Shown here in pieces: positions 1 through 64,000 of a stretch of 64,000 nt of DNA. Each line of letters starts with the position of its first letter. Position 1 is the first letter of the stretch. Both the position numbers and the translations under genes were made by a program. Source of the DNA: a virus. A model generated the notes under the pieces. The model was not told the DNA's origin and did no database searches. It saw nothing but the letters and a program-made list of their open reading frames with translations. The DNA is taken from IMG/VR virus record IMGVR_UViG_3300029989_000006; one strand, written 5' to 3'.

Positions 1-2128
1 CTGCTTGTGAATAATTTTTATTCAAATTAGACATTGTACTATCTCCAACATTATCCCCAATATTTGTTATTACATTATTTTCTACATCAGCTCCTTCTGG
101 AGTAATGTATTTATTCCCTAATTTCTTCCTTTGTTTATTAACTGCTGCTATGATTTCCTCTGTATGACCATCTGCAATTAATTGATATAAATCTTTCTTA
201 GTATCCTGTGTTAATGCAACACTATTCTTTGGATCTAACAATGGTTCAATAACTGAGCGTTGATACTCAAACATTGCACCACCAATTACACCACCAACTA
301 AATTAGATAAATATTTTTGAAATCCCTGAGCACTAAATGTGTCATCCCAAGTATTCATAGAACCTTTTTTCTCAGTTCATCCTAAATAAGACATTAAATC
401 CACAACTCCAGTAGACATATCCTGAACAGCTTGTTCGGTTACTTCTTCAACACCTTCAATTACTGCATTTTTTCACATATTCTCTCCAATAATAGATGGA
501 GTTGTAAAAATATCCTCGATTGTGTTTTTAAATTTTGAAACTACTCCTGCGAGTTGAAATTTACCTTTTGCCATATTAGTTTCAGTTGCTTTAAAACCAG
601 TTTGTATTTCCTCCATATATGGTAGAACTGCTTTACGTAACATAGCTTTATTAGTTTCTTCAGTATATCCTGTACTTTTATCCAAAAACCAATGACCCAT
701 TCTATTATTCATCATGATTCCATACTGTCCAGCTGCAGCTAATAAAGTAGCAAAACCTGCACTTCTTTTATCATAACCACCAGTAATTGCCTGACCATAA
801 ATATCACTAGTTGTAGACATTGCCATATATCCTAAAGATAATCCCATAGATAAAGCACTTTGTGCTTTTTCAAATGATTTAAGTTGAGGAAGTTTTTCCA
901 TAGCTGCCTTAGCCATTACTTCAGATTGTTCTGCTGTAATAGTTCCAGTTATTTTTGCAAAATCTACTTCTTGCCCAATTTTTGTTGCTAATTCACTTTG
1001 TTTTTCAAGTAGTGCTAATTCTTTAGATCTCATAAAAATCTTTGATAAACTAGCTGCAGCTCTTTGCTCATATAATTGGGAAAATATAGAACTAACCATT
1101 GTACCCATTTGCTCCACTGATAAAGCAGATTTACTTCCTTCCTCAGATACTGACTGTTGGACAAATTTTGCCATATAATTTTCTGCAGAGGTAGCTAATC
1201 CACCCATAGCATCAGCTTTTTCTCCTAATAACATTCCTTCTAAGGATTTGTAGAAAGTAGGTAAAATAGAGGCCATTGTAACAGCTGCTCTAATTCCTCC
1301 ATAAACTGTTCCTACTCCAGGTATTAAAAATGGGGCAATTTCTGCTGCAACTTTTACACCTATTCCTGCAAGTGATTTATCTTTTTCATCTGCATCAAAA
1401 ACATTATACTTATCAGCTAATGTTCCATCAGTAGTTAATATATCATTTGGATTAACAACTATTTTACCATAAATCTCACCATCACCAAGTTTTTCAATAA
1501 AATAATTTCCATCTTTGTCTACTTTTCATTCACCTTTTTGGTGTTTTATAGCTTTTTGGCTTAATGGATCAAAATGAGTTCCATCTTCATTATAAGTTGC
1601 ATATACTAAAGTATCCCCAAATAATTTCTGAAGAACACCTAAATCATTTACACTTTCTGTTGACCATGAATCAGTTTTAGGATCATATAATTTATTCTGT
1701 TGTGCAAGTTGTTTTTGTGTAAAATCGTTTTCAGTAATACTGTTTATTCCAGTTCTACTAAATAATTGTTTAGATGGATTAAAATCCTTCTCAAATTCAA
1801 CATCAATTTTAAAAGTGTTTGCATTTTTTGGTCTAGAAACATCAAATGGACTGTAATATACAGTATTTATATCTTTTAAATACTCATCATCAGTCATTTG
1901 ATAATAATGACTCTTTGCTAAATTATAAAAATCATTAAATTTTATATCATCAAATTTTCCATCTGCAGTTTTAAACTGATTCTGAATAAACGGACTTTGT
2001 TTATATTCATCTTGAGTTAACAAGGATGTGTTATCAGGATTGATATTTACTGATAACATATCCTGAGTTGTGGCAGTTGGACTACTTAATGTAGCAACTA
2101 ATATATCATTAGGTTTTCTAATTTCCAT
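1..2128 (-). CDS. N-terminal part of a very large virion cargo/ejection protein (code 4); runs off the left edge
   Basis: ORF pieces 1526..2128 and 473..1276 share a frame and join across TGA. It lies downstream of the tail genes, where crAss-like phages keep large cargo and virion-RNAP genes. Confidence 0.7.
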
Positions 2129-2137
2129 AATTTAAAA

Positions 2138-4009
2138 TTAATTAAGTACTTGTGCATTACCATTTACTGATTGTACTGCAGGTGTTGTATTTAAATTGTA
2201 TTGAACATCACTATTTTTAGTAGCTTTAACTGTTGGACCTCTTCCATTAAAACTATCTACAATAACATTAGAGGCAGGTCTATAAGGAATTGCAATCATC
2301 CCTTTATAATAATTACCAAATCAACCTTCATTTGGTTTTGTAGATTTAATTTTAGTTCCAATCTTTTCTGATCAAGTTTTATCTAGATCTGGCATAATTG
2401 CTTTCTCTTCATCTGAAGTTAACTTAGTTACTCAAGGATTATCTTTTCCTAAAGCAGTTCCATCATTTGTATAACCATAAAATACTAAAAATGGTTTAAT
2501 ATGACTATTATCCATAATTACTTTAGTATTTATTCCATTTTTAGTTTCTTCACCAATTTTGATATCAAAATTATGATCTTTAAAAAATCTAGTTGCTTCA
2601 CTAGTAGATCATTTATCCTTATTTGATTCATATGTAGCATAAATCTCTTTAAAGATTTTAAATGCATTATAATCAGGTCTTCCATTATCATCAACTGGCA
2701 TATAAACCTTTGCTGCATCTTTTCCATCATAAACCACATTTTTAAAATCATATGATTCTAATGATTTATTTCCAAAAGAAGCATTATCAAAATCTAAAAA
2801 TTGATTATAACCAATATTTGCTATATTTTGAACTGATGTCATAGGAATTGTTTCATCATTGGGTGTCATTAATGGAAATACTCCACCAATTGCTCCTTTA
2901 AGTAAAACTCCAAGTTTTGCATCATTAAAAGCAAATGTTAAATTCTTACTCATTAATTTATCATTATGAGACATCTGGAAATTATTCATTGGCTTATCAC
3001 TTTGACCTGAAGAACCATCACCAATTTTTACAGGTTTAACTTTTTCAGAATGTGAATCATTAGCACTATTACTAATCATATTCATTAACATAGATCCTGG
3101 TGTATCACCACTTAAAGCAGCTATTACGGATAGTTTATTTTGTGCCTTTTCACCCATAGCTTCCCAAATATATTTTAATCCCTTTTCAACTCTTCCTCTT
3201 TGTGAACTGTTATTCTGTTCAACGGATACATAATCACTATTTACATCTGTAAGTGAATTTAATTTTTGTAATTGTTCAAATTCTTCTTTTGTTGGAGTTG
3301 GACCTTTAATGTTTATTCTAGAAGCATTCATCTGATGTTGAATCTCATTCCATTGTGCTTTACTATAAACTTTATCAGATATTTCTGTATCAGTTCCAAA
3401 ATCCTTTACTAATTTAAGAACATCATCCTTAATTGTTTTTAAACTAACTGCATCATTTGCAACATTAAAAATATCATTTCTTCCAACTAAATTTGGATTT
3501 AATCTTCTTTCGTTTAATAAATCCTGAACTGTTAATAATTGTTGTGTATTTTTATTTTTTTGATAATCAGCTAAGGTAACTCCTTTAACTGTCCCCACTT
3601 TATCCTTAACAAATAATTCTCCTCTACTACCAACTGCAACTTCACTTAATGTACCTTGTTTTGAGGCTTCATTTACTGATTGTGTTCATGCATCTTTATT
3701 TTCTCTTAATGCATTTAAAGTTCCAATTAATTTTATAGAACTTAATCTATTTTTAGGTTGTAAATAAGGATTTGTTTCAGAACCTTCTAACTTTGCAAGT
3801 TCAGATGTAAATTGATTTACTTCATTCGTTAAACCAACATCTTTTTTTATCATTTCTTTATAAAGAGCATCATCTAAAATAGATGATCCAGAATTATCTG
3901 AATCATCTTTTTTAGAAGTTGTTGGCATTTGAGGAGTTGGACTTGAAGGTATATAAGGAGTAAAAGCTACAAATCCACCTCCTTGTTGCAGTTTTGGTAT
4001 AAATTTCAT
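2138..4009 (-). CDS. Virion cargo protein, 623 aa (code 4)
   Basis: Pieces 3686..4009 and 2609..3598 are in frame. Reading TGA as W continues to TAA at 2138. N-terminus MKFIPKLQQGGG. Confidence 0.75.
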
Positions 4010-7000
4010 TATTTAAATACTTTTATTAGTGATTTTTGTAAAAGTTCATTATCTAAAAAAATAGATTTATAAAACATTTCCAATTCTTTTTGACTTTTTT
4101 CATGTTCATTTCTTATTTTTGCCAATTCTATTCTATTATCTTGTGACATACTTCCTCCTTTTTTATAATAAGGAGAATAAGATTGTACCACAGCCTGTTG
4201 TTTTAAAATAGGTGAAGTATATTGTTCCATTAATGTATTTCCATATTTTATTTTGTCTAATAAAGCTTTAGCATAAGCAGATTTTTCAAAAGTCATATTA
4301 GGATCAACATTTTTTGAACTTTTCATATCTTCTGTAAATTTATCACGATATAATTGTTCAATCTCAGGAGAAGATAATTTTGCTAAATATTTCTGCATAC
4401 TAATAAGATTTGGATCATTAATTTTCTGTCGTAAATCAAATGTAGCTTTTTTCTGTTGCCACATTGGTCAAGTCATTGCTTCTGATTTAAGTAAAGTATT
4501 TCTTGCAGTTGTGTCAGCCATAGTTTTATTTGCCATGACTAAAGACATATTTTTTTCAGCATTAGATGATGCAGATTTATTAGCATTTATAATTTGAAGA
4601 TTTCTCTGTCCAATTTGAGTATTCATAGATAATTCCTGTCCTTTTATAGCATCATTTCTTTGAATATCTGCTTGTTGTGCTCTTGATGTTATATCTGCAT
4701 TTTTAGCATTAGCTTGTAATCTTGCACTAATTCCTTTTCCTCAATCATTAGTATTTTCTGCAATGTTTTTACCAATATTATTATTAATTCTATTTTGTTG
4801 TTCTGCTATAATAGTATTTGGTGTACTAGTACGCATATAAACTAATGGACTTGTTTGTAATATTGGAAATTTAGATGCAGCAGTTAATTGATTCTTTAAA
4901 ATGTTTTTATTACCAACCATTGTATTTACAAATTGTGCTAAATTCACAAATCGTGTTGGATCAATGTATGGTTTTGATGTATATGGAATTTCTGCAGGAG
5001 GATTAAGTCCATCTGTATCTAATGTTGTAGTATTAGGTGCTGGTGTTGTTGGTGCAGATGTGTTAATATTAGCAACTTTAGGAGTCATAGGACTTGAAAT
5101 TAATCCAGATGAAACAGTAGGTTTCCCTATTAAATTTGAAACAAAATTATGTACTGTTCCAATTTTTTTATCAACCAATAAACGTTGAACATCAGAAGCA
5201 TTTTTTACTTGATAAGTTCCCTTATTAGCTAAAATTTGTTTATTTAAATCTGATCCATATTTATTAAATCAATTATCATCAATAGATTTTTGATAATCTA
5301 ACCAAGGTTTATTATATTCCTGAGTTTTTGAATCAAACCTAAAATCATTTCCAAATTGTTCCATAGTTCTGAATGGAATTTTTCCTGCATTTTGCATTTT
5401 TAATATTCCTCCTTCAGATTTTTTCTCTACTTTCTTTTTAGAAGTAACTTTATTAACTTTTTCCACTTTTTCTTTAGAAGTTTTTGGTTTAGTAGTTGTT
5501 TTAACAACTTCTTTTTCTTCAGTTGGATTTACAACTACTTTAGTTTTTTCTATTTCAGGAGTTTTTACTGGAAGCTTTTCTTTTAAACTTTGTAGTTTTT
5601 CCACAGCAGATTTTTCATCTGTCACAACTCCTTCACCTAAGTGTTTTCTAGCTAATTTATAATCATTAAAATCTGTGCCTCTATCTCCAGTAACTAATTT
5701 TGGTTCAGTTCCAAGAGTTCATTTTCCAGTAGATTGTCCATAACTATGAGTTAAATTCTTTGTATCAATTTGTGTTAACTCTTCTGGAGTTAAATCCCTT
5801 CCATGAGTTTCTTTATAAGCAGAACTTATTTTATTTTTTAAATTATTTAAACTTGCTTCAGCTTGTTCTTTAGTTGGCTCAGTACCTTTACCTATTAATG
5901 ATTTTCCTCTTTCAATTAAAGATTTAGATGGTTCAGCATCAGGTTTAATAATTCCTTTTACTTGTCCTGTATCAATAAGTTTTCCTTCAGAATCCAAAAG
6001 ATTAAAGGCAGTTTTATCATTTGTAACACTTGCTCTTTCAGCTTGGTTAGTAATAGCTTTCATTCTTCCAGCATTTGCTTTTAAAACATTTGCAAAAGAT
6101 ATACCCATTACTACTTTTTTCCAATCCTCAGGATTAGTATTTTTAACACCATCCTCTTTTCAATCTTTATAAATGTTAACTCCTCCAGAAATTGCCTGTT
6201 GTCCAGCAAATGCACCTAATCCATATTTTCCGGCTGTTGCAACTTTTGCAAAATTAGTTGTTGTAGCTTTTTTAGCTAAGTTTCCTAAAGTTTGACTGCC
6301 TATGATTTTAGTAGTTGCTCCTTTTAATGTCTCAGCTGCTGCAATATGAGAATCAAGTGCTTGTGAAGCTAATTTCATAGTTTCTTCAATTGGTTTTCCT
6401 TCACCAACTAATTTAGTAGCTAATTCAATTGCTTCAGCAGTAGGTTTTTCGGTTTTTAATAATGCAGATGCTCCTTTAGCTTCTTCTAAGGTATTAAAAC
6501 CTGCTTTTGTTAAAGTACCAACGGCCTCTAATTCTTTAGTTCCTTCTATACCTTTACTAATTGCTTCAGCTGTTTTTGTAAGTTTAGCAATCTTAGTTGC
6601 ATCCATTCCTACTTGTCCAGCTTTTATTAAGGATTTAACTCCACCTAATCCGAAGAATGATAATGCCACAAAAGCAGCATCTAGACCTAAATCTAATTTA
6701 TGATTTAATAAACCATTTGCTCCTTCTTCATGTAAAATCTTACCAATATCTGCTCCCATGACAACTCCTGCTCCAATAGAACCTGTTGGTCCTGGAACAA
6801 ATGATGCACCTAATCCTGCAATACCTGCAACATCATAAGCGGTACTTGTAGTATCTTGTCCTGCAAATGTTCTTGCATCTGTTTTATTTACAACTGAAGA
6901 TGGTTCTCCTTTAAGTATTTCTGCTAAAGTATTTTCAGGATTTTCCTGAGATGGTACTACATTCTCTCCTACTACTGGAAGTACTGTTGCTATTGGATGT

Positions 7001-7833
7001 GCTAAATCATACTCTCCTTGAATTTGTTTTTTTCTTTCGTCAGATAATAAAAATCCATTAGGATTAGAACCTGTTCTATTTAATACATCAACTAAACTAT
7101 TTCATGTATTATCATCAATTGGTTTAGTAAAATCAATTTTATCAGTTATAGCTTTTATAGCTTGAGCATGTTCAGTTCCTGTAAATTTATCAATTCCTTT
7201 ATTTGTTTCATAATCTTTTAAATAATCCTCAGCATTTTCTTTAGAATATTTAGCAACTTTTTGTTTGATTACATCATCAGTTGTTCATGATTTTAATGCT
7301 GTATCACGAGATGCATCATTACCACCAAAAACAGTCCCTGTCATATAATCCTCTAAAGATCTAAAAGATTTATCTAATGCATATCTTGGAATAGTTACCT
7401 GAGGATTTACATTTTGTGATGATGTTTTTCAATCATTATATATTGATGCAACTAAAGAATTATATTTCTTTCTTGTAGAATTTTCTTCACCATAATTACT
7501 TCTATCAGGATTGCCAGTATAGGATCCAAATAAATTTTTATTAATTGCATCTCTACTTCCACCTCATTCTGCTTTTTGTAATTCTGGATCAGTTATTTTG
7601 GAACTATCAATACTATATTCGTGTTTAACAGGATCATAAGCATATATATCATTAAAATTACTTAGTTGTGATAATTTTAAGAACTGAGCAGCGGTGTCTC
7701 TAGCTTCTCTTTCACCTTTACTAGTAAAATTTGTACTATCTAATCGTTTTGTCAGATAATCTGCAAAACTTTGTCCTTGTGAAGATATTCCTTCAGTTCA
7801 TCCACCCGCTTTTAATTTTTTGACTAGTGCCAT
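4009..7833 (-). CDS. Large cargo/ejection protein, 1274 aa (code 4), with hydrophobic Gly/Ala-rich segments
   Basis: ATG at 7833 (MALVKKLKAGGW). Five track ORFs (6160..6759, 5719..6108, 5269..5625, 4741..5178, 4009..4464) are in this frame. GIAGLGASFVPGPTG and LDAAFVALSFFGLGG suggest membrane insertion. Confidence 0.75.
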
Positions 7834-7858
7834 GTTTTTACGATTTTTAAATTAAACA

Positions 7859-7892
7859 ATAAAAGGGAGACAGATCTCCCTGCTTCCCTTTT
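7859..7892 (-). terminator. Intrinsic terminator
   Basis: AAAAGGGAAGCAG...CTGTCTCCCTTTT hairpin followed by a T-run. Confidence 0.6.
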
Positions 7893-7900
7893 AAGGTAGG

Positions 7901-8182
7901 CTATCGTCTGCCTATTAATACTAACTTACCTCCTTGACGTTGATAGGTTGGCTGTCCCTGGGCTTCTTGACCTTGTTGACCTTGTTGAGCAGCTCCTTGT
8001 AATAGTTGCATAATCATCTGTGCCAAAGCTGCAGCAGCCTCTGGTCCTAACTGTTGAACAATTTGTGTAGCCATTTGAGCTAATTGTTCTTGTGGATTAC
8101 CTTGTCCACCTTGTCCACCTTGTGCTCCTTGTTCTGAAGCTGCAGGTGCTTCTCCACCTACTTGAAATTTTCTTACTTTCAT
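7901..8182 (-). CDS. Small Gln/Gly/Ala-rich virion protein, 93 aa
   Basis: Intact ORF with KFQVGG at the N-terminus and YQRQGG at the C-terminus. Confidence 0.7.
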   Translation of the reverse strand: MKVRKFQVGGEAPAASEQGAQGGQGGQGNPQEQLAQMATQIVQQLGPEAAAALAQMIMQLLQGAAQQGQQGQEAQGQPTYQRQGGKLVLIGRR

Positions 8183-8187
8183 TTTAA

Positions 8188-8781
8188 TTACTGATTTTTT
8201 GATTGTACATACTCAGGGTTATTAGTTTCCTGAACTTTTAAAAATTTAAATACTCTCTTTCCTAGATTCTTATAATCATTCTCATTATTCGTCGTTGCAG
8301 CTTTCTTTGCAAACTTAATTAATATCTTTGTATTAGCCCGAGAAAAAATTCTCTCTTCACCTTCTAATTCCATTTGAATTTCTCCACCTGAATTTAACAC
8401 TAACATTTTATCTGGTTTAAGTTGTTTATGTTTTGGTTGAAACTCTAATTCATCTCCCACTTTAATACCAGAATTTTCATTAACTTCTAGTACATAATAT
8501 GCATCTTGTTCTGTAAGGAGTTCTTCTGATAATGGTACTCCATGTTGAACAGAGAGTACATTTAATTCATCACTTATAAAAACAATATCTAATGGAATTT
8601 TAGTATCTTTCATTCATATTCCATTTCCTTCCATCATATCATCTTCTGAAAAAAGAAATAACATTCCTTCATCAGGAGCCAATTCAGTTTTTTCTTGTAA
8701 TCCTTGCTCTTTATCTTCATCAGTTTGAGCAAGTTCTACTTTATAATATTTTCCCCCAATTAAAATATTTACTTTTTCCAT
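8188..8781 (-). CDS. DUF192-domain protein, 197 aa (code 4)
   Basis: VELAQT...GL...GMLFLF...W(TGA 8614-8616)MKDTKIPLDIVF...YVLEVN is the DUF192 signature. The conserved W is encoded by TGA. Confidence 0.85.
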
Positions 8782-9020
8782 TCTGATAAAATATTTGAAA
8801 TAACTTCTTTATAGTTCTGTACTAATACCCCGCCTTCTTTATGTTTTCATTTTTTTGCATTTTGTGCAAAAATTGCTCTTTTTCTTGTAAGAGAATTACT
8901 ACTGTGTGTAAGAGTTTCTGTAGATTTACCTGTTCTTTCCTTTAAGGCAGTAAATTTTCCCTTATTTGCAGGATTAATATGTATACTTGTTCCTTCTTTA
9001 GCTTTTATTATATATTTCAT
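8769..9020 (-). CDS. Small basic protein, 83 aa (code 4); absent from the ORF track
   Basis: MKYIIKAKEGTSIHINPANKGKFTALKERTGKSTETLTHSSNSLTRKRAIFAQNAKKW(TGA)KHKEGG...; resembles a small crAss-like virion family as I recall it. Confidence 0.7.
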
Positions 9021-9021
9021 A

Positions 9022-10374
9022 TTATATAGTATTAATAAGATTTGTATTATCCTGAGTATTCTCTAATAGTTCTTCTGTAACAAATTTACCACATTCAATA
9101 CAAATTTGATCTTTTTCTTTTGGATCTTCTGTATCATTAAACTGTGTAAAAAATTCTTCCATTTTATCGGTTGCTTCTTTGTGAAATATAATCTCATTCT
9201 TTTCAATTTCAGCATGTTGCTCTATTTTACCATCTTCCACTGTAATCACTGGAATTCCCTTATTTGTAACTGCACTTCCTAAATCTCCATCATAATGATT
9301 TAAATTTTTATGTAATGCACCTTCGGGAATTACATTCATTTTTCCACCAATAGCATATTTAATAACCTCACCATCCATTGCTTGTCCTTCTTGAGCTTTA
9401 AATATTTTTTTCTTAACCTTATTCTTAAGATTTCTTAATTTTGCAGGATTAATCTTTGTTCCTAATTTTCCTGAGACAATTTGATTTTTATATGAATTGT
9501 TTAATCCAGAAGTTAATGCCTGTCTATTTTTTGAATTGATATCTTGCATAGAATTCATACCTGCTAAGGTATTATTTTTATCTAAATCAATTGCATTAGA
9601 TTTTAAAGCATTAGTTGTATTTATTTTTTCTATAGCAGCTCTTTTATTTGCTAATAATCCTTTTTTATTTCCAAATAATTTACTTATAAAATTAGTTACT
9701 CCCCCAATTTCTGTTGAAGCAATAGTTCTCTCTGCACTATATCCTTTTGTAACTTTAGCAGCTAAATCTGTATCAGAACCTTCTACTTTAGTTTTTGCTA
9801 CTGCATTTAAAATTTTTAAAGGCAATAATGCAGTACTTCCTAAAGTTGAATTCATAATTTTATCACCGGTATTACTTGCATTATTAATTCCACCACCTAT
9901 AGCATTAATACCTTTGTTTAATAATCCTGCAGCTTTCATTGTTCCACCAATAATAGTTCCATAACCTGGAATTGCTGATGCAGCATTTGCTGCCATATCT
10001 CATCCTGCATCAATTCCACCTGTTAATGGATCATCTTGAGTTTTATCTGGAATCAATGAGGATAATAAATTGATTCCTTGTCCTACCAATGCTCCTTTTT
10101 GTTCTTTACCTATTCCTTTTCAAGAACTTTGTAAAGTACTCCCAAGACTCTTTTCAGTATTAGTTTCCCCATATTGATTTTTTTCTCATTGGGTAGAACC
10201 TATTGCAGGTGTTGGTATAAATTTTTGTATCATTTGGTTAAATGAATTTTCTTTAGAGAAATTTTGAAATATTCCAGGAATTCTATTTATTTTAGAATTA
10301 CCTGGAGTATTAAAATTAAGAACTGAATCAGAAGGAAATTCCTCTCATTTTCCTGTATATTGGTTAATTGGCAT
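9022..10374 (-). CDS. Virion cargo protein, 450 aa (code 4)
   Basis: ATG at 10374 is in frame with 9022..9996 across TGAs. C-terminal NVIPEGALH...KGIPVI...AEIEKNEIIF domain. Confidence 0.7.
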
Positions 10375-10385
10375 CGTAGTTAATT

Positions 10386-13300
10386 TTATGCATAACTAAT
10401 TGTAAATAAAGTTCTTAAGGCATTAATAATAGAATGTTTCTTTCCATCATATTTTACTCTTATTTTTATATATTTGTCTCTTATTCTCATTTCACTGATT
10501 TTTGAAAATCTTATTTCACCATCTTTTAAATAAGCATATCTTATTTTAATTGGCTGAATTTGTATATCTCAGGAATCTTCTACATAATGCATATTACCCT
10601 TAGTTCTACCATAATTTACAAAATCCTTTCCATCTTGATTTGATAAAACTCTATCTTCTCCATTTCATGTATCATTTACTAATACAGTATCAGAAGTAAA
10701 ATCTTCTCAAGCAATTGTGTCTAATAGACTTACTGTTTTATCTTTAAGAACAAACGGTAATTTTAAAAATTTAAATGTTGAATAATCGGATGGATTAATT
10801 CAAGTTGGGACTGGAAATTCTGGATGATCTATTAAAATTTGTGAAATAAAGTTAGATAATAAATATCTATACCCATTTAAAACTTTATCTAAAGATGATT
10901 GATATAATACAGTATTAATCTTATATGAACCATTTGATTCTAATGTATAAATAAAATCATCTTTTAATACTGGTGTATAAATTCCATCAATACTTGTAAT
11001 ACTATAATTATAAAGAGGTTCATCATTTAATCAACTAATAACTTCTTTATAAGAATGTCAATCATATCCTTCTCCTACAATTTCAAAATTAAAAGAATCT
11101 GGTTTTGATTTATTTGAAATAATTTTTAAATTATCAAATATTTTCTGAACTCCAGGAACTGCAGCCACAACAAATTCAAATTCGAATGGATGTTGTTCTT
11201 CATATCATACTGTATGTTTTATATTTGCAACCTCATCGGCAGTTCCTGCAAATCCATGTTTATATAATTTATTCTCTCCCTTTGAATGAATTTTAGTATT
11301 TGCAAAAGTATAAAAAATATTATTAATATTTTCCGAAAATTCCGGAAATCATGTATTTCTAGTTACTCAATGGTTTAAAAGCTCATTTCAACATAAATGT
11401 CATTGTTGTTTATTATAACTAAAAACAAATAATACATCTTGCTTAAAGGCATTATAATGAGATTTAATACTATAATTTTCAGGTTTATTTAAAACATCTG
11501 TAACTCTTAAATTTATATTATCATTTAAAAATTTCTGAATTTTCATATCTGAAATAGTTTCAAACTTATTTCCATTGGTTCTTCAAATTCTTTTACCAAT
11601 AGTATCTAAACCATAAATATATTTAGGTGTAAAAACTATTGAATTAGCTCAAGTTGTTCCAAAAGTATTAGATAATACCTTTGGATTTTTTGGTAATACA
11701 GTTTCAGTATTAATATAAACATTTTCACCCTGAGCATTCATCATCATAGCACGTTCATTAACTGGAATCATTAAAACCCCATGTTCCATAACTGCTATCA
11801 ATGTTCCATACCATTCTACTAAAGAAACTAGGGCACCATACTCCATTGTATAGTCTTGAAAATTCTGAGCCTTAAATACTCTATTGCCATTTTTAAATGC
11901 ACCTTCTCTAAGTAATTCTGAATAGTAAATTCTATTTGTAAAATTAGTTTTAATAAATGGAACATCTGGAATTTCAAAGTAATATCTATCTGATAATGAA
12001 TGATTTATTCCATTGTTCATAACAGTAGACTCTGGTAATTTATTAGTAATTTTTGCTTCTTGTAATGGATGAAAACTGCGTTTCATTTTATGTATTGCCT
12101 CTTCTTGTGGTCTAGAAAAATCAATATCTCTCATTGCAAGATTTATATTGCTACAAATTTTAAATGTTACTCAATGTCCTAAACCTACTGCATTTACATC
12201 TGGTCTATTAATCTTTTCAGAACCAAATGTTCCATTAGCTTCTGAATATTTTTTGAATTTTTTACCATCTGGTAAACATAATCAGCTTAATGCAACCGAA
12301 CCATCAGTTTTCTCATCAAGTCCACCATATGTAAATAAAGATAATAATTTTTTATATTCAAATTCAGTTCCTCCTGGTAAAGTACTTATTTCACCAGTAC
12401 TATCTCCATTATTTGCCCTAATTAATCCCTGCAAAGCTCCCCCATTATTTATTGATATATGTTTAGAAGTTCTAACTTTAAAGTTCTTATATCAAGTATA
12501 AGGATCAACTATTTGATTATTTGTTGGTAATTCTGGATCTATAAAATTTCATAAGACTCTATGTGTATATGTGCTTATAAAACAATCCCCTCTATAATGA
12601 GTTGGAGATCCTCATTGCCCAATTTTATCTCATGTTAGTCTGTCACCAATTGCCATGAATGGAGAAGAATCATTATATCTAATTCTAAAATAATTTTTTC
12701 AATTACTGAAATCATAATCTTTTTGAAATATATTATAATGTTGTCCAAAGATAAGATTATTTGCACTACTTCCAAGAAAAGTATTAAATCCTCCTCTTAT
12801 TTTTGTTGTACTATCTGATCATGTATTTTCTGATGCAGTTGTTTTATCTAATGAATTAATATTACCTAAAATTGGATCTTCAAATTTTCAAGCAATTGTT
12901 GGATCACCAGCTTTAGAACAAAATTTACTATTATCACCATTATTAATCAATTCAATTTCTGGTTCAACTAATAATAAATTTGTTGTAATAGTATCAGATG
13001 AAATGACATTATCCTTAATTAAATCTCCTAAGTTAAATAATGTTTGAGTATTTGCTCCATCATTAAAAATCTTTCCACCAGAACTATATTTAAACTTCTT
13101 TAAAATAAATTCTGAGGAATTAAAATAATTATTAAATATATCAGTTCTTACACAAGCCTCTGGACATAATAAGGCATTATTCTGTATATCTACAGGTTGT
13201 ACCTCAAATAAACTCCTTCCTAAAATTGGATAATTATGTAAATCTTTCTTTAAAAATGATTCTGAGAAAAATTTTCTTTGATTAGTTCCATTATTATTAT

Positions 13301-14792
13301 ATTGTCCAAAAATAATAGGAGTATATGATTTCTTAGTTGTTGCAATTCCAACTGCTTGTGTCAATAACGTAGGAATTCTTTTTTGCCTAACAAAGAAAAA
13401 TCCTTTAGTTAAATCCCTTAATCCATAAGCCCCAGTAATTTTATTTTGATTTACTATATCATCCTGAAATTTAAATTTAAGTCCTATTGGTTTAATACTG
13501 TCTGCTCCATTAAAAACACTTTGATCTGAATTAATTTTAAAAACTCCTTTAATATTTTCTAAATTTCCATCAATTCTTGAATTAGATTTTTCTAAAATAA
13601 AATCCTCACCAAAATTTAATTCATCCCCTCTCTCATAGTTATCAAATACAGTTATACTTGTAAGTTCTTTAATACCTCTTATATTGAATACTGGAGATAA
13701 TGTATAATCTGGTAAAATATAAATAATTCCAAAACGATATATATCTTCATCTCAATAACCTAATTTATAATAAATATTTTTTGTATTATAATATTCATAA
13801 CCAATATCAGGATTATTTTCTGTATAAGAAGCACTTAAGTTTCCAATAGTTTCATCATATGACAATTCTGGAGTAATAAACAAACTATATTTTTCTAAAA
13901 TTTTAAATAGTTCATAACTTTTAGTAATATTTCCAACAAAAGTTAAATTTTGACAATTTGTATTAGTCTCTGCTGAATCAAAATTAGCATATTGAATATT
14001 TATTTCAGAATTATCTATTTCAACATGATTTTCAAAACCTGTAATAGTCAATTCTGTAGAAATTCCTCTGATTTTAAATTTATCAGTAATTTTATAACTT
14101 TTTAATTGATCTATTAAATTATTTCCTGAATGTTTAGTATAATAAATATTAATATAATCATAGGCTAAATCAAGATTATTAATTTGGAATTTAATAACTT
14201 TATCACTAACTTCATCCATTTGTCCTCCTCTTATAGAAGATGGATGATTTACTGCCCCAATATGACAAACAACTTTACCTGATTCAGATATAAAATCTGA
14301 TTCATTTCCATCACTGTCAGCTAATTTAAAATAAAAATTATAACTCCCCACTGGTAAATTACCTCCACTTTCAATACCTTTAAAATCTAATGTTATTATT
14401 GATCTAACAGTTTTAACTAATCCTGCTTCAATTTTGAAATTTTCTTCAGTATATATATTGGTATCTAAATTTCCTTTTCTATCCCCAATTTTATAAGTAT
14501 TTGAATCTACTAAATAAAATCTAGAATTTATTATCTTTAATGGATTCTTTTTATCATTAATTATTAAATTTACTGAATCATCATATGAAGGTTCTGTATC
14601 TATAATTAAAGGTGAGTTAATATCAATACCTGCAGAGAATGCATTTAAAGATAAACTTACTAAGTCTATGGTTCCATCAGTTGTTAAAACCTTTAAATTT
14701 TGTAAAGGTTTATATTGATATAGTAATTTTCCATCTTCAGGAAAAGCATGTATCGTATTATTTATTTGTATTGATATTAATGGTAAACTCAT
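10386..14792 (-). CDS. Tail stabilisation/muzzle-type protein, about 1468 aa (code 4)
   Basis: Pieces 13752..14792, 12888..13364 and 11649..12134 are in frame. Contains GYW(TGA)DEDIYRFGIIYI...SPVFNIRG; stop TAA at 10386. Confidence 0.7.
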
Positions 14793-14802
14793 TATTTATA
14801 AT

Positions 14803-16845
14803 TTAGTAATTGCTGCAGGCTGTATTTTCAAAACAATTTTGTCCACTTGCATAAGTGTCAATCGGTAATAACATATATAATCCATTATATGAAAAAGTTG
14901 GTTCAGATAAAGAACAAATTCCAAGCATTAATTTTCCATCTTGATTACTTATATTATCAAATTGATTAAAAGGAGCTGTAATTTCATGAATTTCATTTGG
15001 AGGTAAATATGAAATACATAATGGATAATTATTTGAATAAAGTATATCTAAAGGTATTAGTATAGTTCAGCATATTCCCAATCCACTATTAGGATCAGTA
15101 GTTGTTGGTATTTCTTGACAATATTGAGAAGGAGCTAAAACTATTTGCTGTTGAAATAATTGAAGAATATATTCATCAATATTAGTATTTAATGGTTCAA
15201 CTATTAAAGCTTTATTATTTTCCCCAATTGTAAAATAATTAATAATTGTTGGTGTTCCAAAAGCTTCTGCGTATGAATTATTTAAACCATTAAGTAAAAA
15301 TATATATGCATTACTTATATCTGTAACTTTTAATTCATAATCTAAGAATTCTCCATTATTATTTTGTAGTCAATATTCTTGATATAACATATTTCCATTA
15401 ATACAAATATCATTCTGTGGAATAAATTTTATATTATCATAACTTGTATTTATTAGAATAGATCCATGAATTGTATATTTATCTAAAAATTCTTTAGGTA
15501 AATCATCTTCTGTATATTCATCACTAAAGCCTTCTAATGAAAGAATAGGTGTTATAACATATTCTAATAGTTTGTTATTATAATTTGTTCCACTAATATT
15601 ATAAATAATGTAAGATGCTAAATTATCTGTAAACTCCACATTTCATTCATCATATATTTCTGTAGATTTATCTAAATATATTTTAACTTTGGCTTTAGTT
15701 ATTTTAACATCTCCAGTTACTAAATTAATAGATTTTTGAGCAATTCCTTGTAAAGTTAAACTAAATGAATAATAATTTTGTGGAACTAATGTTTCAGTAG
15801 TAAATTCATCAGTCGTTAATTCCTCAGTAGTGGTTGGATCAGTTGTAGATAATACATCAGTAGTAGTTGGTAATACAGTAGTTAGTAATATTGGGATATG
15901 AGGATCTCCAACAAATTCTGAAAGATTAATTGTTGGAACATCAATAACTTTAAATATCTTTAAATCTTCTATTTCTAATGATAAAGCTAATTTTCCTTTA
16001 TATTGAGAAGGACAGTAATATCTAAAATTATTATCATTAAATCAATATTCTCCAACATTAATCTGAAAATTTTTATAATGGTTATACTTTAATCAAATAT
16101 CTTGAGTTAAATCTAAATATCCATTATTTAATTGATGATATAATTTTACTCTATAAAATTTAGGAACAAAAGTAATTTCTGAATAATCTACAATACCTTG
16201 TGAAATATTTTCAGTATGTATAGTTAAACTATTATTAAAAATAATATATCTTCCTGTTTTAAAATCAGTTGTATTAATAACACTATATTTATATAGATCT
16301 GGAGTTACAATGGTTCCATAATAACTTTTACTATCAGAAGCTTCTGGTGAAGGATAACTTCCAAATTCTATTATTCCAAACCTATTATTATAATCCTCTT
16401 CCGTACCAATGATATCTCAATACTTATTAGATTCTTCTGGTAATTTAGGTAAAGTATTATTAAAATAATCTTTTCTCTGATAAAAAATTTTAATATCGGA
16501 TCATACTGGCTTTGAATATACTAAATCATCTTTTATATATGAAACACTTTGATTTCATTCTAGTATATTATTAATATTTATATCTGGTAATTTTCGTGAA
16601 GCTATATATAAAACTCCACCAAATTCTTTCATTCCTAATGGTTGAAATCCTTCAGTTAAGTGAACGACTCCATCTACTGTTTGTATTGGAGCATTACCTG
16701 CATCATTTTGTAGACTTAATTCATCACCATTAAAAGTGATAAAAGTTGCATTTACTGCATCTGTTAGGACATTATTAGGAGTTGTAAGGGGATTTAAGTC
16801 AAATACAAGCCCTTTATCAAAAGTATTAACTGATTCCTTTTTCAT
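14803..16845 (-). CDS. Tail tube/stabilisation-like protein, 680 aa (code 4), with a Thr-rich insert
   Basis: N-terminus MKKESVNTFDKGLVFDLNPLTTPNNVLTDAVNAT...LQNDAGN is typical of crAss tail proteins. In frame with 15370..15639; TAA at 14803. Confidence 0.65.
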
Positions 16846-17857
16846 ATTCTTTTATTAATTCTTGTCATGTTTTATTTGAAGGAATAAATTTTAAATCTCT
16901 TACTTCTCCTAAATATTCTAAATTTCTTAATTTTAATTTTGGTGCCCAAAAAGCCCAACCTTTAAAAGTATCTCTTTTAAATCTAAATATATATAAATGA
17001 TTTGATTTATATCTTAATTCTTCCTGAATTTTTCTTGGTATGATATTTACAAAATGAGTAATTTTTCTTGCAACTTTATTTGTTTCACATCATTCCTGAA
17101 AAAGTCTATCATTTAAACCAATATAATAATATCCATCAAAATCCTTTCTTTCTCATTGTGCAATTTTTCTTAGCTTCTTATCTCTTCTAATACTATATTG
17201 TTTTATTTGATAAGGTATATTTAAAGATAAAGCCCCAATATATGCAACACAATCAATATATTTTTTGGTATTAATAGAAATAGCACATCCATATTTTATT
17301 GAAGAATACATTCTTCTAAATCCATGCATTAAAATCTTTTTTAATTCTTTTAATGTTAATTCTGTGAATTTTTCATGGACTTCTGGTAAAATATCATTTA
17401 TGGTCAAATCTTTTATTGTATAAAATTTTTCTCCTGAATTTATTTTATCCAAAAATTTCTGTTTTAAGGCACCTCCGAGATACACAGGATAAGATTTTTG
17501 ATATGCCTTAGCCTTGTAATAGTACTTGATAAAATAACCCGTAAAATCAGATTCTACAAAATCAATTTCAGAAAAACGACCACATTGTCTTTGTTTCACA
17601 AACTGATCTTCTAGAACAATTTCAAAATCAAGATAACCCTCAACAGAATATGGGATCAAAAATCTTACTTTTTCATCAATCATTTTATTAATAATTAATC
17701 CAAAACAGTATTTAAATGGATCAGCTACTGCATCAGCATAACTATTGGTAGATCCATATAATTTAATAAATCATGCTCATTTTTTATCAGTTACTTTATT
17801 TGTTGGATTTGTATATAACTCTTCACAAGTTAGTCCATGATTAAAAAATATTCTCAT
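16826..17857 (-). CDS. Conserved crAss-like late protein, 343 aa (code 4); at the position of the IHF-like gene
   Basis: ATG at 17857 is in frame with 17153..17683 and reads to TAA at 16826. Function is from gene order only. Confidence 0.55.
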
Positions 17858-18561
17858 TAACGAACAGGCTTATAACTCTTTCCAAATCGTTTTCTATCCC
17901 AAGAACTGGATACATTAAGTATCTCATCCATTTCGTTTTGATTAATATATTCTGGAATTCTTGCTTGAGAACACAAACTTTTTCATTTTTGTTCTAATAT
18001 TTGAGCTAATTGCATTAAATTTCTATCTCTTGAAACTAATGCATTTTTAAAAGTATTTGTATATGCAAGAAAAGCTGATATTGCATCTAATTCTTTTACA
18101 TTTAAATAAGGTAAACCTTCTTCATCTGCAATTACTCCTTTATATAAAATATGTACACTACGAAAGTTATCAGATAAAAATATTTTTTGTCCTTCTTGTC
18201 TATATTTAATATATTTACCAGAAGAATATAATGTTCCAGTATTATATTTTCTAGATTCAATATAACTCTCAATTCATCCACTTTGTGAATTTCCTGGTAA
18301 TAATTGATTAGAAGTTTTTTGATAATCTTCATAATCTGCTGTAACTGCCTCAATTATATCTACATTACATGGAAGATCTACATAATAATTTCCAGATAAA
18401 TCTTTAATAGGTTCTGTTATATATTTATATAATCTTGTTTGTTTATTTCCTATTCTATCTCATCCAATTAAACCAATTGATTCAAATTCATCTGGATTAA
18501 GTTCTAATCCATATAACTCCCTAGCTTGTGTGTAAGCTGTATTAAAATTATAACTTGTCAT
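17857..18561 (-). CDS. Head-tail ring/tubular protein, 234 aa (code 4); absent from the ORF track
   Basis: MTSYNFNTAYTQARELYGLELNPDEFESIGLIGW(TGA)DRIGNK...FGKSYKPVR; fills the gap with a TAATG overlap. Confidence 0.7.
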
Positions 18562-18563
18562 TA

Positions 18564-19232
18564 TTAACGTGGTGTTTGATCATTGGGGTGAGGTTGTGCT
18601 ACTAAACTTCTATAATATCTAATTTTCTTTTCAGTTAATCTCTTTTTAACCTCGGCAGAAATAAAAGATAAATTATCTACTTCTTCTGAAGTACAACATT
18701 TATATTCTGCTAACTGTCTTGGATCTTTAAAAATTGCAATAACCGAAACTTTTTTTAACATAGGTGCATTATAAATTCATGCATCATACATATTATGATC
18801 ATTTGGGGTAGGTTCTACATAAACATATGGTTTATCAAATCCTCTTCTTAGATATTTATGATACTGAAAGGCAGTATTAGTATATATCTTTAATTGTATT
18901 TCTCTATCTATTGATCCAATAAACTCAATTGCCTCACTTTGAAGATCATTAATCGTCTGAGGCATTTCAAAGTGTAATTGTGGAGTAGTAAATGAATCTG
19001 TACTACAGGGACATTTATCCAAAGATTCACAATTCACATCAATACAATTAATTGACATTAATAAATCATTTCTTGGGACAAGATTTTTTAAAGAATATTC
19101 TTTTATAACCTGTAATCTTTCATCTACTATATCATCCATTAATTGATCAAGTGAGATACTAGGTGTTCCTGTAAGTCCACTTAATCCACCTACTATATCA
19201 TTGTATATTGCGGAAGCTAATTTTCTTATCAT
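18564..19232 (-). CDS. Structural ring protein, 222 aa (code 4)
   Basis: 18777..19232 and 18564..18761 join across one TGA. Confidence 0.7.
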
Positions 19233-19249
19233 ATATAATTTCTTAAACT

Positions 19250-19278
19250 AAAAAAGGCGACGGTATATCCGCCGCCTT
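19250..19278 (-). terminator. Intrinsic terminator
   Basis: AAGGCGGCGG-ATATA-CCGTCGCCTT followed by TTTT. Confidence 0.75.
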
Positions 19279-19301
19279 AATTAGACCATATTTATTTAAA
19301 A

Positions 19302-20402
19302 CTAAGCTTGAACTGTATAAGTAATGCTTGCAGTATTACCAACTGCATCAGTAACAGTAACAATTGCTGCACCTGTTCCTGTAACTCCATCAGTAGTAAC
19401 TAATCCAGTAGCATTAACAGTTGCTCTTGTAGGTTGATCAGATACAAATGTAATTGCTCCAATTGCACCAGTAACAACCATTTGATCTGCAGTATTATCT
19501 GAAGTATCTAATGTAGCTGTTGTAGTAACAACTGCGGTTAATTTATAAGGTGTTGTTAAAGATAATTTATCTAATTCAGTTTCAAAATCAGAGACAAGAT
19601 CCGCTTTTACCCAAAATACATGAGTTGTAATTGATGTTGCACCAGAAACAATTCCATCTTGTCCATCTTTAGTTTTAGAATAACGAAGTGTATATTCTGT
19701 ATAATTACCTCCAAGAATTGGACGTTCTTCTTTACTAATACCAAAAGCACGAACATTTTCAGCAGTTGGAAGAACAACTTGTCTCATCATCCATGCATCA
19801 TCACCAAAAGCAATAATTCCATTAGTAGTAACAGCACCAGTAGCTATTGTAGTAAACTCTGGTTGAATAATACTATTTGGAGAAGCAACTTCAATTGAAG
19901 CAGTAATTGCTGCAAATCTTTGAGATGTGTCTTTAGCTGTTAATGTAATTTCAGCTGAATTTGCTGAAGCAATTATATAACTATGTCCAAATCTATTTTT
20001 TAAGGTATTTAAAGCAGAAACTAAAGAAGCAGCATCATTAGCTGCATTATTTGTTGCTAAAATTTCAACTGTAACTGGTTTTTTGAAATCTAAAGAATAG
20101 TTTACATATTCTGATAGTGTTGATTGAGAAAGTTTAAGATCAATATTTAATCTTAAAATAAGTCCAGCAGCAACTTGAGTAATTGTAATCTTTGCAACCT
20201 CTTTAACACCAGCTTGGTAAGGTCTTTTATGTAAAGCAACAATATTTGCTTTTTTGAAGGTACCTACTTTTGCAACGAAAAGTTGAGTAGCAGAACCAAC
20301 ATATTTATCTACAGCGGCACCATTGCTGTCAAGCAAAGCATTACCATCATAATCTACCGCATATTGCGAATTAATAACATTAGTTGTCGTAAATTGATAC
20401 AT
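19302..20402 (-). CDS. Structural (auxiliary capsid-like) protein with a C-terminal Ig-like domain, 366 aa
   Basis: Intact ORF. C-terminal ITFVSDQPTRATVNATGLVT...GAAIVTVTD...ITYTV resembles Big_2. Confidence 0.65.
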   Translation of the reverse strand: MYQFTTTNVINSQYAVDYDGNALLDSNGAAVDKYVGSATQLFVAKVGTFKKANIVALHKRPYQAGVKEVAKITITQVAAGLILRLNIDLKLSQSTLSEYVNYSLDFKKPVTVEILATNNAANDAASLVSALNTLKNRFGHSYIIASANSAEITLTAKDTSQRFAAITASIEVASPNSIIQPEFTTIATGAVTTNGIIAFGDDAWMMRQVVLPTAENVRAFGISKEERPILGGNYTEYTLRYSKTKDGQDGIVSGATSITTHVFWVKADLVSDFETELDKLSLTTPYKLTAVVTTTATLDTSDNTADQMVVTGAIGAITFVSDQPTRATVNATGLVTTDGVTGTGAAIVTVTDAVGNTASITYTVQA

Positions 20403-20438
20403 GTTATAAAATATTTATTTTTTTATTTAAAGAGTTAT

Positions 20439-21287
20439 CTATTTCTTGTGTGCTTGAGGTTGTTCTTGTTGAGGAGAAGCTATTGATTGATTAATTGGAA
20501 TATGACTTTGTAATCTAGGATCACTTGCATTTTCCATTAATAAATGAATAAGTTCATTAACAATTTCCTGGGCAACATAATCTGGAAATTCTAATAATTG
20601 TGAGGTATCTTCTACTGCATCTACTTCTTCTTGTGTAAGACGAATAAATTGTGGTGCTCTTAAATAATCCACATAAACTTTTGAAAGTTTAAATATTGCA
20701 TCATCTTTTCCATAACGAATCTCCATTCTAACTTTAGATCTATTACCATATCTATATTCTGCAGTTTTTTGAACCAGATCTCCAGGAGTACCTTGAGTAT
20801 AGTTAACATCTGTAGGTTTAGTAGAAATAGGATTAAGTATGTCTGTATTTACATTATTAATATAATAATATGGATTTTTATATGAAGGCCTCATATAATA
20901 ATTATGTAATAATTGGGATAACATATCAGCAGTAGCACGTTTTGCTCCTTGCTGCCATTGCATTCCTGCATTATAACATTTATATTGTTTTTGAACAGTA
21001 TATTCTACTATACAATTCAAAATATGTAAATAATCATCTGGTAAATCAACGTCATAGGTTTTATCAAATAAATCTGATGCTGCCCATTCTGTTGCAGGAA
21101 CTGGTACTAAAACCACTGATCCTTTTAAAACTCTTAAATCATCTGTTTTTTGTTGATTTACATCATAAGCGTTGTAAGCTTTATTGATGAACTGGTTCAC
21201 AGCTTTATTTGCAAAATAATTATAATCCTCAAGCAAAAGACTCGGGGCTTCTCTTTTATTCAATTCAATTAAAGCAGCTTCGAACAT
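20439..21287 (-). CDS. Ring/connector protein, 282 aa (possible ATC start at 21302)
   Basis: Intact ORF. LIELNK.EAPSLLLEDYNY...EFPDYVAQEIVNE is typical of the crAss capsid module. Confidence 0.65.
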   Translation of the reverse strand: MFEAALIELNKREAPSLLLEDYNYFANKAVNQFINKAYNAYDVNQQKTDDLRVLKGSVVLVPVPATEWAASDLFDKTYDVDLPDDYLHILNCIVEYTVQKQYKCYNAGMQWQQGAKRATADMLSQLLHNYYMRPSYKNPYYYINNVNTDILNPISTKPTDVNYTQGTPGDLVQKTAEYRYGNRSKVRMEIRYGKDDAIFKLSKVYVDYLRAPQFIRLTQEEVDAVEDTSQLLEFPDYVAQEIVNELIHLLMENASDPRLQSHIPINQSIASPQQEQPQAHKK

Positions 21288-21346
21288 TTGTTTTGCTGTG
21301 ATGGTAGTAAATTATTAGAAAATTAATTTATAAAATTAATTTATGG

Positions 21347-22252
21347 TTATTTTTTATTAACAGGGCCCCCTTTAGGTTTTAAAGGCACACCTTCTACTAA
21401 ATTAGATATATCATCTTCGAGTCCGGCACCTTCCTCAGCAATTTCTTTTTTAGTCATTAACTCAGGATAAGTCTCTCTTTTAATCGAATCTGTTAATTTC
21501 TTATATCGAATATCTCTTAAAAATGTAATTGTTGCTTCTATTGATCCGCCAAGCATTTTATCATCATATTTATAAATACCATCAGAACGTCTAATGACCC
21601 CTCTTTCAACAGAATCTAAAATAAATAAATGCATTTTCCAATCCTCACCTTCATAAAGTTCAATAATTTTTTTAGGTGTCTTAGCAGCAATTTCTAATAA
21701 ATAATCTAATACATCTGCAGGTACTGCGTTTTGTAAATTTCTTCCCAATACTCTAGCTTTTTTCACTCTTTCTTGTTCTGAATCTTCATAGATATATCTT
21801 TCAGCTGTGAAAATAACTTGTTTTTTATTAACCTTAGCTTTTGTGACTTCTCCTGGTCTTTCAACATATAAATCAGCTACACCATATCTTTTAGCTCCAC
21901 CATCTATAATTAAATTTCCTTGATCATCACGTTGATATCTATCTTTTGCAATCCAGTTACAATTTTCAATGGCTTCTCAGTGGGCTTTATCTACAATATC
22001 ATCTAAATCAAATCTTGTTCCATCAACAATTTGAAAAACTTTATCTGCTGGAACAAAATGTTTTTTACCTTTACTCATTTGATCAATATCATCTTCTGAT
22101 AAAATCATCTCAGTATTATCAACAGGACCTTTTACTGGTTTAACACAATCAGGAAGTCTTCCTGTTCTAGGATTAGGACATGGTTGTATATAATATATTT
22201 GATTTACTTTACCATACACACTTCTTAGAAGTATTTCATTACTCATATTCAC
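21347..22252 (-). CDS. Conserved capsid-module protein, 301 aa (code 4)
   Basis: 21977..22252 and 21347..21766 are in frame across one TGA (KAHW). Confidence 0.7.
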
Positions 22253-22296
22253 TTTTATTTTTTATATTTACGTATATAATCTAATTAATATTTATC

Positions 22297-22328
22297 TAAA
22301 TAAAGGAGGAATTGCTTCCTCCTTTATT
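22297..22328 (-). terminator. Intrinsic terminator after the major capsid protein gene
   Basis: AATAAAGGAGGAA...TTCCTCCTTTATT inverted repeat. Confidence 0.75.
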
Positions 22329-22338
22329 ATCTATTTTT

Positions 22339-23769
22339 CTAAACTTCTTCAGCAATGAAGGATTTGTAAGGTGCAAAAGCAGCCAATCCTGCATAACCAG
22401 CAACGATTAATTTAGATCCAGCAACTGGAGAACTAACAATACCACTTGTGATACCATCAATTCCACCTACTCCAGGATATTTAGAAGTAACAAATTCTGC
22501 ACCAGCTAAAGTAAATCCAGCGATTGCAGGTTGATTTGTACTCATATCAGGAGTCATGTCTAAACAAATTCCATAAGCTTTTGTTGGGTATTCTTTTGAT
22601 AAAGCACGGTCTACCATGAATGTAACTTGATTACCTGCAATTTGATATGTAGTAAAAGTTCCACCTACTTTAATAGGATTATCCACTTTCATCATAGCAT
22701 TTGAATCTCTAGAATATAACATAGTAGGAGTAGATCCCCATAATTTTAACCAATCACCAAGAGTTGTATTGATTTGTCCCCAGAATCTATCATTAATAAC
22801 AAATGTATAGTTATTACCTGTTGGATTAACAGCTTTTTGATTCATTTGCTCCATTATAGTATTAATAACATTAATATTTAATTTTGCAAATTTGAATTTA
22901 GAGGCAAATCTTTCAATTTGTGGAACAAGACCATCACCAGCAATTAATGGACGACCATCTTCTGTTAAAACAGTAGATTTTCCATTAACATCCATTGTGG
23001 TTTTTTGCCACAATAAAGCGTTGTTTTTCACTGTATTGAAGTTATCCAATAAGTCTTTTTCCATTTTGTTCAATTTGAACAATTTTTCTTTCATTTCACC
23101 AGTACCATCACCTTGGGCAATTTTAATAAACTGATCTTCCATCTGTGCATAACGTGCAGAGTAAGAAATATCATTTCTATGCTCAGTTATCCATTGACGA
23201 TGTTTTTCAATATTACTTTGGTATTTAGTAAATCCTTCCTCATGATATTCAGGTTGAATATTTGCTAAGAAACGAGTAGTCATTCCTAATTGACAAGCTG
23301 ATGCATCTAATATTGCTGAATAATCAGCATCAATTAATTGTACTGTATAAACCCAAAAGTTATCAGCTTGTCTTTCTGGAGTTGCTTTTACAATACATTG
23401 TTGACGAGAGCCGTCAATTTTAAAGGTATCATATTTCTCATAGTATCTTTCTTTAAAATACATGGTAATATCTGCACCAATAGCACCTGTTCCACTTGGA
23501 GCAGCTGCAAATTCAACACGTTTAACAAACTCAACATCAATTTCCCATTCTATCATGAGAGAATTTATTGGCTGAAATTTATTAGCAGTTTTTGAATTAT
23601 AATAAATATTCATTAAACCTTCAGTAAGGAATGTGGCAGTATTTTGAGTATTCATTCTTGCCATAACTCCCATCATCTTTGGTCTAGTTCCTAAAAATTT
23701 GTAGAAATCTTCATAAGTTCTACTGTGTGCCATTTCTGGCTTTACGTTAACGTAACTTGCTACAATCAT
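22339..23769 (-). CDS. Major capsid protein, 476 aa
   Basis: RTYEDFYKFLG.RP, FKERYYEKYDTF and PEYHEEGFTKYQSNIEKHR motifs of crAss-like MCPs; size and position fit. Confidence 0.85.
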   Translation of the reverse strand: MIVASYVNVKPEMAHSRTYEDFYKFLGTRPKMMGVMARMNTQNTATFLTEGLMNIYYNSKTANKFQPINSLMIEWEIDVEFVKRVEFAAAPSGTGAIGADITMYFKERYYEKYDTFKIDGSRQQCIVKATPERQADNFWVYTVQLIDADYSAILDASACQLGMTTRFLANIQPEYHEEGFTKYQSNIEKHRQWITEHRNDISYSARYAQMEDQFIKIAQGDGTGEMKEKLFKLNKMEKDLLDNFNTVKNNALLWQKTTMDVNGKSTVLTEDGRPLIAGDGLVPQIERFASKFKFAKLNINVINTIMEQMNQKAVNPTGNNYTFVINDRFWGQINTTLGDWLKLWGSTPTMLYSRDSNAMMKVDNPIKVGGTFTTYQIAGNQVTFMVDRALSKEYPTKAYGICLDMTPDMSTNQPAIAGFTLAGAEFVTSKYPGVGGIDGITSGIVSSPVAGSKLIVAGYAGLAAFAPYKSFIAEEV

Positions 23770-23779
23770 TTTTTAAATC

Positions 23780-24754
23780 TTAAAATAAGTCGTGTATATT
23801 TTCTTTTCTTTTTGATGCGTTTTGCACAACGACATTAGGCTTAACTGGTTTTTTTAATTTTGCTATCTCTGCTTCGTAAGCATTTTTTATCGCATCAAAG
23901 GCTTCCTTGCCATAACGCAAATACCAAGCAGCTTCGTAAAGTTTTACTGGGTTATTTAAATCTTTATAAAAATTACTTAATCCTTTATCATCTAATTCTA
24001 ACAAATAAGATAAAGTCTCATTCTTATCTTCATCTTCAAGATCAATTCCATGAAACTCATTTATTTTAGTAGCAATATCAACCATTTGATCCGCAAATTG
24101 ATTGTATTCCTGTTCTCTAAGTTGCTCAGCTTCTTGAGCCTGAGTAAGTTTATATTGATCTTCAAGAATTTTATATTCTCCTCTTAATTTTGTAACTTTT
24201 TTATTAAAAATCTCTGGATTTTGTAATTCTTTTTCAAGTTCAGCAACTAATTCCTCATCTGTTAATTCAAATTTATTTTTTAAATCTAAAAGAAATAACT
24301 CTTGATCATCATATGCGTCTATATCATATGTTGCCTCAGTTTGTTTTCCTAATTCTGTATAAATTGAATCTTTAAATTGTTGTAAGAAAGTTTCAACTGT
24401 TAAATTATTTGATCTTAAATGGTTTAGTAATAATATTTCTTCTTCAGCTAAATCAGGAGTAGTTACTTCATCTTCATTTCTTGCATTTAAAATCTCTAGT
24501 TGTTCTTCTTTAGTTAATCCGTAAAAGTCAACTTCTTGTTCTTGATCTTTTTCATCTAATATTTTAATTTTTGCATTACTTATTCCTCTTGATTTTAAGA
24601 GTTCATCTAATAATGTGGGCTCTTTAGAAGAAGAACCTTCTTCTTCTAATAAAAAGTTATCATCATTTAAATTTTCACCTATAATAGGTTCATCATTTAC
24701 TCCCTCAGTCCCAGAATTTTCATCAAAAAGGTCATCAAATTCTTCCATTGTCAT
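23780..24754 (-). CDS. Acidic scaffold-like protein, 324 aa
   Basis: Highly acidic, coiled-coil-like ORF immediately upstream of the MCP gene. Confidence 0.6.
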   Translation of the reverse strand: MTMEEFDDLFDENSGTEGVNDEPIIGENLNDDNFLLEEEGSSSKEPTLLDELLKSRGISNAKIKILDEKDQEQEVDFYGLTKEEQLEILNARNEDEVTTPDLAEEEILLLNHLRSNNLTVETFLQQFKDSIYTELGKQTEATYDIDAYDDQELFLLDLKNKFELTDEELVAELEKELQNPEIFNKKVTKLRGEYKILEDQYKLTQAQEAEQLREQEYNQFADQMVDIATKINEFHGIDLEDEDKNETLSYLLELDDKGLSNFYKDLNNPVKLYEAAWYLRYGKEAFDAIKNAYEAEIAKLKKPVKPNVVVQNASKRKENIHDLF

Positions 24755-24838
24755 TAAACATTAATTCATTATATATTTTTTTATCTATATTAATTTATTT
24801 TTATTTTTTATGAAATAATTAAAATTAATTTATAGTCA

Positions 24839-24900
24839 CAAAAGTAACACGAAAATACTTATAAAATATATAAATATTTAAAAATTTATATTTTATAAGT
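24839..24900 (-). promoter_or_regulatory. Late promoter: TACTTTTG -7 box plus upstream palindrome
   Basis: TAnnTTTG at 24839-24846. Inverted repeat ACTTATAAAATATA (24857-24870) / TATATTTTATAAGT (24887-24900). Confidence 0.6.
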
Positions 24901-24926
24901 ATAATTCATTATTAATAGTTTTTTTA

Positions 24927-25142
24927 CTATTCTTTTGTTAATTTTGCAGAGAAACCTACAGCAGCAGCAGCAACTAATACGTATTTGCAAATATCTAAAA
25001 TTATTTGAGGCAATTGAAGACTTAAAGTAGTGTTTAATGTTCAAACACTTAAAGCACTTCCCCCAAATGCAAAAGCTAAATTTTTAATTTTTACTCAAAA
25101 GATTGGACTTTTTGTTTTTCAGCGTTCAATTAATTCTTTCAT
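24927..25142 (-). CDS. Holin-like protein with 2 TM segments, 71 aa (code 4); absent from the ORF track
   Basis: MKELIERWKTKSPIFWVKIKNLAFAFGGSALSVWTLN...YVLVAAAAVGFSAKLTKE; all three W are TGA. Confidence 0.6.
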
Positions 25143-25144
25143 AT

Positions 25145-25516
25145 TTATTTTCTTCACATTTGAAATAATTTTCTTGTTTTAAGGTAGTTAAGATTATTTT
25201 CATTCTCGTAACATTCTCTTTCAAGTGCTCCTCTATCTGTTTTATTAAAAGCACAATCTATAAGATCTACTCAATAAAATGCACTTAAGGCAAGAGCTAA
25301 GATTAATCATGTATTTATTAATCCAGAACCAAATATCAATATTTTTATTAATAACAATATTAACCCAATTGATAAAAATTCAATATATTGTCTACCATGG
25401 ATATTCTCATGATTAATTACTATAGGTACAAGTGGCTCTTTATAGAATAAACAGGGCCATATGGTAATATATTTATAATTACCAAAAGGTATTAACTTAT
25501 TTGGAATTTTTATCAT
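25145..25516 (-). CDS. Membrane-associated HExxH (zincin-like) protein, 123 aa (code 4)
   Basis: INHENIH motif, a hydrophobic stretch and a downstream LERECY; reads through TGAs to TAA at 25145. Confidence 0.6.
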
Positions 25517-25797
25517 TTTAAACCATCAATAAATTGATTGGCTTCATCAATAGCATAACCTTCCCATTCTTTAACTTCAGCTTCTGCTTCTTGAATCATT
25601 CTACCAATGAATTCTACTCCATTTTTGTAGATAAATCTTAACATTGCTGATACAGCCAATGGTGAAGCATCTTCAACAATAAATTGATTAACAGCACCAC
25701 CTTCAGTATATACTACTTGGGTTATTGTTAATTTAGCAATAGCTTTAATAGCTTCTAATTCTGCTTGTTTTTCTTTGTACTCGTCTATTTTACTCAT
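25510..25797 (-). CDS. Hypothetical protein, 94-95 aa (ends TGA TAA)
   Basis: Intact ORF; the TGA is followed immediately by TAA. Confidence 0.6.
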
Positions 25798-25808
25798 GAT
25801 TTTAAATT

Positions 25809-27395
25809 TTAAAGAATTTGATTTATTAATTGTATTTCGTCTGGTAAAAGAATTCTATTCCAGATTGTAAATTTTGATAATAATCCAGATATTGTATATG
25901 ATAATGAATATCTGGAACCAATATACCAATTTTTTGTTCCAGATATTGGTGTACCTGCTGATTGATTTATATTTCCATATAAAATATTATTAATGTATAT
26001 GTTAGTAATACCCAGTGATGTTGACGTTATTAGAACAGTATATGTGGTATTATAATTTAAATTTCCTCCGATTGCACTCGTTATGTTATTATCTCTTGTA
26101 ACACTTAGTATACCACTAAAATATATATATAAACTCCCATTATCAAATATAACTCCATTTGAATGCATTCTAAATTTAAAAGCAATTGTTAAATCTCCAG
26201 ATAAATTATCAATTGGATTATATATAAGTCTAGCTGCTCCATTAAAATACATAGCACCAAGATTACTCTCTGGGGAGAGAATAAATGTAGTAGCAGAGTT
26301 GGTTGCTGTTAGGCTATTGGTCTTATCTACCCATGTGGCAGATGTGAGACCTTCTGCGTTTAAATTCAATACACATCCAGCTTGAATTAATGATGCATTA
26401 TCAATTGATAAATTAGAGACTCCAGACCAAACTGCATATGATAGCGAAGTCCCAACAGCTATAAATAAATCTATAAAAGTTCCATTTCCAGTATGCTGTG
26501 TATAACCCAATGAAGTATTAACTCCTACTGTACCACTTACGTAATTTATACAATCAAATTTATTAATATATCTTTTATCAATAGTCATCAATCCAGCTTG
26601 TTGTAATGTGTTTCCAGCAGTTGTATTAGCTGTCCCACCAGATATTGTCCAACCAACCCCTTTAGACCATATTGTATCTGTTGCGAAATCTCCATTAACT
26701 ACTAGATTAGCCCCAGTTGTTCCTATGATTCTGTCTATCCACTCAATGGGATACTCTGGCTTAGAGTAGTTTATAACTTGCTGAGATGTTAAAGCATAAT
26801 TAAATACTCTGAACATATAAATAGAACCTTTAAAGTAACCAGCCCAAAATCTTCCAATATTATAATCAGTAGCTGTAATATTTACACTTGTACTTAATGA
26901 AATTAATACATGATCTCTTAGTATACCATCCAAATAACAGTCAACATATGAGGATCTTGTAACTATGATTGAAAGTGAATGATTTACTCCAGAAATTATT
27001 GCAGAACTTGCATTAGGAAAATAAAGATTAATATATGTAGTTGGTGTACCTAACTCAAATGTTAACTGTTTATTATAAATCCATAAACCAATTCCATCAC
27101 TTCCAGTAGTTTGGCCAAATAAACCTTGATAAGATAATGCTGTTTTATCTGAAACATTAAAATTTATTATAATAGAAAAATCATTAACACCAAATGGTGG
27201 TAATGAAGATATAATTGATTTTGAGTTTACTCCATTACAATCTAATGCTCTCCTTCCATTACCTTTATTATCAAGAACTGGATAAACAGCAGTATTAGTG
27301 GGAATTGTTCCACTAACTAAATCTCTACCACCACTCCATTCATCTAGGGGTGTGTGAAAAATCATTCCTTTTTGTAGTTCTGCTATTTGTCTCAT
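25809..27395 (-). CDS. LamG/concanavalin-like receptor-binding protein, paralog 3, 528 aa
   Basis: Two LamG3-like units (YLDG...IG...FKGSI..FRVFNYALT) flank a carbohydrate-binding-like unit (NLVVNGDF...W...GW). Confidence 0.75.
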   Translation of the reverse strand: MRQIAELQKGMIFHTPLDEWSGGRDLVSGTIPTNTAVYPVLDNKGNGRRALDCNGVNSKSIISSLPPFGVNDFSIIINFNVSDKTALSYQGLFGQTTGSDGIGLWIYNKQLTFELGTPTTYINLYFPNASSAIISGVNHSLSIIVTRSSYVDCYLDGILRDHVLISLSTSVNITATDYNIGRFWAGYFKGSIYMFRVFNYALTSQQVINYSKPEYPIEWIDRIIGTTGANLVVNGDFATDTIWSKGVGWTISGGTANTTAGNTLQQAGLMTIDKRYINKFDCINYVSGTVGVNTSLGYTQHTGNGTFIDLFIAVGTSLSYAVWSGVSNLSIDNASLIQAGCVLNLNAEGLTSATWVDKTNSLTATNSATTFILSPESNLGAMYFNGAARLIYNPIDNLSGDLTIAFKFRMHSNGVIFDNGSLYIYFSGILSVTRDNNITSAIGGNLNYNTTYTVLITSTSLGITNIYINNILYGNINQSAGTPISGTKNWYIGSRYSLSYTISGLLSKFTIWNRILLPDEIQLINQIL

Positions 27396-29041
27396 TATTG
27401 ATTAAGTATTGTTGTTGCTAATTGTATTTCATCTGTTGAAAGTATTCTATTCCAAATAGTTGGTTTAGATTGTTTTCCAATATAATTTATTGTATTATAT
27501 TGTGATCCTCCAAAATACCATGATGTAACACTTAATGGAGTACCACAATTTGAGTTAGGAGTTCCTACTGATACACCATTAATATAAACGTTAGTTATTC
27601 CAGCAGATGTTGAAGTAATGATTAATATATATGTGGTATTGGGTTGTATTGTTGAAAAAGTAACCCATGTAGTAGCATCTCTCTTAACTTGTATTGCAGT
27701 TAATCCCGCGTATATACTTATACAAAATCCATTAGGTAAAGCCAAAACATATCCACTAGATAAATTTAGAATTGGAATAATTTTCATAGCAAATGTAATG
27801 TCCCCAGTTAATCCATTCATTCCAGTATAAGCAATATTTGCCAAACCATTAAAATTAAAGGCTCCTAAATTACTTGTAGTAGGCATCTGAAATAATGTGG
27901 CACTATTAGTAGCAGTCAATGTGTTGGTCTTATCAATCCATGTTCCAGAAGTTAATCCTTCAGAAGTGAGATCAAGAATTGAACCAACTTGAACACATGA
28001 AATATTATCAATTTGAATATTAAAATTATTTCTTCCATCAAATGCACAAAAACAAGTAGATAAATCAGAAAATCCTTTAGAATATATTCTAACAATACCA
28101 GTTCCAGATAATGTTTGTGCTCCTATATATGATAATCCTGTCCAAAATCCATTAAATAAGCAAGTTCCTGAGTTAACTTTATATTTAAATGATAGTTTAC
28201 ATATTTTTCCAGTATCACCAACTGTTTTATTAAATGTAATTCTTGGTCTTGTGGCACCAGTTCCTTGTGATGAAACCACTAATAATCCATCTTTAAGATC
28301 TGAGATTGGAGAATTTGTGTTAAGTGTCCAAGACGATGTTTCACCACCATCAGATAATAATGTTCCAATAATTCCACTTTCAAAATCTCCACCAGAAATT
28401 GTTTCAGTTAATACTACTCTATCAGCATATTCTATTGCATACTCTGGTTTTGAATAGTTAAGAATTTGTTGATATGATAAAGCATAATTAAAAATTCTAC
28501 ACATTGAGATAGTACCATCAAAATATCCACCAGTTCCAAATAATCTTGTTGATGCTACTGAATAGTCAAAAACATCAGAAAATGAACCACATGCAACATT
28601 GTTTATATAATATGTTCCAATTCCATTATTTCTTACATAAGATATAGCGTATTCTGTATTTGCTACTAATGCTACTATAGACTGAGTAACTTGTCCCACA
28701 CCAATCTTGCTTGACTGAATAAAGCCTGTAGATAGAATGTAAATTTGAAAAGCGTTACTTGCACCACCAATTATATTTCTTAACGACCCAATAGTATTTG
28801 TTTTTATCTTAACTGATACAGAAAAATCATTTGTACCAAAAGCTGGCATAGATGGTAGTGATACATATGAAGATGCACCATCTCCACTTAACCATCTTCT
28901 TCCATTTCCTTCATTATTAATAGTTGGATATGCAGCAGTAATAATACCAGTAGAACCTCCTACTAAATCACGAGCACCCATCCATTCATCAAATGGTGAG
29001 TGAAATATAAGTCCTCGTTGTAAATCTGATATTTGTCTCAT
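27395..29041 (-). CDS. LamG/concanavalin-like receptor-binding protein, paralog 2, 548 aa
   Basis: Same architecture and MRQ.. N-terminus as its neighbours. Confidence 0.75.
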   Translation of the reverse strand: MRQISDLQRGLIFHSPFDEWMGARDLVGGSTGIITAAYPTINNEGNGRRWLSGDGASSYVSLPSMPAFGTNDFSVSVKIKTNTIGSLRNIIGGASNAFQIYILSTGFIQSSKIGVGQVTQSIVALVANTEYAISYVRNNGIGTYYINNVACGSFSDVFDYSVASTRLFGTGGYFDGTISMCRIFNYALSYQQILNYSKPEYAIEYADRVVLTETISGGDFESGIIGTLLSDGGETSSWTLNTNSPISDLKDGLLVVSSQGTGATRPRITFNKTVGDTGKICKLSFKYKVNSGTCLFNGFWTGLSYIGAQTLSGTGIVRIYSKGFSDLSTCFCAFDGRNNFNIQIDNISCVQVGSILDLTSEGLTSGTWIDKTNTLTATNSATLFQMPTTSNLGAFNFNGLANIAYTGMNGLTGDITFAMKIIPILNLSSGYVLALPNGFCISIYAGLTAIQVKRDATTWVTFSTIQPNTTYILIITSTSAGITNVYINGVSVGTPNSNCGTPLSVTSWYFGGSQYNTINYIGKQSKPTIWNRILSTDEIQLATTILNQ

Positions 29042-29042
29042 A

Positions 29043-30641
29043 TTAGAAGGTTTGATTTATTAATGCAATTTGATCTGAAGATAAGATTGTATTCCAAATG
29101 GCAAGTTTATTCATTCTTCCATTGTAAAATCCATTTCCAGCTTGTTGTGCTATATTTAAAGTTGATCCACCATCTACTGGAGTACCAGCAGCTTGATTTG
29201 CAGTTCCACTTAGAACTCCATTAATATAAAAATTTGTTACACCATCAGACTTAGAAGTTATTAGAATAATATTTATGGTATTTAAATTAATACTATTATT
29301 TATTGAAGCAATGGTAGTTGAGCCAGCTCTACTAAATCCTAATCTCATAGTAGTTAGTATATTTATCCAACATTGAGTATTAGAAAATATATACCCAGTT
29401 GTAAGTATAGATATTGGATTAATTATAACTGCTATTGTAATATCTCCAACTAATCCATTCATTCCATTATATACAATTTTTCCAGTACTTCCATTAAAAT
29501 ATGTAGTACCTAAATTGCTAGAACTTGGTAAAATATATTGACATCCAGAATTAGTAGCAGTTAATGAATTAGTCTTATCTACCCAAGTAGATGTTCCCAT
29601 ACCTTCTGAATTTAAATCTAATACACACCCAACTTGAATTAACGATAAATTACTAAAATCTGCATCAGTAGCACTTCCAGATCTTTTTATTGCAAGTGTT
29701 GAAGAAGCAGTAATTATGTATGAATAGGTTCCTGGAATTGCTAATATAGGTATAGTACTAATTCCACCATCAATAGCTAATTGACCTAATCTGTTGGCCA
29801 ATAGTTGTATTGTTAACCTATATTTTTTATTAATTAACCAAATAGCATCTTTATATATCTCTGCAATTGCTCCAGATGTGTTTATATTACAAATACCTCC
29901 AGAAATTGTTACATTACCAAGCTTTGACCAAAAACCAGTGTCAGAAGAGAAATCTCTATCTGCTGAATTAGTAATTAATTCTGTTCCTATAGTACCTATA
30001 ATCCTATCAGCATATTCAATAGCATATTCAGGTTTAATGTAATTAACTATTTGAGTTGGAGTTAGTGCATAATTGAAAATCCTTAACATAGATATTGATC
30101 CTGCAAATCTATTATTAGTAGCATCACCAGAATTAATTCTATTAAAAGTAATTGCTGTACCGCCACTACCCATTGTGATTGTTTGGTGAAATATACCATC
30201 TATATATAATGAAATATTTCCTTTTCCATCTGCAACATAAGCAATAGTAACCCATGTGTTAATAATTGGAACATCAGAAAAATATCCATAAACGAGACTC
30301 TGATTTCTAAATGACCAGACATTTCCTACATAATTAATATTAATACCATCATTATGGACTGAACTTCCTACGAGAAAACTCCAGCCTAATTTACTTGGAT
30401 TAATTTTCAATATAATACTAAATGCGTCTGTGGCTGAAAACGTAATGCTTGGAAATGAGGTATAACTATAAATAGTATTGCTATAATCCAGCCACCTCCT
30501 CCCATTACCTTTATTATCTATTGTTGGATAAATAGTAGTAGGTGTACCTATCGCTCCACTAACAAGATCACGAGTTCCACTCCATTCGTCCAATGGTGCG
30601 TAGAAAATAAGATTTTTTTCTAATTCTGCTAATTGTCTCAT
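29043..30641 (-). CDS. LamG/concanavalin-like receptor-binding protein, paralog 1, 532 aa
   Basis: Start reassigned to MRQLAELEK (30641) by comparison with the paralogs. Confidence 0.75.
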   Translation of the reverse strand: MRQLAELEKNLIFYAPLDEWSGTRDLVSGAIGTPTTIYPTIDNKGNGRRWLDYSNTIYSYTSFPSITFSATDAFSIILKINPSKLGWSFLVGSSVHNDGININYVGNVWSFRNQSLVYGYFSDVPIINTWVTIAYVADGKGNISLYIDGIFHQTITMGSGGTAITFNRINSGDATNNRFAGSISMLRIFNYALTPTQIVNYIKPEYAIEYADRIIGTIGTELITNSADRDFSSDTGFWSKLGNVTISGGICNINTSGAIAEIYKDAIWLINKKYRLTIQLLANRLGQLAIDGGISTIPILAIPGTYSYIITASSTLAIKRSGSATDADFSNLSLIQVGCVLDLNSEGMGTSTWVDKTNSLTATNSGCQYILPSSSNLGTTYFNGSTGKIVYNGMNGLVGDITIAVIINPISILTTGYIFSNTQCWINILTTMRLGFSRAGSTTIASINNSINLNTINIILITSKSDGVTNFYINGVLSGTANQAAGTPVDGGSTLNIAQQAGNGFYNGRMNKLAIWNTILSSDQIALINQTF

Positions 30642-30642
30642 G

Positions 30643-31731
30643 TTATGATTTTGATATGATTCTCCAAGCTGAAGTAACACTATTCCATGCGAATCCTACA
30701 TCTAATCTGACTCCTAGAACTGTAGTAGTAGGCAATGTTATCGTACCTGACGCTTCAAATTTTGCACCCCACGTAATTGCTCTTGCTGTACCATTATCAG
30801 TTATATCAAACCATAATTGATCTCCTTGTAATGGAGTACCAGTTAAATTAGTAGTCATTGATGTAATAGCCTGAGCTAATCCAGTAATATGTACTTGATC
30901 AGTAACATCAGTGTTAATAGTAGGAGTAGCTGACTGAGTTACTGCTGGAGCACGTTGAGTTATTCTTTTATTAGTAAGTGTTTGTACAACCGTTAATCCT
31001 GCAATAGTATCAGTAGCTGGAAAGGTTAATGTTGAAGCATCTACACCAGCAAATGTTAAGCTATTAGAAACATTCAATTTTTTTCCAGTTGCTACAATTA
31101 CTCCTTCATACCAGTAATTCCATGAAGCTATACCAGTACCTCCAGCTACATTTATACACGTAAATGTAGCTGTTGATCCAGCAGCCATAATTATTAACTG
31201 ATTACCACCAGAAGTGTTAACAGTTATAGCACCAGTTGAACTATTTGTAATCCAAAAAGATGCACCATTTCTTAAGGTAGTTACAACTGGTAAAACTAAT
31301 GTTTGAATAAGTGTGCCAGTAAAAAATTGTTGATATGCTGAAGATGAAGTTAACGTAGTTGTACCACTAGCTGTTGCTTGAGTAGTATAACCCTCTAAAA
31401 GATTAGTTACAGAAACTAATGGGTTATTAACACTACCTGCACCATCAGATAATGCTGTTACTTTAAATAAGTCAACACCACCTACAGTTATTATAACACC
31501 ATGCTCAGTTCCAGCAGGTGATAATGCATCTACTGGAATATCAATAAACCTATTAACGCCAGCATTTCTAACATGAAATAATGCATTAATGCCAACTGGT
31601 TGTCCAAATGTTGTAACATTATCTTTTGATAATTTAAATAAATTGGCAATATTTCCTGTATAATCTAAAGCAGTTTGCCATGTATCATTTGCATATGCAA
31701 CTATAGTTGCTAAAAGTACTTTAGGTCTCAT
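30643..31731 (-). CDS. Tail fibre-like protein, 362 aa
   Basis: Thr/Gly/Ala-rich and beta-rich, with QTLTNK and DNGTARAITW motifs. Confidence 0.65.
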   Translation of the reverse strand: MRPKVLLATIVAYANDTWQTALDYTGNIANLFKLSKDNVTTFGQPVGINALFHVRNAGVNRFIDIPVDALSPAGTEHGVIITVGGVDLFKVTALSDGAGSVNNPLVSVTNLLEGYTTQATASGTTTLTSSSAYQQFFTGTLIQTLVLPVVTTLRNGASFWITNSSTGAITVNTSGGNQLIIMAAGSTATFTCINVAGGTGIASWNYWYEGVIVATGKKLNVSNSLTFAGVDASTLTFPATDTIAGLTVVQTLTNKRITQRAPAVTQSATPTINTDVTDQVHITGLAQAITSMTTNLTGTPLQGDQLWFDITDNGTARAITWGAKFEASGTITLPTTTVLGVRLDVGFAWNSVTSAWRIISKS

Positions 31732-31732
31732 A

Positions 31733-32797
31733 TTAAATAGATTTACGTCTTATTTTAACAATACCTGTATTTGTACTTGAACCATATACAACTTTAATTC
31801 TAAATGCGTTACAGTTCATATTATCGAAATCCCAAGCAAATGTTCCATTTGTTGTAACAAAACTTGTAACCATTACATTGTTTTTTACATCATATCCATA
31901 AGCTTGTACTCAATCAGCTCCAGCAAGATCTTCATCTTGTGTTATTTCTACAGTAATTGTTGCAGATGATGCATCAATTAATTTACCAGAAATTGACATA
32001 TCAACAAAACCATTCATTGATAAACCTGTTGATCCTGGATAATATACTGTACCTGCGCCTGTATTGGTTGCATCTACTCCTGATGTAAGTACAGAAAATG
32101 CAGAAGCTTTTATACTATCTGTTGGAATATCAAAACCTTTCTGTTGATAACATAAACCAATCTTATAACTAAGATCTGTTCCTAAAAAAACTGCTAAAGC
32201 AATTCCATTTTTTAAAACAGTAATCACATTGGCGGCAGCAGAAATTGAAATTCCTCCAACTCCATTTTCGTATAATGTCATTACATTAGAAGCATTTGTT
32301 ACTCCTAAAGATCTAATAGATACATTACTACCAAGAGTTATAGATGTTCCACCTACTGTAAATCCTGATGCTGTAAGAGTTGATGCAGTTGTATATACAA
32401 CAGAAAAATCTGTAGGACTCCAATGTGTTGCAGGTAAGTAACTGTGTGCATTTACCATTACATTTTGGGTTCCATTTGTATTATATGAAGGAGTAACACC
32501 ATTAGGATCTACTTGTTGTACTGTAATAACTTTAGTTCCAGTGGTTCTTGCTGTATTAGCATTACTTCACACACTTTGTCATAAATATGACAAATATTTA
32601 AGAATACCAATCTCAGTTGCAGGAGTAGTATCTGTTGATCCATTTTTATCATCAGTAGTACTTCCTAGTGCAATAATTTCACCTTCTACGACTTTAGCGA
32701 CATGTCTATTAACATAGGCATTACCAACAGCCTCAGTACAAGCTAACATACTTCCTATTAAATGGTTATCAATATCTGTTAAAAATTCTATAATCAT
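31733..32797 (-). CDS. Fibre-associated structural protein, 354 aa (code 4)
   Basis: 32579..32797 and 31910..32458 are in frame; reads to TAA at 31733. Confidence 0.65.
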
Positions 32798-32883
32798 AAT
32801 TTTTTTATTTTTAAATTTTTTAAATGGTATATCTATATATTTTTAATAGTTATAAATAAGAATATTTTTAATATTTTTATTAA

Positions 32884-32930
32884 CAAAAATAAGTAAATTC
32901 TTTAAAATAAAATTCAATATTTTAAAAAAT
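32884..32930 (-). promoter_or_regulatory. Late promoter candidate (TATTTTTG plus upstream TTTTTAAAATATT)
   Basis: TAnnTTTG at 32884-32891 in the AT-rich gap ahead of the fibre module. Confidence 0.45.
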
Positions 32931-32997
32931 TATTAATAAATAAGTATATCTTAATTAGACTTTATTATTTTTAATCTTAAAATATGCATAAATTTAT

Positions 32998-34083
32998 TTA
33001 AACTACATAATAACATCTAGCACCAGTTGTTAATCCTGATCATTCTGATTCATCTTGTACTAATGGAATGAGATTATTATTATTATCTTTGGTTTCTGCT
33101 AAATGTTTTGCCAATCATACTTGATCTCCTATTTTTACTGTAGGATATTCCTTTCCATCATTACCAATATATGTGCCAGTATTTATTCCATTATCTTTTA
33201 TTAATCGAATTGATATACCATAATGTACATTTAAAGCACTGTCTGTATAAGCACTTGCATTTGAATAATAACCTAGTTGTGATACATATAATATAGTTGG
33301 ATCACCTATATTAAGTTCAGTACTAGTCCAAATTTGAACTTGGGATCCGTATGCAAATTGAGAACCATTACTTCCTCTACTTGGAGAAGGTAAGAGATTA
33401 AATTCAAAATCATTTGTTGCAGCCGTATTTGGAGTAAGTCAATGAGTAGTACCAACTTCTTTTAAATGTCCCCCAGCAATTAGTGCACCACCAACATTAG
33501 CTAATAATATATCCACATCAGTTCGAGTAGGTATATGTCATCCAGAATTTGCAATATTATTAATAGTTAATCCATTATATTGATATCCATATTCATCAAC
33601 AATATGTGGTACATACTCAGTAGTTGTAAATTGAGTAGTTGAAACTGTTGTAGATTGGGTTGTAGAAACAGTAGTAGATAATGTAGTAGATAATGTAGTT
33701 GAAATAGTAACTTGCGTTGTAGCTTGGGTAGTTATATTAGTAGTTGGTGCTAAAGTAGTTGGTAAAAGTGTAGTTTCTTCAGTAGTTTCTTCAGTAGTTA
33801 AAGATTCTGAAAAACAACCAGATTCATCTACATACTCCGCCTCATTTAAATAACATATATATCTAAAATCAATTCCATCTATTTGTAATTCAATATAATG
33901 TTTAAATGCTTCAAATCTGGTTTCATAATTAATTTGAACCATTGTAGATAATACATTACTCGATATTGTAGGATAATAAACTCCATTAACTGTAAAAGAA
34001 TCCTTACCATCATATGTTATTTTTATTGCATCACTTATTATATTAAAAGTAAGTGACCTTTTTTTACCTGTATATTTATACAT
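32998..34083 (-). CDS. Thr-rich linker plus permuted FISUMP (Fib_succ_major) domain protein, 361 aa (code 4)
   Basis: YGYQYN...GW(TGA)HIPT...AGGHLKEVGTTHW..PN..ATND...ISIRLIKD, then GNDGKEYPTVKIGDQVWLAKHL. Confidence 0.8.
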
Positions 34084-34085
34084 AA

Positions 34086-35003
34086 TTAAAATATTAATTC
34101 CTTAAAATTCTTTTCAGTTTCTCTAATTTCTTTTACAAAATTGTATCCACAATTAGTATCAGATACTTTAATCTCTTGACCAAATGGACTTTTTACATTA
34201 AACTGTGCTTTATAAAAATGAATATCATCAACTTTTGTAATTCCTGCATTATGAAAAATATTTAATTTGTCTCATGAGGAAATCTCACTCGTTGCCCATG
34301 AAAAATCTAATTCTTTTACTACTTTAGTTTCATGACCAAAATATCATGCATTTCATAAAAATGCTCACATACTTGCAGTTCATTTTTGTATAGGATGTTT
34401 AGGATTATATATATTTGAAGTTTCATTCATTAATTTATAAAGATCCTCTGAATCATTATAACACTTATGTCAGTATTCTTCATTTGTTTTTTTAAGAATA
34501 TATTGTGCTCCACCAGTATTTTTATCATTCTTTTCCACTAAAGTAGGATCAATTTTAACAATCTCACACATTCTTTTAAATAATTCAGGACTTTTACTTT
34601 TTATATAAGGAGAATGAAGATAGGATTGTGTATTACTTAAATATCAAATTGCATCTCTATCATATTTTTCTAAATCCATCTTCTTTGTGAAAATAACATC
34701 AGGATCAGTATGAAAAATTGTTTCAGTTTCCATAATATTACTAATCCTACAAAATTTTTCAAATAAATGTGGACTTAAAGAAACAGCATAACCTCTTTTT
34801 TCTCTTTCATCTTTAAATACATAAAATTCAGATTTTAAATCTTTACTTCTAATAATTTTATTTAACTCTGGAGACACTTTATTAGTATATCCAAATAAAT
34901 AAACTACGTCTTGTTCAATTCCCATTTTGCGAAAATTATTAATTTGAACAAGTGTCTGTCATAAGTAATATTTTGTATCAGGAATTGTTAAGATAAATTT
35001 CAT
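34086..35003 (-). CDS. GT-A fold glycosyltransferase resembling peptidyl-Ser galactosyl / Hyp arabinosyl transferases, 305 aa (code 4)
   Basis: YYLWQ, DPDVIF (DxD), GGAQYI, WTASMWAFLWN and IFHNAG motifs; 8 of 9 W are TGA. Family assignment is from memory. Confidence 0.6.
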
Positions 35004-35615
35004 TTATGAACTATATAAATTAGACAAGTCAAATAATAACATAGATTTATCATTATAATATGGATATGCTTCTCTGCAATCTTCATTTATAAGATATATT
35101 GGTTTTAGCTTAAATGGAAGTACTGTTAAATTAATGGGATGTCATTGTCCATCTAAGATTGGATAATTAATCTGTTTAGAGGGAAAACTTGTTGCTAACA
35201 AATATTTACTTCCACTTTGTTGAATATTTTTTATGGCTTTAATAACATTTTGTTCACTTAAATGACCTAAACAATCTCTTACAAAAACTAAATCTGCAAT
35301 AGGTAATTGATCATTTATAATGTCTAAAGTTAAAAATTTTTTATTTGGGTATTTCCATCTATTTTGTAGTACAATATCTTCTACAATATCTGCCCCAGCA
35401 TAACTTATAGTATCTAAATCTAAATTCTTCATCCAATTAAAATCTCCACAAGGAATGTCTAATATAGATTTTATATCATATTTTAAGAATAAAAATGGTA
35501 ATTCCATTCTTAATTTTTTTGTTGCATCTAAACTACTTCCAGTTCCACTTCTACTTTCACTTCCACCCCATTCATTACTTTCAAAAATATTTTTAAATTT
35601 CTCTGATAATTCCAT
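35004..35615 (-). CDS. Class I SAM-dependent methyltransferase, 203 aa (code 4)
   Basis: SGTGS, ILDIPCGDFNW, YAGADIV and DLVFVRDCLGHL; extends through TGA to TAA at 35004. Confidence 0.85.
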
Positions 35616-35619
35616 TTTC

Positions 35620-36582
35620 TTATTTATTTAAGTCTAAAAACTCAATTAACATTTTTTTATAATCTCTTTTTCATTGGGGTTCTAATTGAATATCTCCAAC
35701 AATAATCTCTTTATTTAATCTCTGTTGTTCAATAAACTTTTGATGTTCTATTAATACATTTAACTTTGATTGACTAGACATATGATAATTACCATCCCCT
35801 CAATTATAAATTCAACTAACTTCTTCATTAATAGGATTAGCTCTTACTATATTTTTGGATTCTTTTAATATTTTAGAAGTAAAAGTCATATCATATCCAA
35901 AATTTTCTTTGGCATGTTTTCCAACTTTTTCTCAAATATTTTTACTATAAACTATTCCAGAATTACCTAACGAACATAATTTCTCAATTTGATGTTTCAT
36001 CATAAAGATTCCATTATTTCAATACATTAGATCAGTTCCTTCTATGAAATATTTATAAATATTATCTAAATGATTAGGTAAAGCTATATCATCATCATCT
36101 CATACTACAATTATTTCTCCAGAACACTGTTTTACTGCAAAATTCTCTTTATCCCCAATAGTATCAAAAGTTTTATTCATATTAAAAATTTTAATCTGTG
36201 GATGTTTAAAGAATAATTTTTGTTGTGGATAATCATTTACAATTATTAATTCTTTTGGCCCAATGTATTCTTGTTGTAAAAAAGATTGAATAGATTCTTC
36301 TAAAGATTCTACTCTACCATAAGTAATACATTTACATGAAATTAATGGTAAAGTATTATCTAATTCTTTAAATAATGATAAATTATCATTTTCAGTAAGT
36401 TCTAATTTTTTTATTCCATTTCCAAAAGAGTATTCTAATTCAAGATATTTAATTTGATTTGGCAATGGATCTCCAAATAGATAATTTCCAATTTTTATAT
36501 TTATACTATCTGTATAAATATGTTGGGTAAGAATGTCTTTAACATCCTTACCTCCATATTTTGCCTTTAATATCTTTAACAT
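35620..36582 (-). CDS. GT2 glycosyltransferase with an N-terminal SUEL/DUF3395-like domain, 320 aa (code 4)
   Basis: ISCKCITYGR...ELIIVND...IVVW(TGA)DDDD; N-terminal AKYG...FGDPLPNQIKYL. Confidence 0.85.
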
Positions 36583-36585
36583 ATA

Positions 36586-38559
36586 TTAAGGATTACTACA
36601 ATCAGTTACAAAACTTATACTACCATAATTATCAGGTGTATTAACTACAGTTCCTGATTGTGCACATATATCTACAGCTGGATCTCCATATGAAATATTA
36701 AAACTAGATGTTCCTCCTCAACATGGTTCACATTCAAAATAAGCTATCTGTCCTGGAGTTACACATGTAGCAGAATATAATGAACATGTTCCTAATGTAG
36801 TAGTTCCTTCTGTAGTAGTTTCAGTAGTTGTATCTTCAGTAGTTGTGTTACCTGTTGTGTCCTCAGTAGTTGTTACTTCAGTAGTATTCTCAGTAGTTGT
36901 ACCTTGAGTTGTTTCTTGTGGACAACCATCTCCCTCAATTTGTGTTAACCCAGTAATTAATGGATAACCTCATTGTTCATAAGAAGGAGTACTTGCACTA
37001 TTAAATACAATATATATGGCAGAGCCATCAGTCATTATTGGATAATTTATACCACTATGATTGATTTCATTCTCAGTAGCAGCACAATACCCATAAAGTT
37101 GATCACCTTCATTAAATGGGCAGGCACTTACTACACTATAATAACCATAAGGTGTAGATGGTGTAGTTGTGTTTTCTGTCGTTATTTCCGTTGTAATAGG
37201 TAATGTTGTTGGTTGAGTTGTTGATTGAGTTGTTGATTGAGTAGTAATAGGTTGAGTTGTTTCTGTTGTAGTTTCTCCGGGACAATATTTTTGACCTGTT
37301 GAAATTACTGTTCCATTAACCCATTGATAATCTATACTAGTTCATGCATCTGTTACTGAATATATTTCATTTGCAAATATGTAATAATCTCCATCAATAT
37401 AAACTCTATCAAGAGAACTTAATTCCAAGGATGTATCTTCAATATGTTTATAATAATATCCATCATTAGGACATTTTACATAAAAAGTATAATAACTTCC
37501 TAAAACTGTACTTCCAGGTAATGTTGTTGGAGCTGTAGGAGGTATTGGAGTTGTAGGTGGAATAGTTGTTGTTGGTATAATAGTGGTTTGTTCTTCAGTA
37601 GTAGGTTCATCTGTAGTAGTTGCTAATGTATAAAAACTTAATTGATTTCCATAAGCTGTACCAGCACTATTTATTGCATAAGCCCTTACATAATATAATG
37701 TCTCAGAATATAATCCAGAGAGATAACTACTAAAACTTCCAGAACCAGATCCATCAATTGTTTTTGGATTACTAGTTGTTGGATTTTGACTTGTACTTCA
37801 ACATATTCCTCTTACAGAAATTGATGCTCCACCATTATTAGTTATATTTCCTCCAGAAAATGCATAAGAATCACTAATACCAGTAATTGAATTAGTACTA
37901 ATAGTAGGTAATACCGCTGAACTATTTATGCTAAATTGTTGTCCATAAGATGTTCCTGAAGCGTTAATAGCATAAGCTCTAATATAATAAGTTATACCTG
38001 GAGTTAATCCAGTTATAATACTTGAATATATTCCAGTTCCAGATCCATTATTAGTTTTACTATTAGTAATTGTTGGATTTTGAGAAGTACTTCAACATAC
38101 TCCTCTACTTGTAACAGTTCTATTTCCACTACTTATAACATTTCCACCACATTCTGCAGTACTTGCTCCAGTAATAGTAGGACTTAATGTTAACACAACA
38201 GGAGGTCCTAATGTTGTAGTAGGTGTAATAGTAGTAGGAATTAAAGTTGTAGGAATTAATGTAGTTGTTGGTCCAAGTGTTGTTGGATGACATTCTGCTC
38301 CATCTACTATTCCTTGTGGAATATTAGAAAGTTTATAACCAGGATTAGATTGATCTATAAATAAAATAAAATCATTATATCTTGTAGTATAATCTAAATT
38401 GGTATATAATTTTAATTCATCTGTTGTAATTAAAGGATATGATCGTCCTTGTATTGTAAAAGCATTTAGAAGATTTCATGTAGATACTGCAACTAATGCA
38501 TCATCTATATATTTATTAACTTCTAATAAATAACCTAATTTTTTTCCAGTATTCGCCAT
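36586..38559 (-). CDS. Mucin-like protein: two FN3-like domains, four Thr/Pro/Glu-rich tracts and Cys-rich modules, 657 aa (code 4); absent from the ORF track
   Basis: Two copies of GGN...RG(V/I)CW(TGA)STSQNPT...GL....YY(I/V)RAYAIN..GT.YG; tracts such as ETTQGTTTENTTEVTTTEDTT. Confidence 0.85.
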
Positions 38560-38571
38560 TAATATTTATAT

Positions 38572-40413
38572 TTAAATTTCTATTATTGTAACAGTATTAT
38601 TTGCTTGTAAGTATTGAATATCACCATCTGGTTGTCCCTCATTACAGGTCATTAATGCTGAGGGAACTGTTAAAGTAATTGTATTTTCTACTATACCATT
38701 AAATACACCATTAAATTCAACTGTTATACCCAAATTTGTACATAATGGAATATTAATTAGTATAAGATTTGCACAATCATAAAAACAATTATTTCCAATT
38801 GTAGTTAAATTAGGAAAATCTAAACTTATTAAACTTCCACAATTATAAAAACATCATTCTCCAGTAATAGTTAAATTAGGTAAAGTTACAGTATTAAGAT
38901 AAATGCATCCACTATAATTGCGTGAACCAAAACAATTATTTCCAGCAATAATAATACATCCAGCATTATCCTCAAATCCTCTTATGTTAATACCATAACC
39001 ACCTACATCATCAAATAAATTATCTTTTAATATAATATTAGATCCTCCATAAAGATTAACTACATTATCAATAACATTAACAGAAGTAAATGGAGTTCCA
39101 TTAGTAGGTAAATCAAAAAATGTATTTCAATCACTAACATTAGACGAACTACCAGAAATTAATAAATCTGCATAAGTAATATTAATAAGTGTAAGTTTTA
39201 ATGATTGTTCTTCAACAGTTGTTGTTATAATTGTAGTAGTTGTAGTAGTTTCTTCTATAGTAGTTATAGTATCTATATATCTACTTCTTGCCCCACTTGT
39301 TAAATCATGTCATACTGTATTATCTTCAATTATAGGAATAATGGAATGATCTCTATATTGTGTTTCTTTTAAATCTTCAGCCATTCACCATTGTGAATCT
39401 ATTAATACACAATTATATCTACGTGAATCATTTCCTACATAAATTGCATGATTATCTAAAATTTCAATAGGAGTATCTACAATTAATCGGATTGAAAAAC
39501 CACTATTTATTGAATAATTATGTCCTTTATTTAAAGAATTTGAATAGTCATTTAGGAAAATGTATGTTGGAATTCCATAATATAAAGTTGATATTCAAAA
39601 TCATGTTGTATAACCCTTATAATAACACTCACCTGAATTATCTCTATATCCTCCTGGTTTTGCAGTAAATCCAAAATCATTTGTACTTCCTGAATCAGTA
39701 ATTCAGTTTTCAGTACCTATTTCTTTTAATTTTCCCCCTGCAATTCCAATATCTCCTAAAAATGTTATTAAGGTATTAATCTCATTATTTGTTGGCACAT
39801 GTGCATTTGAATTGGAAATATTTCTTTCATCTAATATAGTATAGCCATTATATAAATATATATTATCATATTCATCTATAGTTGTTGATAAAGTAGTTCC
39901 TATTGTGGTTTCAGTACTAGTAGGTTCTGTTGTAGTTATAGTAGATTCTGTTGTAACTTCAGTTGTTGTTTCTTCAATAGTAGTCTCTTCAATAGTAGTC
40001 TCTTCTGTTGTAGGTATTTCTAAATATTGACATATTCAGGTTCTAAATATAGATATAAAAGAATTATGTGGAACTTTATATTGACACACAAATTCATTAA
40101 TATTTGTATTATAAAATATGTATAAAATATGTTGACAAATATATTTATTAAATCTTGACGTGTATGATATTATTGGAATAGTAGTTGTTGTAGGAATTAT
40201 TATATTTAATGCTTGACAAACAGAATTTACTCATAAAGAATCATAAGATAATTTTGAAACATGTGTAGTAGTTGTATCAACAATAATCTGACATAAATAC
40301 TCATTAAATTGAGAATAATAAGAAACTAATTCTTCTATTTGTTCACAACTAAAATCAGTAAATTTTACACAATATCTTTTAAAATCCAGTACTGGTGGAC
40401 AAATATTACTCAT
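38572..40413 (-). CDS. Mucin-like protein: Thr tracts, permuted FISUMP domain and BspA-type LRRs, 613 aa (code 4)
   Basis: HVPTNNE...GGKLKEIG...TNDFGFTAKPGGYR...GFSIRLI, then QWWMAEDLKETQYRD; C-terminal CFYNCGSLISLDFPNLTTIGNNCFYDC. Confidence 0.8.
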
Positions 40414-40552
40414 GTGGATAAATACTTTCTATATATTTAATGAATCAAATTTTTTGTACAATAGATTCTCATTTAACAAATCTTCCAAATTTAGATAACT
40501 CTACTAAGTTTTCTACTTCATGTATTACATCTAATTTAAGTTCATTAAGCAT
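40406..40552 (-). CDS. Small hypothetical protein, 48 aa (code 4)
   Basis: MLNELKLDVIHEVENLVELSKFGRFVKWESIVQKIWFIKYIESIYPHE; fills the gap with short overlaps on both sides. Confidence 0.5.
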
Positions 40553-41348
40553 GGCAATTACAGTTATTAGTTGTTGTAGTGACATATTCTTTACATACTG
40601 AACAAAATGATGCATCATATATTAATTTTGATGCCTTATAATATTGAAGTAATTCAACATAATATGTTACTGTATTAGTTATAGAAAAAATCATATCTCT
40701 TTTTCTACATAATTCTGTAAATTCATTGTTATTCTTAATACAAGTTGGATCAGTATATTTTGTTGCAAATTCTGCCAATATAAAATCTAAACATTTTAAT
40801 AAATAACATTGACTAATAACATCTATTTTAGTTATTAATACATTACTATTTGTTAGATTAAAAGTAGTAGTTAATAATGTATAGATATCAACAACTGTTT
40901 CTATTCCATTATTTACAGTATATACTTTTAGATCTGATTTTACATAATAATTATGATTTGAAGAAATTGCTCTAGTTATATTTTTAATAGATTCTTTTGG
41001 AATACCAATTGAATATATTGAAAAATATCCATCTTCAGTTAATGAAGTTATTTGATTAATCCCTGCATTAAATACCAAAGTAGCAAAATCTTCTCCTGGA
41101 ACATATGGAACCAATCTTCCAGTATTACTTGTAGAAGTTACATTTGTAAAAGTTCCGTTATGATTATTCTTAATTATATATGTAAAAAAGTATACATCAT
41201 CAATATAATAATCTTTTAAAGCTGTAGGAGTATCTACTCCTGGTTTTAGAAATCCACTAGGATTATCTGAACTCTTAAATTCTGTTGTATTATTAGTTTG
41301 AAGACTACAATTATTTAAAGAGCAAAAATCATTTTTAATTATTACCAT
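40545..41348 (-). CDS. Post-portal structural protein, 267 aa
   Basis: Intact ORF with a C-terminal KRD...Y...C..C...CNC pattern. Confidence 0.6.
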   Translation of the reverse strand: MVIIKNDFCSLNNCSLQTNNTTEFKSSDNPSGFLKPGVDTPTALKDYYIDDVYFFTYIIKNNHNGTFTNVTSTSNTGRLVPYVPGEDFATLVFNAGINQITSLTEDGYFSIYSIGIPKESIKNITRAISSNHNYYVKSDLKVYTVNNGIETVVDIYTLLTTTFNLTNSNVLITKIDVISQCYLLKCLDFILAEFATKYTDPTCIKNNNEFTELCRKRDMIFSITNTVTYYVELLQYYKASKLIYDASFCSVCKEYVTTTTNNCNCHA

Positions 41349-41350
41349 TT

Positions 41351-43576
41351 TTAATATTTTCAAGTACTGTTTTTAACCTCATCATTTCTATGATTTTCAT
41401 CTAATAATTGTAGCCCTTCAAGTTGTACACCTTTCTTTTCTAACTCTAATTTCTCTTCGTTAAAACTATTTAAGGTTTTAGCTTGATACCATTTCAATTG
41501 TTTTTCAAATTCCAATCTATCTCTTTCAAGTTGTAACTTGTCTGCAGATAGTTTTTGAACTTCTTGTTGTAACTTTTGAGCTTCAGATGTTGTTTCTTTC
41601 AATTGTTTATCCAATTGTTCAACTTGCTGAGATAATTGTCCAAGTTGATTATTTTCTTTTCTTTTCTTATTTAATGCTAATAAAACATCTTCTTTCATTC
41701 TTGTTAATCCTGAAGAAGTAATTACTTCCAGAATAATTTCTGGATCAACATTTCCTGCTTTTATAAATTCAGAAGATAATTGTTTTATTGTTTCTTGTTC
41801 TTTCATTATTTCTGTAGTATCTGATACATGTATATCATAATCAGTTATTGTATAATGTTCTGGTAATGCAGTAAATACTTTATTTAATCTATCACCTAGA
41901 ATTAATGTTCCAGAAATTCCTTTCTTATAAATAATTTTAGCAAGGTTAAGAATATCAAGTAATATTTCTCTTGTCATTAAATCCATGACTTGATAATATT
42001 GTTTTGTAATAAAAAATGATTGTTGTACTCCAACTTTAACATTTGTTACTGCATCTTTTTGTTCTATTCCTCCAAGTTTTTCTTTAAAAACTCCAGTAAT
42101 AGTTGAACAAGTTTCTTCTACTCTTTGTATAGCTAATTCAATTGCCTGTATTGCATTTAATTTAACTGTATCATCATATCCACCAAAAGTTGTATTCATA
42201 GGAGGTAATCCTTCTTGAGAAGAATCTATAATTTTTATACCAGTTTTTCCATATGCTTTCCATTTCATTAATCTTTCAGTTAAATCTGATCCTAAAACTT
42301 TTGGTAAATATGCTATATCTAATCAATCACCAGTAGAACCTGATTCTGCAATAATATTATCTCTATAAAAATGTAATATATCAAATTTATCCTGTAAATT
42401 AGCTGTGCTTAAAATTAAAGACCAAGGATCTCCATTTCTATCTGCATAAAACATTCCATTAATAGTTAGTGAACAATGTTTTGGATTATCAGCACTTCTA
42501 ATTATATTTTTTGATAAACCTGTTGGAATAAATATATTAGTTCCAATACGAGTTCCTTCATATCTATTCATAATATATTCATTATTTTTATCCTTTTCAG
42601 ATTTTAATCATTCTACTTCATATACAGGATATACTCTAAAATACTTAGAAGTATTTCTTTCATAAGGTAATAGAGGTGTAACTTCAAATCCTCCTAAAAT
42701 TCCATCAGAGATAGTATTTCCAGTAGTTGAATCATAACTTCTTAGATAAGTTGTAGTAGAACCATCAATACTGAAATCTTCCATATCTTCTAATTTCTCT
42801 AAATCATCTGGAGTAAGTATATCTCCATATCTTGCAAAGATTTGATCTTTTGTAAGATATTCACGAGATACTGCTCTCATTGAATCTTTTAAATATGGTG
42901 ATTCAGAATTTCTATCAATAAAAGTATTGATTGGATTTAGTACTTTTAATTGAACATTTTCCTTAGAATCAGATGCAAGTACTCTATAATAACATGTACC
43001 TGATACTAACATATCAGTTAATATTGTTTTTCTTTTATTAGTAAAATCAATGTTTCTTGATTGCATTGCTCAATCTATAATATTTTGTCCTGCAATTTCG
43101 TAATCAGATATGAAATTTCTTTCAGTTGCCTCTAATACTTTATCAAGTTCTTCCTGTATTTGTGAATCAGGAGTTCCTGGTTTTCCTTGTAAAGCAGAAT
43201 AAATTTGATTTTGTAAATGTTGTTTCAATACATTTACAATTTCAGAATTTATTTTTAATTGTTTATCTCTATGAATATTAGATAAAGTATCTTCATCTTT
43301 GCATGAAATTCTTGGAAGTAATGGTGTTGATAAATATTCCCCAATTAAAACATCTACATGTTTTCTCACCAAAGGAATAAACTCTACTGATGTAGGTGTA
43401 CCTATACCATAATTTTCTTCTAGATGCCTAAATTGCTCAGGATCTCTTTTTCCATGATAATAATTATAGGCTTTAATTAATTGAGTTTTTTCATAAACTA
43501 ACTCATTAATTGCTCTGTTAATATTATCAAGAATTTCTTGTTCTTGTTCTTGTTTATTCTTTTTCTTTTGAGTCAT
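41351..43576 (-). CDS. Portal protein, 741 aa (code 4)
   Basis: Four track ORFs are in one frame. YNYYHGKRDPEQFRHLEENYGIGTP and GGIEQKDAVTNV are crAss portal motifs; ends TGA-AAA-TAT-TAA. Confidence 0.85.
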
Positions 43577-43829
43577 TTGTTCTAATTACTTTATACATAT
43601 CAGCTCTCATGTAATTTCTTGTTCTTATTTCTGCATAAATAAAATTTAAAAAACTTTCATCATTATCATAATCACATGTAATTGTTGTAGGAAACATATA
43701 ACTAGGAATACCTATAATAAAAACATAACCTGGATTAAGTTTCTTTACTTGCAATAATCCAATATACTCTGCTTTATAACAATTCTTTATATAATCAAGA
43801 ATCACTTGCCTTAATTCTACTTCGTCCAT
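43554..43829 (-). CDS. Small protein between TerL and portal, 91 aa
   Basis: ORF with probable start MDEVELRQ. Confidence 0.6.
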   Translation of the reverse strand: MDEVELRQVILDYIKNCYKAEYIGLLQVKKLNPGYVFIIGIPSYMFPTTITCDYDNDESFLNFIYAEIRTRNYMRADMYKVIRTNDSKEKE

Positions 43830-45888
43830 TTCTTTCTTCTTCAGTTTTAGGTATTTTACCTCAATGTTTATAACCATTTCTATCAGTAAATCATCCTATA
43901 TCACTAAATGTTTTACCCTTTGGTTCTCTTTCTTCTGGTTTTTTAAAAGATAATTCCTCATCTCCTAATTCAGCCATTCCCATAGCTGCCACAATATCAA
44001 AGTCTTTCTTTTTCTCATCAGAATAGTTTAATAATTGTTCAACCATTTCTCTAAATGCAATTGTATGAGAATAATCTAAACAAAAATCATATATCAATTC
44101 TCTATAGTGTGTAATTACTTTTAAAGTTGCAGGAGTTCCTCTCATTTGTGAATTACCTTTAGATACATCTGGCATAGTCGCACGTGGACGTTTCATTAAT
44201 AATTCTATCATTTTTTTATCTCTAAAATAAGTAGAGATAGCTGTTCTAGTTGATTCTAAAACTGCTTGGCAACCATAATAAGTTAATAATTTTGCTGCAT
44301 TATCATAAGCTTCTCTAGGATCTCTGGGTCTATCTTTATATATTGCAACATACATTGGTTCAGATATTCCAAATACTCTTTTCTTAATTACTATACAGAA
44401 ATCAGAAACAGTTTTATCATCTTGATTAGATGTATCATCAGTTCCTATATCAATAGAGTCAATTCCTCCAACATATAAATTCTTATAGTCTAGTCCTGCT
44501 TCAGATAATAACGGATGTTCAATTATTAAAATCTTTCCATCACCTTCTTCTCTTCCTTCTCTTCATTTTACTCCAGTGGGATTATCTTTATCATCTCTCT
44601 GCCAAACTAAAGATCCAAAATGTGGTTTTGGAACATCTTTATAAATATCAATCCTTGCCATTTGCTCTGCAAGTTCTTCTCTTGGAAACATATTATCACC
44701 TTGTTGGATTAATGCTTCCTCAATTGTAAAACAGAACTCTGCTTTAAAGATTAATAAACTTTTAGGGTTTGCAACCTTTGTTTTTCTAATCTCATTTCAA
44801 TATTCTTCTGCTGCATCTCTATTACATCATCCTCTTTTGTCTACTAAACTTGCAACCATTCTAGTTGCAGGAATAAACATTCCAGTTAAAATATATTTTC
44901 TATCAGGAGTATAATTATGTCTAACCTTTAAAATATTATAAACATCTGGTTTAAGAATTAAATCTCTCATTCCAGCTACAGCAGCTCCTTTATCTCCACC
45001 TGTACCCCAAGCAATTCGTATTCCAATTCTATCTCCTCCAAGTACAGTTACTAACGCTTCTGCTTGTAAGAATTTTTCAAGTAATATTTTATCAGCTCCG
45101 GCTTCTTCAAATAAAATTCTTTCAGTTCTATCTCCTCTGATTTTCTCAGCTGAGTCTACAACTAATCCTTCTATTTCAGACATATGCCCAGTTTCTCCAC
45201 CATCTCTTAATTTCTTAGAAGCACGTTTATGCATGGCAGAATTCTGAACCATTCTTACACGTTTAAATGCTCCTTCAGTTTCAGATGATAACCAATCTAA
45301 TTGGAACCAGGCTTTAGCTAATAATGGTTTTAATAATTTCTCAGAGAATGCAGATGCAACAACTCTATAATTTGGTGTTGTAATAAAAGGTCTAACACAT
45401 AAACAAGCACCCATTTCGGAATAACCTAACGCACGTGCTTTAAGAAGTCCCACATCCTTTCTTAATATTTCACACATTTCAACATAATGAAAAAACTCAT
45501 ACTGAAATACTAAAAATCTAGGAAAAGCCATTGTTCTACCTGAACCAGCTTTTGCATCTTTATCAGAATCTTTTAAGTGGTAAAAATTTAATCAAAAATA
45601 ATTATCACCAGTGATTCTATATCCATTAATTTCATAACCTTCTTTACATCTTTTAAATTTTTCATCCCAAAAATCACGATAACTTTTAGTTCCAACTATA
45701 GTTTTACTATATCTTCCAGTTTTAATTTTTGTAATAGCATCAGGTCTAAATCAATCAGGATTAAAATCTAATCCTTTAGTATCATTAATAGGTCGATAAC
45801 CAGTTATTTCATATGATAATTCTGGATCAAAATACTCAATTTTCTGATCTATTGGTATATCTCACTTAACTGTAAATTCCTTAATCAT
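43774..45888 (-). CDS. terL: Terminase large subunit, 704 aa (code 4)
   Basis: Walker A-like LKARALGYS, Walker B ILFEEAG, nuclease YVGGIDSID and FDIVAAMG; continuous only when TGA is read as W. Confidence 0.92.
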
Positions 45889-46456
45889 ATGTTCCTGCCT
45901 CCATATTTCCTCTTAATCCATTAGAAGGCTCAATCTCTTTCTTAACTTGTTGTTCTAACTCATTAAGTGTTACAATTAAATCTTTACACCCTTTTATTTC
46001 CGCAATTAAATCTTTAGATTTAAAAATTGGTTTTCCAGTTAATGGATCTCTTTCATTTAAATCTATATGATTTAAATAATATATCTGAGACTCTACAGCA
46101 TTCATTGCACTCTTTAATAATCTTAAAGGAATACTAGAATTCTGCAACTCATCATATTTTCTGCAAGCACTTCTAAATTCTGGATCATTGAATTGTTCAT
46201 TTGTTAATCCAGAATCTTGTAATGCACCTTCATGTCTATCTTGTTCAGGTATACTAAAATATGGACTTTCCCAATCAAAGAATAAATAAATATATTGAAA
46301 CTCTTTAAATGCTCTTTCTTTATTTTTACCTATTTTATCAGATTTTGTTTTGTTTCTTGTTAATTCCATTAATATAGCAAACTCTTTTATTGCTAAAATA
46401 CCAATATCATTGAGTGCTACACATTCATTATCCTTATCATATTGAAAAAATTTCAT
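45881..46456 (-). CDS. Putative terminase small subunit, 191 aa
   Basis: Overlaps the TerL start and is helical; the call rests on gene order. Confidence 0.45.
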   Translation of the reverse strand: MKFFQYDKDNECVALNDIGILAIKEFAILMELTRNKTKSDKIGKNKERAFKEFQYIYLFFDWESPYFSIPEQDRHEGALQDSGLTNEQFNDPEFRSACRKYDELQNSSIPLRLLKSAMNAVESQIYYLNHIDLNERDPLTGKPIFKSKDLIAEIKGCKDLIVTLNELEQQVKKEIEPSNGLRGNMEAGTYD

Positions 46457-46459
46457 ACA

Positions 46460-47731
46460 CTATTTTTTAGGTTTTACTTTAAAATTAGGTTTTGCTTTCT
46501 TTACTTTTTCTATAACTTGTTTATTTGAAATATCAGGTTTCTTTGTTTCAAAATTAGGAACAAAACTTGGCTTTACTTTAGGTTTTACTTGTACTTGTTT
46601 AATAAAGTTTCCACCTTTCTTCATAAGATGTGGATTTGTTGTTTTTCCAAAATTGGGTACCATTGTTTTTCCAACAAACTCAATAGGTCTTGTTTGAGTA
46701 ATACCTGCTATTTCTTTTAAAGGAGTTTCTTGTTTTCTTGATGCAATATTTTTCATTCTTGCAATAAAATCTAAATTCTGTTCAGCAGTTCCTTTATAAT
46801 TCTCTATTCCTAAAGTTTTTGCTAAAAGTTTTCTATCTACCATTCCATTATTTAATCCAATAGATTTTAAATAATCAACTATTGATGCATTAGGATTTGC
46901 TATACCTGTTGTGGCTGTTGTATCTGTTATAATTGGTTTTACACCAGGTTTACTAACTATACCTTCAGGAACATTAATTGATCCATTTGTATTTTTAAAT
47001 ATATTATTTAAAATAGATGGATCTGTTCCATAAGAAATAACTTGTGTACCTGATTCATTTTCTTTTAATTTATTTAAAATTTCATTTGATCTAAATTGTG
47101 CTAGTGGGTCAGTCTGTAATCCTATATCTATTTTTGTATTAACTATATTTGCACCTTGAGTAGAAACTCTAGTATCATTTACTCTATTATTAAAAGCTTC
47201 TACTATCGGGGTAAGTAGATTAAGATTAGAATTTATAACTGCACCAGGTCTTCCATGATATATAGGTTTATCTAACCATTCAACAACCTTGGGATTCATT
47301 ACAGCTTGTCCACCTGCTAATTTTTGAATTAATCCACCAGATTCTTTTTTATCAACTTTTCCACCCTTACAATTACAAGCACATTTGGAAATCATTGTTC
47401 CCCCTTCAGCTTTAACTTCTATCATATTGCAACCACAACCACATTTTTTAGGTGTTGCTTTTCCTTTTTTTAACTTTAATAAATACCCTCCCTTTTTAGC
47501 AGAGACTACTTCGTTATCTTCCTCATTAATTACCTTATCAACAGTTCCATCTGGATCTTCTTCGTAATCAGAAAATAATTGTTGTGGATCCTTTTTTAGA
47601 ATCAATTTTTTAATATGATCCTGAAGTTCTGGTTTCATATCTCCATTTTCGTCTAGGATATCTTCTTCTGTATAACCCCTTTTCTTTAAATAATTTATAG
47701 CGAAATTACTCACCAATTCTTCTTGATTCAT
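46460..47731 (-). CDS. Virion-associated protein with several K-x-x-x-GG motifs and a DUF3597-like cell-wall-binding segment, 423 aa
   Basis: SIVDYLKSIG...RKLLAKTLGIENYKGTAEQNL; CGCGC and CACNC clusters. Confidence 0.55.
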   Translation of the reverse strand: MNQEELVSNFAINYLKKRGYTEEDILDENGDMKPELQDHIKKLILKKDPQQLFSDYEEDPDGTVDKVINEEDNEVVSAKKGGYLLKLKKGKATPKKCGCGCNMIEVKAEGGTMISKCACNCKGGKVDKKESGGLIQKLAGGQAVMNPKVVEWLDKPIYHGRPGAVINSNLNLLTPIVEAFNNRVNDTRVSTQGANIVNTKIDIGLQTDPLAQFRSNEILNKLKENESGTQVISYGTDPSILNNIFKNTNGSINVPEGIVSKPGVKPIITDTTATTGIANPNASIVDYLKSIGLNNGMVDRKLLAKTLGIENYKGTAEQNLDFIARMKNIASRKQETPLKEIAGITQTRPIEFVGKTMVPNFGKTTNPHLMKKGGNFIKQVQVKPKVKPSFVPNFETKKPDISNKQVIEKVKKAKPNFKVKPKK

Positions 47732-47766
47732 GTTTTTATAATTTTATTAAATAATCTTTTTAGTAA

Positions 47767-47988
47767 CTATAATTTTTGCAAATCCTTAGTATTATAAATT
47801 GCGTCTTGTAATTCTCCTGTGGTTGTAAACCATCTACATAAGATTCCTTGAAAGAAATCACCATTAATATTTCCAGTTCTAATTGTCTTTGTTACTTTTT
47901 TAACAACAATCATGATTGGTTTGTTAGGTAACTTTTGACGTAAAGTAACCAAATCGCCAGGTAGAAAATATATTTTTTCATTATCCAT
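47767..47988 (-). CDS. DUF2158/YodC-like protein, 73 aa
   Basis: PGDLVTL...PIMIV...CRWF...G..Q pattern. Confidence 0.6.
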   Translation of the reverse strand: MDNEKIYFLPGDLVTLRQKLPNKPIMIVVKKVTKTIRTGNINGDFFQGILCRWFTTTGELQDAIYNTKDLQKL

Positions 47989-48520
47989 TTTTAATTTTAT
48001 TAAATCTTTCTGTTAATCCTTCATTTAATGCACACAATATTTGTGGTTCACTTGTTTGAATCCAACCTAATGATAGAAAAGGTACTGGATATACAGTTCT
48101 TGTATCATAAAACACATCATCATTAGTTTTTAAATAATGACATTCTGGCCCAATCTCAATTACTTTAGCGCAACCTACAAAAGTTTTTAACGTATCTTTC
48201 TCTCCAGAATCTGGATTATTAAAAGATCCATTATACTCAACAATAATTCCTCCTTTACTCGCAAGTTTCCTATAAGGATTTTCAGGATAAGGTAATAATA
48301 TTACTTTATTACCTAAAGGAATTAATTCAAGTTTTTCTAATTTCTTATCTAATTCTTCTTGTTTTTGTAAAGCAAGTTCACGATATAGTTTACCTGCTTC
48401 TTCTAAATCTTTTTCAGCTTTAATTTCTTCCACTTGTTTTTTTAATGGACTTTCTGGAATAATTAATTTGTTTTTACCTGAAAAGTAAAATTTTGATTCT
48501 TGTTCTTCTTTTAAACTCAT
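47981..48520 (-). CDS. GroES-like co-chaperonin with an N-terminal extension, 179 aa
   Basis: LIPLGNKVIL...KGGIIV...AKVIEIGP...LKTNDDVFY. Confidence 0.7.
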   Translation of the reverse strand: MSLKEEQESKFYFSGKNKLIIPESPLKKQVEEIKAEKDLEEAGKLYRELALQKQEELDKKLEKLELIPLGNKVILLPYPENPYRKLASKGGIIVEYNGSFNNPDSGEKDTLKTFVGCAKVIEIGPECHYLKTNDDVFYDTRTVYPVPFLSLGWIQTSEPQILCALNEGLTERFNKIKNG

Positions 48521-48555
48521 TTTCTAATTTTCTTATTAACATTTACATTTATCTT

Positions 48556-48831
48556 CTACCATTTTTTAGCTGGGCAGTGAGCTTCTGGTACTCTTGTTTT
48601 TGAACCTAATACACATCCACATCCTCTATAAAATCCTATTTTACCTACTTCTGAAGTTTCTCCAGTAATAGGATTTAGATATAGACTTTCATTACAAAGT
48701 TCTCCAAAAATACTATGTATTTTTAATAATGGACAGCCATTTCTACAAACTGCAATTCTTGTTTTAAATAATGTCTCTTGTAAATTCAAAGCATTATTTA
48801 CAGATCCCTCAATTATTTGACTAAATGACAT
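48556..48831 (-). CDS. Cys-rich (Zn-binding) small protein, 91 aa
   Basis: R..VC..CP...GCGC.L.SKTR...HCP..KW; start MSFSQII. Confidence 0.65.
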   Translation of the reverse strand: MSFSQIIEGSVNNALNLQETLFKTRIAVCRNGCPLLKIHSIFGELCNESLYLNPITGETSEVGKIGFYRGCGCVLGSKTRVPEAHCPAKKW

Positions 48832-49247
48832 AATATAATTCCTCCTATAAATCCAGTACCTATAAAATAGGGCCACTTTCTTATTTTATTTTTATATTTA
48901 ATTATATCTTTATTTAATTGAATATTTACATCAGATAATAATTTAGTTTCTTTATCTTTTGTATTAATTATAATATCTTTATTATTATTAACAATATTAT
49001 AATCTTCTGTTGTTTTCTTTAAAGATTTAATTATCTTTTCATCTAAGTTATATAAGTTCTCATATTCTTCTAATGTTGTAATATAAGTTCTTAAATTTCT
49101 AATTTCTTGTTTCTTAAATTGATAAGAAACTATTGTATCGTTAGTAATACTATCTTGATATATTACTCACTTTTGTGAGGACTGAGTCCATCCACATAGC
49201 GTGGTCAATAGCACCAGCATTATAGATAGTGTTAATTTTCTTATCAT
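48813..49247 (-). CDS. Spanin-like protein: signal peptide, coiled coil and C-terminal TM, 144 aa (code 4); absent from the ORF track
   Basis: MIRKLTLSIMLVLLTTLCGWTQSSQKW(TGA)...KWPYFIGTGFIGGIILCHLVK; overlaps the upstream TM/coiled-coil gene. Confidence 0.5.
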
Positions 49248-49521
49248 AATGATTTATTATTTTTTCCTTCACATGTTCCATTGAATCTACTTGTATTTCT
49301 AATCTTTTTATATTATTCATAAAATAAGTATTCTCTTTATTTAATGAATCTACTTTTAATTCATATTTTTCTATTATTGCATCTATTTTTGCTTCACTTT
49401 TCTTTGTGTAGTAAATAGATATAGTAGATATTCCTAGCCATAAAAATGCAACTATTAAAATACTTGCTAAGATTATTCCTACTTTAGAATATAATTTTTT
49501 CTCTTGATCGCTTAAAATCAT
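49150..49521 (-). CDS. i-spanin-like protein (TM plus coiled coil), 123 aa
   Basis: One N-terminal TM segment followed by heptad-like sequence. Confidence 0.5.
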   Translation of the reverse strand: MILSDQEKKLYSKVGIILASILIVAFLWLGISTISIYYTKKSEAKIDAIIEKYELKVDSLNKENTYFMNNIKRLEIQVDSMEHVKEKIINHYDKKINTIYNAGAIDHAMWMDSVLTKVSNISR

Positions 49522-50413
49522 CGTGCTCTAATTGTTTTTTATAATATGCTAACATTCTTTCAACATCGTTTTTAATATATTCACATTCATAAGTCTCACA
49601 ATTATCGTCGTGATCATAATGAATAAGCATTAATAATTTAATATTAAATTCAGGATTAATTTTTTGAATCATCCAAGCATATGTACTTAATTGTAAAGTA
49701 TAATGCCAGAAATTACAATCCTGAATATTATTTAATGGATACATTAAGGTTGAACTCTTTTTCATCTTTCTATCAAAATAAGACTTGGTCTCAATTTTTT
49801 TATTAGTCTTAAAATCAAGAATATATACATCCTTATCATCAACAATAACTAAGTCTGCTTGCCCAGCTAATCTAAGCTTTCCATCGTCAGATATTCTTGA
49901 TAATAAAATCTCAGGATAAATTCCTTTTTCTCCTATTTTTAATTTATTAGATGTATCAGGATTAAACTTTCCACCTAATTTTAAATGTTGAAATGATTCC
50001 GTTTTTCCACCTAATAATTCCAACTCTCTTGCTTTATGTATTGCTGTTCCTCTAACGCAAGATTCATCTCTTTTTCTAGCCCATTCAGTTAATAATTCTG
50101 TTTTTGCAAAATCAAACTGATCTTTTGGAACATTGAAAAAAGTTAAATAAGTATCATTGAATTTCTTCGTATCTAATAAAGCATTCTTAACTTCTTTAAA
50201 TCTAGTTTCTCCAACTAATCCTTCTAATGTTTTATACGCAGACCAAAATTCTTCATCAAATGTAGCAAATTTATGTATAAGTGTAGTAACTGAAATACAA
50301 TCCTGATTACTATCTTTTGTCCAATATTTATGTAAATCATCATTATACTTAACTGCTTGATCTTCTTTATCAACAATTAATTTTGTATAATCAATTAAAT
50401 TATTTTTATTCAT
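49484..50413 (-). CDS. PD-(D/E)XK nuclease, 309 aa
   Basis: SVTTLI, RGTAIH, LAGQADL...ILDFKTN and YTLQLSTY. Confidence 0.85.
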   Translation of the reverse strand: MNKNNLIDYTKLIVDKEDQAVKYNDDLHKYWTKDSNQDCISVTTLIHKFATFDEEFWSAYKTLEGLVGETRFKEVKNALLDTKKFNDTYLTFFNVPKDQFDFAKTELLTEWARKRDESCVRGTAIHKARELELLGGKTESFQHLKLGGKFNPDTSNKLKIGEKGIYPEILLSRISDDGKLRLAGQADLVIVDDKDVYILDFKTNKKIETKSYFDRKMKKSSTLMYPLNNIQDCNFWHYTLQLSTYAWMIQKINPEFNIKLLMLIHYDHDDNCETYECEYIKNDVERMLAYYKKQLEHDDFKRSREKIIF

Positions 50414-50440
50414 ATATCATTTTCATTTATTCCTATTATT

Positions 50441-51172
50441 CTAAAATGGTCATTTTAACCATTTCTTTTCATGTAATTTGTTATCTAAATTATCAAAGTT
50501 CCACATAGAACTTATAATTTGTGCAGCCTTGGCAACCTCATGTAAAGAATCTTTTTTACATAATATTTTTTCATGTATTGTAGTTGCAACTATAAATCCA
50601 ACTACTTCATCTACACCATGTATTGCATAAAATATGGCAGACTTAACATTATTAGGTTCCATAAATGCATATAATACTGGATATTCTTCTTTAACTTCCT
50701 TTAAATCTTCAATAAATATATATCCGTCTTTTTCTAATTGAGTTAAAAATTTAGCAATTAATGATAAATTTATTCTTTGATACTGTAAAGCCACTGGTGA
50801 AGTACCTGTTGAAGTAACCTCTGCTGCTGCAGAAGCAAACAAAAAAGGCAATCCTGCTAAGTTAGAAGTACCATTAGAATATTCAAATACTAAAGCTCTA
50901 TCTGCACAAGCATTTATTGCTACGTCTTGTAATAATACAATTACTTCTTCAGAAAATTGTTTTCTCAATCTATTACCCACTTTATGAGTTTCTTTTTCTA
51001 TTTGTACTCTTCTAGCAATCTTTTCATCTATAGCTTGGCCTGATGAACTTCAAGAAAAAATTATAAACCCTATTAAAGCTAAGGGTAATGCAGCTGCAAG
51101 TAAAAACAATATAACTGCCCAAATTCCTTCTTGTTGTAATAAATACATTAAAAATTTAACTAATGCCTCCAT
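50441..51172 (-). CDS. Membrane protein with a GAF-like C-terminal domain (T4 T-holin-like architecture), 243 aa (code 4)
   Basis: The hydrophobic N-terminal extension contains 2 TGA and is in frame with 50450..50980; ADRALVFEYSNG motif. Confidence 0.5.
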
Positions 51173-51216
51173 TTATTTTTGGATTTTTAAAATTAACTAC
51201 TCTAAATTATTTTATG

Positions 51217-51273
51217 CAAAGTTATGAATAATTATCAGATAAAATTATAAATCTTTTAAAAATTTATAATTTT
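51217..51273 (-). promoter_or_regulatory. Late promoter: TAACTTTG plus upstream palindrome
   Basis: TAnnTTTG at 51217-51224; AAAATTATAAAT...ATTTATAATTTT at 51241-51273. Confidence 0.6.
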
Positions 51274-51347
51274 AAACTAAATATACTTTAAACATTAACA
51301 TTATCATATCAATAAAAATAGGAGACAATTATCTTGCCTCCTATGAT

Positions 51348-52031
51348 CTAAATTCCATTATCCCGAAGTAATGTAAGTATTTGTGGTATAAGAGGGTTTC
51401 TCACACAATCTTCATCAGCAAATTCTACTGTTCCAATAAGATTTGTTTCTTTAAAAATTTCAAACATAGTTGTTAGACATGAATCTTTAGGATTTTTCTT
51501 ATCTATTTGTTCTATATCTCCAAGGAAAATATATTTAGAATTTTCTCCTATACGAGTCATAATAGTTTTAAATGTATGATCTGTAATATTCTGTGATTCA
51601 TCTACAATAACTATAGAGTTGTCAATACTTAGTCCCCTAATAAATGCAATTGGTAATACTTCTACTACACCTTCTTTCATTAATTTTTTGCAAGTATCCT
51701 TACCACATAGTTTATCAATATTCCATGTATAAGACATCATAAATGGTTCCATTTTATCTTCTGCAGAACCAGGTAAAAATCCTAGTTCTTCCTGTGGAAT
51801 AGTAGTGATTGATTTAATCAATACTATTTTTTTATACCTTTCTCCTAATAAATTTAAAGCAGTAGCTAATGCGCAATAAGTTTTTCCTGTTCCAGATGAT
51901 CCAATTGCTATAACTACTTCTTTTCGTTTAATTAGGTTTACCATTTCACCTTGTTTAATAGTTCTTGGTATAAAATTCTGTACTAAATTCGGCTGTTTCT
52001 CGGGTAGCTCGTCTCTTTTTCCTCTTCCCAT
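51348..52031 (-). CDS. phoH: PhoH-family ATPase, 227 aa
   Basis: GSSGTGKT, LGFLPG, FIRG, IVDESQN, TRIGENSK, GDIEQID and VRNPL. Confidence 0.93.
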   Translation of the reverse strand: MGRGKRDELPEKQPNLVQNFIPRTIKQGEMVNLIKRKEVVIAIGSSGTGKTYCALATALNLLGERYKKIVLIKSITTIPQEELGFLPGSAEDKMEPFMMSYTWNIDKLCGKDTCKKLMKEGVVEVLPIAFIRGLSIDNSIVIVDESQNITDHTFKTIMTRIGENSKYIFLGDIEQIDKKNPKDSCLTTMFEIFKETNLIGTVEFADEDCVRNPLIPQILTLLRDNGI

Positions 52032-52049
52032 ATTTAATTTTTAGTTAAT

Positions 52050-52077
52050 AAAAAACCCATTGTTATTACAATGGGTT
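52050..52077 (-). terminator. Intrinsic terminator
   Basis: AACCCATTGT-AATA-ACAATGGGTT followed by TTTT. Confidence 0.7.
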
Positions 52078-52155
52078 GAGTTATATTAGTTGATGTGAGA
52101 TTAATTTTCCGAAATTATTATAAATTTTCCTATTTGTCACATACCTTATAACTTC

Positions 52156-52335
52156 TTACCATTTAGGTTTTAATTTTCCATAATTTGGAACTACATCACC
52201 AATTAATTCTGGAGCATAGTTTTTTAACACCTCTTTTATATATTTTTTAGATGGATTACCTAAAGCTAATTGTATAGCGTGATATGTTAATCCCTCTTTT
52301 CTTAATTCTATTATTCTTTCTTCTTGTTCATTCAT
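52156..52335 (-). CDS. Small HTH-like protein, 59 aa
   Basis: IIELRKEGLTYHAIQLALG; start MNEQEER. Confidence 0.55.
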   Translation of the reverse strand: MNEQEERIIELRKEGLTYHAIQLALGNPSKKYIKEVLKNYAPELIGDVVPNYGKLKPKW

Positions 52336-52337
52336 AA

Positions 52338-52553
52338 TTAAAATCTTGTTGGAATACATCCAGATTCCACAATATCCCATTTATAAAAAGATCCATCTGG
52401 AAATTTAAACTCTTTTAATTTATCAATTATTTCTTGATTATCAATTCTTAATTTTAAATACTCATTTACTTGAACATAAAATGCTGGCATATCAATTACT
52501 CTTACAAGTGGAAACCGTGCACTCATTTTATATATTTCATTAAATTTTTCCAT
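52338..52553 (-). CDS. Hypothetical protein, 71 aa
   Basis: Intact ORF coupled to the upstream gene by TAATG. Confidence 0.55.
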   Translation of the reverse strand: MEKFNEIYKMSARFPLVRVIDMPAFYVQVNEYLKLRIDNQEIIDKLKEFKFPDGSFYKWDIVESGCIPTRF

Positions 52554-53101
52554 TACTTTCTATACTTAGCTCTTGCAGAGTCCTTATTCTTAGATTTAAA
52601 TGTATCTAATTGAGAATCACAGTTTGGGCAGATTAATCTTAAATTAGTTCTCTCATTATTGTCTGCATTTCCATCAATATGATCTAAAATAAAAACTAAA
52701 TTTTCACCATTCCACATATCCTCCATCTTACATATAGAACATTTATGATTCTGTTCTTCTAAAAAATGTTTTTTATAATGCTGCATATTTTTTTGACCAT
52801 ATGCAATAGAATTATCTAACTGATATTCTTGATAATGTTTTTTACTTTGATATTCTCCTCTACAACTTATAGAACAACACTCTGTTCTACCTCCTCTACC
52901 ATCTTTTGCTGGTTTAAATTCTTTGCCACAATTTGGGCATATTTCGTTAAGAATTTTGTTTTTTCTATTAGGTACATCAATACCTAATTTTAATGCCCAT
53001 TGTTTAATTGTTTTATCCGAAACCCCAAACATTTTTCCTAATGTAGTATAAGGTAACTTATCTACTATTAATAATTGTTCTAATTCCTCTTTTGTTGTCA
53101 T
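52553..53101 (-). CDS. HNH endonuclease, 182 aa
   Basis: CSIC...LDHIDGNADNNERTNLRLICPNCD; N-terminal HTH-like segment and CPNC zinc motif. Confidence 0.88.
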   Translation of the reverse strand: MTTKEELEQLLIVDKLPYTTLGKMFGVSDKTIKQWALKLGIDVPNRKNKILNEICPNCGKEFKPAKDGRGGRTECCSISCRGEYQSKKHYQEYQLDNSIAYGQKNMQHYKKHFLEEQNHKCSICKMEDMWNGENLVFILDHIDGNADNNERTNLRLICPNCDSQLDTFKSKNKDSARAKYRK

Positions 53102-53108
53102 TTATCAT

Positions 53109-53140
53109 TTTACATTTACACTTACACTTACACTTACATT
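53109..53140 (-). repeat. Hexamer tandem repeat (TGTAAG)3(TGTAAA)2 in the tRNA 3' trailer
   Basis: Read directly on + as tttacatttacacttacacttacacttacatt. Confidence 0.8.
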
Positions 53141-53141
53141 G

Positions 53142-53214
53142 CGCCTTCACTTCGATTCGAACGAAGATCTAATAATTTTGAAGATTATTGTTTTAGCCGT
53201 TAAACTACGAAGAC
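53142..53214 (-). tRNA. Opal suppressor tRNA, anticodon UCA (presumed Trp)
   Basis: GTCTTCG TA GTTT-AACGGCTA-AAAC A ATAAT-CTTCAAA-ATTAT TAGAT CTTCG-TTCGAAT-CGAAG TGAAGGC G. Full cloverleaf, discriminator G, CCA not encoded. Confidence 0.92.
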
Positions 53215-53229
53215 ATTTCTTTATATATT

Positions 53230-53445
53230 TTAAAATCTTCTTCGGGTAATTATATTTATACCTTCTAGAATGTCTTCTAGTTTACTTTTATCGCCATAAT
53301 AATATAACCAACCCCTATCTGTTATTGTAGTATCAAATACTTCTATATCATCTCCCTCAATTCTTACTGTCCAATTCTTTTTACACCATTCCTGGTCATT
53401 CGCATTGAATCTAAAACCGTGCTTTGTCAATACTTCATCCATCAT
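53230..53445 (-). CDS. Hypothetical protein, 71 aa
   Basis: ORF downstream of the promoter; start MMDEVL. Confidence 0.55.
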   Translation of the reverse strand: MMDEVLTKHGFRFNANDQEWCKKNWTVRIEGDDIEVFDTTITDRGWLYYYGDKSKLEDILEGINIITRRRF

Positions 53446-53465
53446 TCCTTTATATTTTACATACA

Positions 53466-53473
53466 CAAAGGTA
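53466..53473 (-). promoter_or_regulatory. Bacteroidota-type -7 box (TACCTTTG) for the tRNA/HNH unit
   Basis: Matches TAnnTTTG. Confidence 0.55.
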
Positions 53474-53655
53474 ACAAATTTTTTTATAAAAAATCTTAAA
53501 ATATAAAAAATATAAAAAATTTTACTTCTATATATTTTTAAACTTAATATTTCAAGATTTATAAAAGTTAATCCTTAAAAATTAATTCAATTCATTTATA
53601 AATCTTATCAATAAAAAAATTCATCAATTTTATTTTTTATGTAAAATATAATCTT

Positions 53656-53663
53656 TAATTTTG
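53656..53663 (+). promoter_or_regulatory. -7 box (TAATTTTG) for the SLT gene
   Basis: Matches TAnnTTTG, about 25 nt before the ATG. Confidence 0.5.
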
Positions 53664-53687
53664 TAAAATCAATAATCATTAAACAAC

Positions 53688-54653
53688 ATGGTAACTGAAA
53701 TAAATTGAATTGAAAATAAACAAACTGGTAAAAAAATAAACTGGTTACAGAAAGGATATAAACTTCCATCTAAAATAGAACGTGCAAAACGTCAAATGGT
53801 AATAGAAAGTAATTTAGATTCACTTGCTACTTCACCCAAAGGAGCTTATGGATGATTTCAGATGTTACCTGGTACTCATAATGATTATGTAAAAGAAACT
53901 GGAGATAGATCATCCTTTGGTCATTTATCTAATTTTGATCAGGCTTTTAAAGAACGAAATTGATATATGGATAAACTTAATAATCTTGATTTTTTAAAAG
54001 ATAAACCTGGAACTCCATTAGTAAAAGCAGCTAAAACTTATGCTACATATAATGCAGGTCCGGGTCCAATAGTAAATGCACTTAATGATGCTAAAGCTAG
54101 AGGAGAAGATATTTATAATAGTCTTGGCTGATTAAATGATATACCAGAAGAAAGTCGTAATTATGTAAATAAAATGTTTGGAAAAGATCCTACATTTGAA
54201 CAAAAATATAAAGAGTCAAAGTCTAATCCTAATGCTTCCTTTCTTAAGAAAATAAAATTTCAAGCAGGAGGATTATTTAATACTAATAAAACAGCATATG
54301 TTGATAGTGTATTAAATGCAAATAAACATTTGGATTGAGTAAAAAGATTATTTGAAAATCATCCTATATCTATTCCAACTCCTAAAGATATATCCTCAGA
54401 AAAAGGAATGATGTCAACACATCTAATGTCTGATAATAATGAAGGATATATGTTTCCAAGATTACAATTAATTAATGGTAAACTAACTGACTTAGGAAAT
54501 AGAGCTGAAGATTATGCAAGGGATACTAATACTGGAATACAATTACCAAAAATACAAGGAACTTGATTGGCAAGAAATGGTTATAAACAAGGAACAGGAG
54601 TTTTAATAAAATATCAAAAAGGAAATAAATTATTTTTAATTCCTAAAAACTAA
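53688..54653 (+). CDS. Lytic transglycosylase (SLT/GH23-like), 321 aa (code 4); absent from the ORF track
   Basis: IESN...ATSPKGAYGW(TGA)FQMLPGT...TYNAGPG...PEESRNYV; several in-frame TGAs; TAA at 54651. Confidence 0.88.
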
Positions 54654-54689
54654 ATAGATAATTAATTAATAATTTTAATAATTAAACAC

Positions 54690-54737
54690 ATGGCTTGTAA
54701 GACAAAACCCAAAGCTCCAGTTAAACCTAAGAAATAG
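54690..54737 (+). CDS. Basic micro-peptide MACKTKPKAPVKPKK
   Basis: Leader ATTAAACAC-ATG resembles the SLT leader ATTAAACAAC-ATG; sits just before a terminator. Confidence 0.45.
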   Translation: MACKTKPKAPVKPKK

Positions 54738-54744
54738 GTTAAAC

Positions 54745-54785
54745 AAAAATCCCATTATCTTCATTGATAATGGGATTTCTTTTTT
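54745..54785. terminator. Bidirectional terminator
   Basis: AAAAATCCCATTATC-TTCATT-GATAATGGGATTTCTTTTT between convergent genes. Confidence 0.8.
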
Positions 54786-55092
54786 ATAATCCAGATACAT
54801 TCATATCATGTTTAACTTTTACTCTACTCTTTTTCCTTTTAATCTTCCTTTTCTTAGTCTTTCCACTTTTAAATATCCCATGTTCTAAACTATGACAACC
54901 TTTACATAATGTCACTAACCAAGAATTCGGTACTTCCCACGGCATTCCATCACCATACTTCTTATGATGTACTTGTAATAACTTAGTGGCTCCACATTTT
55001 ACACATCTATATCCATCCCTCTCTAATATCTCTTCTCTCTTCTTCAACCATTCTTCTCTAAGAAGAAGTTGAGCATACATCTTCTTCGTCAT
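54784..55092 (-). CDS. Small HNH endonuclease, about 102 aa
   Basis: W..KR..ILERDGYRCVKCG...LQVHH...LVTLCKGCH...H. Confidence 0.85.
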   Translation of the reverse strand: MTKKMYAQLLLREEWLKKREEILERDGYRCVKCGATKLLQVHHKKYGDGMPWEVPNSWLVTLCKGCHSLEHGIFKSGKTKKRKIKRKKSRVKVKHDMNVSGL

Positions 55093-55195
55093 TTTCCATT
55101 GTTGGTTTACCATACAATATAGCATCAGTAGTTGTTCTAACAAAATCTTCAAACAATTCCATCTCTACTTTACTAATCCATACTCCATTATTCAT
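55058..55195 (-). CDS. Small acidic protein, 45 aa
   Basis: MNNGVWISKVEMELFEDFVR..., coupled to the Rep-like gene by TAATG. Confidence 0.4.
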   Translation of the reverse strand: MNNGVWISKVEMELFEDFVRTTTDAILYGKPTMENDEEDVCSTSS

Positions 55196-55947
55196 TATAA
55201 TACAACCTCTACATATTTATTTGGATGCTTCAATCTATCCAATTCTTCTTTAATCTGCTTATTTTCTTTTAAAACAATATCTAACTGCAATGCCATCGTA
55301 TCAATTTTTAAATCTGTCTTATCTAATCTATCTTCATGATTCTGTAACTTAAATACAATCGCTTGTTCTAACTCATTTAAATGAAATATCTTCTCATTTA
55401 TCATTAATCCAGTATCTTTATCTTTAACACCTGTCCTAATTATATCCAAATATCCCTTCTCTGCTAAACTCTTATTATGCTTCACAACTGTATTATAAGA
55501 CAAATTAATAATCTCCGCTAACTTCGTATCTGTATACGTAAGCTTTCCAAACCCCTCTAAATCCTTAAACATATATTGTTGAGTCGCAACTATATACGCC
55601 TTTTCATTAGCAGTTAGATTCTTCATTTCTAAAAACTCCAACGAGAACGGTTCAAAATTCTTATAAGGATTAAAATGATAAACATTTTTTCTCCCATCCT
55701 TTGTAACCTCAATATATCCCAATTCCTTTAAAGTCTTAATTGATTTCAACACCGTAGGTTTAGAACTACTCGATAACTCCATTATTGTTTCTATTGATGG
55801 AAAACACGTCTTCGTCACCTTATTCTGATGTTTCTTTATACATACATATATCAACAAATCCTTAGGTGATAAATCCGTACCTCTTGTCATATCATTTGGC
55901 AACTGAACATGCTGTAACGATTCTTTTTTCTGATTTTCTTCTTCCAT
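55195..55947 (-). CDS. Winged-HTH replication initiator-like protein, 250 aa
   Basis: LIYVCI...CFPSIETI...SKPTVLKSIKTLKELGYI plus a second HTH-like unit and a C-terminal coiled coil. Confidence 0.65.
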   Translation of the reverse strand: MEEENQKKESLQHVQLPNDMTRGTDLSPKDLLIYVCIKKHQNKVTKTCFPSIETIMELSSSSKPTVLKSIKTLKELGYIEVTKDGRKNVYHFNPYKNFEPFSLEFLEMKNLTANEKAYIVATQQYMFKDLEGFGKLTYTDTKLAEIINLSYNTVVKHNKSLAEKGYLDIIRTGVKDKDTGLMINEKIFHLNELEQAIVFKLQNHEDRLDKTDLKIDTMALQLDIVLKENKQIKEELDRLKHPNKYVEVVL

Positions 55948-55968
55948 ATTTTTAATTAATTTAATATA

Positions 55969-55976
55969 CAAAGGTA
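55969..55976 (-). promoter_or_regulatory. -7 box (TACCTTTG) for the Rep-like gene
   Basis: Matches TAnnTTTG; same 8-mer as at 53466. Confidence 0.55.
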
Positions 55977-56136
55977 AAGAAATTTTTTCATATTTTACCT
56001 ATTTTATAAAAAGTTTTAAATCACTTCCCACAACTTCCCCACATTCCATTTTCCCACATTATCAATAGTCAATTTATAGAATTTCCCAATCTCAACATTA
56101 TCATATTTCCTCATCTCCAAAAATTTTACTATTCCA

Positions 56137-56195
56137 TTTCAAAAAGTACCCGACACTTTTTCAAAATGTACCCCATAGGATTTCAAAAAGTACCC
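56137..56195 (+). repeat. Three iteron-like 15-mers TTTCAAAA(A/T)GTACCC with 22-bp period
   Basis: Copies start at 56137, 56159 and 56181. Confidence 0.85.
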
Positions 56196-56343
56196 TCTAA
56201 CTATATATACTACATACTGAAAAAACTAAACTTAAAGGGGATTTCCTTTCCCACTTTTCCCCAAAAAATTTTTTTCTAAAAATTTTAAAGATTCGTGATT
56301 CGCGAATTGAGAATTTTAAGAAAATATGAAATTCTAATTTATC

Positions 56344-57003
56344 TTATTCTTTAAATTTCCAAATAAATCCATAGATAGTTTTTCTACTACTACCACAACA
56401 TTCTCCAATTTTATTAGACTTAGTTTTTTGAACTAATCCTTCAATAGATCTTGCAGCATCTGCAATTGAATTAAACTCCTCAATTAAATTATCCTCCAAA
56501 TCATATTTCTGAACCTTCTTCTTTTTATCATTCTGTGATTCTGACAACTTCTTTTTAGTTTCTTCTGATTTAACATATCCAGTCCTTCCGAGAGATAAAT
56601 TATCTAATTGTTCTTGAGTTTTAGGAATAGTTTTTAAATGTTCCTTCATCTCTTCTGTATGTTTATATCCAATATTACCTTCTCCTCCCTTATTTAGATT
56701 ATACCCAAATTCAGACATATCTGTCTTATATAATTTTATATATCTTTTTTCTAACTTATTCAACACCCTCTTAAGTTTTTCTTTATCTGGTGTTGGTTTA
56801 AATTTAATTATAACCTCATATCTAAAATTCTCAAATCCATATTTTCTAATAGCATTTCCAAAATACGTCTGACTTTTTATATCCTCATTTTTATGATGAC
56901 TTTTTCTACTACTCTCATTAATCGTCTGTCCAACATACCTCTTTCCACTTGGGGAAATATATACATAAATTAATCCAATTCTAAACTCCTTTACACTAAC
57001 CAT
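56344..57003 (-). CDS. GIY-YIG homing endonuclease with NUMOD-type domains, 219 aa
   Basis: GLIY...KRYVGQT...GYNL..GG; C-terminal KYDLEDNLIEEFNSIADA...YGFIWKF. Confidence 0.88.
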   Translation of the reverse strand: MVSVKEFRIGLIYVYISPSGKRYVGQTINESSRKSHHKNEDIKSQTYFGNAIRKYGFENFRYEVIIKFKPTPDKEKLKRVLNKLEKRYIKLYKTDMSEFGYNLNKGGEGNIGYKHTEEMKEHLKTIPKTQEQLDNLSLGRTGYVKSEETKKKLSESQNDKKKKVQKYDLEDNLIEEFNSIADAARSIEGLVQKTKSNKIGECCGSSRKTIYGFIWKFKE

Positions 57004-57052
57004 AATTTCTAATTTTTAAATTTTTACTATATTTTATCTATTTTATCTGATA

Positions 57053-57060
57053 CAAATTTA
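57053..57060 (-). promoter_or_regulatory. -7 box candidate (TAAATTTG)
   Basis: Matches TAnnTTTG, 50 nt upstream of the GIY-YIG gene. Confidence 0.4.
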
Positions 57061-57294
57061 CAAAATAAATTTTATTAAAATTCTATAATACTATCCCATG
57101 TTAAATTAAAGACAAGAGACCATTCTAATTCCATTATTTTCATATATTATGAACAAGAATCTTAAAAAAATTTTTTTATTTATATTTCAGAAGCCCAGGG
57201 CCTGTCTCCCAACTTACCCCCAGCCTTAAAGGGCGAGAAACCCTAACAAAAAACAATACACACACATATTTTAAAAACAATTAAAAAAATCACA

Positions 57295-57804
57295 ATGGAA
57301 AAGTTAAACATTGAACAATTTGAAGCAGAATTAAAAACTGCCGGTATGGATGAAGCCAAAATTTCCGCAGACATTCAAGCAAATTATTTACCAGAAAGTG
57401 GTACGTTTGAATCCTACGAAATTGTCAACGCGAATCAACCGACTGTTCACGTCCGTATGCTCACAACTAACGGCGGTTCAATTAGTCTTAATGGTTTGCG
57501 TGGTGTTGCTCACTTTGGCGACAAAGAGAGTATCACATTAGGCAAAATTGAGAAGGCTGGCTCAACTCTGAATGGCAAATTTGCGATGAAAAGTGTGACT
57601 AACATTAACCCACAACTTGGGGGAAAAATTGCAAAAGTCGTTTCCAATTTACTTGGACGTGATTTCAAAGCAGTTGCAACTCCGGGTTATGTTCTCCGCA
57701 CAAAGTTAGGTGCAGACCTGAAACCTGTTGGTTACGATACCGAAGCGAAGGCCAAAGAAGCCATCGTATCCAAAAATTTCTACAAAGTTGAAATTATCTA
57801 TTAA
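57295..57804 (+). CDS. First early-region protein, 169 aa
   Basis: Intact ORF with GC-richer codons, an A/C-rich leader and its own terminator. Confidence 0.8.
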   Translation: MEKLNIEQFEAELKTAGMDEAKISADIQANYLPESGTFESYEIVNANQPTVHVRMLTTNGGSISLNGLRGVAHFGDKESITLGKIEKAGSTLNGKFAMKSVTNINPQLGGKIAKVVSNLLGRDFKAVATPGYVLRTKLGADLKPVGYDTEAKAKEAIVSKNFYKVEIIY

Positions 57805-57832
57805 GGTAATCCAAATTTGTAAATTAAAAAAT

Positions 57833-57859
57833 AAGGGAGAGCAATCTCCTTTGTTTTTT
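57833..57859 (+). terminator. Intrinsic terminator
   Basis: AAGGGAGA-GCAA-TCTCCTTT followed by GTTTTTT. Confidence 0.75.
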
Positions 57860-57899
57860 AAAAAGTTTCTATTATTAAGTATAATCACTAAATTTCATT

Positions 57900-58181
57900 A
57901 TGGAATATGCAATTATTGGCATCCCTGAAAAAAACCAAAATTGGGATGAGTCTAAGATTAAAACTATTCGTGGAAAATTTGAAAACAATGAATTACTTGA
58001 TTTTGAAACGAATAAAATTATGTCCATAACTACATACGGTATAATGTATGATCAGATTAATGGACGTAAAGGTTGGTTTAATATCGCACCATGGATTGGT
58101 GATGATATGGTAATCTTCCAAGCTATCGTGGTTGATGAGTTTCCAAAGCATGTTTGGAATAAATTAGATCATATTAGATAG
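57900..58181 (+). CDS. Hypothetical protein, 93 aa
   Basis: Intact ORF; its 4 W are all TGG. Confidence 0.65.
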   Translation: MEYAIIGIPEKNQNWDESKIKTIRGKFENNELLDFETNKIMSITTYGIMYDQINGRKGWFNIAPWIGDDMVIFQAIVVDEFPKHVWNKLDHIR

Positions 58182-58185
58182 CAAC

Positions 58186-58598
58186 TGCACAGGAGGTATA
58201 ACGCATTTCTATTCATTAGTAATAGGAAGCACCTTAGAAGTGCATTTTTAAAAAATTTATCGAAGGCAGACATGTAACGGGATGAACTGCCTTCTCCACA
58301 CTATCCAAAAATTACCTGTTAGACAAGCATCTAAATACTAAAAAATCTAATAGTATATAGTATTGAATAAAATGGTGTAGTTTTTGGAATGGATTGTATT
58401 GTGGATAATATTGAGGATGAAAGCCTGCGAGGTAAAGGATGGAAGTCTCGGGTTAGGGCGTTTAAGCATGAATATGCTCCATCACGTGGATGACCACATG
58501 AAGTAAAGATAAGTGTTTGAGACAGAGGGTTATTGAAGTCTCGTTTTTGGCCAGTAAATCCTACTCTTTCCGTAAGTTTCGGAATTGGGGAGAGTAGG
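58186..58598 (+). ncRNA. Structured non-coding block 1 (tandem helical domains)
   Basis: TGCAC/GTGCA, GAAGGCAG/CTGCCTTC, TCCACA/TGTGGA and CCTACTCTTTCC/GGGAGAGTAGG stems; no ORF. Confidence 0.5.
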
Positions 58599-58630
58599 TA
58601 TTTTATGAAAAAACTAAAAATCTAAGATGT

Positions 58631-58882
58631 ATGGATAAAATAGTTGTTGGACCAGTAAAATGTTCCGATGAAAATTATACGGTAAAAGCTGTTGTATCAG
58701 GTGATAGCTTAGAGATTGTAACCGGTAGTAGCCTGAGGATAACTTCTCAGAGACCATATAAGGAAGAGATTGTTCCGTTGTCTATTAAGAATCTCAAGAG
58801 GTTGTTGAAAACAATTGGATCGAGTGAGGATAGACGAATGGCCCAGGGAAAGATTGAAGGGTTTTTGGGGTATTCAATTTAA
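58631..58882 (+). CDS. Hypothetical protein, 83 aa
   Basis: Intact ORF with an A-rich leader. Confidence 0.6.
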   Translation: MDKIVVGPVKCSDENYTVKAVVSGDSLEIVTGSSLRITSQRPYKEEIVPLSIKNLKRLLKTIGSSEDRRMAQGKIEGFLGYSI

Positions 58883-58885
58883 TAG

Positions 58886-59143
58886 ATGTTAGTTAGGAAG
58901 AGAGATTTTAAGATTATGGGGATAACAGAAAATGGTAATGCGTTTCTGGAGGCTTTCCCGAGTTTGCCAGATGTTGATCAAGTGTTGATCAGTAGAGGGG
59001 CAATCAATGTGCTGTTTTTATTGGGTGATACGATAACAAATGATACGAAAGTAAAGTTGAAGTATCGGGAGTTTATAAGGGATAATCGAAAGTTTATTTA
59101 TATAAATTCTATAGAACCAATGTTGAAAATAAAATCAGTCTGA
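58886..59143 (+). CDS. Hypothetical protein, 85 aa (TGA stop; 120 aa if read through)
   Basis: Intact ORF ending in TGA and followed by a hairpin. Confidence 0.55.
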   Translation: MLVRKRDFKIMGITENGNAFLEAFPSLPDVDQVLISRGAINVLFLLGDTITNDTKVKLKYREFIRDNRKFIYINSIEPMLKIKSV

Positions 59144-59176
59144 AAGATTGATTTGGGGAGAGTGAGTTCTCCTCAA

Positions 59177-59259
59177 GGATGAATGTTACAGCCCTCAGGA
59201 TTTGAGATAATCCATGGCTCATCCGTAACGCGTGATTTAATTACGTAACTGATGTAACG
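59177..59259 (+). ncRNA. Candidate HDV-like ribozyme with an expanded L3
   Basis: P1 GGATGA/TCATCC, P2 TGTTACA/TGTAACG, P3 GCC/GGC, P4 GCGTGAT/ATTACGT and J4/2 CTGA (CNRA), in nested double-pseudoknot order. Confidence 0.45.
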
Positions 59260-60030
59260 AGGCAGGTTTCTTGTCTTTAGGATAAATCGTGAATTCATAA
59301 GCGATGAAAGTGATGGTGTAGTTAAAAGCGAAACTATTGCGATGATGAAAGTCATTCTGTATGAAAACCAATTTAATATCTATAGTATGGTGTAGTGGGA
59401 ACTCGGAAGAGTGAAGCGATAGTATTATAGACTTGGGTTTGACTAACTTGAGTTGAGTGGTAACACAATAAGAATTAAATTGATTCGTTTCTCAAAATCA
59501 TTGTCGTGATGAGGGAGATGTTTATTGTTAGATTGTATGCCCTATTTTATCATTCCCAAATGATGAAGCTCCTGGGGAGGAGAAGTAGAAATAGTAGGGC
59601 AGTGTACAGTTGATGAAGTGAGTATGTTTGACAGCAGAAAACAGGGAGGCGTTGTATCTAAACCATTCAAAAGATGGCATGATGACAAACGCAATCACGT
59701 CTACCAAAGAAGTCCTTTTAAAAAATTTAAAATTCGTTAGAAACGAAATTCAAAAATTAATAAAAGTAAAATCCAAAAAGTATTGCGTCTGATGTATGAA
59801 AATACAGTTATCCATTTGTGAAATGATGGGATGTGGACCTCGGAAGGGAAAGCATTATTTGAAATGAGTAATCAATTAGTAGATGCAGGGATGTATCGTG
59901 TTCTTCCAAGAAGCTAAGGATGAAAGGAGTAGGATATATAGTATGTCAGAGGAGTTGCGGGAACTTAAAAATCCGTCTGTATGTTGTCTACCTATAGAAG
60001 TATAGGTGTGTTGTAATCCGAAAGGAGTAT
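59260..60030 (+). ncRNA. Structured non-coding block 2
   Basis: TCTATAGTAT/GTATTATAGA, ACTTGGGTT/AACTTGAGT, TGCCCTATT/AGTAGGGCA and TTGCGTCT/AGATGCAG stems with G-U pairs; no + strand ORF of 60 aa or more. Confidence 0.45.
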
Positions 60031-60166
60031 AAATGGCAATAGAAAACGTCAGGACTCAGCGTTTTAAAAAATACCACGGTCGTATTGGTTCTCTTCTAAT
60101 AACAGAGGATCTATCCAGTAAATTGCTGGCGTTTGTCAGAGTTCAGATAACTGATAAAAAAATATT

Positions 60167-60640
60167 AATGGAGGGTAATAGCCATGTACTATTATTGCAG
60201 TGCTTACGTAATTGGGATATGGCCCGTGTTTACTCAGGCTATACTGCAGAAAACTCCATTTAAAAATTAACATGTCCTGCAACTCAAGAAAAAGTCAAGA
60301 GGTATTGGCGACAGCACGGACGTAAAATCGTTGAGGATGGTTTAAAATACTGTCGTAGCAGCTGTACTTGAGGCATGTTTGAATATATTATTATTAGTAA
60401 ACGGTAATATGTTCTAATCCCATAAGTGGACACAGTGGATATAATAGTCCACTAAAATATTAGGATGATTTGCAAAACATCTCGTACTTGATCCAGCAAT
60501 CCGGAAATTCGGACCGAGCTAGAGTGAGACTGCAAAACGATAACAGAAGAAATAATAAACTCTTTTGTAAATCATCTACAATACAATAGAAAAGACATGA
60601 TATTTGTCGTATTCCTGGGCATGAAGACAAACTGCTTTTT
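60167..60640 (+). ncRNA. Structured non-coding block 3
   Basis: AATGGAG/CTCCATT, AACATGTC/GGCATGTT, GCGACAG/CTGTCGT, GAATATATTATT/GGTAATATGTTC and GGATGATTTGCAAAA/TTTTGTAAATCATCT stems. Confidence 0.5.
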
Positions 60641-60678
60641 AGTGCTAAATCTAATTATTTACATAAAAACCTAAACCA

Positions 60679-60876
60679 ATGATTGAGTATTTTCAAATTG
60701 AAATGATTGATTATAAACTCGACAAAATGGTTGAGTTTACAACACGTGGTAAATTAACAAGAGCCATAGTTAATGGCAAATCAACTGCTTGTATTACTAA
60801 TGAGTATGATGTGCCTATTATTATAGCAGCACCATCAGTGCTCATTCGTGATTCTACTGGTAAATTGTTGTATTAA
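60679..60876 (+). CDS. Hypothetical protein, 65 aa
   Basis: Intact ORF with an A-rich leader. Confidence 0.55.
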   Translation: MIEYFQIEMIDYKLDKMVEFTTRGKLTRAIVNGKSTACITNEYDVPIIIAAPSVLIRDSTGKLLY

Positions 60877-60882
60877 AATATT

Positions 60883-61537
60883 AGCAGAGATAAAGACAGG
60901 TGCATGAAATAGTACAGTAGAACTGGCTATCAGAGTAATGCATCACTCTGCTTTAAAATATTCATCCCTAGAAGAACAGGATGATACCGAATCGCGACGG
61001 TATAGTCAGATACGATTATTGTTTACGAATGCATGCGTAACAATGAGGATATTTGATGGCTTCAACAAGAGATATTTGTTAAGTAAATAAGCGAAGTAAT
61101 GATATCTCCATTATTAGCAAACTATGAAACCTGGTATAACACTAAAAGATTTGGCCAGCTATATTCCTCAGGATATTCCTGTGGATTGAGGTATGCCAGT
61201 CTAGTTCCCAAGTGTATGGAAAGTCTTTTGGAGGGAATTTATGTAATTACAAATTAGGTCTGGTGTTGTATCATCGGCCACCCCAAACTCAGTCCTAGTG
61301 CTTGTATAAGCAATGGACAGTCTGCCGCTACCTGAAATACTGGTTGCCTTAAATGGCTCTTCGCGGCTCAAAATGTTGTTTGACGAACTTCATACCTTAT
61401 AGGTTAAATGTCAACTGTAAACTCTCCCAAGATCTCAGACGTCGAACTACTAGTTTAGTTACCGAATGTTGAGGGAGAGTTTATTTAAAAATATACACTG
61501 ACTTTTTGTCAGTAGGGGAATGTGAGTTGATTCTCTA
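60883..61537 (+). ncRNA. Structured non-coding block 4
   Basis: AGCAGAG/CTCTGCT, TCATCC/GGATGA, TACCG/CGGTA, GCCGC/GCGGC, AAACTCTCC/GGAGAGTTT and ACTGAC/GTCAGT stems. Confidence 0.5.
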
Positions 61538-61772
61538 TTTCTCCACAAGGGTTTGGTTTCTAACTAAAGAAAGAAAAGATTATCAAGTTAAACCTATAAA
61601 GGTTAAAAAAGAAGAAACATCCAAAGACATTTGGCAAAAACAAAAAAAGAAATAATCTTGTAATATCAGGATTATTTCTTATACTCGTAAAAGTTCCGAG
61701 TATAAAAAGAAGAATAGGAATGCTAGTATATATGTTGAAATACATTTAAAGCTCAAACTCAAACATCTAAAA

Positions 61773-62126
61773 ATGAATAAATTATTTGTTATATTATTAA
61801 TCTTACTAGCTATATCATGTAGAAGTAAGCCAGATCCAGAGATATCTTATATAGATATGGATCTTAGAATTGTATTAATCAATTCACAATCCATTTTGTC
61901 TCAGAATAAATTCCATAAGCCTCAGTTATGTAATATTGTATTATTTGAGACACTAACAACTGATCCTAAGTTATATTTTGAATATAATAATTGTGATATA
62001 GATTTTCGGTCTATATTAATTAATACTAAATGGTTATACAATCATTGCCCAGGAGATACTGTTCATTTTAACTATATTAAGAAATCAAGATTCTTTACAA
62101 TTAAACCTGAATTAATTCCTAAATAA
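61773..62126 (+). CDS. Lipoprotein, 117 aa
   Basis: MNKLFVILLILLAISC signal peptide with a lipobox. Confidence 0.7.
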   Translation: MNKLFVILLILLAISCRSKPDPEISYIDMDLRIVLINSQSILSQNKFHKPQLCNIVLFETLTTDPKLYFEYNNCDIDFRSILINTKWLYNHCPGDTVHFNYIKKSRFFTIKPELIPK

Positions 62127-62136
62127 TATTAATCAT

Positions 62137-62949
62137 ATGTGTAAATTCTTTTCATTTATTACTAAAGGAGATGGAATACCCCTCTTCATTGATACAGATG
62201 CTCGTATAAAACTTAAGCATGAAAGTTCTGATTTTGATTCCCATAGCTTTATTGCAGCATATCACAATTTGGATGATGATCTGGTTAATAAGTATGAATA
62301 CAATCCTTGGAAGAGAGTCTTTGTAATTGATACGATGAATGCTTTTAGCAATATAGGAGAAAAATTAAGAGATAATGAAGAGGCAAATATTTGGGCTGAT
62401 TCTTATGATTTTTCTAAAATTATTGCTTCGGGTTATTATGATCTTGATGATGCATCTTTTCCTATAGAAGGAATAAAACTTCCTGAGGTATTTTATGGTA
62501 ATATACTCCTAAATGATATGAAAGACTTTAAGAAGGTTACTCTTCCCAGAATTATGAATGCATTAAGATTTGAGGATCAAGATCTTACAGATGTGATTTT
62601 TCCGGAAGAAGTAGATCAATTAATAGTTAGACATTGTAATCTTAGAAATGTTACTTTTCCAAAGAAAATGGGAACACTAAAAGCTATAGGTAGCACTTTT
62701 TCATCAAATGTCATATTACCTAAGGGAATAGATTTTGTGGATGTTGAAGGAGCTGATATTAATGGTATGATTTTTCCTGAATATGTAAGACATTTGGATA
62801 TTCAAAAATGTGATGTTACTGGTGCAAAATTACCAAAGCAAGTAAATCGTCTATATAGTTCTCAGGCTTATACTAGAGCTGAAACAAAATTGTTTTTACC
62901 TGAAATTGTAGTTGATATATGTAAAAACAGTACAATTATAAATAATTAA
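62137..62949 (+). CDS. LRR-like repeat protein, 270 aa
   Basis: About 19-aa repeats (xxxxLP/FPxxVxxL) after an MCKFFS...DSH N-terminal domain. Confidence 0.65.
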   Translation: MCKFFSFITKGDGIPLFIDTDARIKLKHESSDFDSHSFIAAYHNLDDDLVNKYEYNPWKRVFVIDTMNAFSNIGEKLRDNEEANIWADSYDFSKIIASGYYDLDDASFPIEGIKLPEVFYGNILLNDMKDFKKVTLPRIMNALRFEDQDLTDVIFPEEVDQLIVRHCNLRNVTFPKKMGTLKAIGSTFSSNVILPKGIDFVDVEGADINGMIFPEYVRHLDIQKCDVTGAKLPKQVNRLYSSQAYTRAETKLFLPEIVVDICKNSTIINN

Positions 62950-62978
62950 AAATCTAGAGTGCATAACAGGTAATGCTG

Positions 62979-63075
62979 TTAGATGTATTAACATATATTG
63001 CTGTCTTTGGTATCTGTATACTAGTTCTACTAGTCAACCTGTTGAAGGAAACAGAATATGTGTTAATACGTTTAG
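62979..63075 (+). ncRNA. Long RNA hairpin with a 21-bp basal stem
   Basis: 62979-62999 pairs with 63055-63075 with 4 G-U pairs and no mismatches. Confidence 0.6.
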
Positions 63076-63115
63076 GTCTATACGATGCTCAAACTCAAAC
63101 AAAAACAAAATTATC

Positions 63116-63403
63116 ATGAAAAAATTTATTGTAGACTTATTGTATACAATACTTATAAATTACATTGTAGGTATTTGTATAATGGTATTACTTAATGCAG
63201 ATGCATTAAAAGTAATCAGTTCCCCTCTTTGGTTAGAAATAACTAATCCTTTTACTTGGACTTGGGAAGTTCATCGTTTGTTGATCATTTGTTCCATTAT
63301 TACTTTTTCAACATTCTTTTATCCATTTGGTTGGAGAAAAAAAGGTAATTCAAGAGGGCATCACAATTTACCAAGAGAAATGCGTGAATTGATTAACTCA
63401 TGA
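63116..63403 (+). CDS. Membrane protein with 2 TM segments, 95 aa (TGA stop in an ATGA overlap)
   Basis: Two hydrophobic stretches; its 4 W are all TGG. Confidence 0.65.
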   Translation: MKKFIVDLLYTILINYIVGICIMVLLNADALKVISSPLWLEITNPFTWTWEVHRLLIICSIITFSTFFYPFGWRKKGNSRGHHNLPREMRELINS

Positions 63404-63714
63404 AAAATCTCAGAGAAAAAATACTTCAGTTAAGAGATAATCTAACTGATAGCCAATATCTCTATTTAATGAGAAGAAATACAGTTGAAGATTTTAGAGA
63501 TGCACTGAAGATAATGATGTCTGTTGAGCAAAATCTAAAGACTTTGGAAGTATTTAAGTTTCTACTTTCTTTATTATCTGAGGAATGTAATGTAATTCAG
63601 ACTGAATTGGTATTACCTGAAAAGAAATACATTTTGAAATTTCAGAATTATACATTAAAGACTGAAATGACTCGTGAGTTTACTGGTTTTAAAGATGGGG
63701 CTACATGCAGCTGA
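63400..63714 (+). CDS. Hypothetical protein, 104 aa (TGA stop)
   Basis: Coupled to the upstream gene by ATGA. Confidence 0.6.
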   Translation: MKNLREKILQLRDNLTDSQYLYLMRRNTVEDFRDALKIMMSVEQNLKTLEVFKFLLSLLSEECNVIQTELVLPEKKYILKFQNYTLKTEMTREFTGFKDGATCS

Positions 63715-63835
63715 ATTACTTTCAGAAGTAGTAAAAGCTTTTAACTGGACAAGACATTGCAATGCAGCTAGTGTTGTACGTCATTTAGGTAGTTACTTTG
63801 ATCTTTATAATGAAGGATCAATAATATTCAATTAA
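63695..63835 (+). CDS. Small hypothetical protein, 46 aa
   Basis: MGLHAAELLSEVVKAFNWTRHC...; fills the gap. Confidence 0.4.
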   Translation: MGLHAAELLSEVVKAFNWTRHCNAASVVRHLGSYFDLYNEGSIIFN

Positions 63836-63845
63836 GTAATTTCTT

Positions 63846-64000
63846 ATGGATAACCTTGATCTTAATGATAAACTCTCTAAAGCACAAAAAACTTTAGAGA
63901 GTTTGTCCTCTAAAAAATGTGGGTCCATAGATATTAGAAGGGCTCTGGAAAATCTTAATAATGTGAGACAGCAGATTGCACAAACTAGGTTATTCAGAAT
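63846..64000 (+). CDS. Hypothetical protein, truncated by the window edge
   Basis: MDNLDLNDKLSKAQKTLE... is open to the end of the window. Confidence 0.5.
   Translation, partial: MDNLDLNDKLSKAQKTLESLSSKKCGSIDIRRALENLNNVRQQIAQTRLFR

Follow-up and report, generated by a model that had tools for sequence, protein, structure and literature searches.

Two meanings of TGA in the genome of a crAss-like gut phage

How can one genome read TGA as a sense codon in some of its genes and as a stop in others? This question is raised by a window of 64,000 nt, the whole stretch of DNA analysed here, which is part of a complete crAss-like gut phage genome of 172,188 bp with 26 tRNAs and a completeness rated 100%. 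Mycoplasma and Spiroplasma read UGA as Trp by means of a tRNA with UCA anticodon in an AT-rich genome (code 4), but they use a single code organism-wide and have lost release factor 2 (RF2); unlike them, the phage carries both UGA meanings and a working early UGA stop. An earlier note on this DNA had proposed that TGA encodes Trp in late genes and stops early ones. We consider it highly likely that this one genome uses two codes, the standard code in its early and middle genes and TGA as Trp in most virion and packaging genes via a phage-encoded tRNA(UCA).

The genome encodes a crAss-type major capsid protein (MCP) and crAss-type tail parts, the MCP and the muzzle protein with Pfam scores above the family cut-off. 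Going on its length and tRNA count the phage probably belongs to the Zeta group, whose genomes measure 145-192 kb and carry many tRNAs (PMC7886860). The nearest GenBank MCPs, 50% identical, come from unannotated human-gut phage records, and a PHROGs search of the late proteins gave next to no matches. The genome has a G+C content of 29%, and the TGA load of some late genes is 10-23 per gene. The features discussed below are collected in Table 1.

Table 1. Position, strand and content of the features discussed; positions refer to the window unless marked as genome positions.
Feature	Position	Strand	Content and basis
Further recoded late genes	2..10374	-	End of a giant protein (2899 aa, cut by the window edge), proteins of 623 aa and 1274 aa, others
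DUF192 protein	8188-8781	-	Recoded; Trp check against homologues
Tail genes	10386..19232	-	Muzzle, two unknowns, ring-protein-like genes; Pfam, codon counts
Muzzle protein	10386-14792	-	Pfam crAss_MUZ 71.9 bits (cut-off 27); 23 TGA, 1 TGG
Ring-protein-like genes	17857-18561 and 18564-19232	-	Pfam Ring 1 / Ring 2 matches of only 18.7 / 19.3 bits, under the family cut-off
Two TGA-free genes downstream of MCP	19302..21287	-	19302-20402, candidate auxiliary capsid protein
MCP, 476 aa	22339..23769	-	Pfam Crass_capsid 46 bits (cut-off 27); 0 TGA, 7 TGG
Acidic, mostly helical, scaffold-like protein	23780..24754	-	Alignment; directly upstream of MCP; 0 TGA, 1 TGG
Two small membrane-type ORFs	24927..25567	-	76 aa (3 TGA) and 140 aa (6 TGA); hydropathy scan
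Four TGA-free late genes	25809..31731	-	Three LamG-domain paralogues and a 362-aa protein; 36 TGG
Seven recoded genes	31733..40413	-	Two FISUMP-domain, FN3-like, GT2 glycosyltransferase, weak methyltransferase-like match, two unknowns; 37 TGA, 9 TGG in total
Portal protein, 741 aa	41351..43576	-	Pfam P22_portal 28.6 bits; 4 TGA, 3 TGG
Large terminase (TerL), 704 aa	43774..45888	-	First recoded gene; 9 TGA, 5 TGG
Standard-code stretch on late-gene strand	45881..57003	-	Replication and nuclease genes; synteny with related genome G001
tRNA, anticodon UCA (opal suppressor), 74 nt	53141..53214	-	ARAGORN; Rfam tRNA 56.2 bits
SLT transglycosylase gene, isolated, recoded	53688..54653	+	Pfam SLT 35.4 bits; 6 TGA, 1 TGG
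Start of early arm, standard code	57295..64000	+	TGA stops 63401-63403, 63712-63714
Peptidase_M15_4 protein	genome 152708-153223		5 TGG, 0 TGA

TGA as a tryptophan codon in the late gene block

On the minus strand about 127 in-frame TGA codons join gene fragments into a block that is 98% dense. Gene calling between 2129 and 45888, the check suggested in the earlier note, gave a coding density of 0.98 with code 4 against 0.65 with code 11 and a median ORF length of 348 aa against 153 aa, with the fragments fusing in frame. The recoded block had been thought to reach 54653, which is refuted by its start at the TerL start (45888).

The codon meaning was read from homologues. At 21 of 26 sites in conserved late genes the TGA column holds Trp, and at the other five it holds Tyr (three sites), Leu or Gln (one each), so that the expectation of Trp at TGA positions is borne out at most sites and fails at a few. 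All four motifs on which that expectation had been based (DUF192, GT2, FN3, FISUMP) are present with their W encoded by TGA. The TGA site in the DUF192 motif W-MKDT matches W in both solved homologues, and the two FISUMP genes match W at 4 of 4 (32998-34083) and 4 of 5 TGA sites (38572-40413). The Trp of the GT2 motif W-DDDD, by contrast, was not shown to be family-conserved because the sole solved homologue that matched has Gln. Among 30 TerL homologues W is the majority residue at seven of the nine TGA sites, two of them being W in all 30, and Y takes the remaining two; the SLT protein shows a strong majority of W at four of its six sites.

TGA-using late genes contain 176 TGA and 49 TGG codons. 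The resulting TGA share of 78% comes near that of A-ending codons for Lys, Glu and Gln (81-85%), and TGA therefore acts as a fully adopted sense codon. The base following a sense TGA is distributed as after any other codon, thus no local read-through signal is visible, and it did not differ significantly between sense TGA and early stop TGA (chi-square p 0.30). The TerL, portal, muzzle, ring, giant cargo and SLT proteins cannot be completed without UGA read-through.

TGA as a stop in early genes and the code boundary

Early plus-strand genes had been described as using TGG only, and this holds genome-wide for ORFs of at least 100 aa, which contain 259 TGG and no internal TGA. TGA ends 18 of these 95 ORFs, and the stop/start overlaps of the early arm comprise eight ATGA and one TGATG. 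A comparison of early-gene ends with homologues, proposed in the same note, revealed that orthologues in the related genome G001 have their ends at the corresponding positions, where TGA, TAA and TAG replace one another; the early TGA stops are genuine.

Inside the window, the TGA at 63401-63403 lies within an ATGA stop/start overlap and that at 63712-63714 terminates the next ORF, both as noted before, and a further putative stop (59141-59143) belongs to an ORF without homologues in a gene-poor stretch. The early ORFs of the window, including the two at 63116-63714, had no homologues in a tblastn search of related genomes and gave short matches only in five related records searched at the DNA level, and one of them, searched against a set of 5.8 billion proteins, matched the gene itself only. 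A locus scan with a 270-aa early protein returned two distant partial matches. The next TAA or TAG follows TGA-ending early genes after a median of 5 codons and other genes after 8.5 (p 0.009), a difference that we do not use as evidence because the underlying list, which left out long read-throughs as recoded genes, is biased. A scan for sigma-70 promoters did no better than chance (95 found, 90.5 expected), and neither did terminator-like sites as a set (5 found, 4.0 expected). The listed 'stop' at genome position 131202 is an exon end.

The standard code is also used in the first 11 kb of the minus arm, directly ahead of TerL. This stretch encodes a DnaD-like replication initiator, a PhoH-like ATPase, a PD-(D/E)XK exonuclease, two HNH and one GIY-YIG endonucleases and tRNA(UCA). 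Fifteen genes counted there contain 27 TGG and no TGA; the gene at 50441-51172, outside this count, probably uses TGA once as a sense codon. The last standard-code gene (45881-46456) overlaps TerL by 8 nt and leaves no gap, so that no evident transcription boundary marks the change of code. Recoding does not extend to every homing endonuclease, as we had considered: six on the plus strand have TGA but three on the minus strand have none.

The decoding tRNA, related phages and alternative readings

As expected for a phage with TGA-to-Trp recoding, a suppressor tRNA with anticodon UCA is phage-encoded. It folds into an ordinary cloverleaf with the anticodon loop CUUCAAA and G73, and it is the only tRNA on the minus strand and stands away from the 25-tRNA array. 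The gene shares its strand with TerL, lies 7.3 kb upstream of it and belongs to the standard-code stretch, which makes tRNA(UCA) independent of its own product. This layout is conserved in relatives: in 17 related loci a recoded TerL is preceded, at a distance of 5.6-9.6 kb and on its own strand, by a tRNA(tca), and in G001 tRNA(UCA) occupies the same syntenic gene slot. The tRNA would be charged with Trp; a comparison with 66 phage tRNAs pointed to no single isotype, some of the closest being Arg(UCU), and neither this tRNA nor one from a relative had a blastn match in E. coli genomes. The earlier note had suggested a search of the rest of the genome for RF1, TrpRS or an RF2 inhibitor. Neither RF1, RF2, TrpRS nor a known RF2 inhibitor is encoded: TrpRS (PF00579) had no match in this genome rated 100% complete, with all control genomes matching, and neither release factor family (PF00472, PF03462) matched.

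The two-code layout is real, yet it has already been described for crAss-like phages, as the earlier note stated, and is published for the Zeta group (PMC7886860, PMC12386605). Zeta phages such as Lera have TGA within TerL, structural and lysis genes where relatives have Trp, and like the phage studied here they combine genomes of 145-192 kb with dozens of tRNAs, including tRNA-Sup(TCA), and mostly late recoding; Lera likewise has 26 tRNAs and recoded muzzle and ring genes (PMC7886860, PMC12386605). Our phage has the TCA suppressor only, whereas Lera and G001 have a CTA suppressor too. A second set of code-4 and code-15 gut phages (Agate, Jade, Sapphire, Lak and TAG-recoded crAss-like phages; Borges, bioRxiv 10.1101/2021.08.26.457843) shares with it early genes in the standard code, recoding of structural and lysis genes, a suppressor tRNA whose gene lies ahead of the recoded genes in standard-code DNA, and homing endonucleases that sit inside early genes and are themselves recoded. 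It differs from Jade, whose 'code change module' consists of Sup tRNA, TrpRS and RF1 (10.1101/2021.08.26.457843), in lacking the latter two. Our results go slightly beyond the cited papers in two points, the working early TGA stops, recognisable from overlaps and orthologue ends, and the avoidance of the reassigned codon by capsid-shell genes, neither of which we found described in PMC7886860 or PMC12386605; the Borges study looked for gene families enriched in the reassigned codon and not for avoiders (10.1101/2021.08.26.457843).

Two other readings were considered. If code 4 applied throughout the phage or its host, early genes would lack TGA by chance, and indeed they would stay unbroken, since read-through past their TGA adds short tails of 0-19 codons. 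At the same A-bias, however, TGA would be expected at about 80% of the 259 early Trp codons but stands at none, in-frame TGA occurs in early genes only at the extreme 3' end, eight times in ATGA overlaps, and TAA or TAG stands at the aligned ends of G001 orthologues; we regard this reading as very improbable. Slighter still, and close to negligible, is the chance that the late TGA encode selenocysteine, are stops that leak in certain contexts or are breaks due to gene decay. ARAGORN does label the tRNA 'SeC', but from the anticodon alone, and the 74 nt of the tRNA form a class I cloverleaf that lacks the long extra arm of tRNA-Sec. Aligned TGA sites correspond to Trp or an aromatic residue and never to Cys, they number up to 23 per gene with no special following base, and dozens of relatives have the same genes recoded. 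With one genome using two codes as the preferred reading, its annotation needs both: code 11 throughout loses a third of the late block and breaks the TerL, portal, muzzle and cargo genes, and code 4 throughout gives about 23 early genes false tails.

Timing, dosage and the TGA-free late genes

In the mechanism that we propose, early and middle genes (plus arm and first 11 kb of the minus arm) would be read in the host's standard code, often ending in TGA. From TerL onward TGA is an ordinary Trp codon in most virion and packaging genes and is read by the phage tRNA(UCA). Portal, terminase, tail, cargo and SLT proteins would be completed only after this tRNA has gained the upper hand over host RF2, capsid-shell proteins and the M15 peptidase being independent of it. 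The phage would be a further clear case of a virus that alters codon meaning during infection with a single tRNA. If the genes are expressed in this order, a code switch might time assembly and lysis, as suggested in the earlier note; such a role would fit the layout and corresponds to the published model (Yutin 2021, PMC7886860; Borges, bioRxiv 10.1101/2021.08.26.457843). A simple on/off gate is weakened because the MCP and the M15 peptidase need no read-through.

The timing idea had leaned on holin-like genes and the SLT gene being TGA-dependent. The codons are there (3, 6 and 6 TGA), but the 'holin-like' ORFs have no Pfam family match. The SLT gene is followed by a terminator-like hairpin (54747-54778), and the C-terminal domain of its product is also found in proteins at least 2000 aa long, so that the SLT protein may be a virion enzyme rather than a lysin. 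The likeliest endolysin candidate is the M15 peptidase.

Nine late genes contain 48 TGG and no TGA at all, among them the MCP, its probable auxiliary partner, the scaffold-like protein and four LamG-array genes. In MCP orthologues from 22 related loci 0-1 of 7 Trp codons are TGA, compared with 6-8 TGA in a neighbouring gene, and in a TAG-recoded relative the MCP has TAG at 4 of 23 Gln codons versus 124 of 247 in neighbouring genes. The auxiliary capsid protein of phi-crAss001 is one-to-one with the MCP (Bayfield et al. 2023, PMC10172136), and the phi-crAss001 order of MCP, auxiliary protein, ring proteins and muzzle is recognisable here, although this phage is a structural reference only, with remote sequence similarity and a weak auxiliary-protein match (PMC10172136). 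The product of 19302-20402 is probably the auxiliary capsid protein: its low-confidence AlphaFold model (pLDDT 48.9) has as best fold match by two programs 7qof_a, a 333-residue non-MCP chain of the phi-crAss001 capsid, the match being weak (Foldseek E 1.3e-3, TM 0.24-0.26; VIA Z 9.7, rmsd 14.9). The alignment, a helical AlphaFold model of low confidence (pLDDT 60.7) and the adjacency to MCP suggest a scaffold-like role for the product of 23780..24754. PDB sequence searches with three MCP neighbours and the SLT protein returned nothing useful.

We tentatively suggest, as an idea that falls somewhat short of an even chance, that read-through is never complete and that the use of the reassigned codon in each gene is tuned to virion copy number, as a dosage control. 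Shell proteins present in hundreds of copies (MCP, the one-to-one auxiliary protein, the scaffold-like protein and perhaps LamG head fibres) would then be kept TGA-free and parts present in 5-12 copies would use TGA freely, the second code acting as dosage control besides, or in place of, a timer. The same bias in the TAG-recoded relative would make dosage tuning a general rule of recoded Crassvirales, and capsid-shell avoidance in TGA- and TAG-recoded relatives provides a testable handle on the efficiency of the switch. The pattern might instead be a by-product of mutation pressure and no timer, an explanation that we rate as a real contender, though slightly below even odds: with a suppressor tRNA at 29% G+C, TGG would drift to TGA where this is cheap but persist in genes translated before the tRNA has accumulated and in those for proteins needed by the hundred, since part of the translation would still be terminated by host RF2. 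Such drift is consistent with a TGA share of 78%, near the A-ending share of other codon pairs (81-95%), with the absence of TGA from the MCP, probable auxiliary partner and LamG array (48 TGG) despite equal A-bias, with MCP avoidance in the 22 relatives and the TAG-recoded one, with the free use of TGA in the low-copy portal, rings, muzzle and cargo (copy numbers from PMC10172136) and with the TGA-free M15 endolysin candidate. The copy numbers are, however, borrowed from a distant phage, the auxiliary and scaffold assignments are weak, and such genes have one or two Trp codons each. Mutation pressure is also compatible with a timing benefit, and both can hold.

For the LamG genes a recent transfer from a standard-code source was considered and is unsupported, because they have no close relative, the paralogues are only about 37% identical to one another and their codon bias is typical of the genome. 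No close LamG relatives were found among deposited phages, the nearest outside homologue being merely 41% identical, and A-ending codons are no less frequent in 25809..31731 than elsewhere in the block.

Phage identity and decoding of the late genes

The window corresponds to bases 6868-70867 of a 172,188-bp virus record (IMGVR_UViG_3300029989_000006) with a G+C content of 29%, which is rated 100% complete. Bases 43-142 at the start of the record (L001:43-142) recur as its final 100 bases (L007), which suggests that the assembly is circular or has terminal redundancy, slightly offset. The genome contains 26 tRNA genes, 25 of which form a plus-strand array, the remaining one, with anticodon UCA, being located on the minus strand. 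Judged by size, tRNA load and recoding, the phage probably belongs to the Zeta group of crAss-like phages, for which these properties have been described as found here (PMC7886860; PMC12386605). The closest deposited phage records, MT835470 (L127) and MT835492 (L128), have capsid proteins 50% identical to that of the present phage and differ from it in their codes: the late genes of MT835470 contain neither TGA nor TAG and thus use the standard code, and MT835492 is heavily TAG-recoded.

Features of the window and of the recoded plus-strand islands, the latter being genes with well-supported internal TGAs
Feature	Position	Strand	Remarks
crAss muzzle protein	10386-14792	-	Pfam
Major capsid protein, crAss-type	22339-23769	-	Pfam; 0 TGA, 7 TGG
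Three genes neighbouring the capsid gene			0 TGA
Four LamG paralogue-array genes			0 TGA, 36 TGG
Gene	40545-41363		no Trp codon whatever
Portal, P22-like	41351-43576	-	Pfam
Large terminase (TerL)	43774-45888	-	full-length homologues in the hundreds
DnaD-like replication initiator	within 45881-57003	-	
PhoH-like ATPase	within 45881-57003	-	
PD-(D/E)XK exonuclease	within 45881-57003	-	
Two HNH endonucleases, one GIY-YIG endonuclease	within 45881-57003	-	
Terminator-like hairpin	51318-51344	-	after PhoH gene; stem 10-13 bp, then T run
Terminator-like hairpin	52054-52077	both	just upstream of PhoH gene; stem 10-13 bp, then T run
tRNA(UCA)	53141-53214	-	within standard-code stretch
SLT protein gene	53688-54653	+	6 TGA
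Terminator-like hairpin	54747-54778	+	after SLT gene; 13 bp, then T run
Six homing-endonuclease-type genes	outside window	+	with TGA; 2 GIY-YIG, 2 HNH, 1 PD-(D/E)XK, 1 DUF4379

The earlier note held that late-gene fragments join in frame across TGA, and this was borne out on the minus strand between 2129 and 45888, where the standard code (code 11) gave 65% coding sequence (median ORF length 153 aa), whereas reading TGA as Trp (code 4) gave 98% in 34 abutting ORFs (median 348 aa), with about 127 in-frame TGAs. Alignment of TGA positions to homologues, as the note had proposed, revealed Trp at 21 of 26 sites, Tyr at three, and Leu and Gln at one each. In TerL, compared with 30 homologues, seven of the nine TGAs fall on mostly-Trp columns (two of them invariant) and two on Tyr columns. 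The DUF192 TGA is matched by Trp in both solved DUF192 structures, the aligned TGAs of the two FISUMP proteins are opposite Trp in eight cases and Tyr in one, and four of the six SLT protein TGAs are opposite Trp (52-71 homologues per site), with one of the others opposite Leu and one having only four aligned residues. All four motifs quoted in support of the reassignment (DUF192, GT2, FN3, FISUMP) are present with their W encoded by TGA; the supposedly conserved Trp of GT2, however, is not supported, as the sole matching solved homologue has Gln opposite the TGA. Genome-wide, the Trp codons of the 24 TGA-using late genes comprise 176 TGA and 49 TGG, a TGA share (78%) near that of A-ending codons among those for Lys, Glu and Gln (81-85%), and TGA behaves like an ordinary codon in these genes. 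Since the base 3' of sense TGAs is distributed as after any codon, no local read-through signal is visible.

TGA stops, the code boundary and tRNA(UCA)

The early set, made up of 95 code-11 ORFs (non-overlapping, ≥100 aa) on the plus-strand arm (genome 64-155 kb), contains 259 TGG, with TGA as terminal codon of 18 ORFs; were TGA a sense codon under the same A-bias, about 200 of these 259 Trp codons would be expected to be TGA. Reading through the stops adds only 0-19 codons, and several of them overlap the start codon that follows, eight as ATGA and one as TGATG. Instead of extending past the TGA, the orthologues in G001, a related complete genome of 178 kb, have their stops at corresponding positions, where TGA, TAA and TAG are exchanged for one another, one pair having TGA aligned exactly with TAG. 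Both the ATGA (63400-63403) and the TGA (63712-63714) in the window match the initial description; neither their ORFs nor the one ending at 59141-59143 have homologues, so that the comparison of gene ends is confined to the genome's remaining early genes.

One early gene outside the window (genome 130875-132506; L005:875-2506) is split by an insert of ~940 bp into two pieces in the same frame, corresponding to residues 1-109 and 111-232 of its G001 orthologue. The insert encodes a 193-aa ORF and is therefore probably a self-splicing intron, and the TGA at genome 131202 ends an exon rather than a gene. Several short code-4 ORFs at 58389-61655 (plus strand), candidates for recoded genes, contain TGAs, among them two tandem TGA-TGA pairs at 59453-59740.

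The recoded block had been thought to reach 54653, but its first gene is TerL, with the start codon at 45888. The 15 genes counted on the minus strand at 45881-57003 contain 27 TGG and no TGA; 50441-51172, which lies outside this count, has a single TGA that is probably sense, located where the gene can be aligned with its G001 orthologue. In 22 non-redundant relatives the genes upstream of TerL hold 151 TGA and 350 TGG, and TerL plus the genes after it 400 TGA and 188 TGG. TerL and the final gene in standard code share 8 nt, so that no transcription boundary is obvious where the code changes. The tRNA gene and three small genes lie upstream of the hairpin at 52054-52077; the terminator-like hairpins listed are strong, but as a set such hairpins are not more frequent than in shuffled sequence.

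The tRNA(UCA) is an ordinary 74-nt cloverleaf with G73, which led us to reject a selenocysteine-type tRNA. Its isotype is not readable from its sequence by comparison with other tRNAs, and the protein alignments suggest that it carries Trp. Gene order around it is identical in G001, where a tRNA(UCA) occupies the matching slot, and in 17 related loci it is located 5.6-9.6 kb upstream of the recoded TerL on the same strand. It is 72-75 nt long in most relatives, as in the present genome; in some (L052, i.e. G001 161242-161337; L061, L065, L074) the same-slot tRNA measures 93-100 nt, its variable region bearing an insertion or a long extra arm. Neither a release factor nor TrpRS nor any further recognisable helper was found in the genome.

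Late genes without TGA

Nine genes of the recoded block have no TGA and 48 TGG, while 81-91% of their other A/G codon pairs are A-ending. At a TGA share of 78% the composition of the capsid gene has a chance probability of ~2e-5. Its orthologues in 22 related loci have 0-1 TGA per seven Trp codons, with 6-8 TGA in the adjoining gene; one relative has a capsid gene with a single TGA, which is thus tolerated yet rare. In the TAG-recoded MT835492, TAG makes up 4 of 23 Gln codons in the capsid gene versus 124 of 247 in its neighbours. Two fold searches with a low-confidence model of the 19302-20402 product gave as best match the non-MCP chain (333 residues) of the phi-crAss001 capsid. In phi-crAss001, auxiliary and capsid proteins occur in a 1:1 ratio (PMC10172136), and 19302-20402 might tentatively encode such an auxiliary protein. 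An acidic, helical protein, faintly resembling a scaffold, is encoded upstream of the capsid gene. Both assignments would fit the tentative idea that the reassigned codon is avoided in the proteins needed in the greatest numbers. Recent import of the LamG genes is unlikely, because they share 37% identity with each other and have no outside relative above 41%; the paralogues are old. The late block varies strongly in this part: in G001 a single 4301-aa ORF with 39 TGA and 10 TGG (129497-142402; L044-L045) is found in place of the four LamG-array genes.

Dual decoding, recoded islands and lysis genes

The two meanings of TGA, the tRNA(UCA) and the conserved arrangement of these are established. 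In the mechanism we propose, tRNA(UCA) would be made from standard-code DNA, before or together with the late genes, and, once abundant, would outcompete host RF2, so that TGA-bearing genes could be completed. Per-codon read-through has to be high, because the muzzle and giant cargo proteins, whose genes carry 21-23 TGAs, must be finished; TGA avoidance in the capsid gene suggests that it may nevertheless be incomplete. The pattern may also reflect neutral drift from TGG to TGA wherever the cost is small, which sequence alone does not separate from an adaptive timer.

The main points of the dual-code system are each already published: a nearly identical description exists for phage Lera (PMC12386605), and the timing model, recoding of homing endonucleases and a 'code change' region in standard code lying upstream of the recoded genes have been reported for recoded phages (10.1101/2021.08.26.457843). 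We add two modest points: direct evidence that early genes do terminate at TGA, and the finding that capsid-shell genes avoid the reassigned codon in each of two lineages recoded independently (TGA, TAG). For the latter, we found no prior report in the literature searched on recoded phages.

Two recoded GIY-YIG genes are also present in G001, and recoded intron endonucleases within early genes are known from Agate phages (10.1101/2021.08.26.457843). Recoding is not a rule for endonuclease genes, as the three minus-strand ones in the window lack TGA.

The suggestion that lysis is TGA-dependent was supported in part: the SLT gene and two small membrane-type ORFs at 24927-25567 (3 and 6 TGAs; no Pfam family match) contain TGA, but the best endolysin candidate, a Peptidase_M15_4 protein (genome 152708-153223) whose gene is preceded by a recoded GIY-YIG gene, lacks TGA and has five TGG. 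The SLT protein carries a C-terminal domain (residues ~190-315) that is shared by hundreds of proteins, a number of them 2000-2576 aa long, where it is found at the ends, often at the N-terminus; this recurrence in very large proteins suggests that the SLT protein may be a virion-borne enzyme or act in ejection. In the otherwise standard-code early arm of G001, an adenylosuccinate-synthetase-like protein (L038:11226-12449; Pfam E 6.8e-35) is encoded with six in-frame TGAs.

Follow-up and report, generated by a model that had tools for sequence, protein, structure and literature searches.

An ORF-poor span of a crAss-like phage as a probable accessory island of small protein genes and conserved non-coding RNA pieces

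What fills 3.4 kb of a phage genome in which hardly any credible open reading frame can be found? The question is raised by positions 58186-61537 of a 64,000-nucleotide stretch (IMG/VR record IMGVR_UViG_3300029989_000006; hereafter the window) from an uncultured phage with a genome of 172,188 bp, which was assigned to the crAss-like phages via a Crass_capsid match. The original prediction described this span as a chain of structured RNA domains, processed from one polycistronic transcript. Sequence comparison shows something other than a single chain of RNA domains: three or more real small protein genes form a patchwork with non-coding RNA pieces that are folded and conserved. We consider it reasonably probable that this patchwork is a lineage-specific accessory island of short cassettes, with which the + strand arm begins.

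The island differs from its surroundings in composition, with a GC content of 35-38% against ~27% around it and a G>C skew. Its poverty in ORFs, on which the RNA-chain proposal was built, was confirmed: only four + strand ORFs of at least 60 aa are present under code 11 (58631-58882, 58886-59143, 60033-60263 and 60679-60876), the credible protein-coding portion of 58186-61537 amounts to only ~0.7-0.9 kb, and ORF coverage (ORFs of at least 90 aa, code 4) is 0.39 compared with a genome mean of 0.85, within the lowest 1.6% of windows. Stop-codon recoding was rejected as the cause of this poverty, as neither code 4, nor TAG read as Q, nor any single or double reassignment opened long frames. The domains had been called non-identical, and repeat families are indeed absent, the repeat search of the span returning nothing beyond short two-copy matches at chance level. 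Repeat-based RNA arrays, whether CRISPR-like or of the type III toxin-antitoxin RNA repeat kind, were rejected since tandem or interspersed near-identical repeats were not found. The search of the 64-kb window with Rfam 15 covariance models gave a tRNA at 53142-53214 as the only match at gathering score; the best matches within 57000-62200 had E-values of 0.56-4.4, far below gathering, and the predicted RNA domains thus correspond to no Rfam family at that score. Detection of tRNAs and tmRNAs with ARAGORN and Rfam found none in the island. By contrast, 23 tRNA matches were found in the 40 kb that follow on the same arm; a UGA suppressor tRNA is present in the phage, and some + arm genes require code 4.

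Evolutionary comparison relied on L023/L024, the sole diverged relative (~85% identical; samples JGI 3300045973 and SRR35489367), and leaves out ~2 kb where a comparator is absent (59263-60074, 60331-60678 and 60877-61680). The copies L013-L022 and L029 are uninformative because they are 100% identical to the window. Homology with L023/L024 extends up to 59260, a limit that coincides exactly with the 3' terminus of the conserved segment S3 described below; most of 59263-60074 is missing or replaced in L023, and 105 nt at 60154-60258 are missing. In L002/L003, only ~1.1 kb lies between the two flanking conserved blocks and the island is absent. IMG/VR scans with the 169-aa protein, the conserved segments S2 and S3 and two conserved blocks returned only L002/L003, a metagenome scan yielded one identical copy plus three unrelated chance matches, and nothing in the phage collection matched the island by blastn.

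The following ORFs were examined in and next to the span.

57900..58181, + strand: ORF93, a real protein gene of small size, immediately to the left of the span; 4/4/21 substitutions by codon position against L023.
58631..58882, + strand: ORF83, a real orphan gene; 5/11/26 substitutions by codon position, 81% amino acid identity in L023.
58886..59143, + strand: ORF85, a real orphan gene; 8/7/19 substitutions by codon position against L023.
60033..60263, + strand: ORF76, a doubtful gene with a coding-like codon score, overlapping conserved RNA helices.
60679..60876, + strand: ORF65, a real small protein gene with homologues in L030 (63% identical) and L031 (69%).

A coding-type pattern, with an excess of third-position and synonymous changes, was found in ORF83, ORF85, ORF93 and ORF65. 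For ORF65, substitutions by codon position are 22/13/35 against L030 and 23/15/36 against L031; the L030 homologue has 65 aa and a different neighbourhood, and the L031 product of 82 aa was aligned over 59 residues. ORF76 is reduced to ~29 codons in L023, where the 105 nt are missing, and its conserved part shows ~7/8/4 substitutions by codon position (counted by eye), with no third-position excess. Pfam and PHROGs gave no match for ORF169, ORF93, ORF83, ORF85, ORF76 or ORF65, and the ESM Atlas provided sub-threshold leads only, for ORF83 and ORF65. In an exhaustive HMMER search with ORF85 among 1.84 billion representatives, the L023 copy was the only homologue.

Between and around these genes, four pieces aligned with L023 and have predicted secondary structure.

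58229..58296, + strand: region of segment S1, with a short terminator-like hairpin, then TTTTTAAAAAA, then an 8-bp hairpin (58262-58296).
58380..58612, + strand: S2, a conserved non-coding RNA of ~230 nt that is closed by a 13-bp hairpin and then UAUUUUAU.
59150-59260, + strand: S3, conserved and non-coding, directly after the ORF85 stop codon.
60075..60330, + strand: conserved helices flanking both sides of the 105-nt indel.

The coding-type substitution pattern is absent from S2 and S3 in every frame; substitutions in S2 are spread evenly over codon positions whatever the frame (7/8/7) and are accompanied by 1-nt indels. With divergences from L023 of 9.5% and 11%, respectively, against 22-31% at third codon positions, S2 and S3 evolve two to three times slower than silent sites, while S1 (27%) diverges at the neutral rate. 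All 73 predicted pairs of S2 are kept in L023, three of them through compensatory change, a count reached in 0 of 100 column shuffles. The 60075-60330 helices keep 33/33 pairs, two of them by compensatory transversions in the hairpin at 60115-60129. Alifold counts two compensatory pairs in S1, whose 8-bp hairpin retains 8/8 pairs by eye, with a G-C pair changed to A-U on both sides and two wobble changes. By this comparison, S2, S3 and the 60075-60330 helices are non-coding and strongly constrained, and their predicted pairing is kept through compensatory change. Selection at the RNA level, proposed for the span at large, is supported for these three pieces but not for ORF83, ORF85 and ORF65, which evolve as coding sequence. 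The covariation check against a relative, suggested together with that proposal, did recover compensatory pairs in the three pieces, but it rests on two sequences because there is a single diverged relative, and the shuffle controls built into the covariation tool are weak (64/500 and 82/500).

Folding energies are less distinctive. The back-to-back hairpins and multi-way junctions of the original prediction find no backing here: when segments were compared with shuffles they folded only slightly better, with z-scores of -0.43 (MFE of S2), -1.51, -2.06 and -1.64. Averages over 150-nt windows are ~-1 on the + strand and ~-0.85 on the - strand, and coverage by Lfold structures with z<-3 is 0.50 in the span against a window mean of 0.365. 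Stems with G-U pairs that work only on the + strand had also been taken as a mark of RNA function, an argument that fails since the energy gap between + and - strands in verified ORFs (-57 vs -39 and -56 vs -32) exceeds that of S2 or S3; the asymmetry follows from the G-rich, C-poor composition.

Such near-shuffle z-scores would suit a reading in which the ORF-free sequence is mostly fast-evolving spacer, UTR and decayed remnants of accessory genes, only the promoters, terminators and a few small genes being functional. The large indels between close relatives, the lack of the island in L002/L003, the seemingly truncated ORF76 of L023 and the neutral rate of S1 point the same way. We nevertheless regard this reading as unlikely, given the slow evolution of S2 and S3 and their pairs kept by compensation; moreover, tblastn with the neighbouring genes of relatives detected no pseudogene remnants in the gaps.

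The predicted fold of the constrained segment S3 is made up as follows.

59155..59174, + strand: 7-bp hairpin directly 5' of a putative cleavage site; all pairs kept in L023, with one wobble-to-Watson-Crick change.
59177..59259, + strand: S3 core, 83 nt, with an HDV-like nested double-pseudoknot topology.
59177-82 / 59219-24, + strand: P1, with a compensatory change.
59184-90 / 59253-59, + strand: P2.
59191-93 / 59216-18, + strand: P3, with a compensatory change.
59198-202 / 59209-13, + strand: hairpin within L3, 5 bp.
59230-36 / 59240-46, + strand: P4, with a compensatory change.

The six helices (59155-59259, core plus upstream hairpin) comprise 35/35 pairs in both sequences, compared with 34-53% in slid controls, and differ from L023 by three compensatory (P1, P3, P4) and four wobble changes; three compensatory changes were reached by 2/100 column shuffles, and the consensus-energy z is -4.25. 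P1-P4 can form the nested double pseudoknot in the canonical HDV-like order in both the window and L023. This topology alone is not significant because a loose HDV descriptor matched ~69 loci in this AT-rich phage genome. Rfam detected no ribozyme in the span at E<=5, and a covariance model of S3 found no paralogue in the phage's own genome. A match of this model in L005 (18.5 bits), devoid of P1 and P4, was discarded as weak and unconvincing.

Putative transcription signals delimit and subdivide the island.

57836..57861, + strand: candidate intrinsic terminator for the 169-aa gene that lies upstream; its GC-rich stem precedes a T-run and an A-run, and it is found as an Lfold hairpin and conserved in L023.
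58300..58375, + strand: conserved promoter-like block, 84.5% identical to L023; its TATAGTAT box, at 58356, reads TATAGTGT in L023.
61680..61765, + strand: conserved promoter/leader block, which closes the island upstream of a 117-aa gene and was matched twice in L002/L003 and once in L030.

A 1.6-kb part of the + strand contains three TATAGTAT boxes (58356, 59381 and 59937), whereas the genome as a whole (172 kb, both strands) has 21; the box is retained as TATAGTGT at two positions in L023. We infer promoters from these boxes, and terminators from the hairpins. The TTTAAAA linkers said to separate RNA domains were found at all five cited positions and are enriched, the span having 8 where dinucleotide shuffles average 1.2 +/- 1.05 (8 or more in 0/300). 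About half of them sit behind terminator-like hairpins; at 59717 and 60259 a convincing preceding hairpin is absent. The candidate terminator at 57836..57861 is likewise of the 'TTTTTAAAAA' type, like those linkers. TTTAAAA would represent the U-tract/A-tract of terminators, plus AT-rich spacers. GGGAGAG was rejected as a shared stem motif, being locally enriched with no genome-wide signal.

The same signals bear on the proposal that the whole span is one polycistronic non-coding precursor made right after entry and cut into decoy or regulatory RNAs. All elements do lie on one strand with a uniform G>C skew, the ribozyme-shaped S3 sits at a module boundary as processing would have it, and Cellulophaga phage phi14:2 makes abundant early long non-coding RNAs. 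The precursor would however contain at least three embedded protein genes (ORF83, ORF85 and ORF65), internal terminator-like hairpins and repeated promoter-like boxes, and would have a single candidate processing site, with no Rfam ribozyme matched at E<=5. We find this proposal quite improbable; the recurrence of TATAGTAT boxes and terminator-like hairpins makes separate cassettes more likely than one processed precursor.

The remainder of the span consists mainly of stretches for which L023 offers no counterpart.

59263..60074, + strand: strain-specific stretch, absent or unalignable in L023, with TATAGTAT boxes at 59381 and 59937.
60416..60461, + strand: hairpin element with a paralogue upstream of the gene at 65338; precedes the ORF 60465-60674.
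60877..61495, + strand: ORF-poor right part, with a terminator-like hairpin at ~60925-60955 and a long hairpin at 61415-61483, then UUAUUUAAAAAU.

The first (z -1.51) measures 812 nt in the window vs ~140 nt in L023 (its positions ~1543-1678), contains no ATG ORF of more than 40 aa and includes an ORF-free unit of ~340 nt at 59385-59725. The hairpin element and 65289-65323 share 88.6% identity across 35 nt, and one pair is compensated. In the right part (segment z -1.64), ORFs are only 39-52 aa long with weak codon scores, and Lfold z<-3 coverage reaches 0.83 over 60877-61772.

It is in these stretches that very small or TGA-recoded protein genes could have been missed by standard ORF calling, the candidates being 60465-60674 and 61353-61655 under code 4, and 60938-61090 and 61099-61257 under code 11. 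The suppressor tRNA and code-4 genes of the phage would make such genes workable. The ORF 60465-60674, which contains 2 in-frame TGA and is open under code 4 alone, ends 4 nt before ORF65 and follows the same hairpin element as the gene at 65338; 60938-61090 and 61099-61257 abut, and the codon score of 61506-61655 resembles that of coding sequence. Since TGA-recoded genes also occur on the + arm, some code-4 ORFs, for example 60465-60674 or 61353-61655, may be real. As a general explanation of the gaps, missed genes are nonetheless very unlikely: the substitution pattern and frame-shifting indels exclude code-4 frames in S2 and S3, TGA makes up 3-4% of codons in the code-4 ORFs, about what chance gives for this composition, and most candidates do not surpass the non-coding S2 frames in codon score. 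Codon-usage scoring of mini-ORFs does not discriminate coding from non-coding sequence.

Under the preferred reading of an island of short cassettes, units would start at the TATAGTAT-type boxes at 58356, 59381 and 59937 and mostly end at hairpin-plus-U-tract terminators. S2 could serve the ORF83/85 message as a folded 5' leader, or it could be a small RNA in its own right that stops at a terminator of its own. S3 would plausibly cut the transcript at 59176/59177, leaving a protective 3' hairpin on the message, and the ORF-free units 59385-59725 and 60961-61495 may be stand-alone small RNAs. A bolder version, which we hold to be doubtful, is that S3 is an active self-cleaving HDV-like variant with an expanded, hairpin-bearing L3 that sets an mRNA 3' end, the island being a swappable cassette array of early small RNAs acting on the host, for instance against its defences.

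The resemblance of S3 to known ribozymes is partial. In HDV-like ribozymes L3 is short, P1.1 consists of two pairs and P1 is closed by a G1-U wobble; S3 differs by an L3 of 22 nt with its internal 5-bp hairpin, by one G (59225) available for a P1.1 of at best one pair, and by G59177 pairing with C59224. In HDV-like ribozymes the catalytic cytosine is the first position of J4/2 (PMC10879173), whereas J4/2 of S3 reads AACUGA, with the candidate C59249 as third base. Shared with the HDV-like and theta ribozymes (PMC10879173) are the helix order P1-P2-P3-L3-P3'-P1'-P4-P2', a G at the putative cleavage site, and the C-N-R-A before the P2 3' strand, present as CUGA immediately 5' of that strand and conserved in L023. 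Also shared are a non-coding location, in sense orientation to neighbouring genes, and a phage that recodes a stop codon; 493 non-tRNA matches of unknown function have been reported in phage non-coding regions (PMC10879173). S3 has a P4, which theta ribozymes lack, is not located beside a tRNA and has no Rfam HDV-type match.

At the scale of the island, a close analogy is the phage 'moron' cassette, a promoter-gene-terminator unit inserted between conserved genes. Both consist of self-contained units, present or absent between close relatives, with a composition unlike the surrounding genome. The island differs from morons in that several of its cassettes seem to carry RNA, not protein, and that its promoters and terminators are predicted.

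Few known phages are as abundant as the crAss-like ones, and the role of their long non-coding early transcripts has been a question since phi14:2. In this crAss-like Cellulophaga phage, abundant early long non-coding RNAs arise from ORF-free gaps, the g004-g006 intergenic regions; they are abundant from the earliest time point, persist late and have no known function (bioRxiv 10.1101/2020.03.07.982082). The present island is a further example of RNA islands in crAss-like phages, with kb-scale ORF-free stretches among unknown small genes on one strand. The resemblance is one of organization: the S3 model found no match in the phi14:2 region (NC_021806 1-12000), and there is no sequence similarity. 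The RNAs of phi14:2 were shown to be expressed, whereas those of the island are predicted from sequence, and the phi14:2 gap is partly a tmRNA gene (ARAGORN), whereas the island has neither tRNA nor tmRNA. The limits of its non-coding pieces, namely the 230-nt S2 and the 83-nt ribozyme-shaped S3, can be set at base resolution; both are under measurable purifying selection and provide defined constructs for cleavage assays and expression mapping. Unlike in the phi14:2 region, verified small protein genes are interspersed in the island. An RNA island can be a mosaic that includes real micro-genes, and wholesale annotation of such islands as coding or non-coding is thus inadvisable.

The span 58186-61537 is a real feature: micro-genes and conserved folded RNAs form a mosaic island on the plus strand. 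The virus record (172,188 bp, of which the window covers positions 6868-70867) encodes a Crassvirus-type major capsid protein, identified by protein family match, and a UGA-reading suppressor tRNA (53141-53214); it therefore belongs to a large crAss-like phage with TGA recoded in part of its genes. The island is found where a long plus-strand arm begins; this arm diverges from two minus-strand genes to its left:

55195-55971, minus strand, Rep/DnaD-like initiator gene
56344-57003, minus strand, homing-endonuclease gene (PHROG 314, E 2.5e-29)

The homing-endonuclease gene separates the initiator gene from the region of the divergent promoter, and its place is taken in the related contig L003 by a similarly sized ORF (223 aa). 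Upstream of the first plus-strand gene lies a C-rich element (57196-57245), which could act as a promoter/regulatory site or be a small structured leader; its core CCCCAGCNTTAAAGGGCGAGAA recurs unchanged in the distant contigs L002/L003 and occurs just once in each genome. The first gene downstream of the divergent promoter (57295-57804; minus-strand 1371-1895 in L003 and 9000-9500 in L006) markedly exceeds its own genome in GC content in all three related phages (about 39%, 40-43% and 52.6%, respectively); its products are similar in size (166-174 aa) and barely alignable, and a strong terminator follows it in the window and in L003. GC content is 35-39% over 57.25-61.75 kb, with G exceeding C, versus about 27% around it.

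The original prediction that the span is poor in ORFs was borne out: only four plus-strand code-11 ORFs reach at least 60 aa (83, 85, 76 and 65 aa), and ORF coverage (code 4, at least 90 aa) is 0.39 versus 0.85 for the genome, within the lowest 1.6% of windows. Stop-codon recoding was rejected as the cause, code 4, TAG as Q and all single and double reassignments yielding no long frames. The island is the largest ORF-poor stretch of the arm and contains no tRNA genes, while the arm's other ORF-poor gaps hold them; the 40 kb that follow contain 23 tRNA matches. These matches, all on the plus strand, are scattered in clusters (L033/L034, about 65.8-104 kb in window coordinates, past the window end) and explain most of the other gaps, but not the sequence around them (e.g. 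66121-66974 and 71114-72044). Record-wide, several stretches of the arm (e.g. 68660-69760, 78340-79350 and 92936-94347 in window coordinates) have long ORFs under code 4 but not otherwise, so TGA recoding is not confined to the minus-strand structural arm.

Comparison was possible with few relatives. ORF83 is present on ten other contigs, which match the region at 100% identity, and a single diverged lineage (L023 and L024) is about 85% identical over 57713-59260, after which the lineage has about 219 nt versus 1002 nt in the window before alignment resumes at 60262. The more distant L002/L003 (Rep 72% identical) share with the window a promoter block (57005-57239) and the block 61680-61765, separated there by only about 1.1 kb, which makes the island lineage-specific. 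Searches of IMG/VR, JGI metagenomes, the phage collection and the protein libraries yielded no further relatives. About 2 kb (59263-60074, 60331-60678 and 60877-61680) is without comparator, and no gene remnants of relatives were detected there; codon scores of its mini-ORFs do not discriminate coding from non-coding frames.

Substitutions at codon positions 1/2/3 relative to L023 are 4/4/21 in ORF93 (57900-58181), 5/11/26 in ORF83 (58631-58882) and 8/7/19 in ORF85 (58886-59143), and those in ORF65 (60679-60876) are 22/13/35 relative to contig L030 and 23/15/36 relative to L031. Judged by this third-position excess, all four are real genes; all are orphans, the ORF65 homologues on L030 and L031 being 63% and 69% identical and lying in different neighbourhoods. 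ORF76 (60033-60263) is doubtful as a gene: L023 keeps about 29 of its codons and lacks 105 nt, and the shared part shows about 7/8/4 changes by codon position, counted by eye. The chain of non-coding RNA domains first proposed is interrupted by the embedded genes ORF83, ORF85 and ORF65; three segments, judged from their substitution and pairing patterns, are non-coding but constrained, namely S2 (58380-58612), S3 (59150-59260) and 60075-60330.

In S2, 9.5% of positions differ from L023, spread 7/8/7 over codon positions in any frame and accompanied by 1-nt indels, compared with 22-31% of third positions in the genes on either side and 27% in the terminator-like hairpin region S1 to its left. 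Its consensus fold keeps 73/73 pairs between the window and L023, three changed on both sides (0/100 column shuffles reach three compensatory pairs) and nine by wobble. Upstream of S2 lies a conserved block that contains a TATAGTAT box; S2 itself ends in a 13-bp hairpin and UAUUUUAU, 20 nt upstream of the ORF83 start. At 60075-60330, 33 predicted pairs on either side of the 105-nt indel are kept relative to L023, and the hairpin at 60115-60129 carries A-U to U-A and G-C to C-G swaps. S3 begins a few bases 3' of the ORF85 stop codon with a 7-bp hairpin, after which its helices are arranged as in HDV-like ribozymes. All 35 of its pairs hold in both the window and L023 (34-53% in slid controls), with compensatory changes in P1, P3 and P4, wobble changes in P2, the L3 hairpin, P4 and the upstream hairpin, and a consensus energy 4.25 sd below column shuffles; homology with L023/L024 stops at 59260, where P2 ends.

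Folding energy distinguishes the span only weakly from shuffles (whole-segment z of -0.43, -1.51, -2.06 and -1.64; mean z in 150-nt windows about -1 on the plus and -0.85 on the minus strand). Locally stable folds cover 0.50 of it versus 0.365 window-wide, and 0.28, below average, of 59144-60032. The argument from G-U pairs working only on the plus strand proved non-discriminating: this strand folds better everywhere, by a wider margin in verified ORFs than in non-coding pieces, as expected of a G-rich, C-poor strand. The domains are indeed non-identical, with no repeat families.

The TTTAAAA linkers are enriched as described (eight occurrences versus 1.2 expected; 0/300 shuffles reach eight). 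About half follow hairpins (58247, 60063, 60952 and 61484, plus 57855 just outside) and look like a terminator U-tract followed by an A-tract; no convincing hairpin precedes those at 59717 and 60259. The TATAGTAT box occurs three times on the plus strand within 1.6 kb (58356, 59381 and 59937) versus 21 times in the 344 kb of both strands together, and the boxes at 58356 and 59937 have TATAGTGT counterparts in L023. Together, boxes and hairpin-following sites favour predicted separate cassettes over the single processed precursor envisaged originally. The block 61680-61765, a promoter/leader of about 80 nt with the core AAGAATAGGAMTGCTAGTAT, has been retained in phages that have diverged. L003 carries two copies (98-180 and 746-826), and in L030 the block lies at 608-715, some 280 nt ahead of the ORF65 homologue, a distribution that indicates cassette shuffling between phages.

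Part of the remaining sequence may instead be TGA-recoded, as code-4 ORFs at 60465-60674 and 61353-61655. Some genes of the arm need code 4, the first of these ORFs ends 4 nt upstream of ORF65, and a paralogue of the hairpin element before it precedes the gene at 65338; however, TGA density in both is about the chance rate. The element, GGACACAGTRGATATAA...AGTCYRCTAAAATATT, has two copies, at 60416-60461 and 65276-65323 in window coordinates, with one base pair compensated between them; some 25 nt separate the second copy from a T4_Y16D-family gene downstream.

Among known systems, S3 resembles HDV-like ribozymes in its helix order, in having G where cleavage would occur and in a C-N-R-A stretch that precedes P2. 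It differs in an L3 of 22 nt with its own hairpin, a P1.1 of one pair at best, a C that is the third base of J4/2 instead of the first, and a G1 paired with C. Rfam HDV-type models do not match it, and a loose HDV descriptor has about 69 hits across the genome. On paper S3 works like such a ribozyme and is a candidate member of the family. HDV-like ribozymes with unknown roles occur in non-coding regions of stop-recoding phages (PMC10879173). For the island as a whole, the nearest parallel in the literature comes from the crAss-like phage phi14:2, which makes two early long non-coding RNAs that are abundant and persistent (bioRxiv 10.1101/2020.03.07.982082); the island resembles them neither in sequence nor in model. 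In phi14:2 (NC_021806), ARAGORN calls a plus-strand tmRNA gene at 4031-4500 (tag peptide GSSVQKLAMVA*), absent from Rfam matches at gathering score, inside the ORF-free gap g004-g006, among the regions reported for abundant "long non-coding RNA". The island belongs to a kind noted before and poorly understood.

What the first reader, a model, noticed from the sequence alone, without database searches (positions are those of the whole stretch)
59141..59259. HDV-like ribozyme candidate that UGA readthrough would run through
Seen: P1 59177-82/59219-24, P2 59184-90/59253-59, P3 59191-93/59216-18, G59225 available for P1.1, P4 59230-36/59240-46 and J4/2 CTGA with putative catalytic C59249. L3 is atypical: CTCA, a GGATT/AATCC hairpin, then AT. 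The upstream gene stops at TGA 59141; under code 4 its frame continues through TGA 59180 to TAA 59246, covering P1-P4. Known: HDV-like theta ribozymes occur in recoding phages, but next to tRNAs. Inference: a code-sensing switch that cleaves early and is blocked once suppression begins.
Basis: partly seen in the sequence, partly recalled or inferred. Interest (0 to 1): 0.72.

Follow-up and report, generated by a model that had tools for sequence, protein, structure and literature searches.

The report
HDV-like ribozyme heading a GOLLD RNA
The flagged 83 bases are a conserved folded RNA with the layout of a hepatitis-delta-type self-cutting ribozyme, though with an unusual active-site loop, and it sits directly in front of a giant GOLLD-like non-coding RNA in a peat phage; the proposed "genetic-code sensor" role has no support.

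Summary
A descriptor fitted to it hits nowhere else in the 172-kb phage genome and about 0.02 times per shuffled window.

The only diverged relative is L003, a JGI contig about 85% identical. It differs at 11 bases inside the element and breaks no pair. P1, P3 and P4 each carry one compensatory double change (p about 4e-5), and the G-U pairs work only on the + strand. Homology with L003 stops at 59260, the 3' end of P2. A third, low-depth contig shares only 59170-59260.

The parts match phage theta/HDV-like ribozymes: 6-bp P1, 7-bp P2, P3 GCC/GGC or ACC/GGU, J4/2 CUGA. L3 does not match. It has C and A where U20 and G25 normally sit, and a 16-nt hairpin replaces position 24. Rfam gives no HDV-like hit.

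The 820 nt that follow (59261-60080) are absent from both relatives. They match Rfam GOLLD end to end at E 5e-15, below the gathering score.

Best reading (0.6): a variant HDV-like ribozyme that cuts the early transcript 5' of G59177, heading the GOLLD RNA. The readthrough "code sensor" is unsupported: 2 of 3 frames are open and the frame differs in L003. Other agents in this scan noted ribozyme-flanked GOLLDs on other DNA. Cleavage is untested.

The parts
58886..59143 (+). Upstream small early ORF (85 aa, no family, TGA stop at 59141)
   Evidence: Only one diverged homologue was found in 5.8 billion and 1.84 billion protein sets (P0002, 87% identity).
59155..59174 (+). 7-bp G+C-rich hairpin (GGGGAGA / UCUCCUC, loop GUGAGU) ending 2 nt before the proposed cut. 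It would be the 3' end of the upstream cleavage product.
   Evidence: Sequence. Conserved in L003, where G59156 becomes A and turns a G-U pair into A-U. No U-run follows, and the scan calls no + strand terminator here.
59177..59259 (+). HDV-like ribozyme candidate as a whole. The proposed cut lies between A59176 and G59177.
   Evidence: L003 homology ends at 59260. An X12 contig shares only 59170-59260.
59177..59182 (+). P1 5' strand, pairs with 59219-59224
   Evidence: 6 Watson-Crick pairs. G59181-C59220 becomes A-U in L003.
59184..59190 (+). P2 5' strand (pseudoknot), pairs with 59253-59259. J1/2 is A59183 (GA in L003).
   Evidence: 7 pairs kept in both sequences. The only change, A59190 to G, still pairs with U59253 but could also pair with U59219. 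Two other GUAAC copies that could compete for this strand (59225-29, 59245-49) are mutated in L003; the P2 copy is not.
59191..59193 (+). P3 5' strand, pairs with 59216-59218
   Evidence: GCC/GGC in the window and ACC/GGU in L003, a compensatory change. Both forms occur in the published theta ribozyme lists.
59194..59215 (+). L3: C59194 (position 20), U59195-C59196 (P1.1 strand), A59197, inserted hairpin 59198-59202/59209-59213, A59214 (position 25), U59215
   Evidence: The core bases CUCA and AU are invariant between the window and L003. The hairpin's loop (59206) and one stem base (59209, giving U-G) vary. The mapping to positions 20-26 follows the segmented theta sequences.
59225..59226 (+). 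J1/4 bases for P1.1: G59225 with C59196, U59226 opposite U59195
   Evidence: Sequence. A P1.1 made of one Watson-Crick pair plus U:U is reported in a fast-cleaving Ackermannviridae HDV ribozyme (PMC13635239).
59230..59246 (+). P4 hairpin (7 bp, loop UUA)
   Evidence: G59232-C59244 becomes U-A and G59230-U59246 becomes G-C in L003.
59247..59252 (+). J4/2 AACUGA with the putative catalytic C59249, four bases before P2 3'
   Evidence: Invariant in L003. CUGA is one of the J4/2 variants in the published theta ribozyme list.
59261..60062 (+). GOLLD-like giant non-coding RNA. The 3' domain is 59644-60062; the presumed variable 5' domain is 59261-59643.
   Evidence: Rfam RF02032: 60.3 bits (gathering score 150), E 5e-15, model 1-416 of 416. 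No long ORF. MFE z -2.5. The whole 59261-60080 block is replaced by 142 nt in L003 and by 12 nt in an X12 contig. A genome-wide search with the same family found nothing, so this is a sub-threshold, divergent member.
60033..60263 (+). Next small ORF (76 aa, AAGGAG ribosome-binding site). Its first 16 codons lie inside the GOLLD block.
   Evidence: L003 encodes a short version that starts at the homology border.

Best explanation
An 83-nt RNA on the + strand (59177-59259) folds as an HDV-like nested double pseudoknot. It most likely self-cleaves between A59176 and G59177 as the early + strand transcript is made. It is a variant of the phage HDV-like/theta kind: position 24 of L3 is replaced by a 16-nt hairpin, and C59194/A59214 stand where the U20-G25 reverse wobble normally is. 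The cut would leave the upstream small-gene mRNA ending in a stable hairpin with a 2',3'-cyclic phosphate. It would also release a 5'-OH RNA that begins with the folded ribozyme and continues into a GOLLD-like giant RNA. In relatives without GOLLD, that RNA would continue into the next small gene. Shown: the pairings, their conservation with compensatory changes, the strand, the module borders and the GOLLD similarity. Inferred: cleavage itself and what it is for.
For: All helices are present. The descriptor hits only this site in the window and genome, against 0.02-0.03 per shuffled window. L003 shows 11 substitutions and 1 insertion inside the element with none breaking a pair. P1, P3 and P4 each have a compensatory double change, and 3 further changes are wobble-compatible. 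RNAalifold finds P1, P3, the L3 hairpin and P4 on its own. In a Monte Carlo, 11 random substitutions keep all 28 pairs with probability 0.0038, and do so with 3 or more double changes with probability 3.8e-5. The G-U pairs (3 in the window, 4 in L003) would be C-A mismatches on the - strand. Divergence inside the element (13%) is like that of the flanking genes (15%), so this is constraint on structure and not simple conservation. L003 homology ends at 59260, and a low-depth X12 contig shares only 59170-59260, so the conserved unit has the ribozyme's borders. Segment by segment it matches published theta ribozymes: P1 6 bp starting GG, J1/2 1-2 nt, P2 7 bp, P3 GCC/GGC or ACC/GGU, J4/2 CUGA four bases before P2 3'. 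C/A at positions 20/25 is the only active double mutant of the U-G reverse wobble (PMC3386971). A P1.1 with a U:U pair occurs in an active phage HDV ribozyme (PMC13635239). A distant relative of this phage carries twister-like ribozymes among its early-region tRNAs, so ribozyme processing is plausible in this lineage.
Against: No cleavage data exist. There is no match to any Rfam HDV-like family, even at E 10. U20 and G25, called part of the family's signature (PMC3386971), are absent. The C/A replacement was much slower than wild type in the HDV context, and a G25A single mutant is nearly dead. I know of no natural HDV-like ribozyme with a hairpin inside L3, and my mapping of the insert to position 24 is an inference. 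P2, the defining pseudoknot, has no double compensatory change, and its one variable base has an alternative partner. Only two full sequences exist, and no further homologue was found. The MFE z-score is only -1.3. The descriptor was fitted after seeing the candidate.
Confidence: 0.6

Rival explanations
1. A real conserved structured RNA that does not self-cleave. It could be a decayed HDV-like fold kept as a protective or structured 5' leader, a protein-binding site, or an RNase target at the mRNA/GOLLD border.
For: Covariation proves the helices but not catalysis. The family's U20/G25 signature is missing and L3 carries a large insert. There is no Rfam HDV-like hit.
Against: The full HDV-like topology is kept, including a 7-bp P2, a C four bases before P2 3', P1.1 potential and theta-like P3 and J4/2 sequences. 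The L3 core and J4/2 are invariant while helices drift. C/A is the one isosteric replacement known to retain activity.
Confidence: 0.27
2. One reading: the ribozyme is a genetic-code sensor. It cleaves early, when ribosomes stop at UGA 59141. It is unfolded late, when the suppressor tRNA lets ribosomes read through to UAA 59246.
For: The phage does recode TGA in late genes and encodes a tRNA(UCA). Under code 4 the upstream frame runs through P1-P3 in the window, to 59246, and also in L003, to the TAA in J1/4. The 34-codon extension is the longest of the 23 TGA-ending + strand ORFs that are not themselves recoded genes; most extend 0-9 codons and the next longest 17-19.
Against: Two of three frames lack TAA/TAG across P1-P3 in both sequences, so an open frame is the expected outcome. 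The frame used differs between the window and L003, and the peptides are unrelated. In a third context (X12) the sequence upstream of 59170 is different. Nothing shows that this early gene is translated late. HDV-like ribozymes fold and cut while being transcribed, so a late ribosome would meet RNA that is already cut.
Confidence: 0.05
3. A chance descriptor match in non-coding DNA, or a C-terminal extension or minus-strand ORF (59173-59355), with no RNA function.
For: HDV-like descriptors are known for high false-positive rates (PMC10879173). The MFE z-score is weak. A 60-aa ORF lies on the minus strand.
Against: Three compensatory changes and no broken pair in 11 substitutions. Two 1-nt indels rule out coding constraint on the + strand. 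The minus-strand ORF loses its first 31 codons in L003, where homology ends at 59260.
Confidence: 0.03

Closest known systems
Theta ribozymes / minimal HDV-like ribozymes of Caudoviricetes phages (Kienbeck et al. 2024, PMC10879173)
   Same: Phage-borne, in a stop-codon-recoded phage with a crAss-like terminase. Same order of elements: 6-bp P1 starting GG, 1-2 nt J1/2, 7-bp P2, 3-bp P3 GCC/GGC or ACC/GGU, J4/2 CUGA with C four bases before P2 3'. Lies in a non-coding stretch, in the sense of the neighbouring genes.
   Different: Not at a tRNA 3' end: the only tRNA in the window lies about 6 kb away on the other strand, and the tRNA island starts about 6.5 kb downstream. Has a P4 hairpin. L3 is 22 nt instead of 7. 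C instead of U at position 20, A instead of G at position 25, and the second P1.1 pair is U-U. From peat rather than gut. TGA recoding rather than the TAG recoding that dominates theta hosts.
HDV, CPEB3 and Ackermannviridae HDV ribozymes (structures and mutagenesis: PMC3386971, PMC13635239)
   Same: Nested double-pseudoknot topology with a catalytic C in J4/2. P1.1 weakened by a U:U pair, as in the Ackermannviridae ribozyme. C/A at positions 20/25 equals the only active double mutant of the reverse wobble.
   Different: The natural U20-G25 pair, described as perfectly conserved, is absent. There is a hairpin insert in J1.1/3. The first P1 pair is G-C rather than G-U. Activity is untested.
GOLLD RNA (Rfam RF02032; Weinberg et al. 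2009; cryo-EM 14-mer cage, PMC12286853), for the downstream block
   Same: About 800 nt, ORF-poor and phage-encoded, some kb from a tRNA island. Full-length alignment to the conserved 3'-domain model at E 5e-15, including the UUCAAAAGA loop hairpin and the long-range pseudoknot.
   Different: Scores 60 bits against a gathering score of 150. The 5' domain was not compared. It is headed by a self-cleaving-ribozyme-like module instead of a tRNA, whereas env-38 lies downstream of a tRNA-Met.

Membership tests
HDV-like self-cleaving ribozymes | Nested double pseudoknot: P1, P2, P3 and P4 in the canonical 5'-to-3' order | tested here: met
   Both the window and L003 fit the descriptor.
HDV-like self-cleaving ribozymes | Helices P1, P3 and P4 supported by covariation | tested here: met
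   One compensatory double change in each and no broken pair. p about 4e-5. Based on only two sequences.
HDV-like self-cleaving ribozymes | P2 pseudoknot supported by covariation | tested here: inconclusive
   7 bp kept in both sequences. One one-sided change (A-U to G-U) has an alternative partner. Competing GUAAC sites are mutated in L003.
HDV-like self-cleaving ribozymes | Catalytic cytosine opening J4/2 (CNRA) next to P2 3' | tested here: met
   C59249 in CUGA, invariant in L003. CUGA occurs in published theta ribozymes.
HDV-like self-cleaving ribozymes | P1.1 between L3 and J1/4 | tested here: inconclusive
   C59196-G59225 plus U59195 opposite U59226. This is comparable to the active Ackermannviridae ribozyme. 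There is no variation to test it.
HDV-like self-cleaving ribozymes | U20-G25 reverse wobble in a 7-8 nt L3 (signature nucleotides) | tested here: not met
   C59194 and A59214 stand at the mapped positions, and L3 is 22 nt with a hairpin. C/A is the only active double mutant.
HDV-like self-cleaving ribozymes | Match to a curated covariance model (Rfam HDV-like families) | tested here: not met
   No HDV-like family matched at E up to 10.
HDV-like self-cleaving ribozymes | Site-specific Mg2+-dependent self-cleavage 5' of G1 | not testable with these tools
   No RNA run holds the locus.
Theta ribozymes (tRNA-associated minimal HDV-like) | Cleavage site within 5 nt of a tRNA 3' end | tested here: not met
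   ARAGORN and Rfam find no tRNA near 59177. The only tRNA in the window is 53141-53214 on the - strand.
Theta ribozymes (tRNA-associated minimal HDV-like) | Minimal form: short L4 without P4, L3 of form U-NN-NCGY | tested here: not met
   A 7-bp P4 is present, and L3 is C-UC-A-hairpin-AU.
GOLLD RNA (RF02032), downstream block | Score at or above the Rfam gathering score | tested here: not met
   60.3 bits against 150, although E is 5e-15 and the full model is aligned. Not found by the genome-wide tool.
GOLLD RNA (RF02032), downstream block | About 800-nt phage non-coding RNA with a conserved 3' domain and a variable 5' domain | tested here: met
   An 802-nt ORF-poor block with the 3' domain aligned. 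It behaves as one insertion/deletion unit against L003 and X12. z -2.5.

The most novel reading that the evidence does not exclude
A natural HDV-like ribozyme has re-engineered its active-site loop, with a C-A pair in place of the U-G metal-binding wobble and a hairpin grafted at position 24. It serves as a portable RNA-processing module that frees a GOLLD cage RNA from an mRNA. In this TGA-recoded phage, its folding is additionally gated by ribosomes that read through the upstream UGA once the suppressor tRNA appears, coupling GOLLD release to the code switch.
Probability: 0.05. Interest if true: 0.85.

Novelty: new variant of a known kind. Interest (0 to 1): 0.62.

Why it matters
If it cleaves, it would be a natural HDV-like ribozyme lacking the "invariant" U20-G25 pair and tolerating a hairpin in L3. 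Current descriptors and covariance models exclude such forms, so the family may be under-counted. It would also give a natural test of the metal-binding role of that pair. The position matters as well: GOLLD RNAs build RNA-only cages of unknown function, and how their ends are made is not described. A self-cleaving module exactly at the GOLLD 5' border, in a phage where relatives keep the module but lack GOLLD, points to ribozyme-defined ends and cassette-like exchange of giant RNAs. Other agents of this scan noted a pistol ribozyme and an HDV-like ribozyme flanking GOLLDs on other DNA. I did not check those notes.

Tried and rejected
**Searches for more homologues**
- blastn of 56000-62000 against the phage collection found nothing.
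- Exact and degenerate patterns in viral contigs gave 0 hits.
- A 15-mer gave 70 loci, and a metagenome pattern gave 0 and then 3 loci. All were chance by the covariance model R1, at 23 bits or less against 114 for self.
- Protein searches with both upstream ORFs and the downstream ORF found only self and the L003 lineage.
- A weak relative, L002, has no element.
- Relatives found through the Rep-like and 270-aa neighbours (L085-L094) have different DNA in place of window 57253-61682, with no R1 or descriptor hit.
- A GOLLD consensus pattern in viral contigs found nothing, so I could not test whether other GOLLDs carry HDV-like heads.

**RNA evidence**
- No RNA holder is listed for the locus. 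Only DNA contigs could be laid, so there is no evidence on RNA ends.

**Readings rejected**
- The MFE outer helix UCCUC/GAGG (59170-74 with 59260-63) is rejected because L003 has GAAA there.
- An alternative reading with GGAUU/AAUCC as P3 and UGAGAU as L3 is rejected. That loop varies, while the CUCA/AU internal loop is invariant.
- A canonical theta ribozyme beside any of the 26 tRNAs was not found by my descriptor.
- The suppressor tRNA is followed by GTAAGT-type repeats and not by a ribozyme.

Full report
**Context.** The window is bases 6868-70867 of a 172,188-bp IMG/VR phage record that CheckV rates complete. It has 29% G+C and is present in many peat metagenome runs. Long minus-strand late genes are open only if TGA is read as sense, and ORF coverage rises from 69% to 93% under code 4. 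A tRNA with anticodon UCA lies at 53141-53214 on the - strand. The genome has 26 tRNAs, most of them in an island that starts about 6.5 kb downstream of the finding. The terminase is distantly crAss-like: the best hits are 41-45% to unannotated human fecal "Bacteriophage sp." records and about 29-30% to named crAss-like phages, with many Bacteroides and Flavobacterium phages among the matches. The finding lies on the + strand in a run of small ORFs with no family, downstream of a GIY-YIG homing endonuclease gene and a Rep-like gene.

**The observation.** Minimum-free-energy folding recovers P1, P3, the L3 hairpin and P4, but with an unremarkable z-score of -1.3. No Rfam HDV-like family matches, even at E 10.

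- P1 of 6-7 bp starting with G;
- J1/2 of 0-2 nt;
- P2 of 6-8 bp;
- P3 of 3 Watson-Crick pairs;
- L3 of 5-25 nt with a C near its start;
- a G after P1;
- a P4 hairpin;
- CNRA directly before P2 3'.

It hits only this site in the window and in the whole genome. Versions with A, G or U in place of the catalytic C give nothing, and 100 dinucleotide shuffles of the window give 0.02 hits on average. A looser version without P4 gives 0.03 per shuffled window. In real phage DNA it gave one other hit in about 600 kb and none in 124 kb. The descriptor was fitted after the fact, so these figures flatter it. Even so, the match is not the kind of thing that turns up in every window.

**Comparative evidence.** The upstream ORF has a single diverged homologue in the large protein sets. 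It sits on a 1.8-kb JGI contig, L003. L003 aligns with window 57713-59260 at 85% identity.

Inside 59177-59259 the two sequences differ by 11 substitutions and a 1-nt insertion in J1/2:
- Six substitutions form three compensatory pairs. In P1, G59181-C59220 becomes A-U. In P3, G59191-C59218 becomes A-U. In P4, G59232-C59244 becomes U-A.
- Three are one-sided but keep a standard pair (59190, 59209, 59246).
- Two lie in unpaired positions (59206, 59229).

All 28 pairs survive in both sequences. In a Monte Carlo with 11 random substitutions, all pairs survive 0.4% of the time, and survive with three or more double changes 0.004% of the time. RNAalifold finds the nested helices unaided. The G-U pairs would be C-A mismatches on the other strand, so the RNA is the + strand. 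Divergence inside the element equals that of the neighbouring genes, so what is conserved is the fold. This settles that a structured RNA is under selection here.

**The pseudoknot.** P2 is the weak point. Its 7 pairs are intact in both sequences. The only change, A59190 to G, is compatible with U59253 but also with U59219.

Two further observations favour P2. First, the strand UGUUAC could also pair with two other GUAAC copies, at 59225-29 and 59245-49. Both of those copies carry a substitution in L003, while the P2 copy does not. Second, homology with L003 ends at 59260, one base after P2. A low-depth contig from another peat run (X12) matches only 59170-59260, with different sequence on both sides. 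The unit that is conserved and moved around therefore has the borders a ribozyme would have. The MFE alternative that pairs 59170-74 with 59260-63 is not kept in L003.

**Likeness to known ribozymes.** The supplement of the theta ribozyme paper lists sequences cut into their elements. Written the same way, the candidate reads:

GGAUGA | A | UGUUACA | GCC | C | UC | A-hairpin-AU | GGC | UCAUCC | GU | AAC-P4-AA | CUGA | UGUAACG

P1 length, J1/2 length, the 7-bp P2, P3 (GCC/GGC here and ACC/GGU in L003, both seen among theta ribozymes), a G-C first pair, and J4/2 CUGA all have counterparts in that list.

The differences are concentrated in L3. Theta ribozymes have U-NN-NCGY. This element has C-UC-A, then a 16-nt hairpin where position 24 would be, then A-U. 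U20 and G25 form a reverse wobble described as perfectly conserved in natural variants. Of the double mutants of that pair tested in PMC3386971, only C/A, which can form an isosteric pair, retained activity, at a reduced rate. In another HDV ribozyme, G25A alone is nearly inactive. The candidate has exactly C and A at the mapped positions, which fits a coordinated replacement, but the mapping is my inference. Its P1.1 would be C-G plus U-U; a U:U-containing P1.1 is present in a fast-cleaving Ackermannviridae ribozyme. I found no report of a hairpin inserted in L3.

**What follows the element.** The 820 nt after it (59261-80) are replaced by 142 unrelated nt in L003 and by 12 nt in the X12 contig. 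An Rfam search of this stretch at E-value threshold gives GOLLD (RF02032) at 59644-60062. The score is 60.3 bits, E is 5e-15, and the whole 416-position model is aligned, including the UUCAAAAGA-loop hairpin and the long-range pseudoknot. That is far below the gathering score of 150, and a genome-wide search with the same family did not report it. I therefore call it a divergent GOLLD-like RNA.

Other features fit GOLLD, which has a conserved 3' region and a variable 5' region and lies in phages, often near tRNA islands (PMC12286853). The block is about 800 nt, lacks long ORFs, folds with z -2.5, and behaves as one insertion/deletion unit. L003 has no GOLLD. So the ribozyme-like module belongs to the backbone, and the GOLLD is a cassette placed exactly at its 3' edge.

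**Mechanism proposed.** The steps below are inferred. HDV-like ribozymes cut at their own 5' end.
- A cut at 59176/59177 would end the upstream mRNA two bases after a conserved 7-bp G+C-rich hairpin (59155-59174). In L003 that hairpin improves a G-U pair to A-U. The hairpin plus a cyclic phosphate would be a plausible protected 3' end, in a place where no terminator is seen.
- The downstream product would start with a compact 5'-OH double pseudoknot and run into the GOLLD RNA. In L003 and X12 it would run into the small gene at 60033-60263.
- A distant relative of the phage carries twister-like ribozymes among the tRNAs of its early region, so ribozyme processing is in use in this lineage.
- Other agents of this scan noted a pistol ribozyme at the start of a GOLLD and an HDV-like ribozyme at the end of another. 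I did not test those notes.

**The code-sensor idea.** Under code 4 the upstream frame does run to TAA 59246. In L003 it runs through three TGAs to the TAA in J1/4. However:
- in both sequences two of the three frames lack TAA/TAG across P1-P3;
- the frames used differ, because of the two 1-nt indels;
- the peptides are unrelated, and substitutions obey pairing rather than codons;
- TGA ends 24 of 115 + strand ORFs.

The idea is not excluded, but nothing singles it out.

**Verdict.**
- A conserved structured + strand RNA is close to certain.
- An active HDV-like ribozyme of a new variant type is the best reading, at about 0.6.
- A non-cleaving structured element is the main rival, at about 0.27.

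The finding gains interest from the GOLLD neighbour and the unusual L3. It loses some because there are only two sequences and no RNA data.

Noticed in passing
window 59261-60080: An 820-nt ORF-poor block that matches Rfam GOLLD (RF02032) over the whole model at E 5e-15 but only 60 bits (gathering score 150). It is missing as a unit from two relatives, so it is a divergent GOLLD-like giant RNA that the standard threshold misses.
   Followed up: partly
window 56343-57269: The GIY-YIG/NUMOD homing endonuclease gene (56344-57003, - strand) is skipped in a contig of run X7 (joint 56342 to 57270). This looks like a presence/absence polymorphism typical of a mobile homing endonuclease gene.
   Followed up: partly
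window 57162-57242: A G+C-rich island in an AT-rich intergenic stretch matches, with about 9 differences and 5 gaps, long contigs (16.5 and 26 kb) of other organisms in the same peat runs. The flanking loose end (GTGTTCGAATCCC) looks like a tRNA T-arm. No tRNA is called here. It could be a small RNA or an integration-site remnant.
   Followed up: no
L089:3327-3390 and L089:4424-4487 (- strand): A 152-kb distant relative (Rep-like protein 39% identical) has two sub-threshold but significant twister-P1 matches (58 and 50 bits, E 1e-10 and 5e-8). Each lies about 100-135 nt downstream of a tRNA in its early region.
   Followed up: no
window 57253-61682: The whole run of small early ORFs, including the ribozyme and the GOLLD, is replaced by about 1-2 kb of unrelated DNA in relatives L085 and L086, which share the flanking Rep-like gene (72% aa) and the homing endonuclease. 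This is a hypervariable early-gene region.
   Followed up: partly
window 53100-53140 (- strand): The suppressor tRNA(UCA) is followed directly by tandem GTAAGT/GTAAAT hexamers rather than by a ribozyme or an obvious terminator.
   Followed up: no
genome-wide, + strand ORFs: 24 of 115 + strand ORFs of 80 aa or more end in TGA under code 11. Most are backed up by TAA/TAG within 0-9 codons. One (window 119445-119951) continues for 161 codons and is probably a recoded gene.
   Followed up: no
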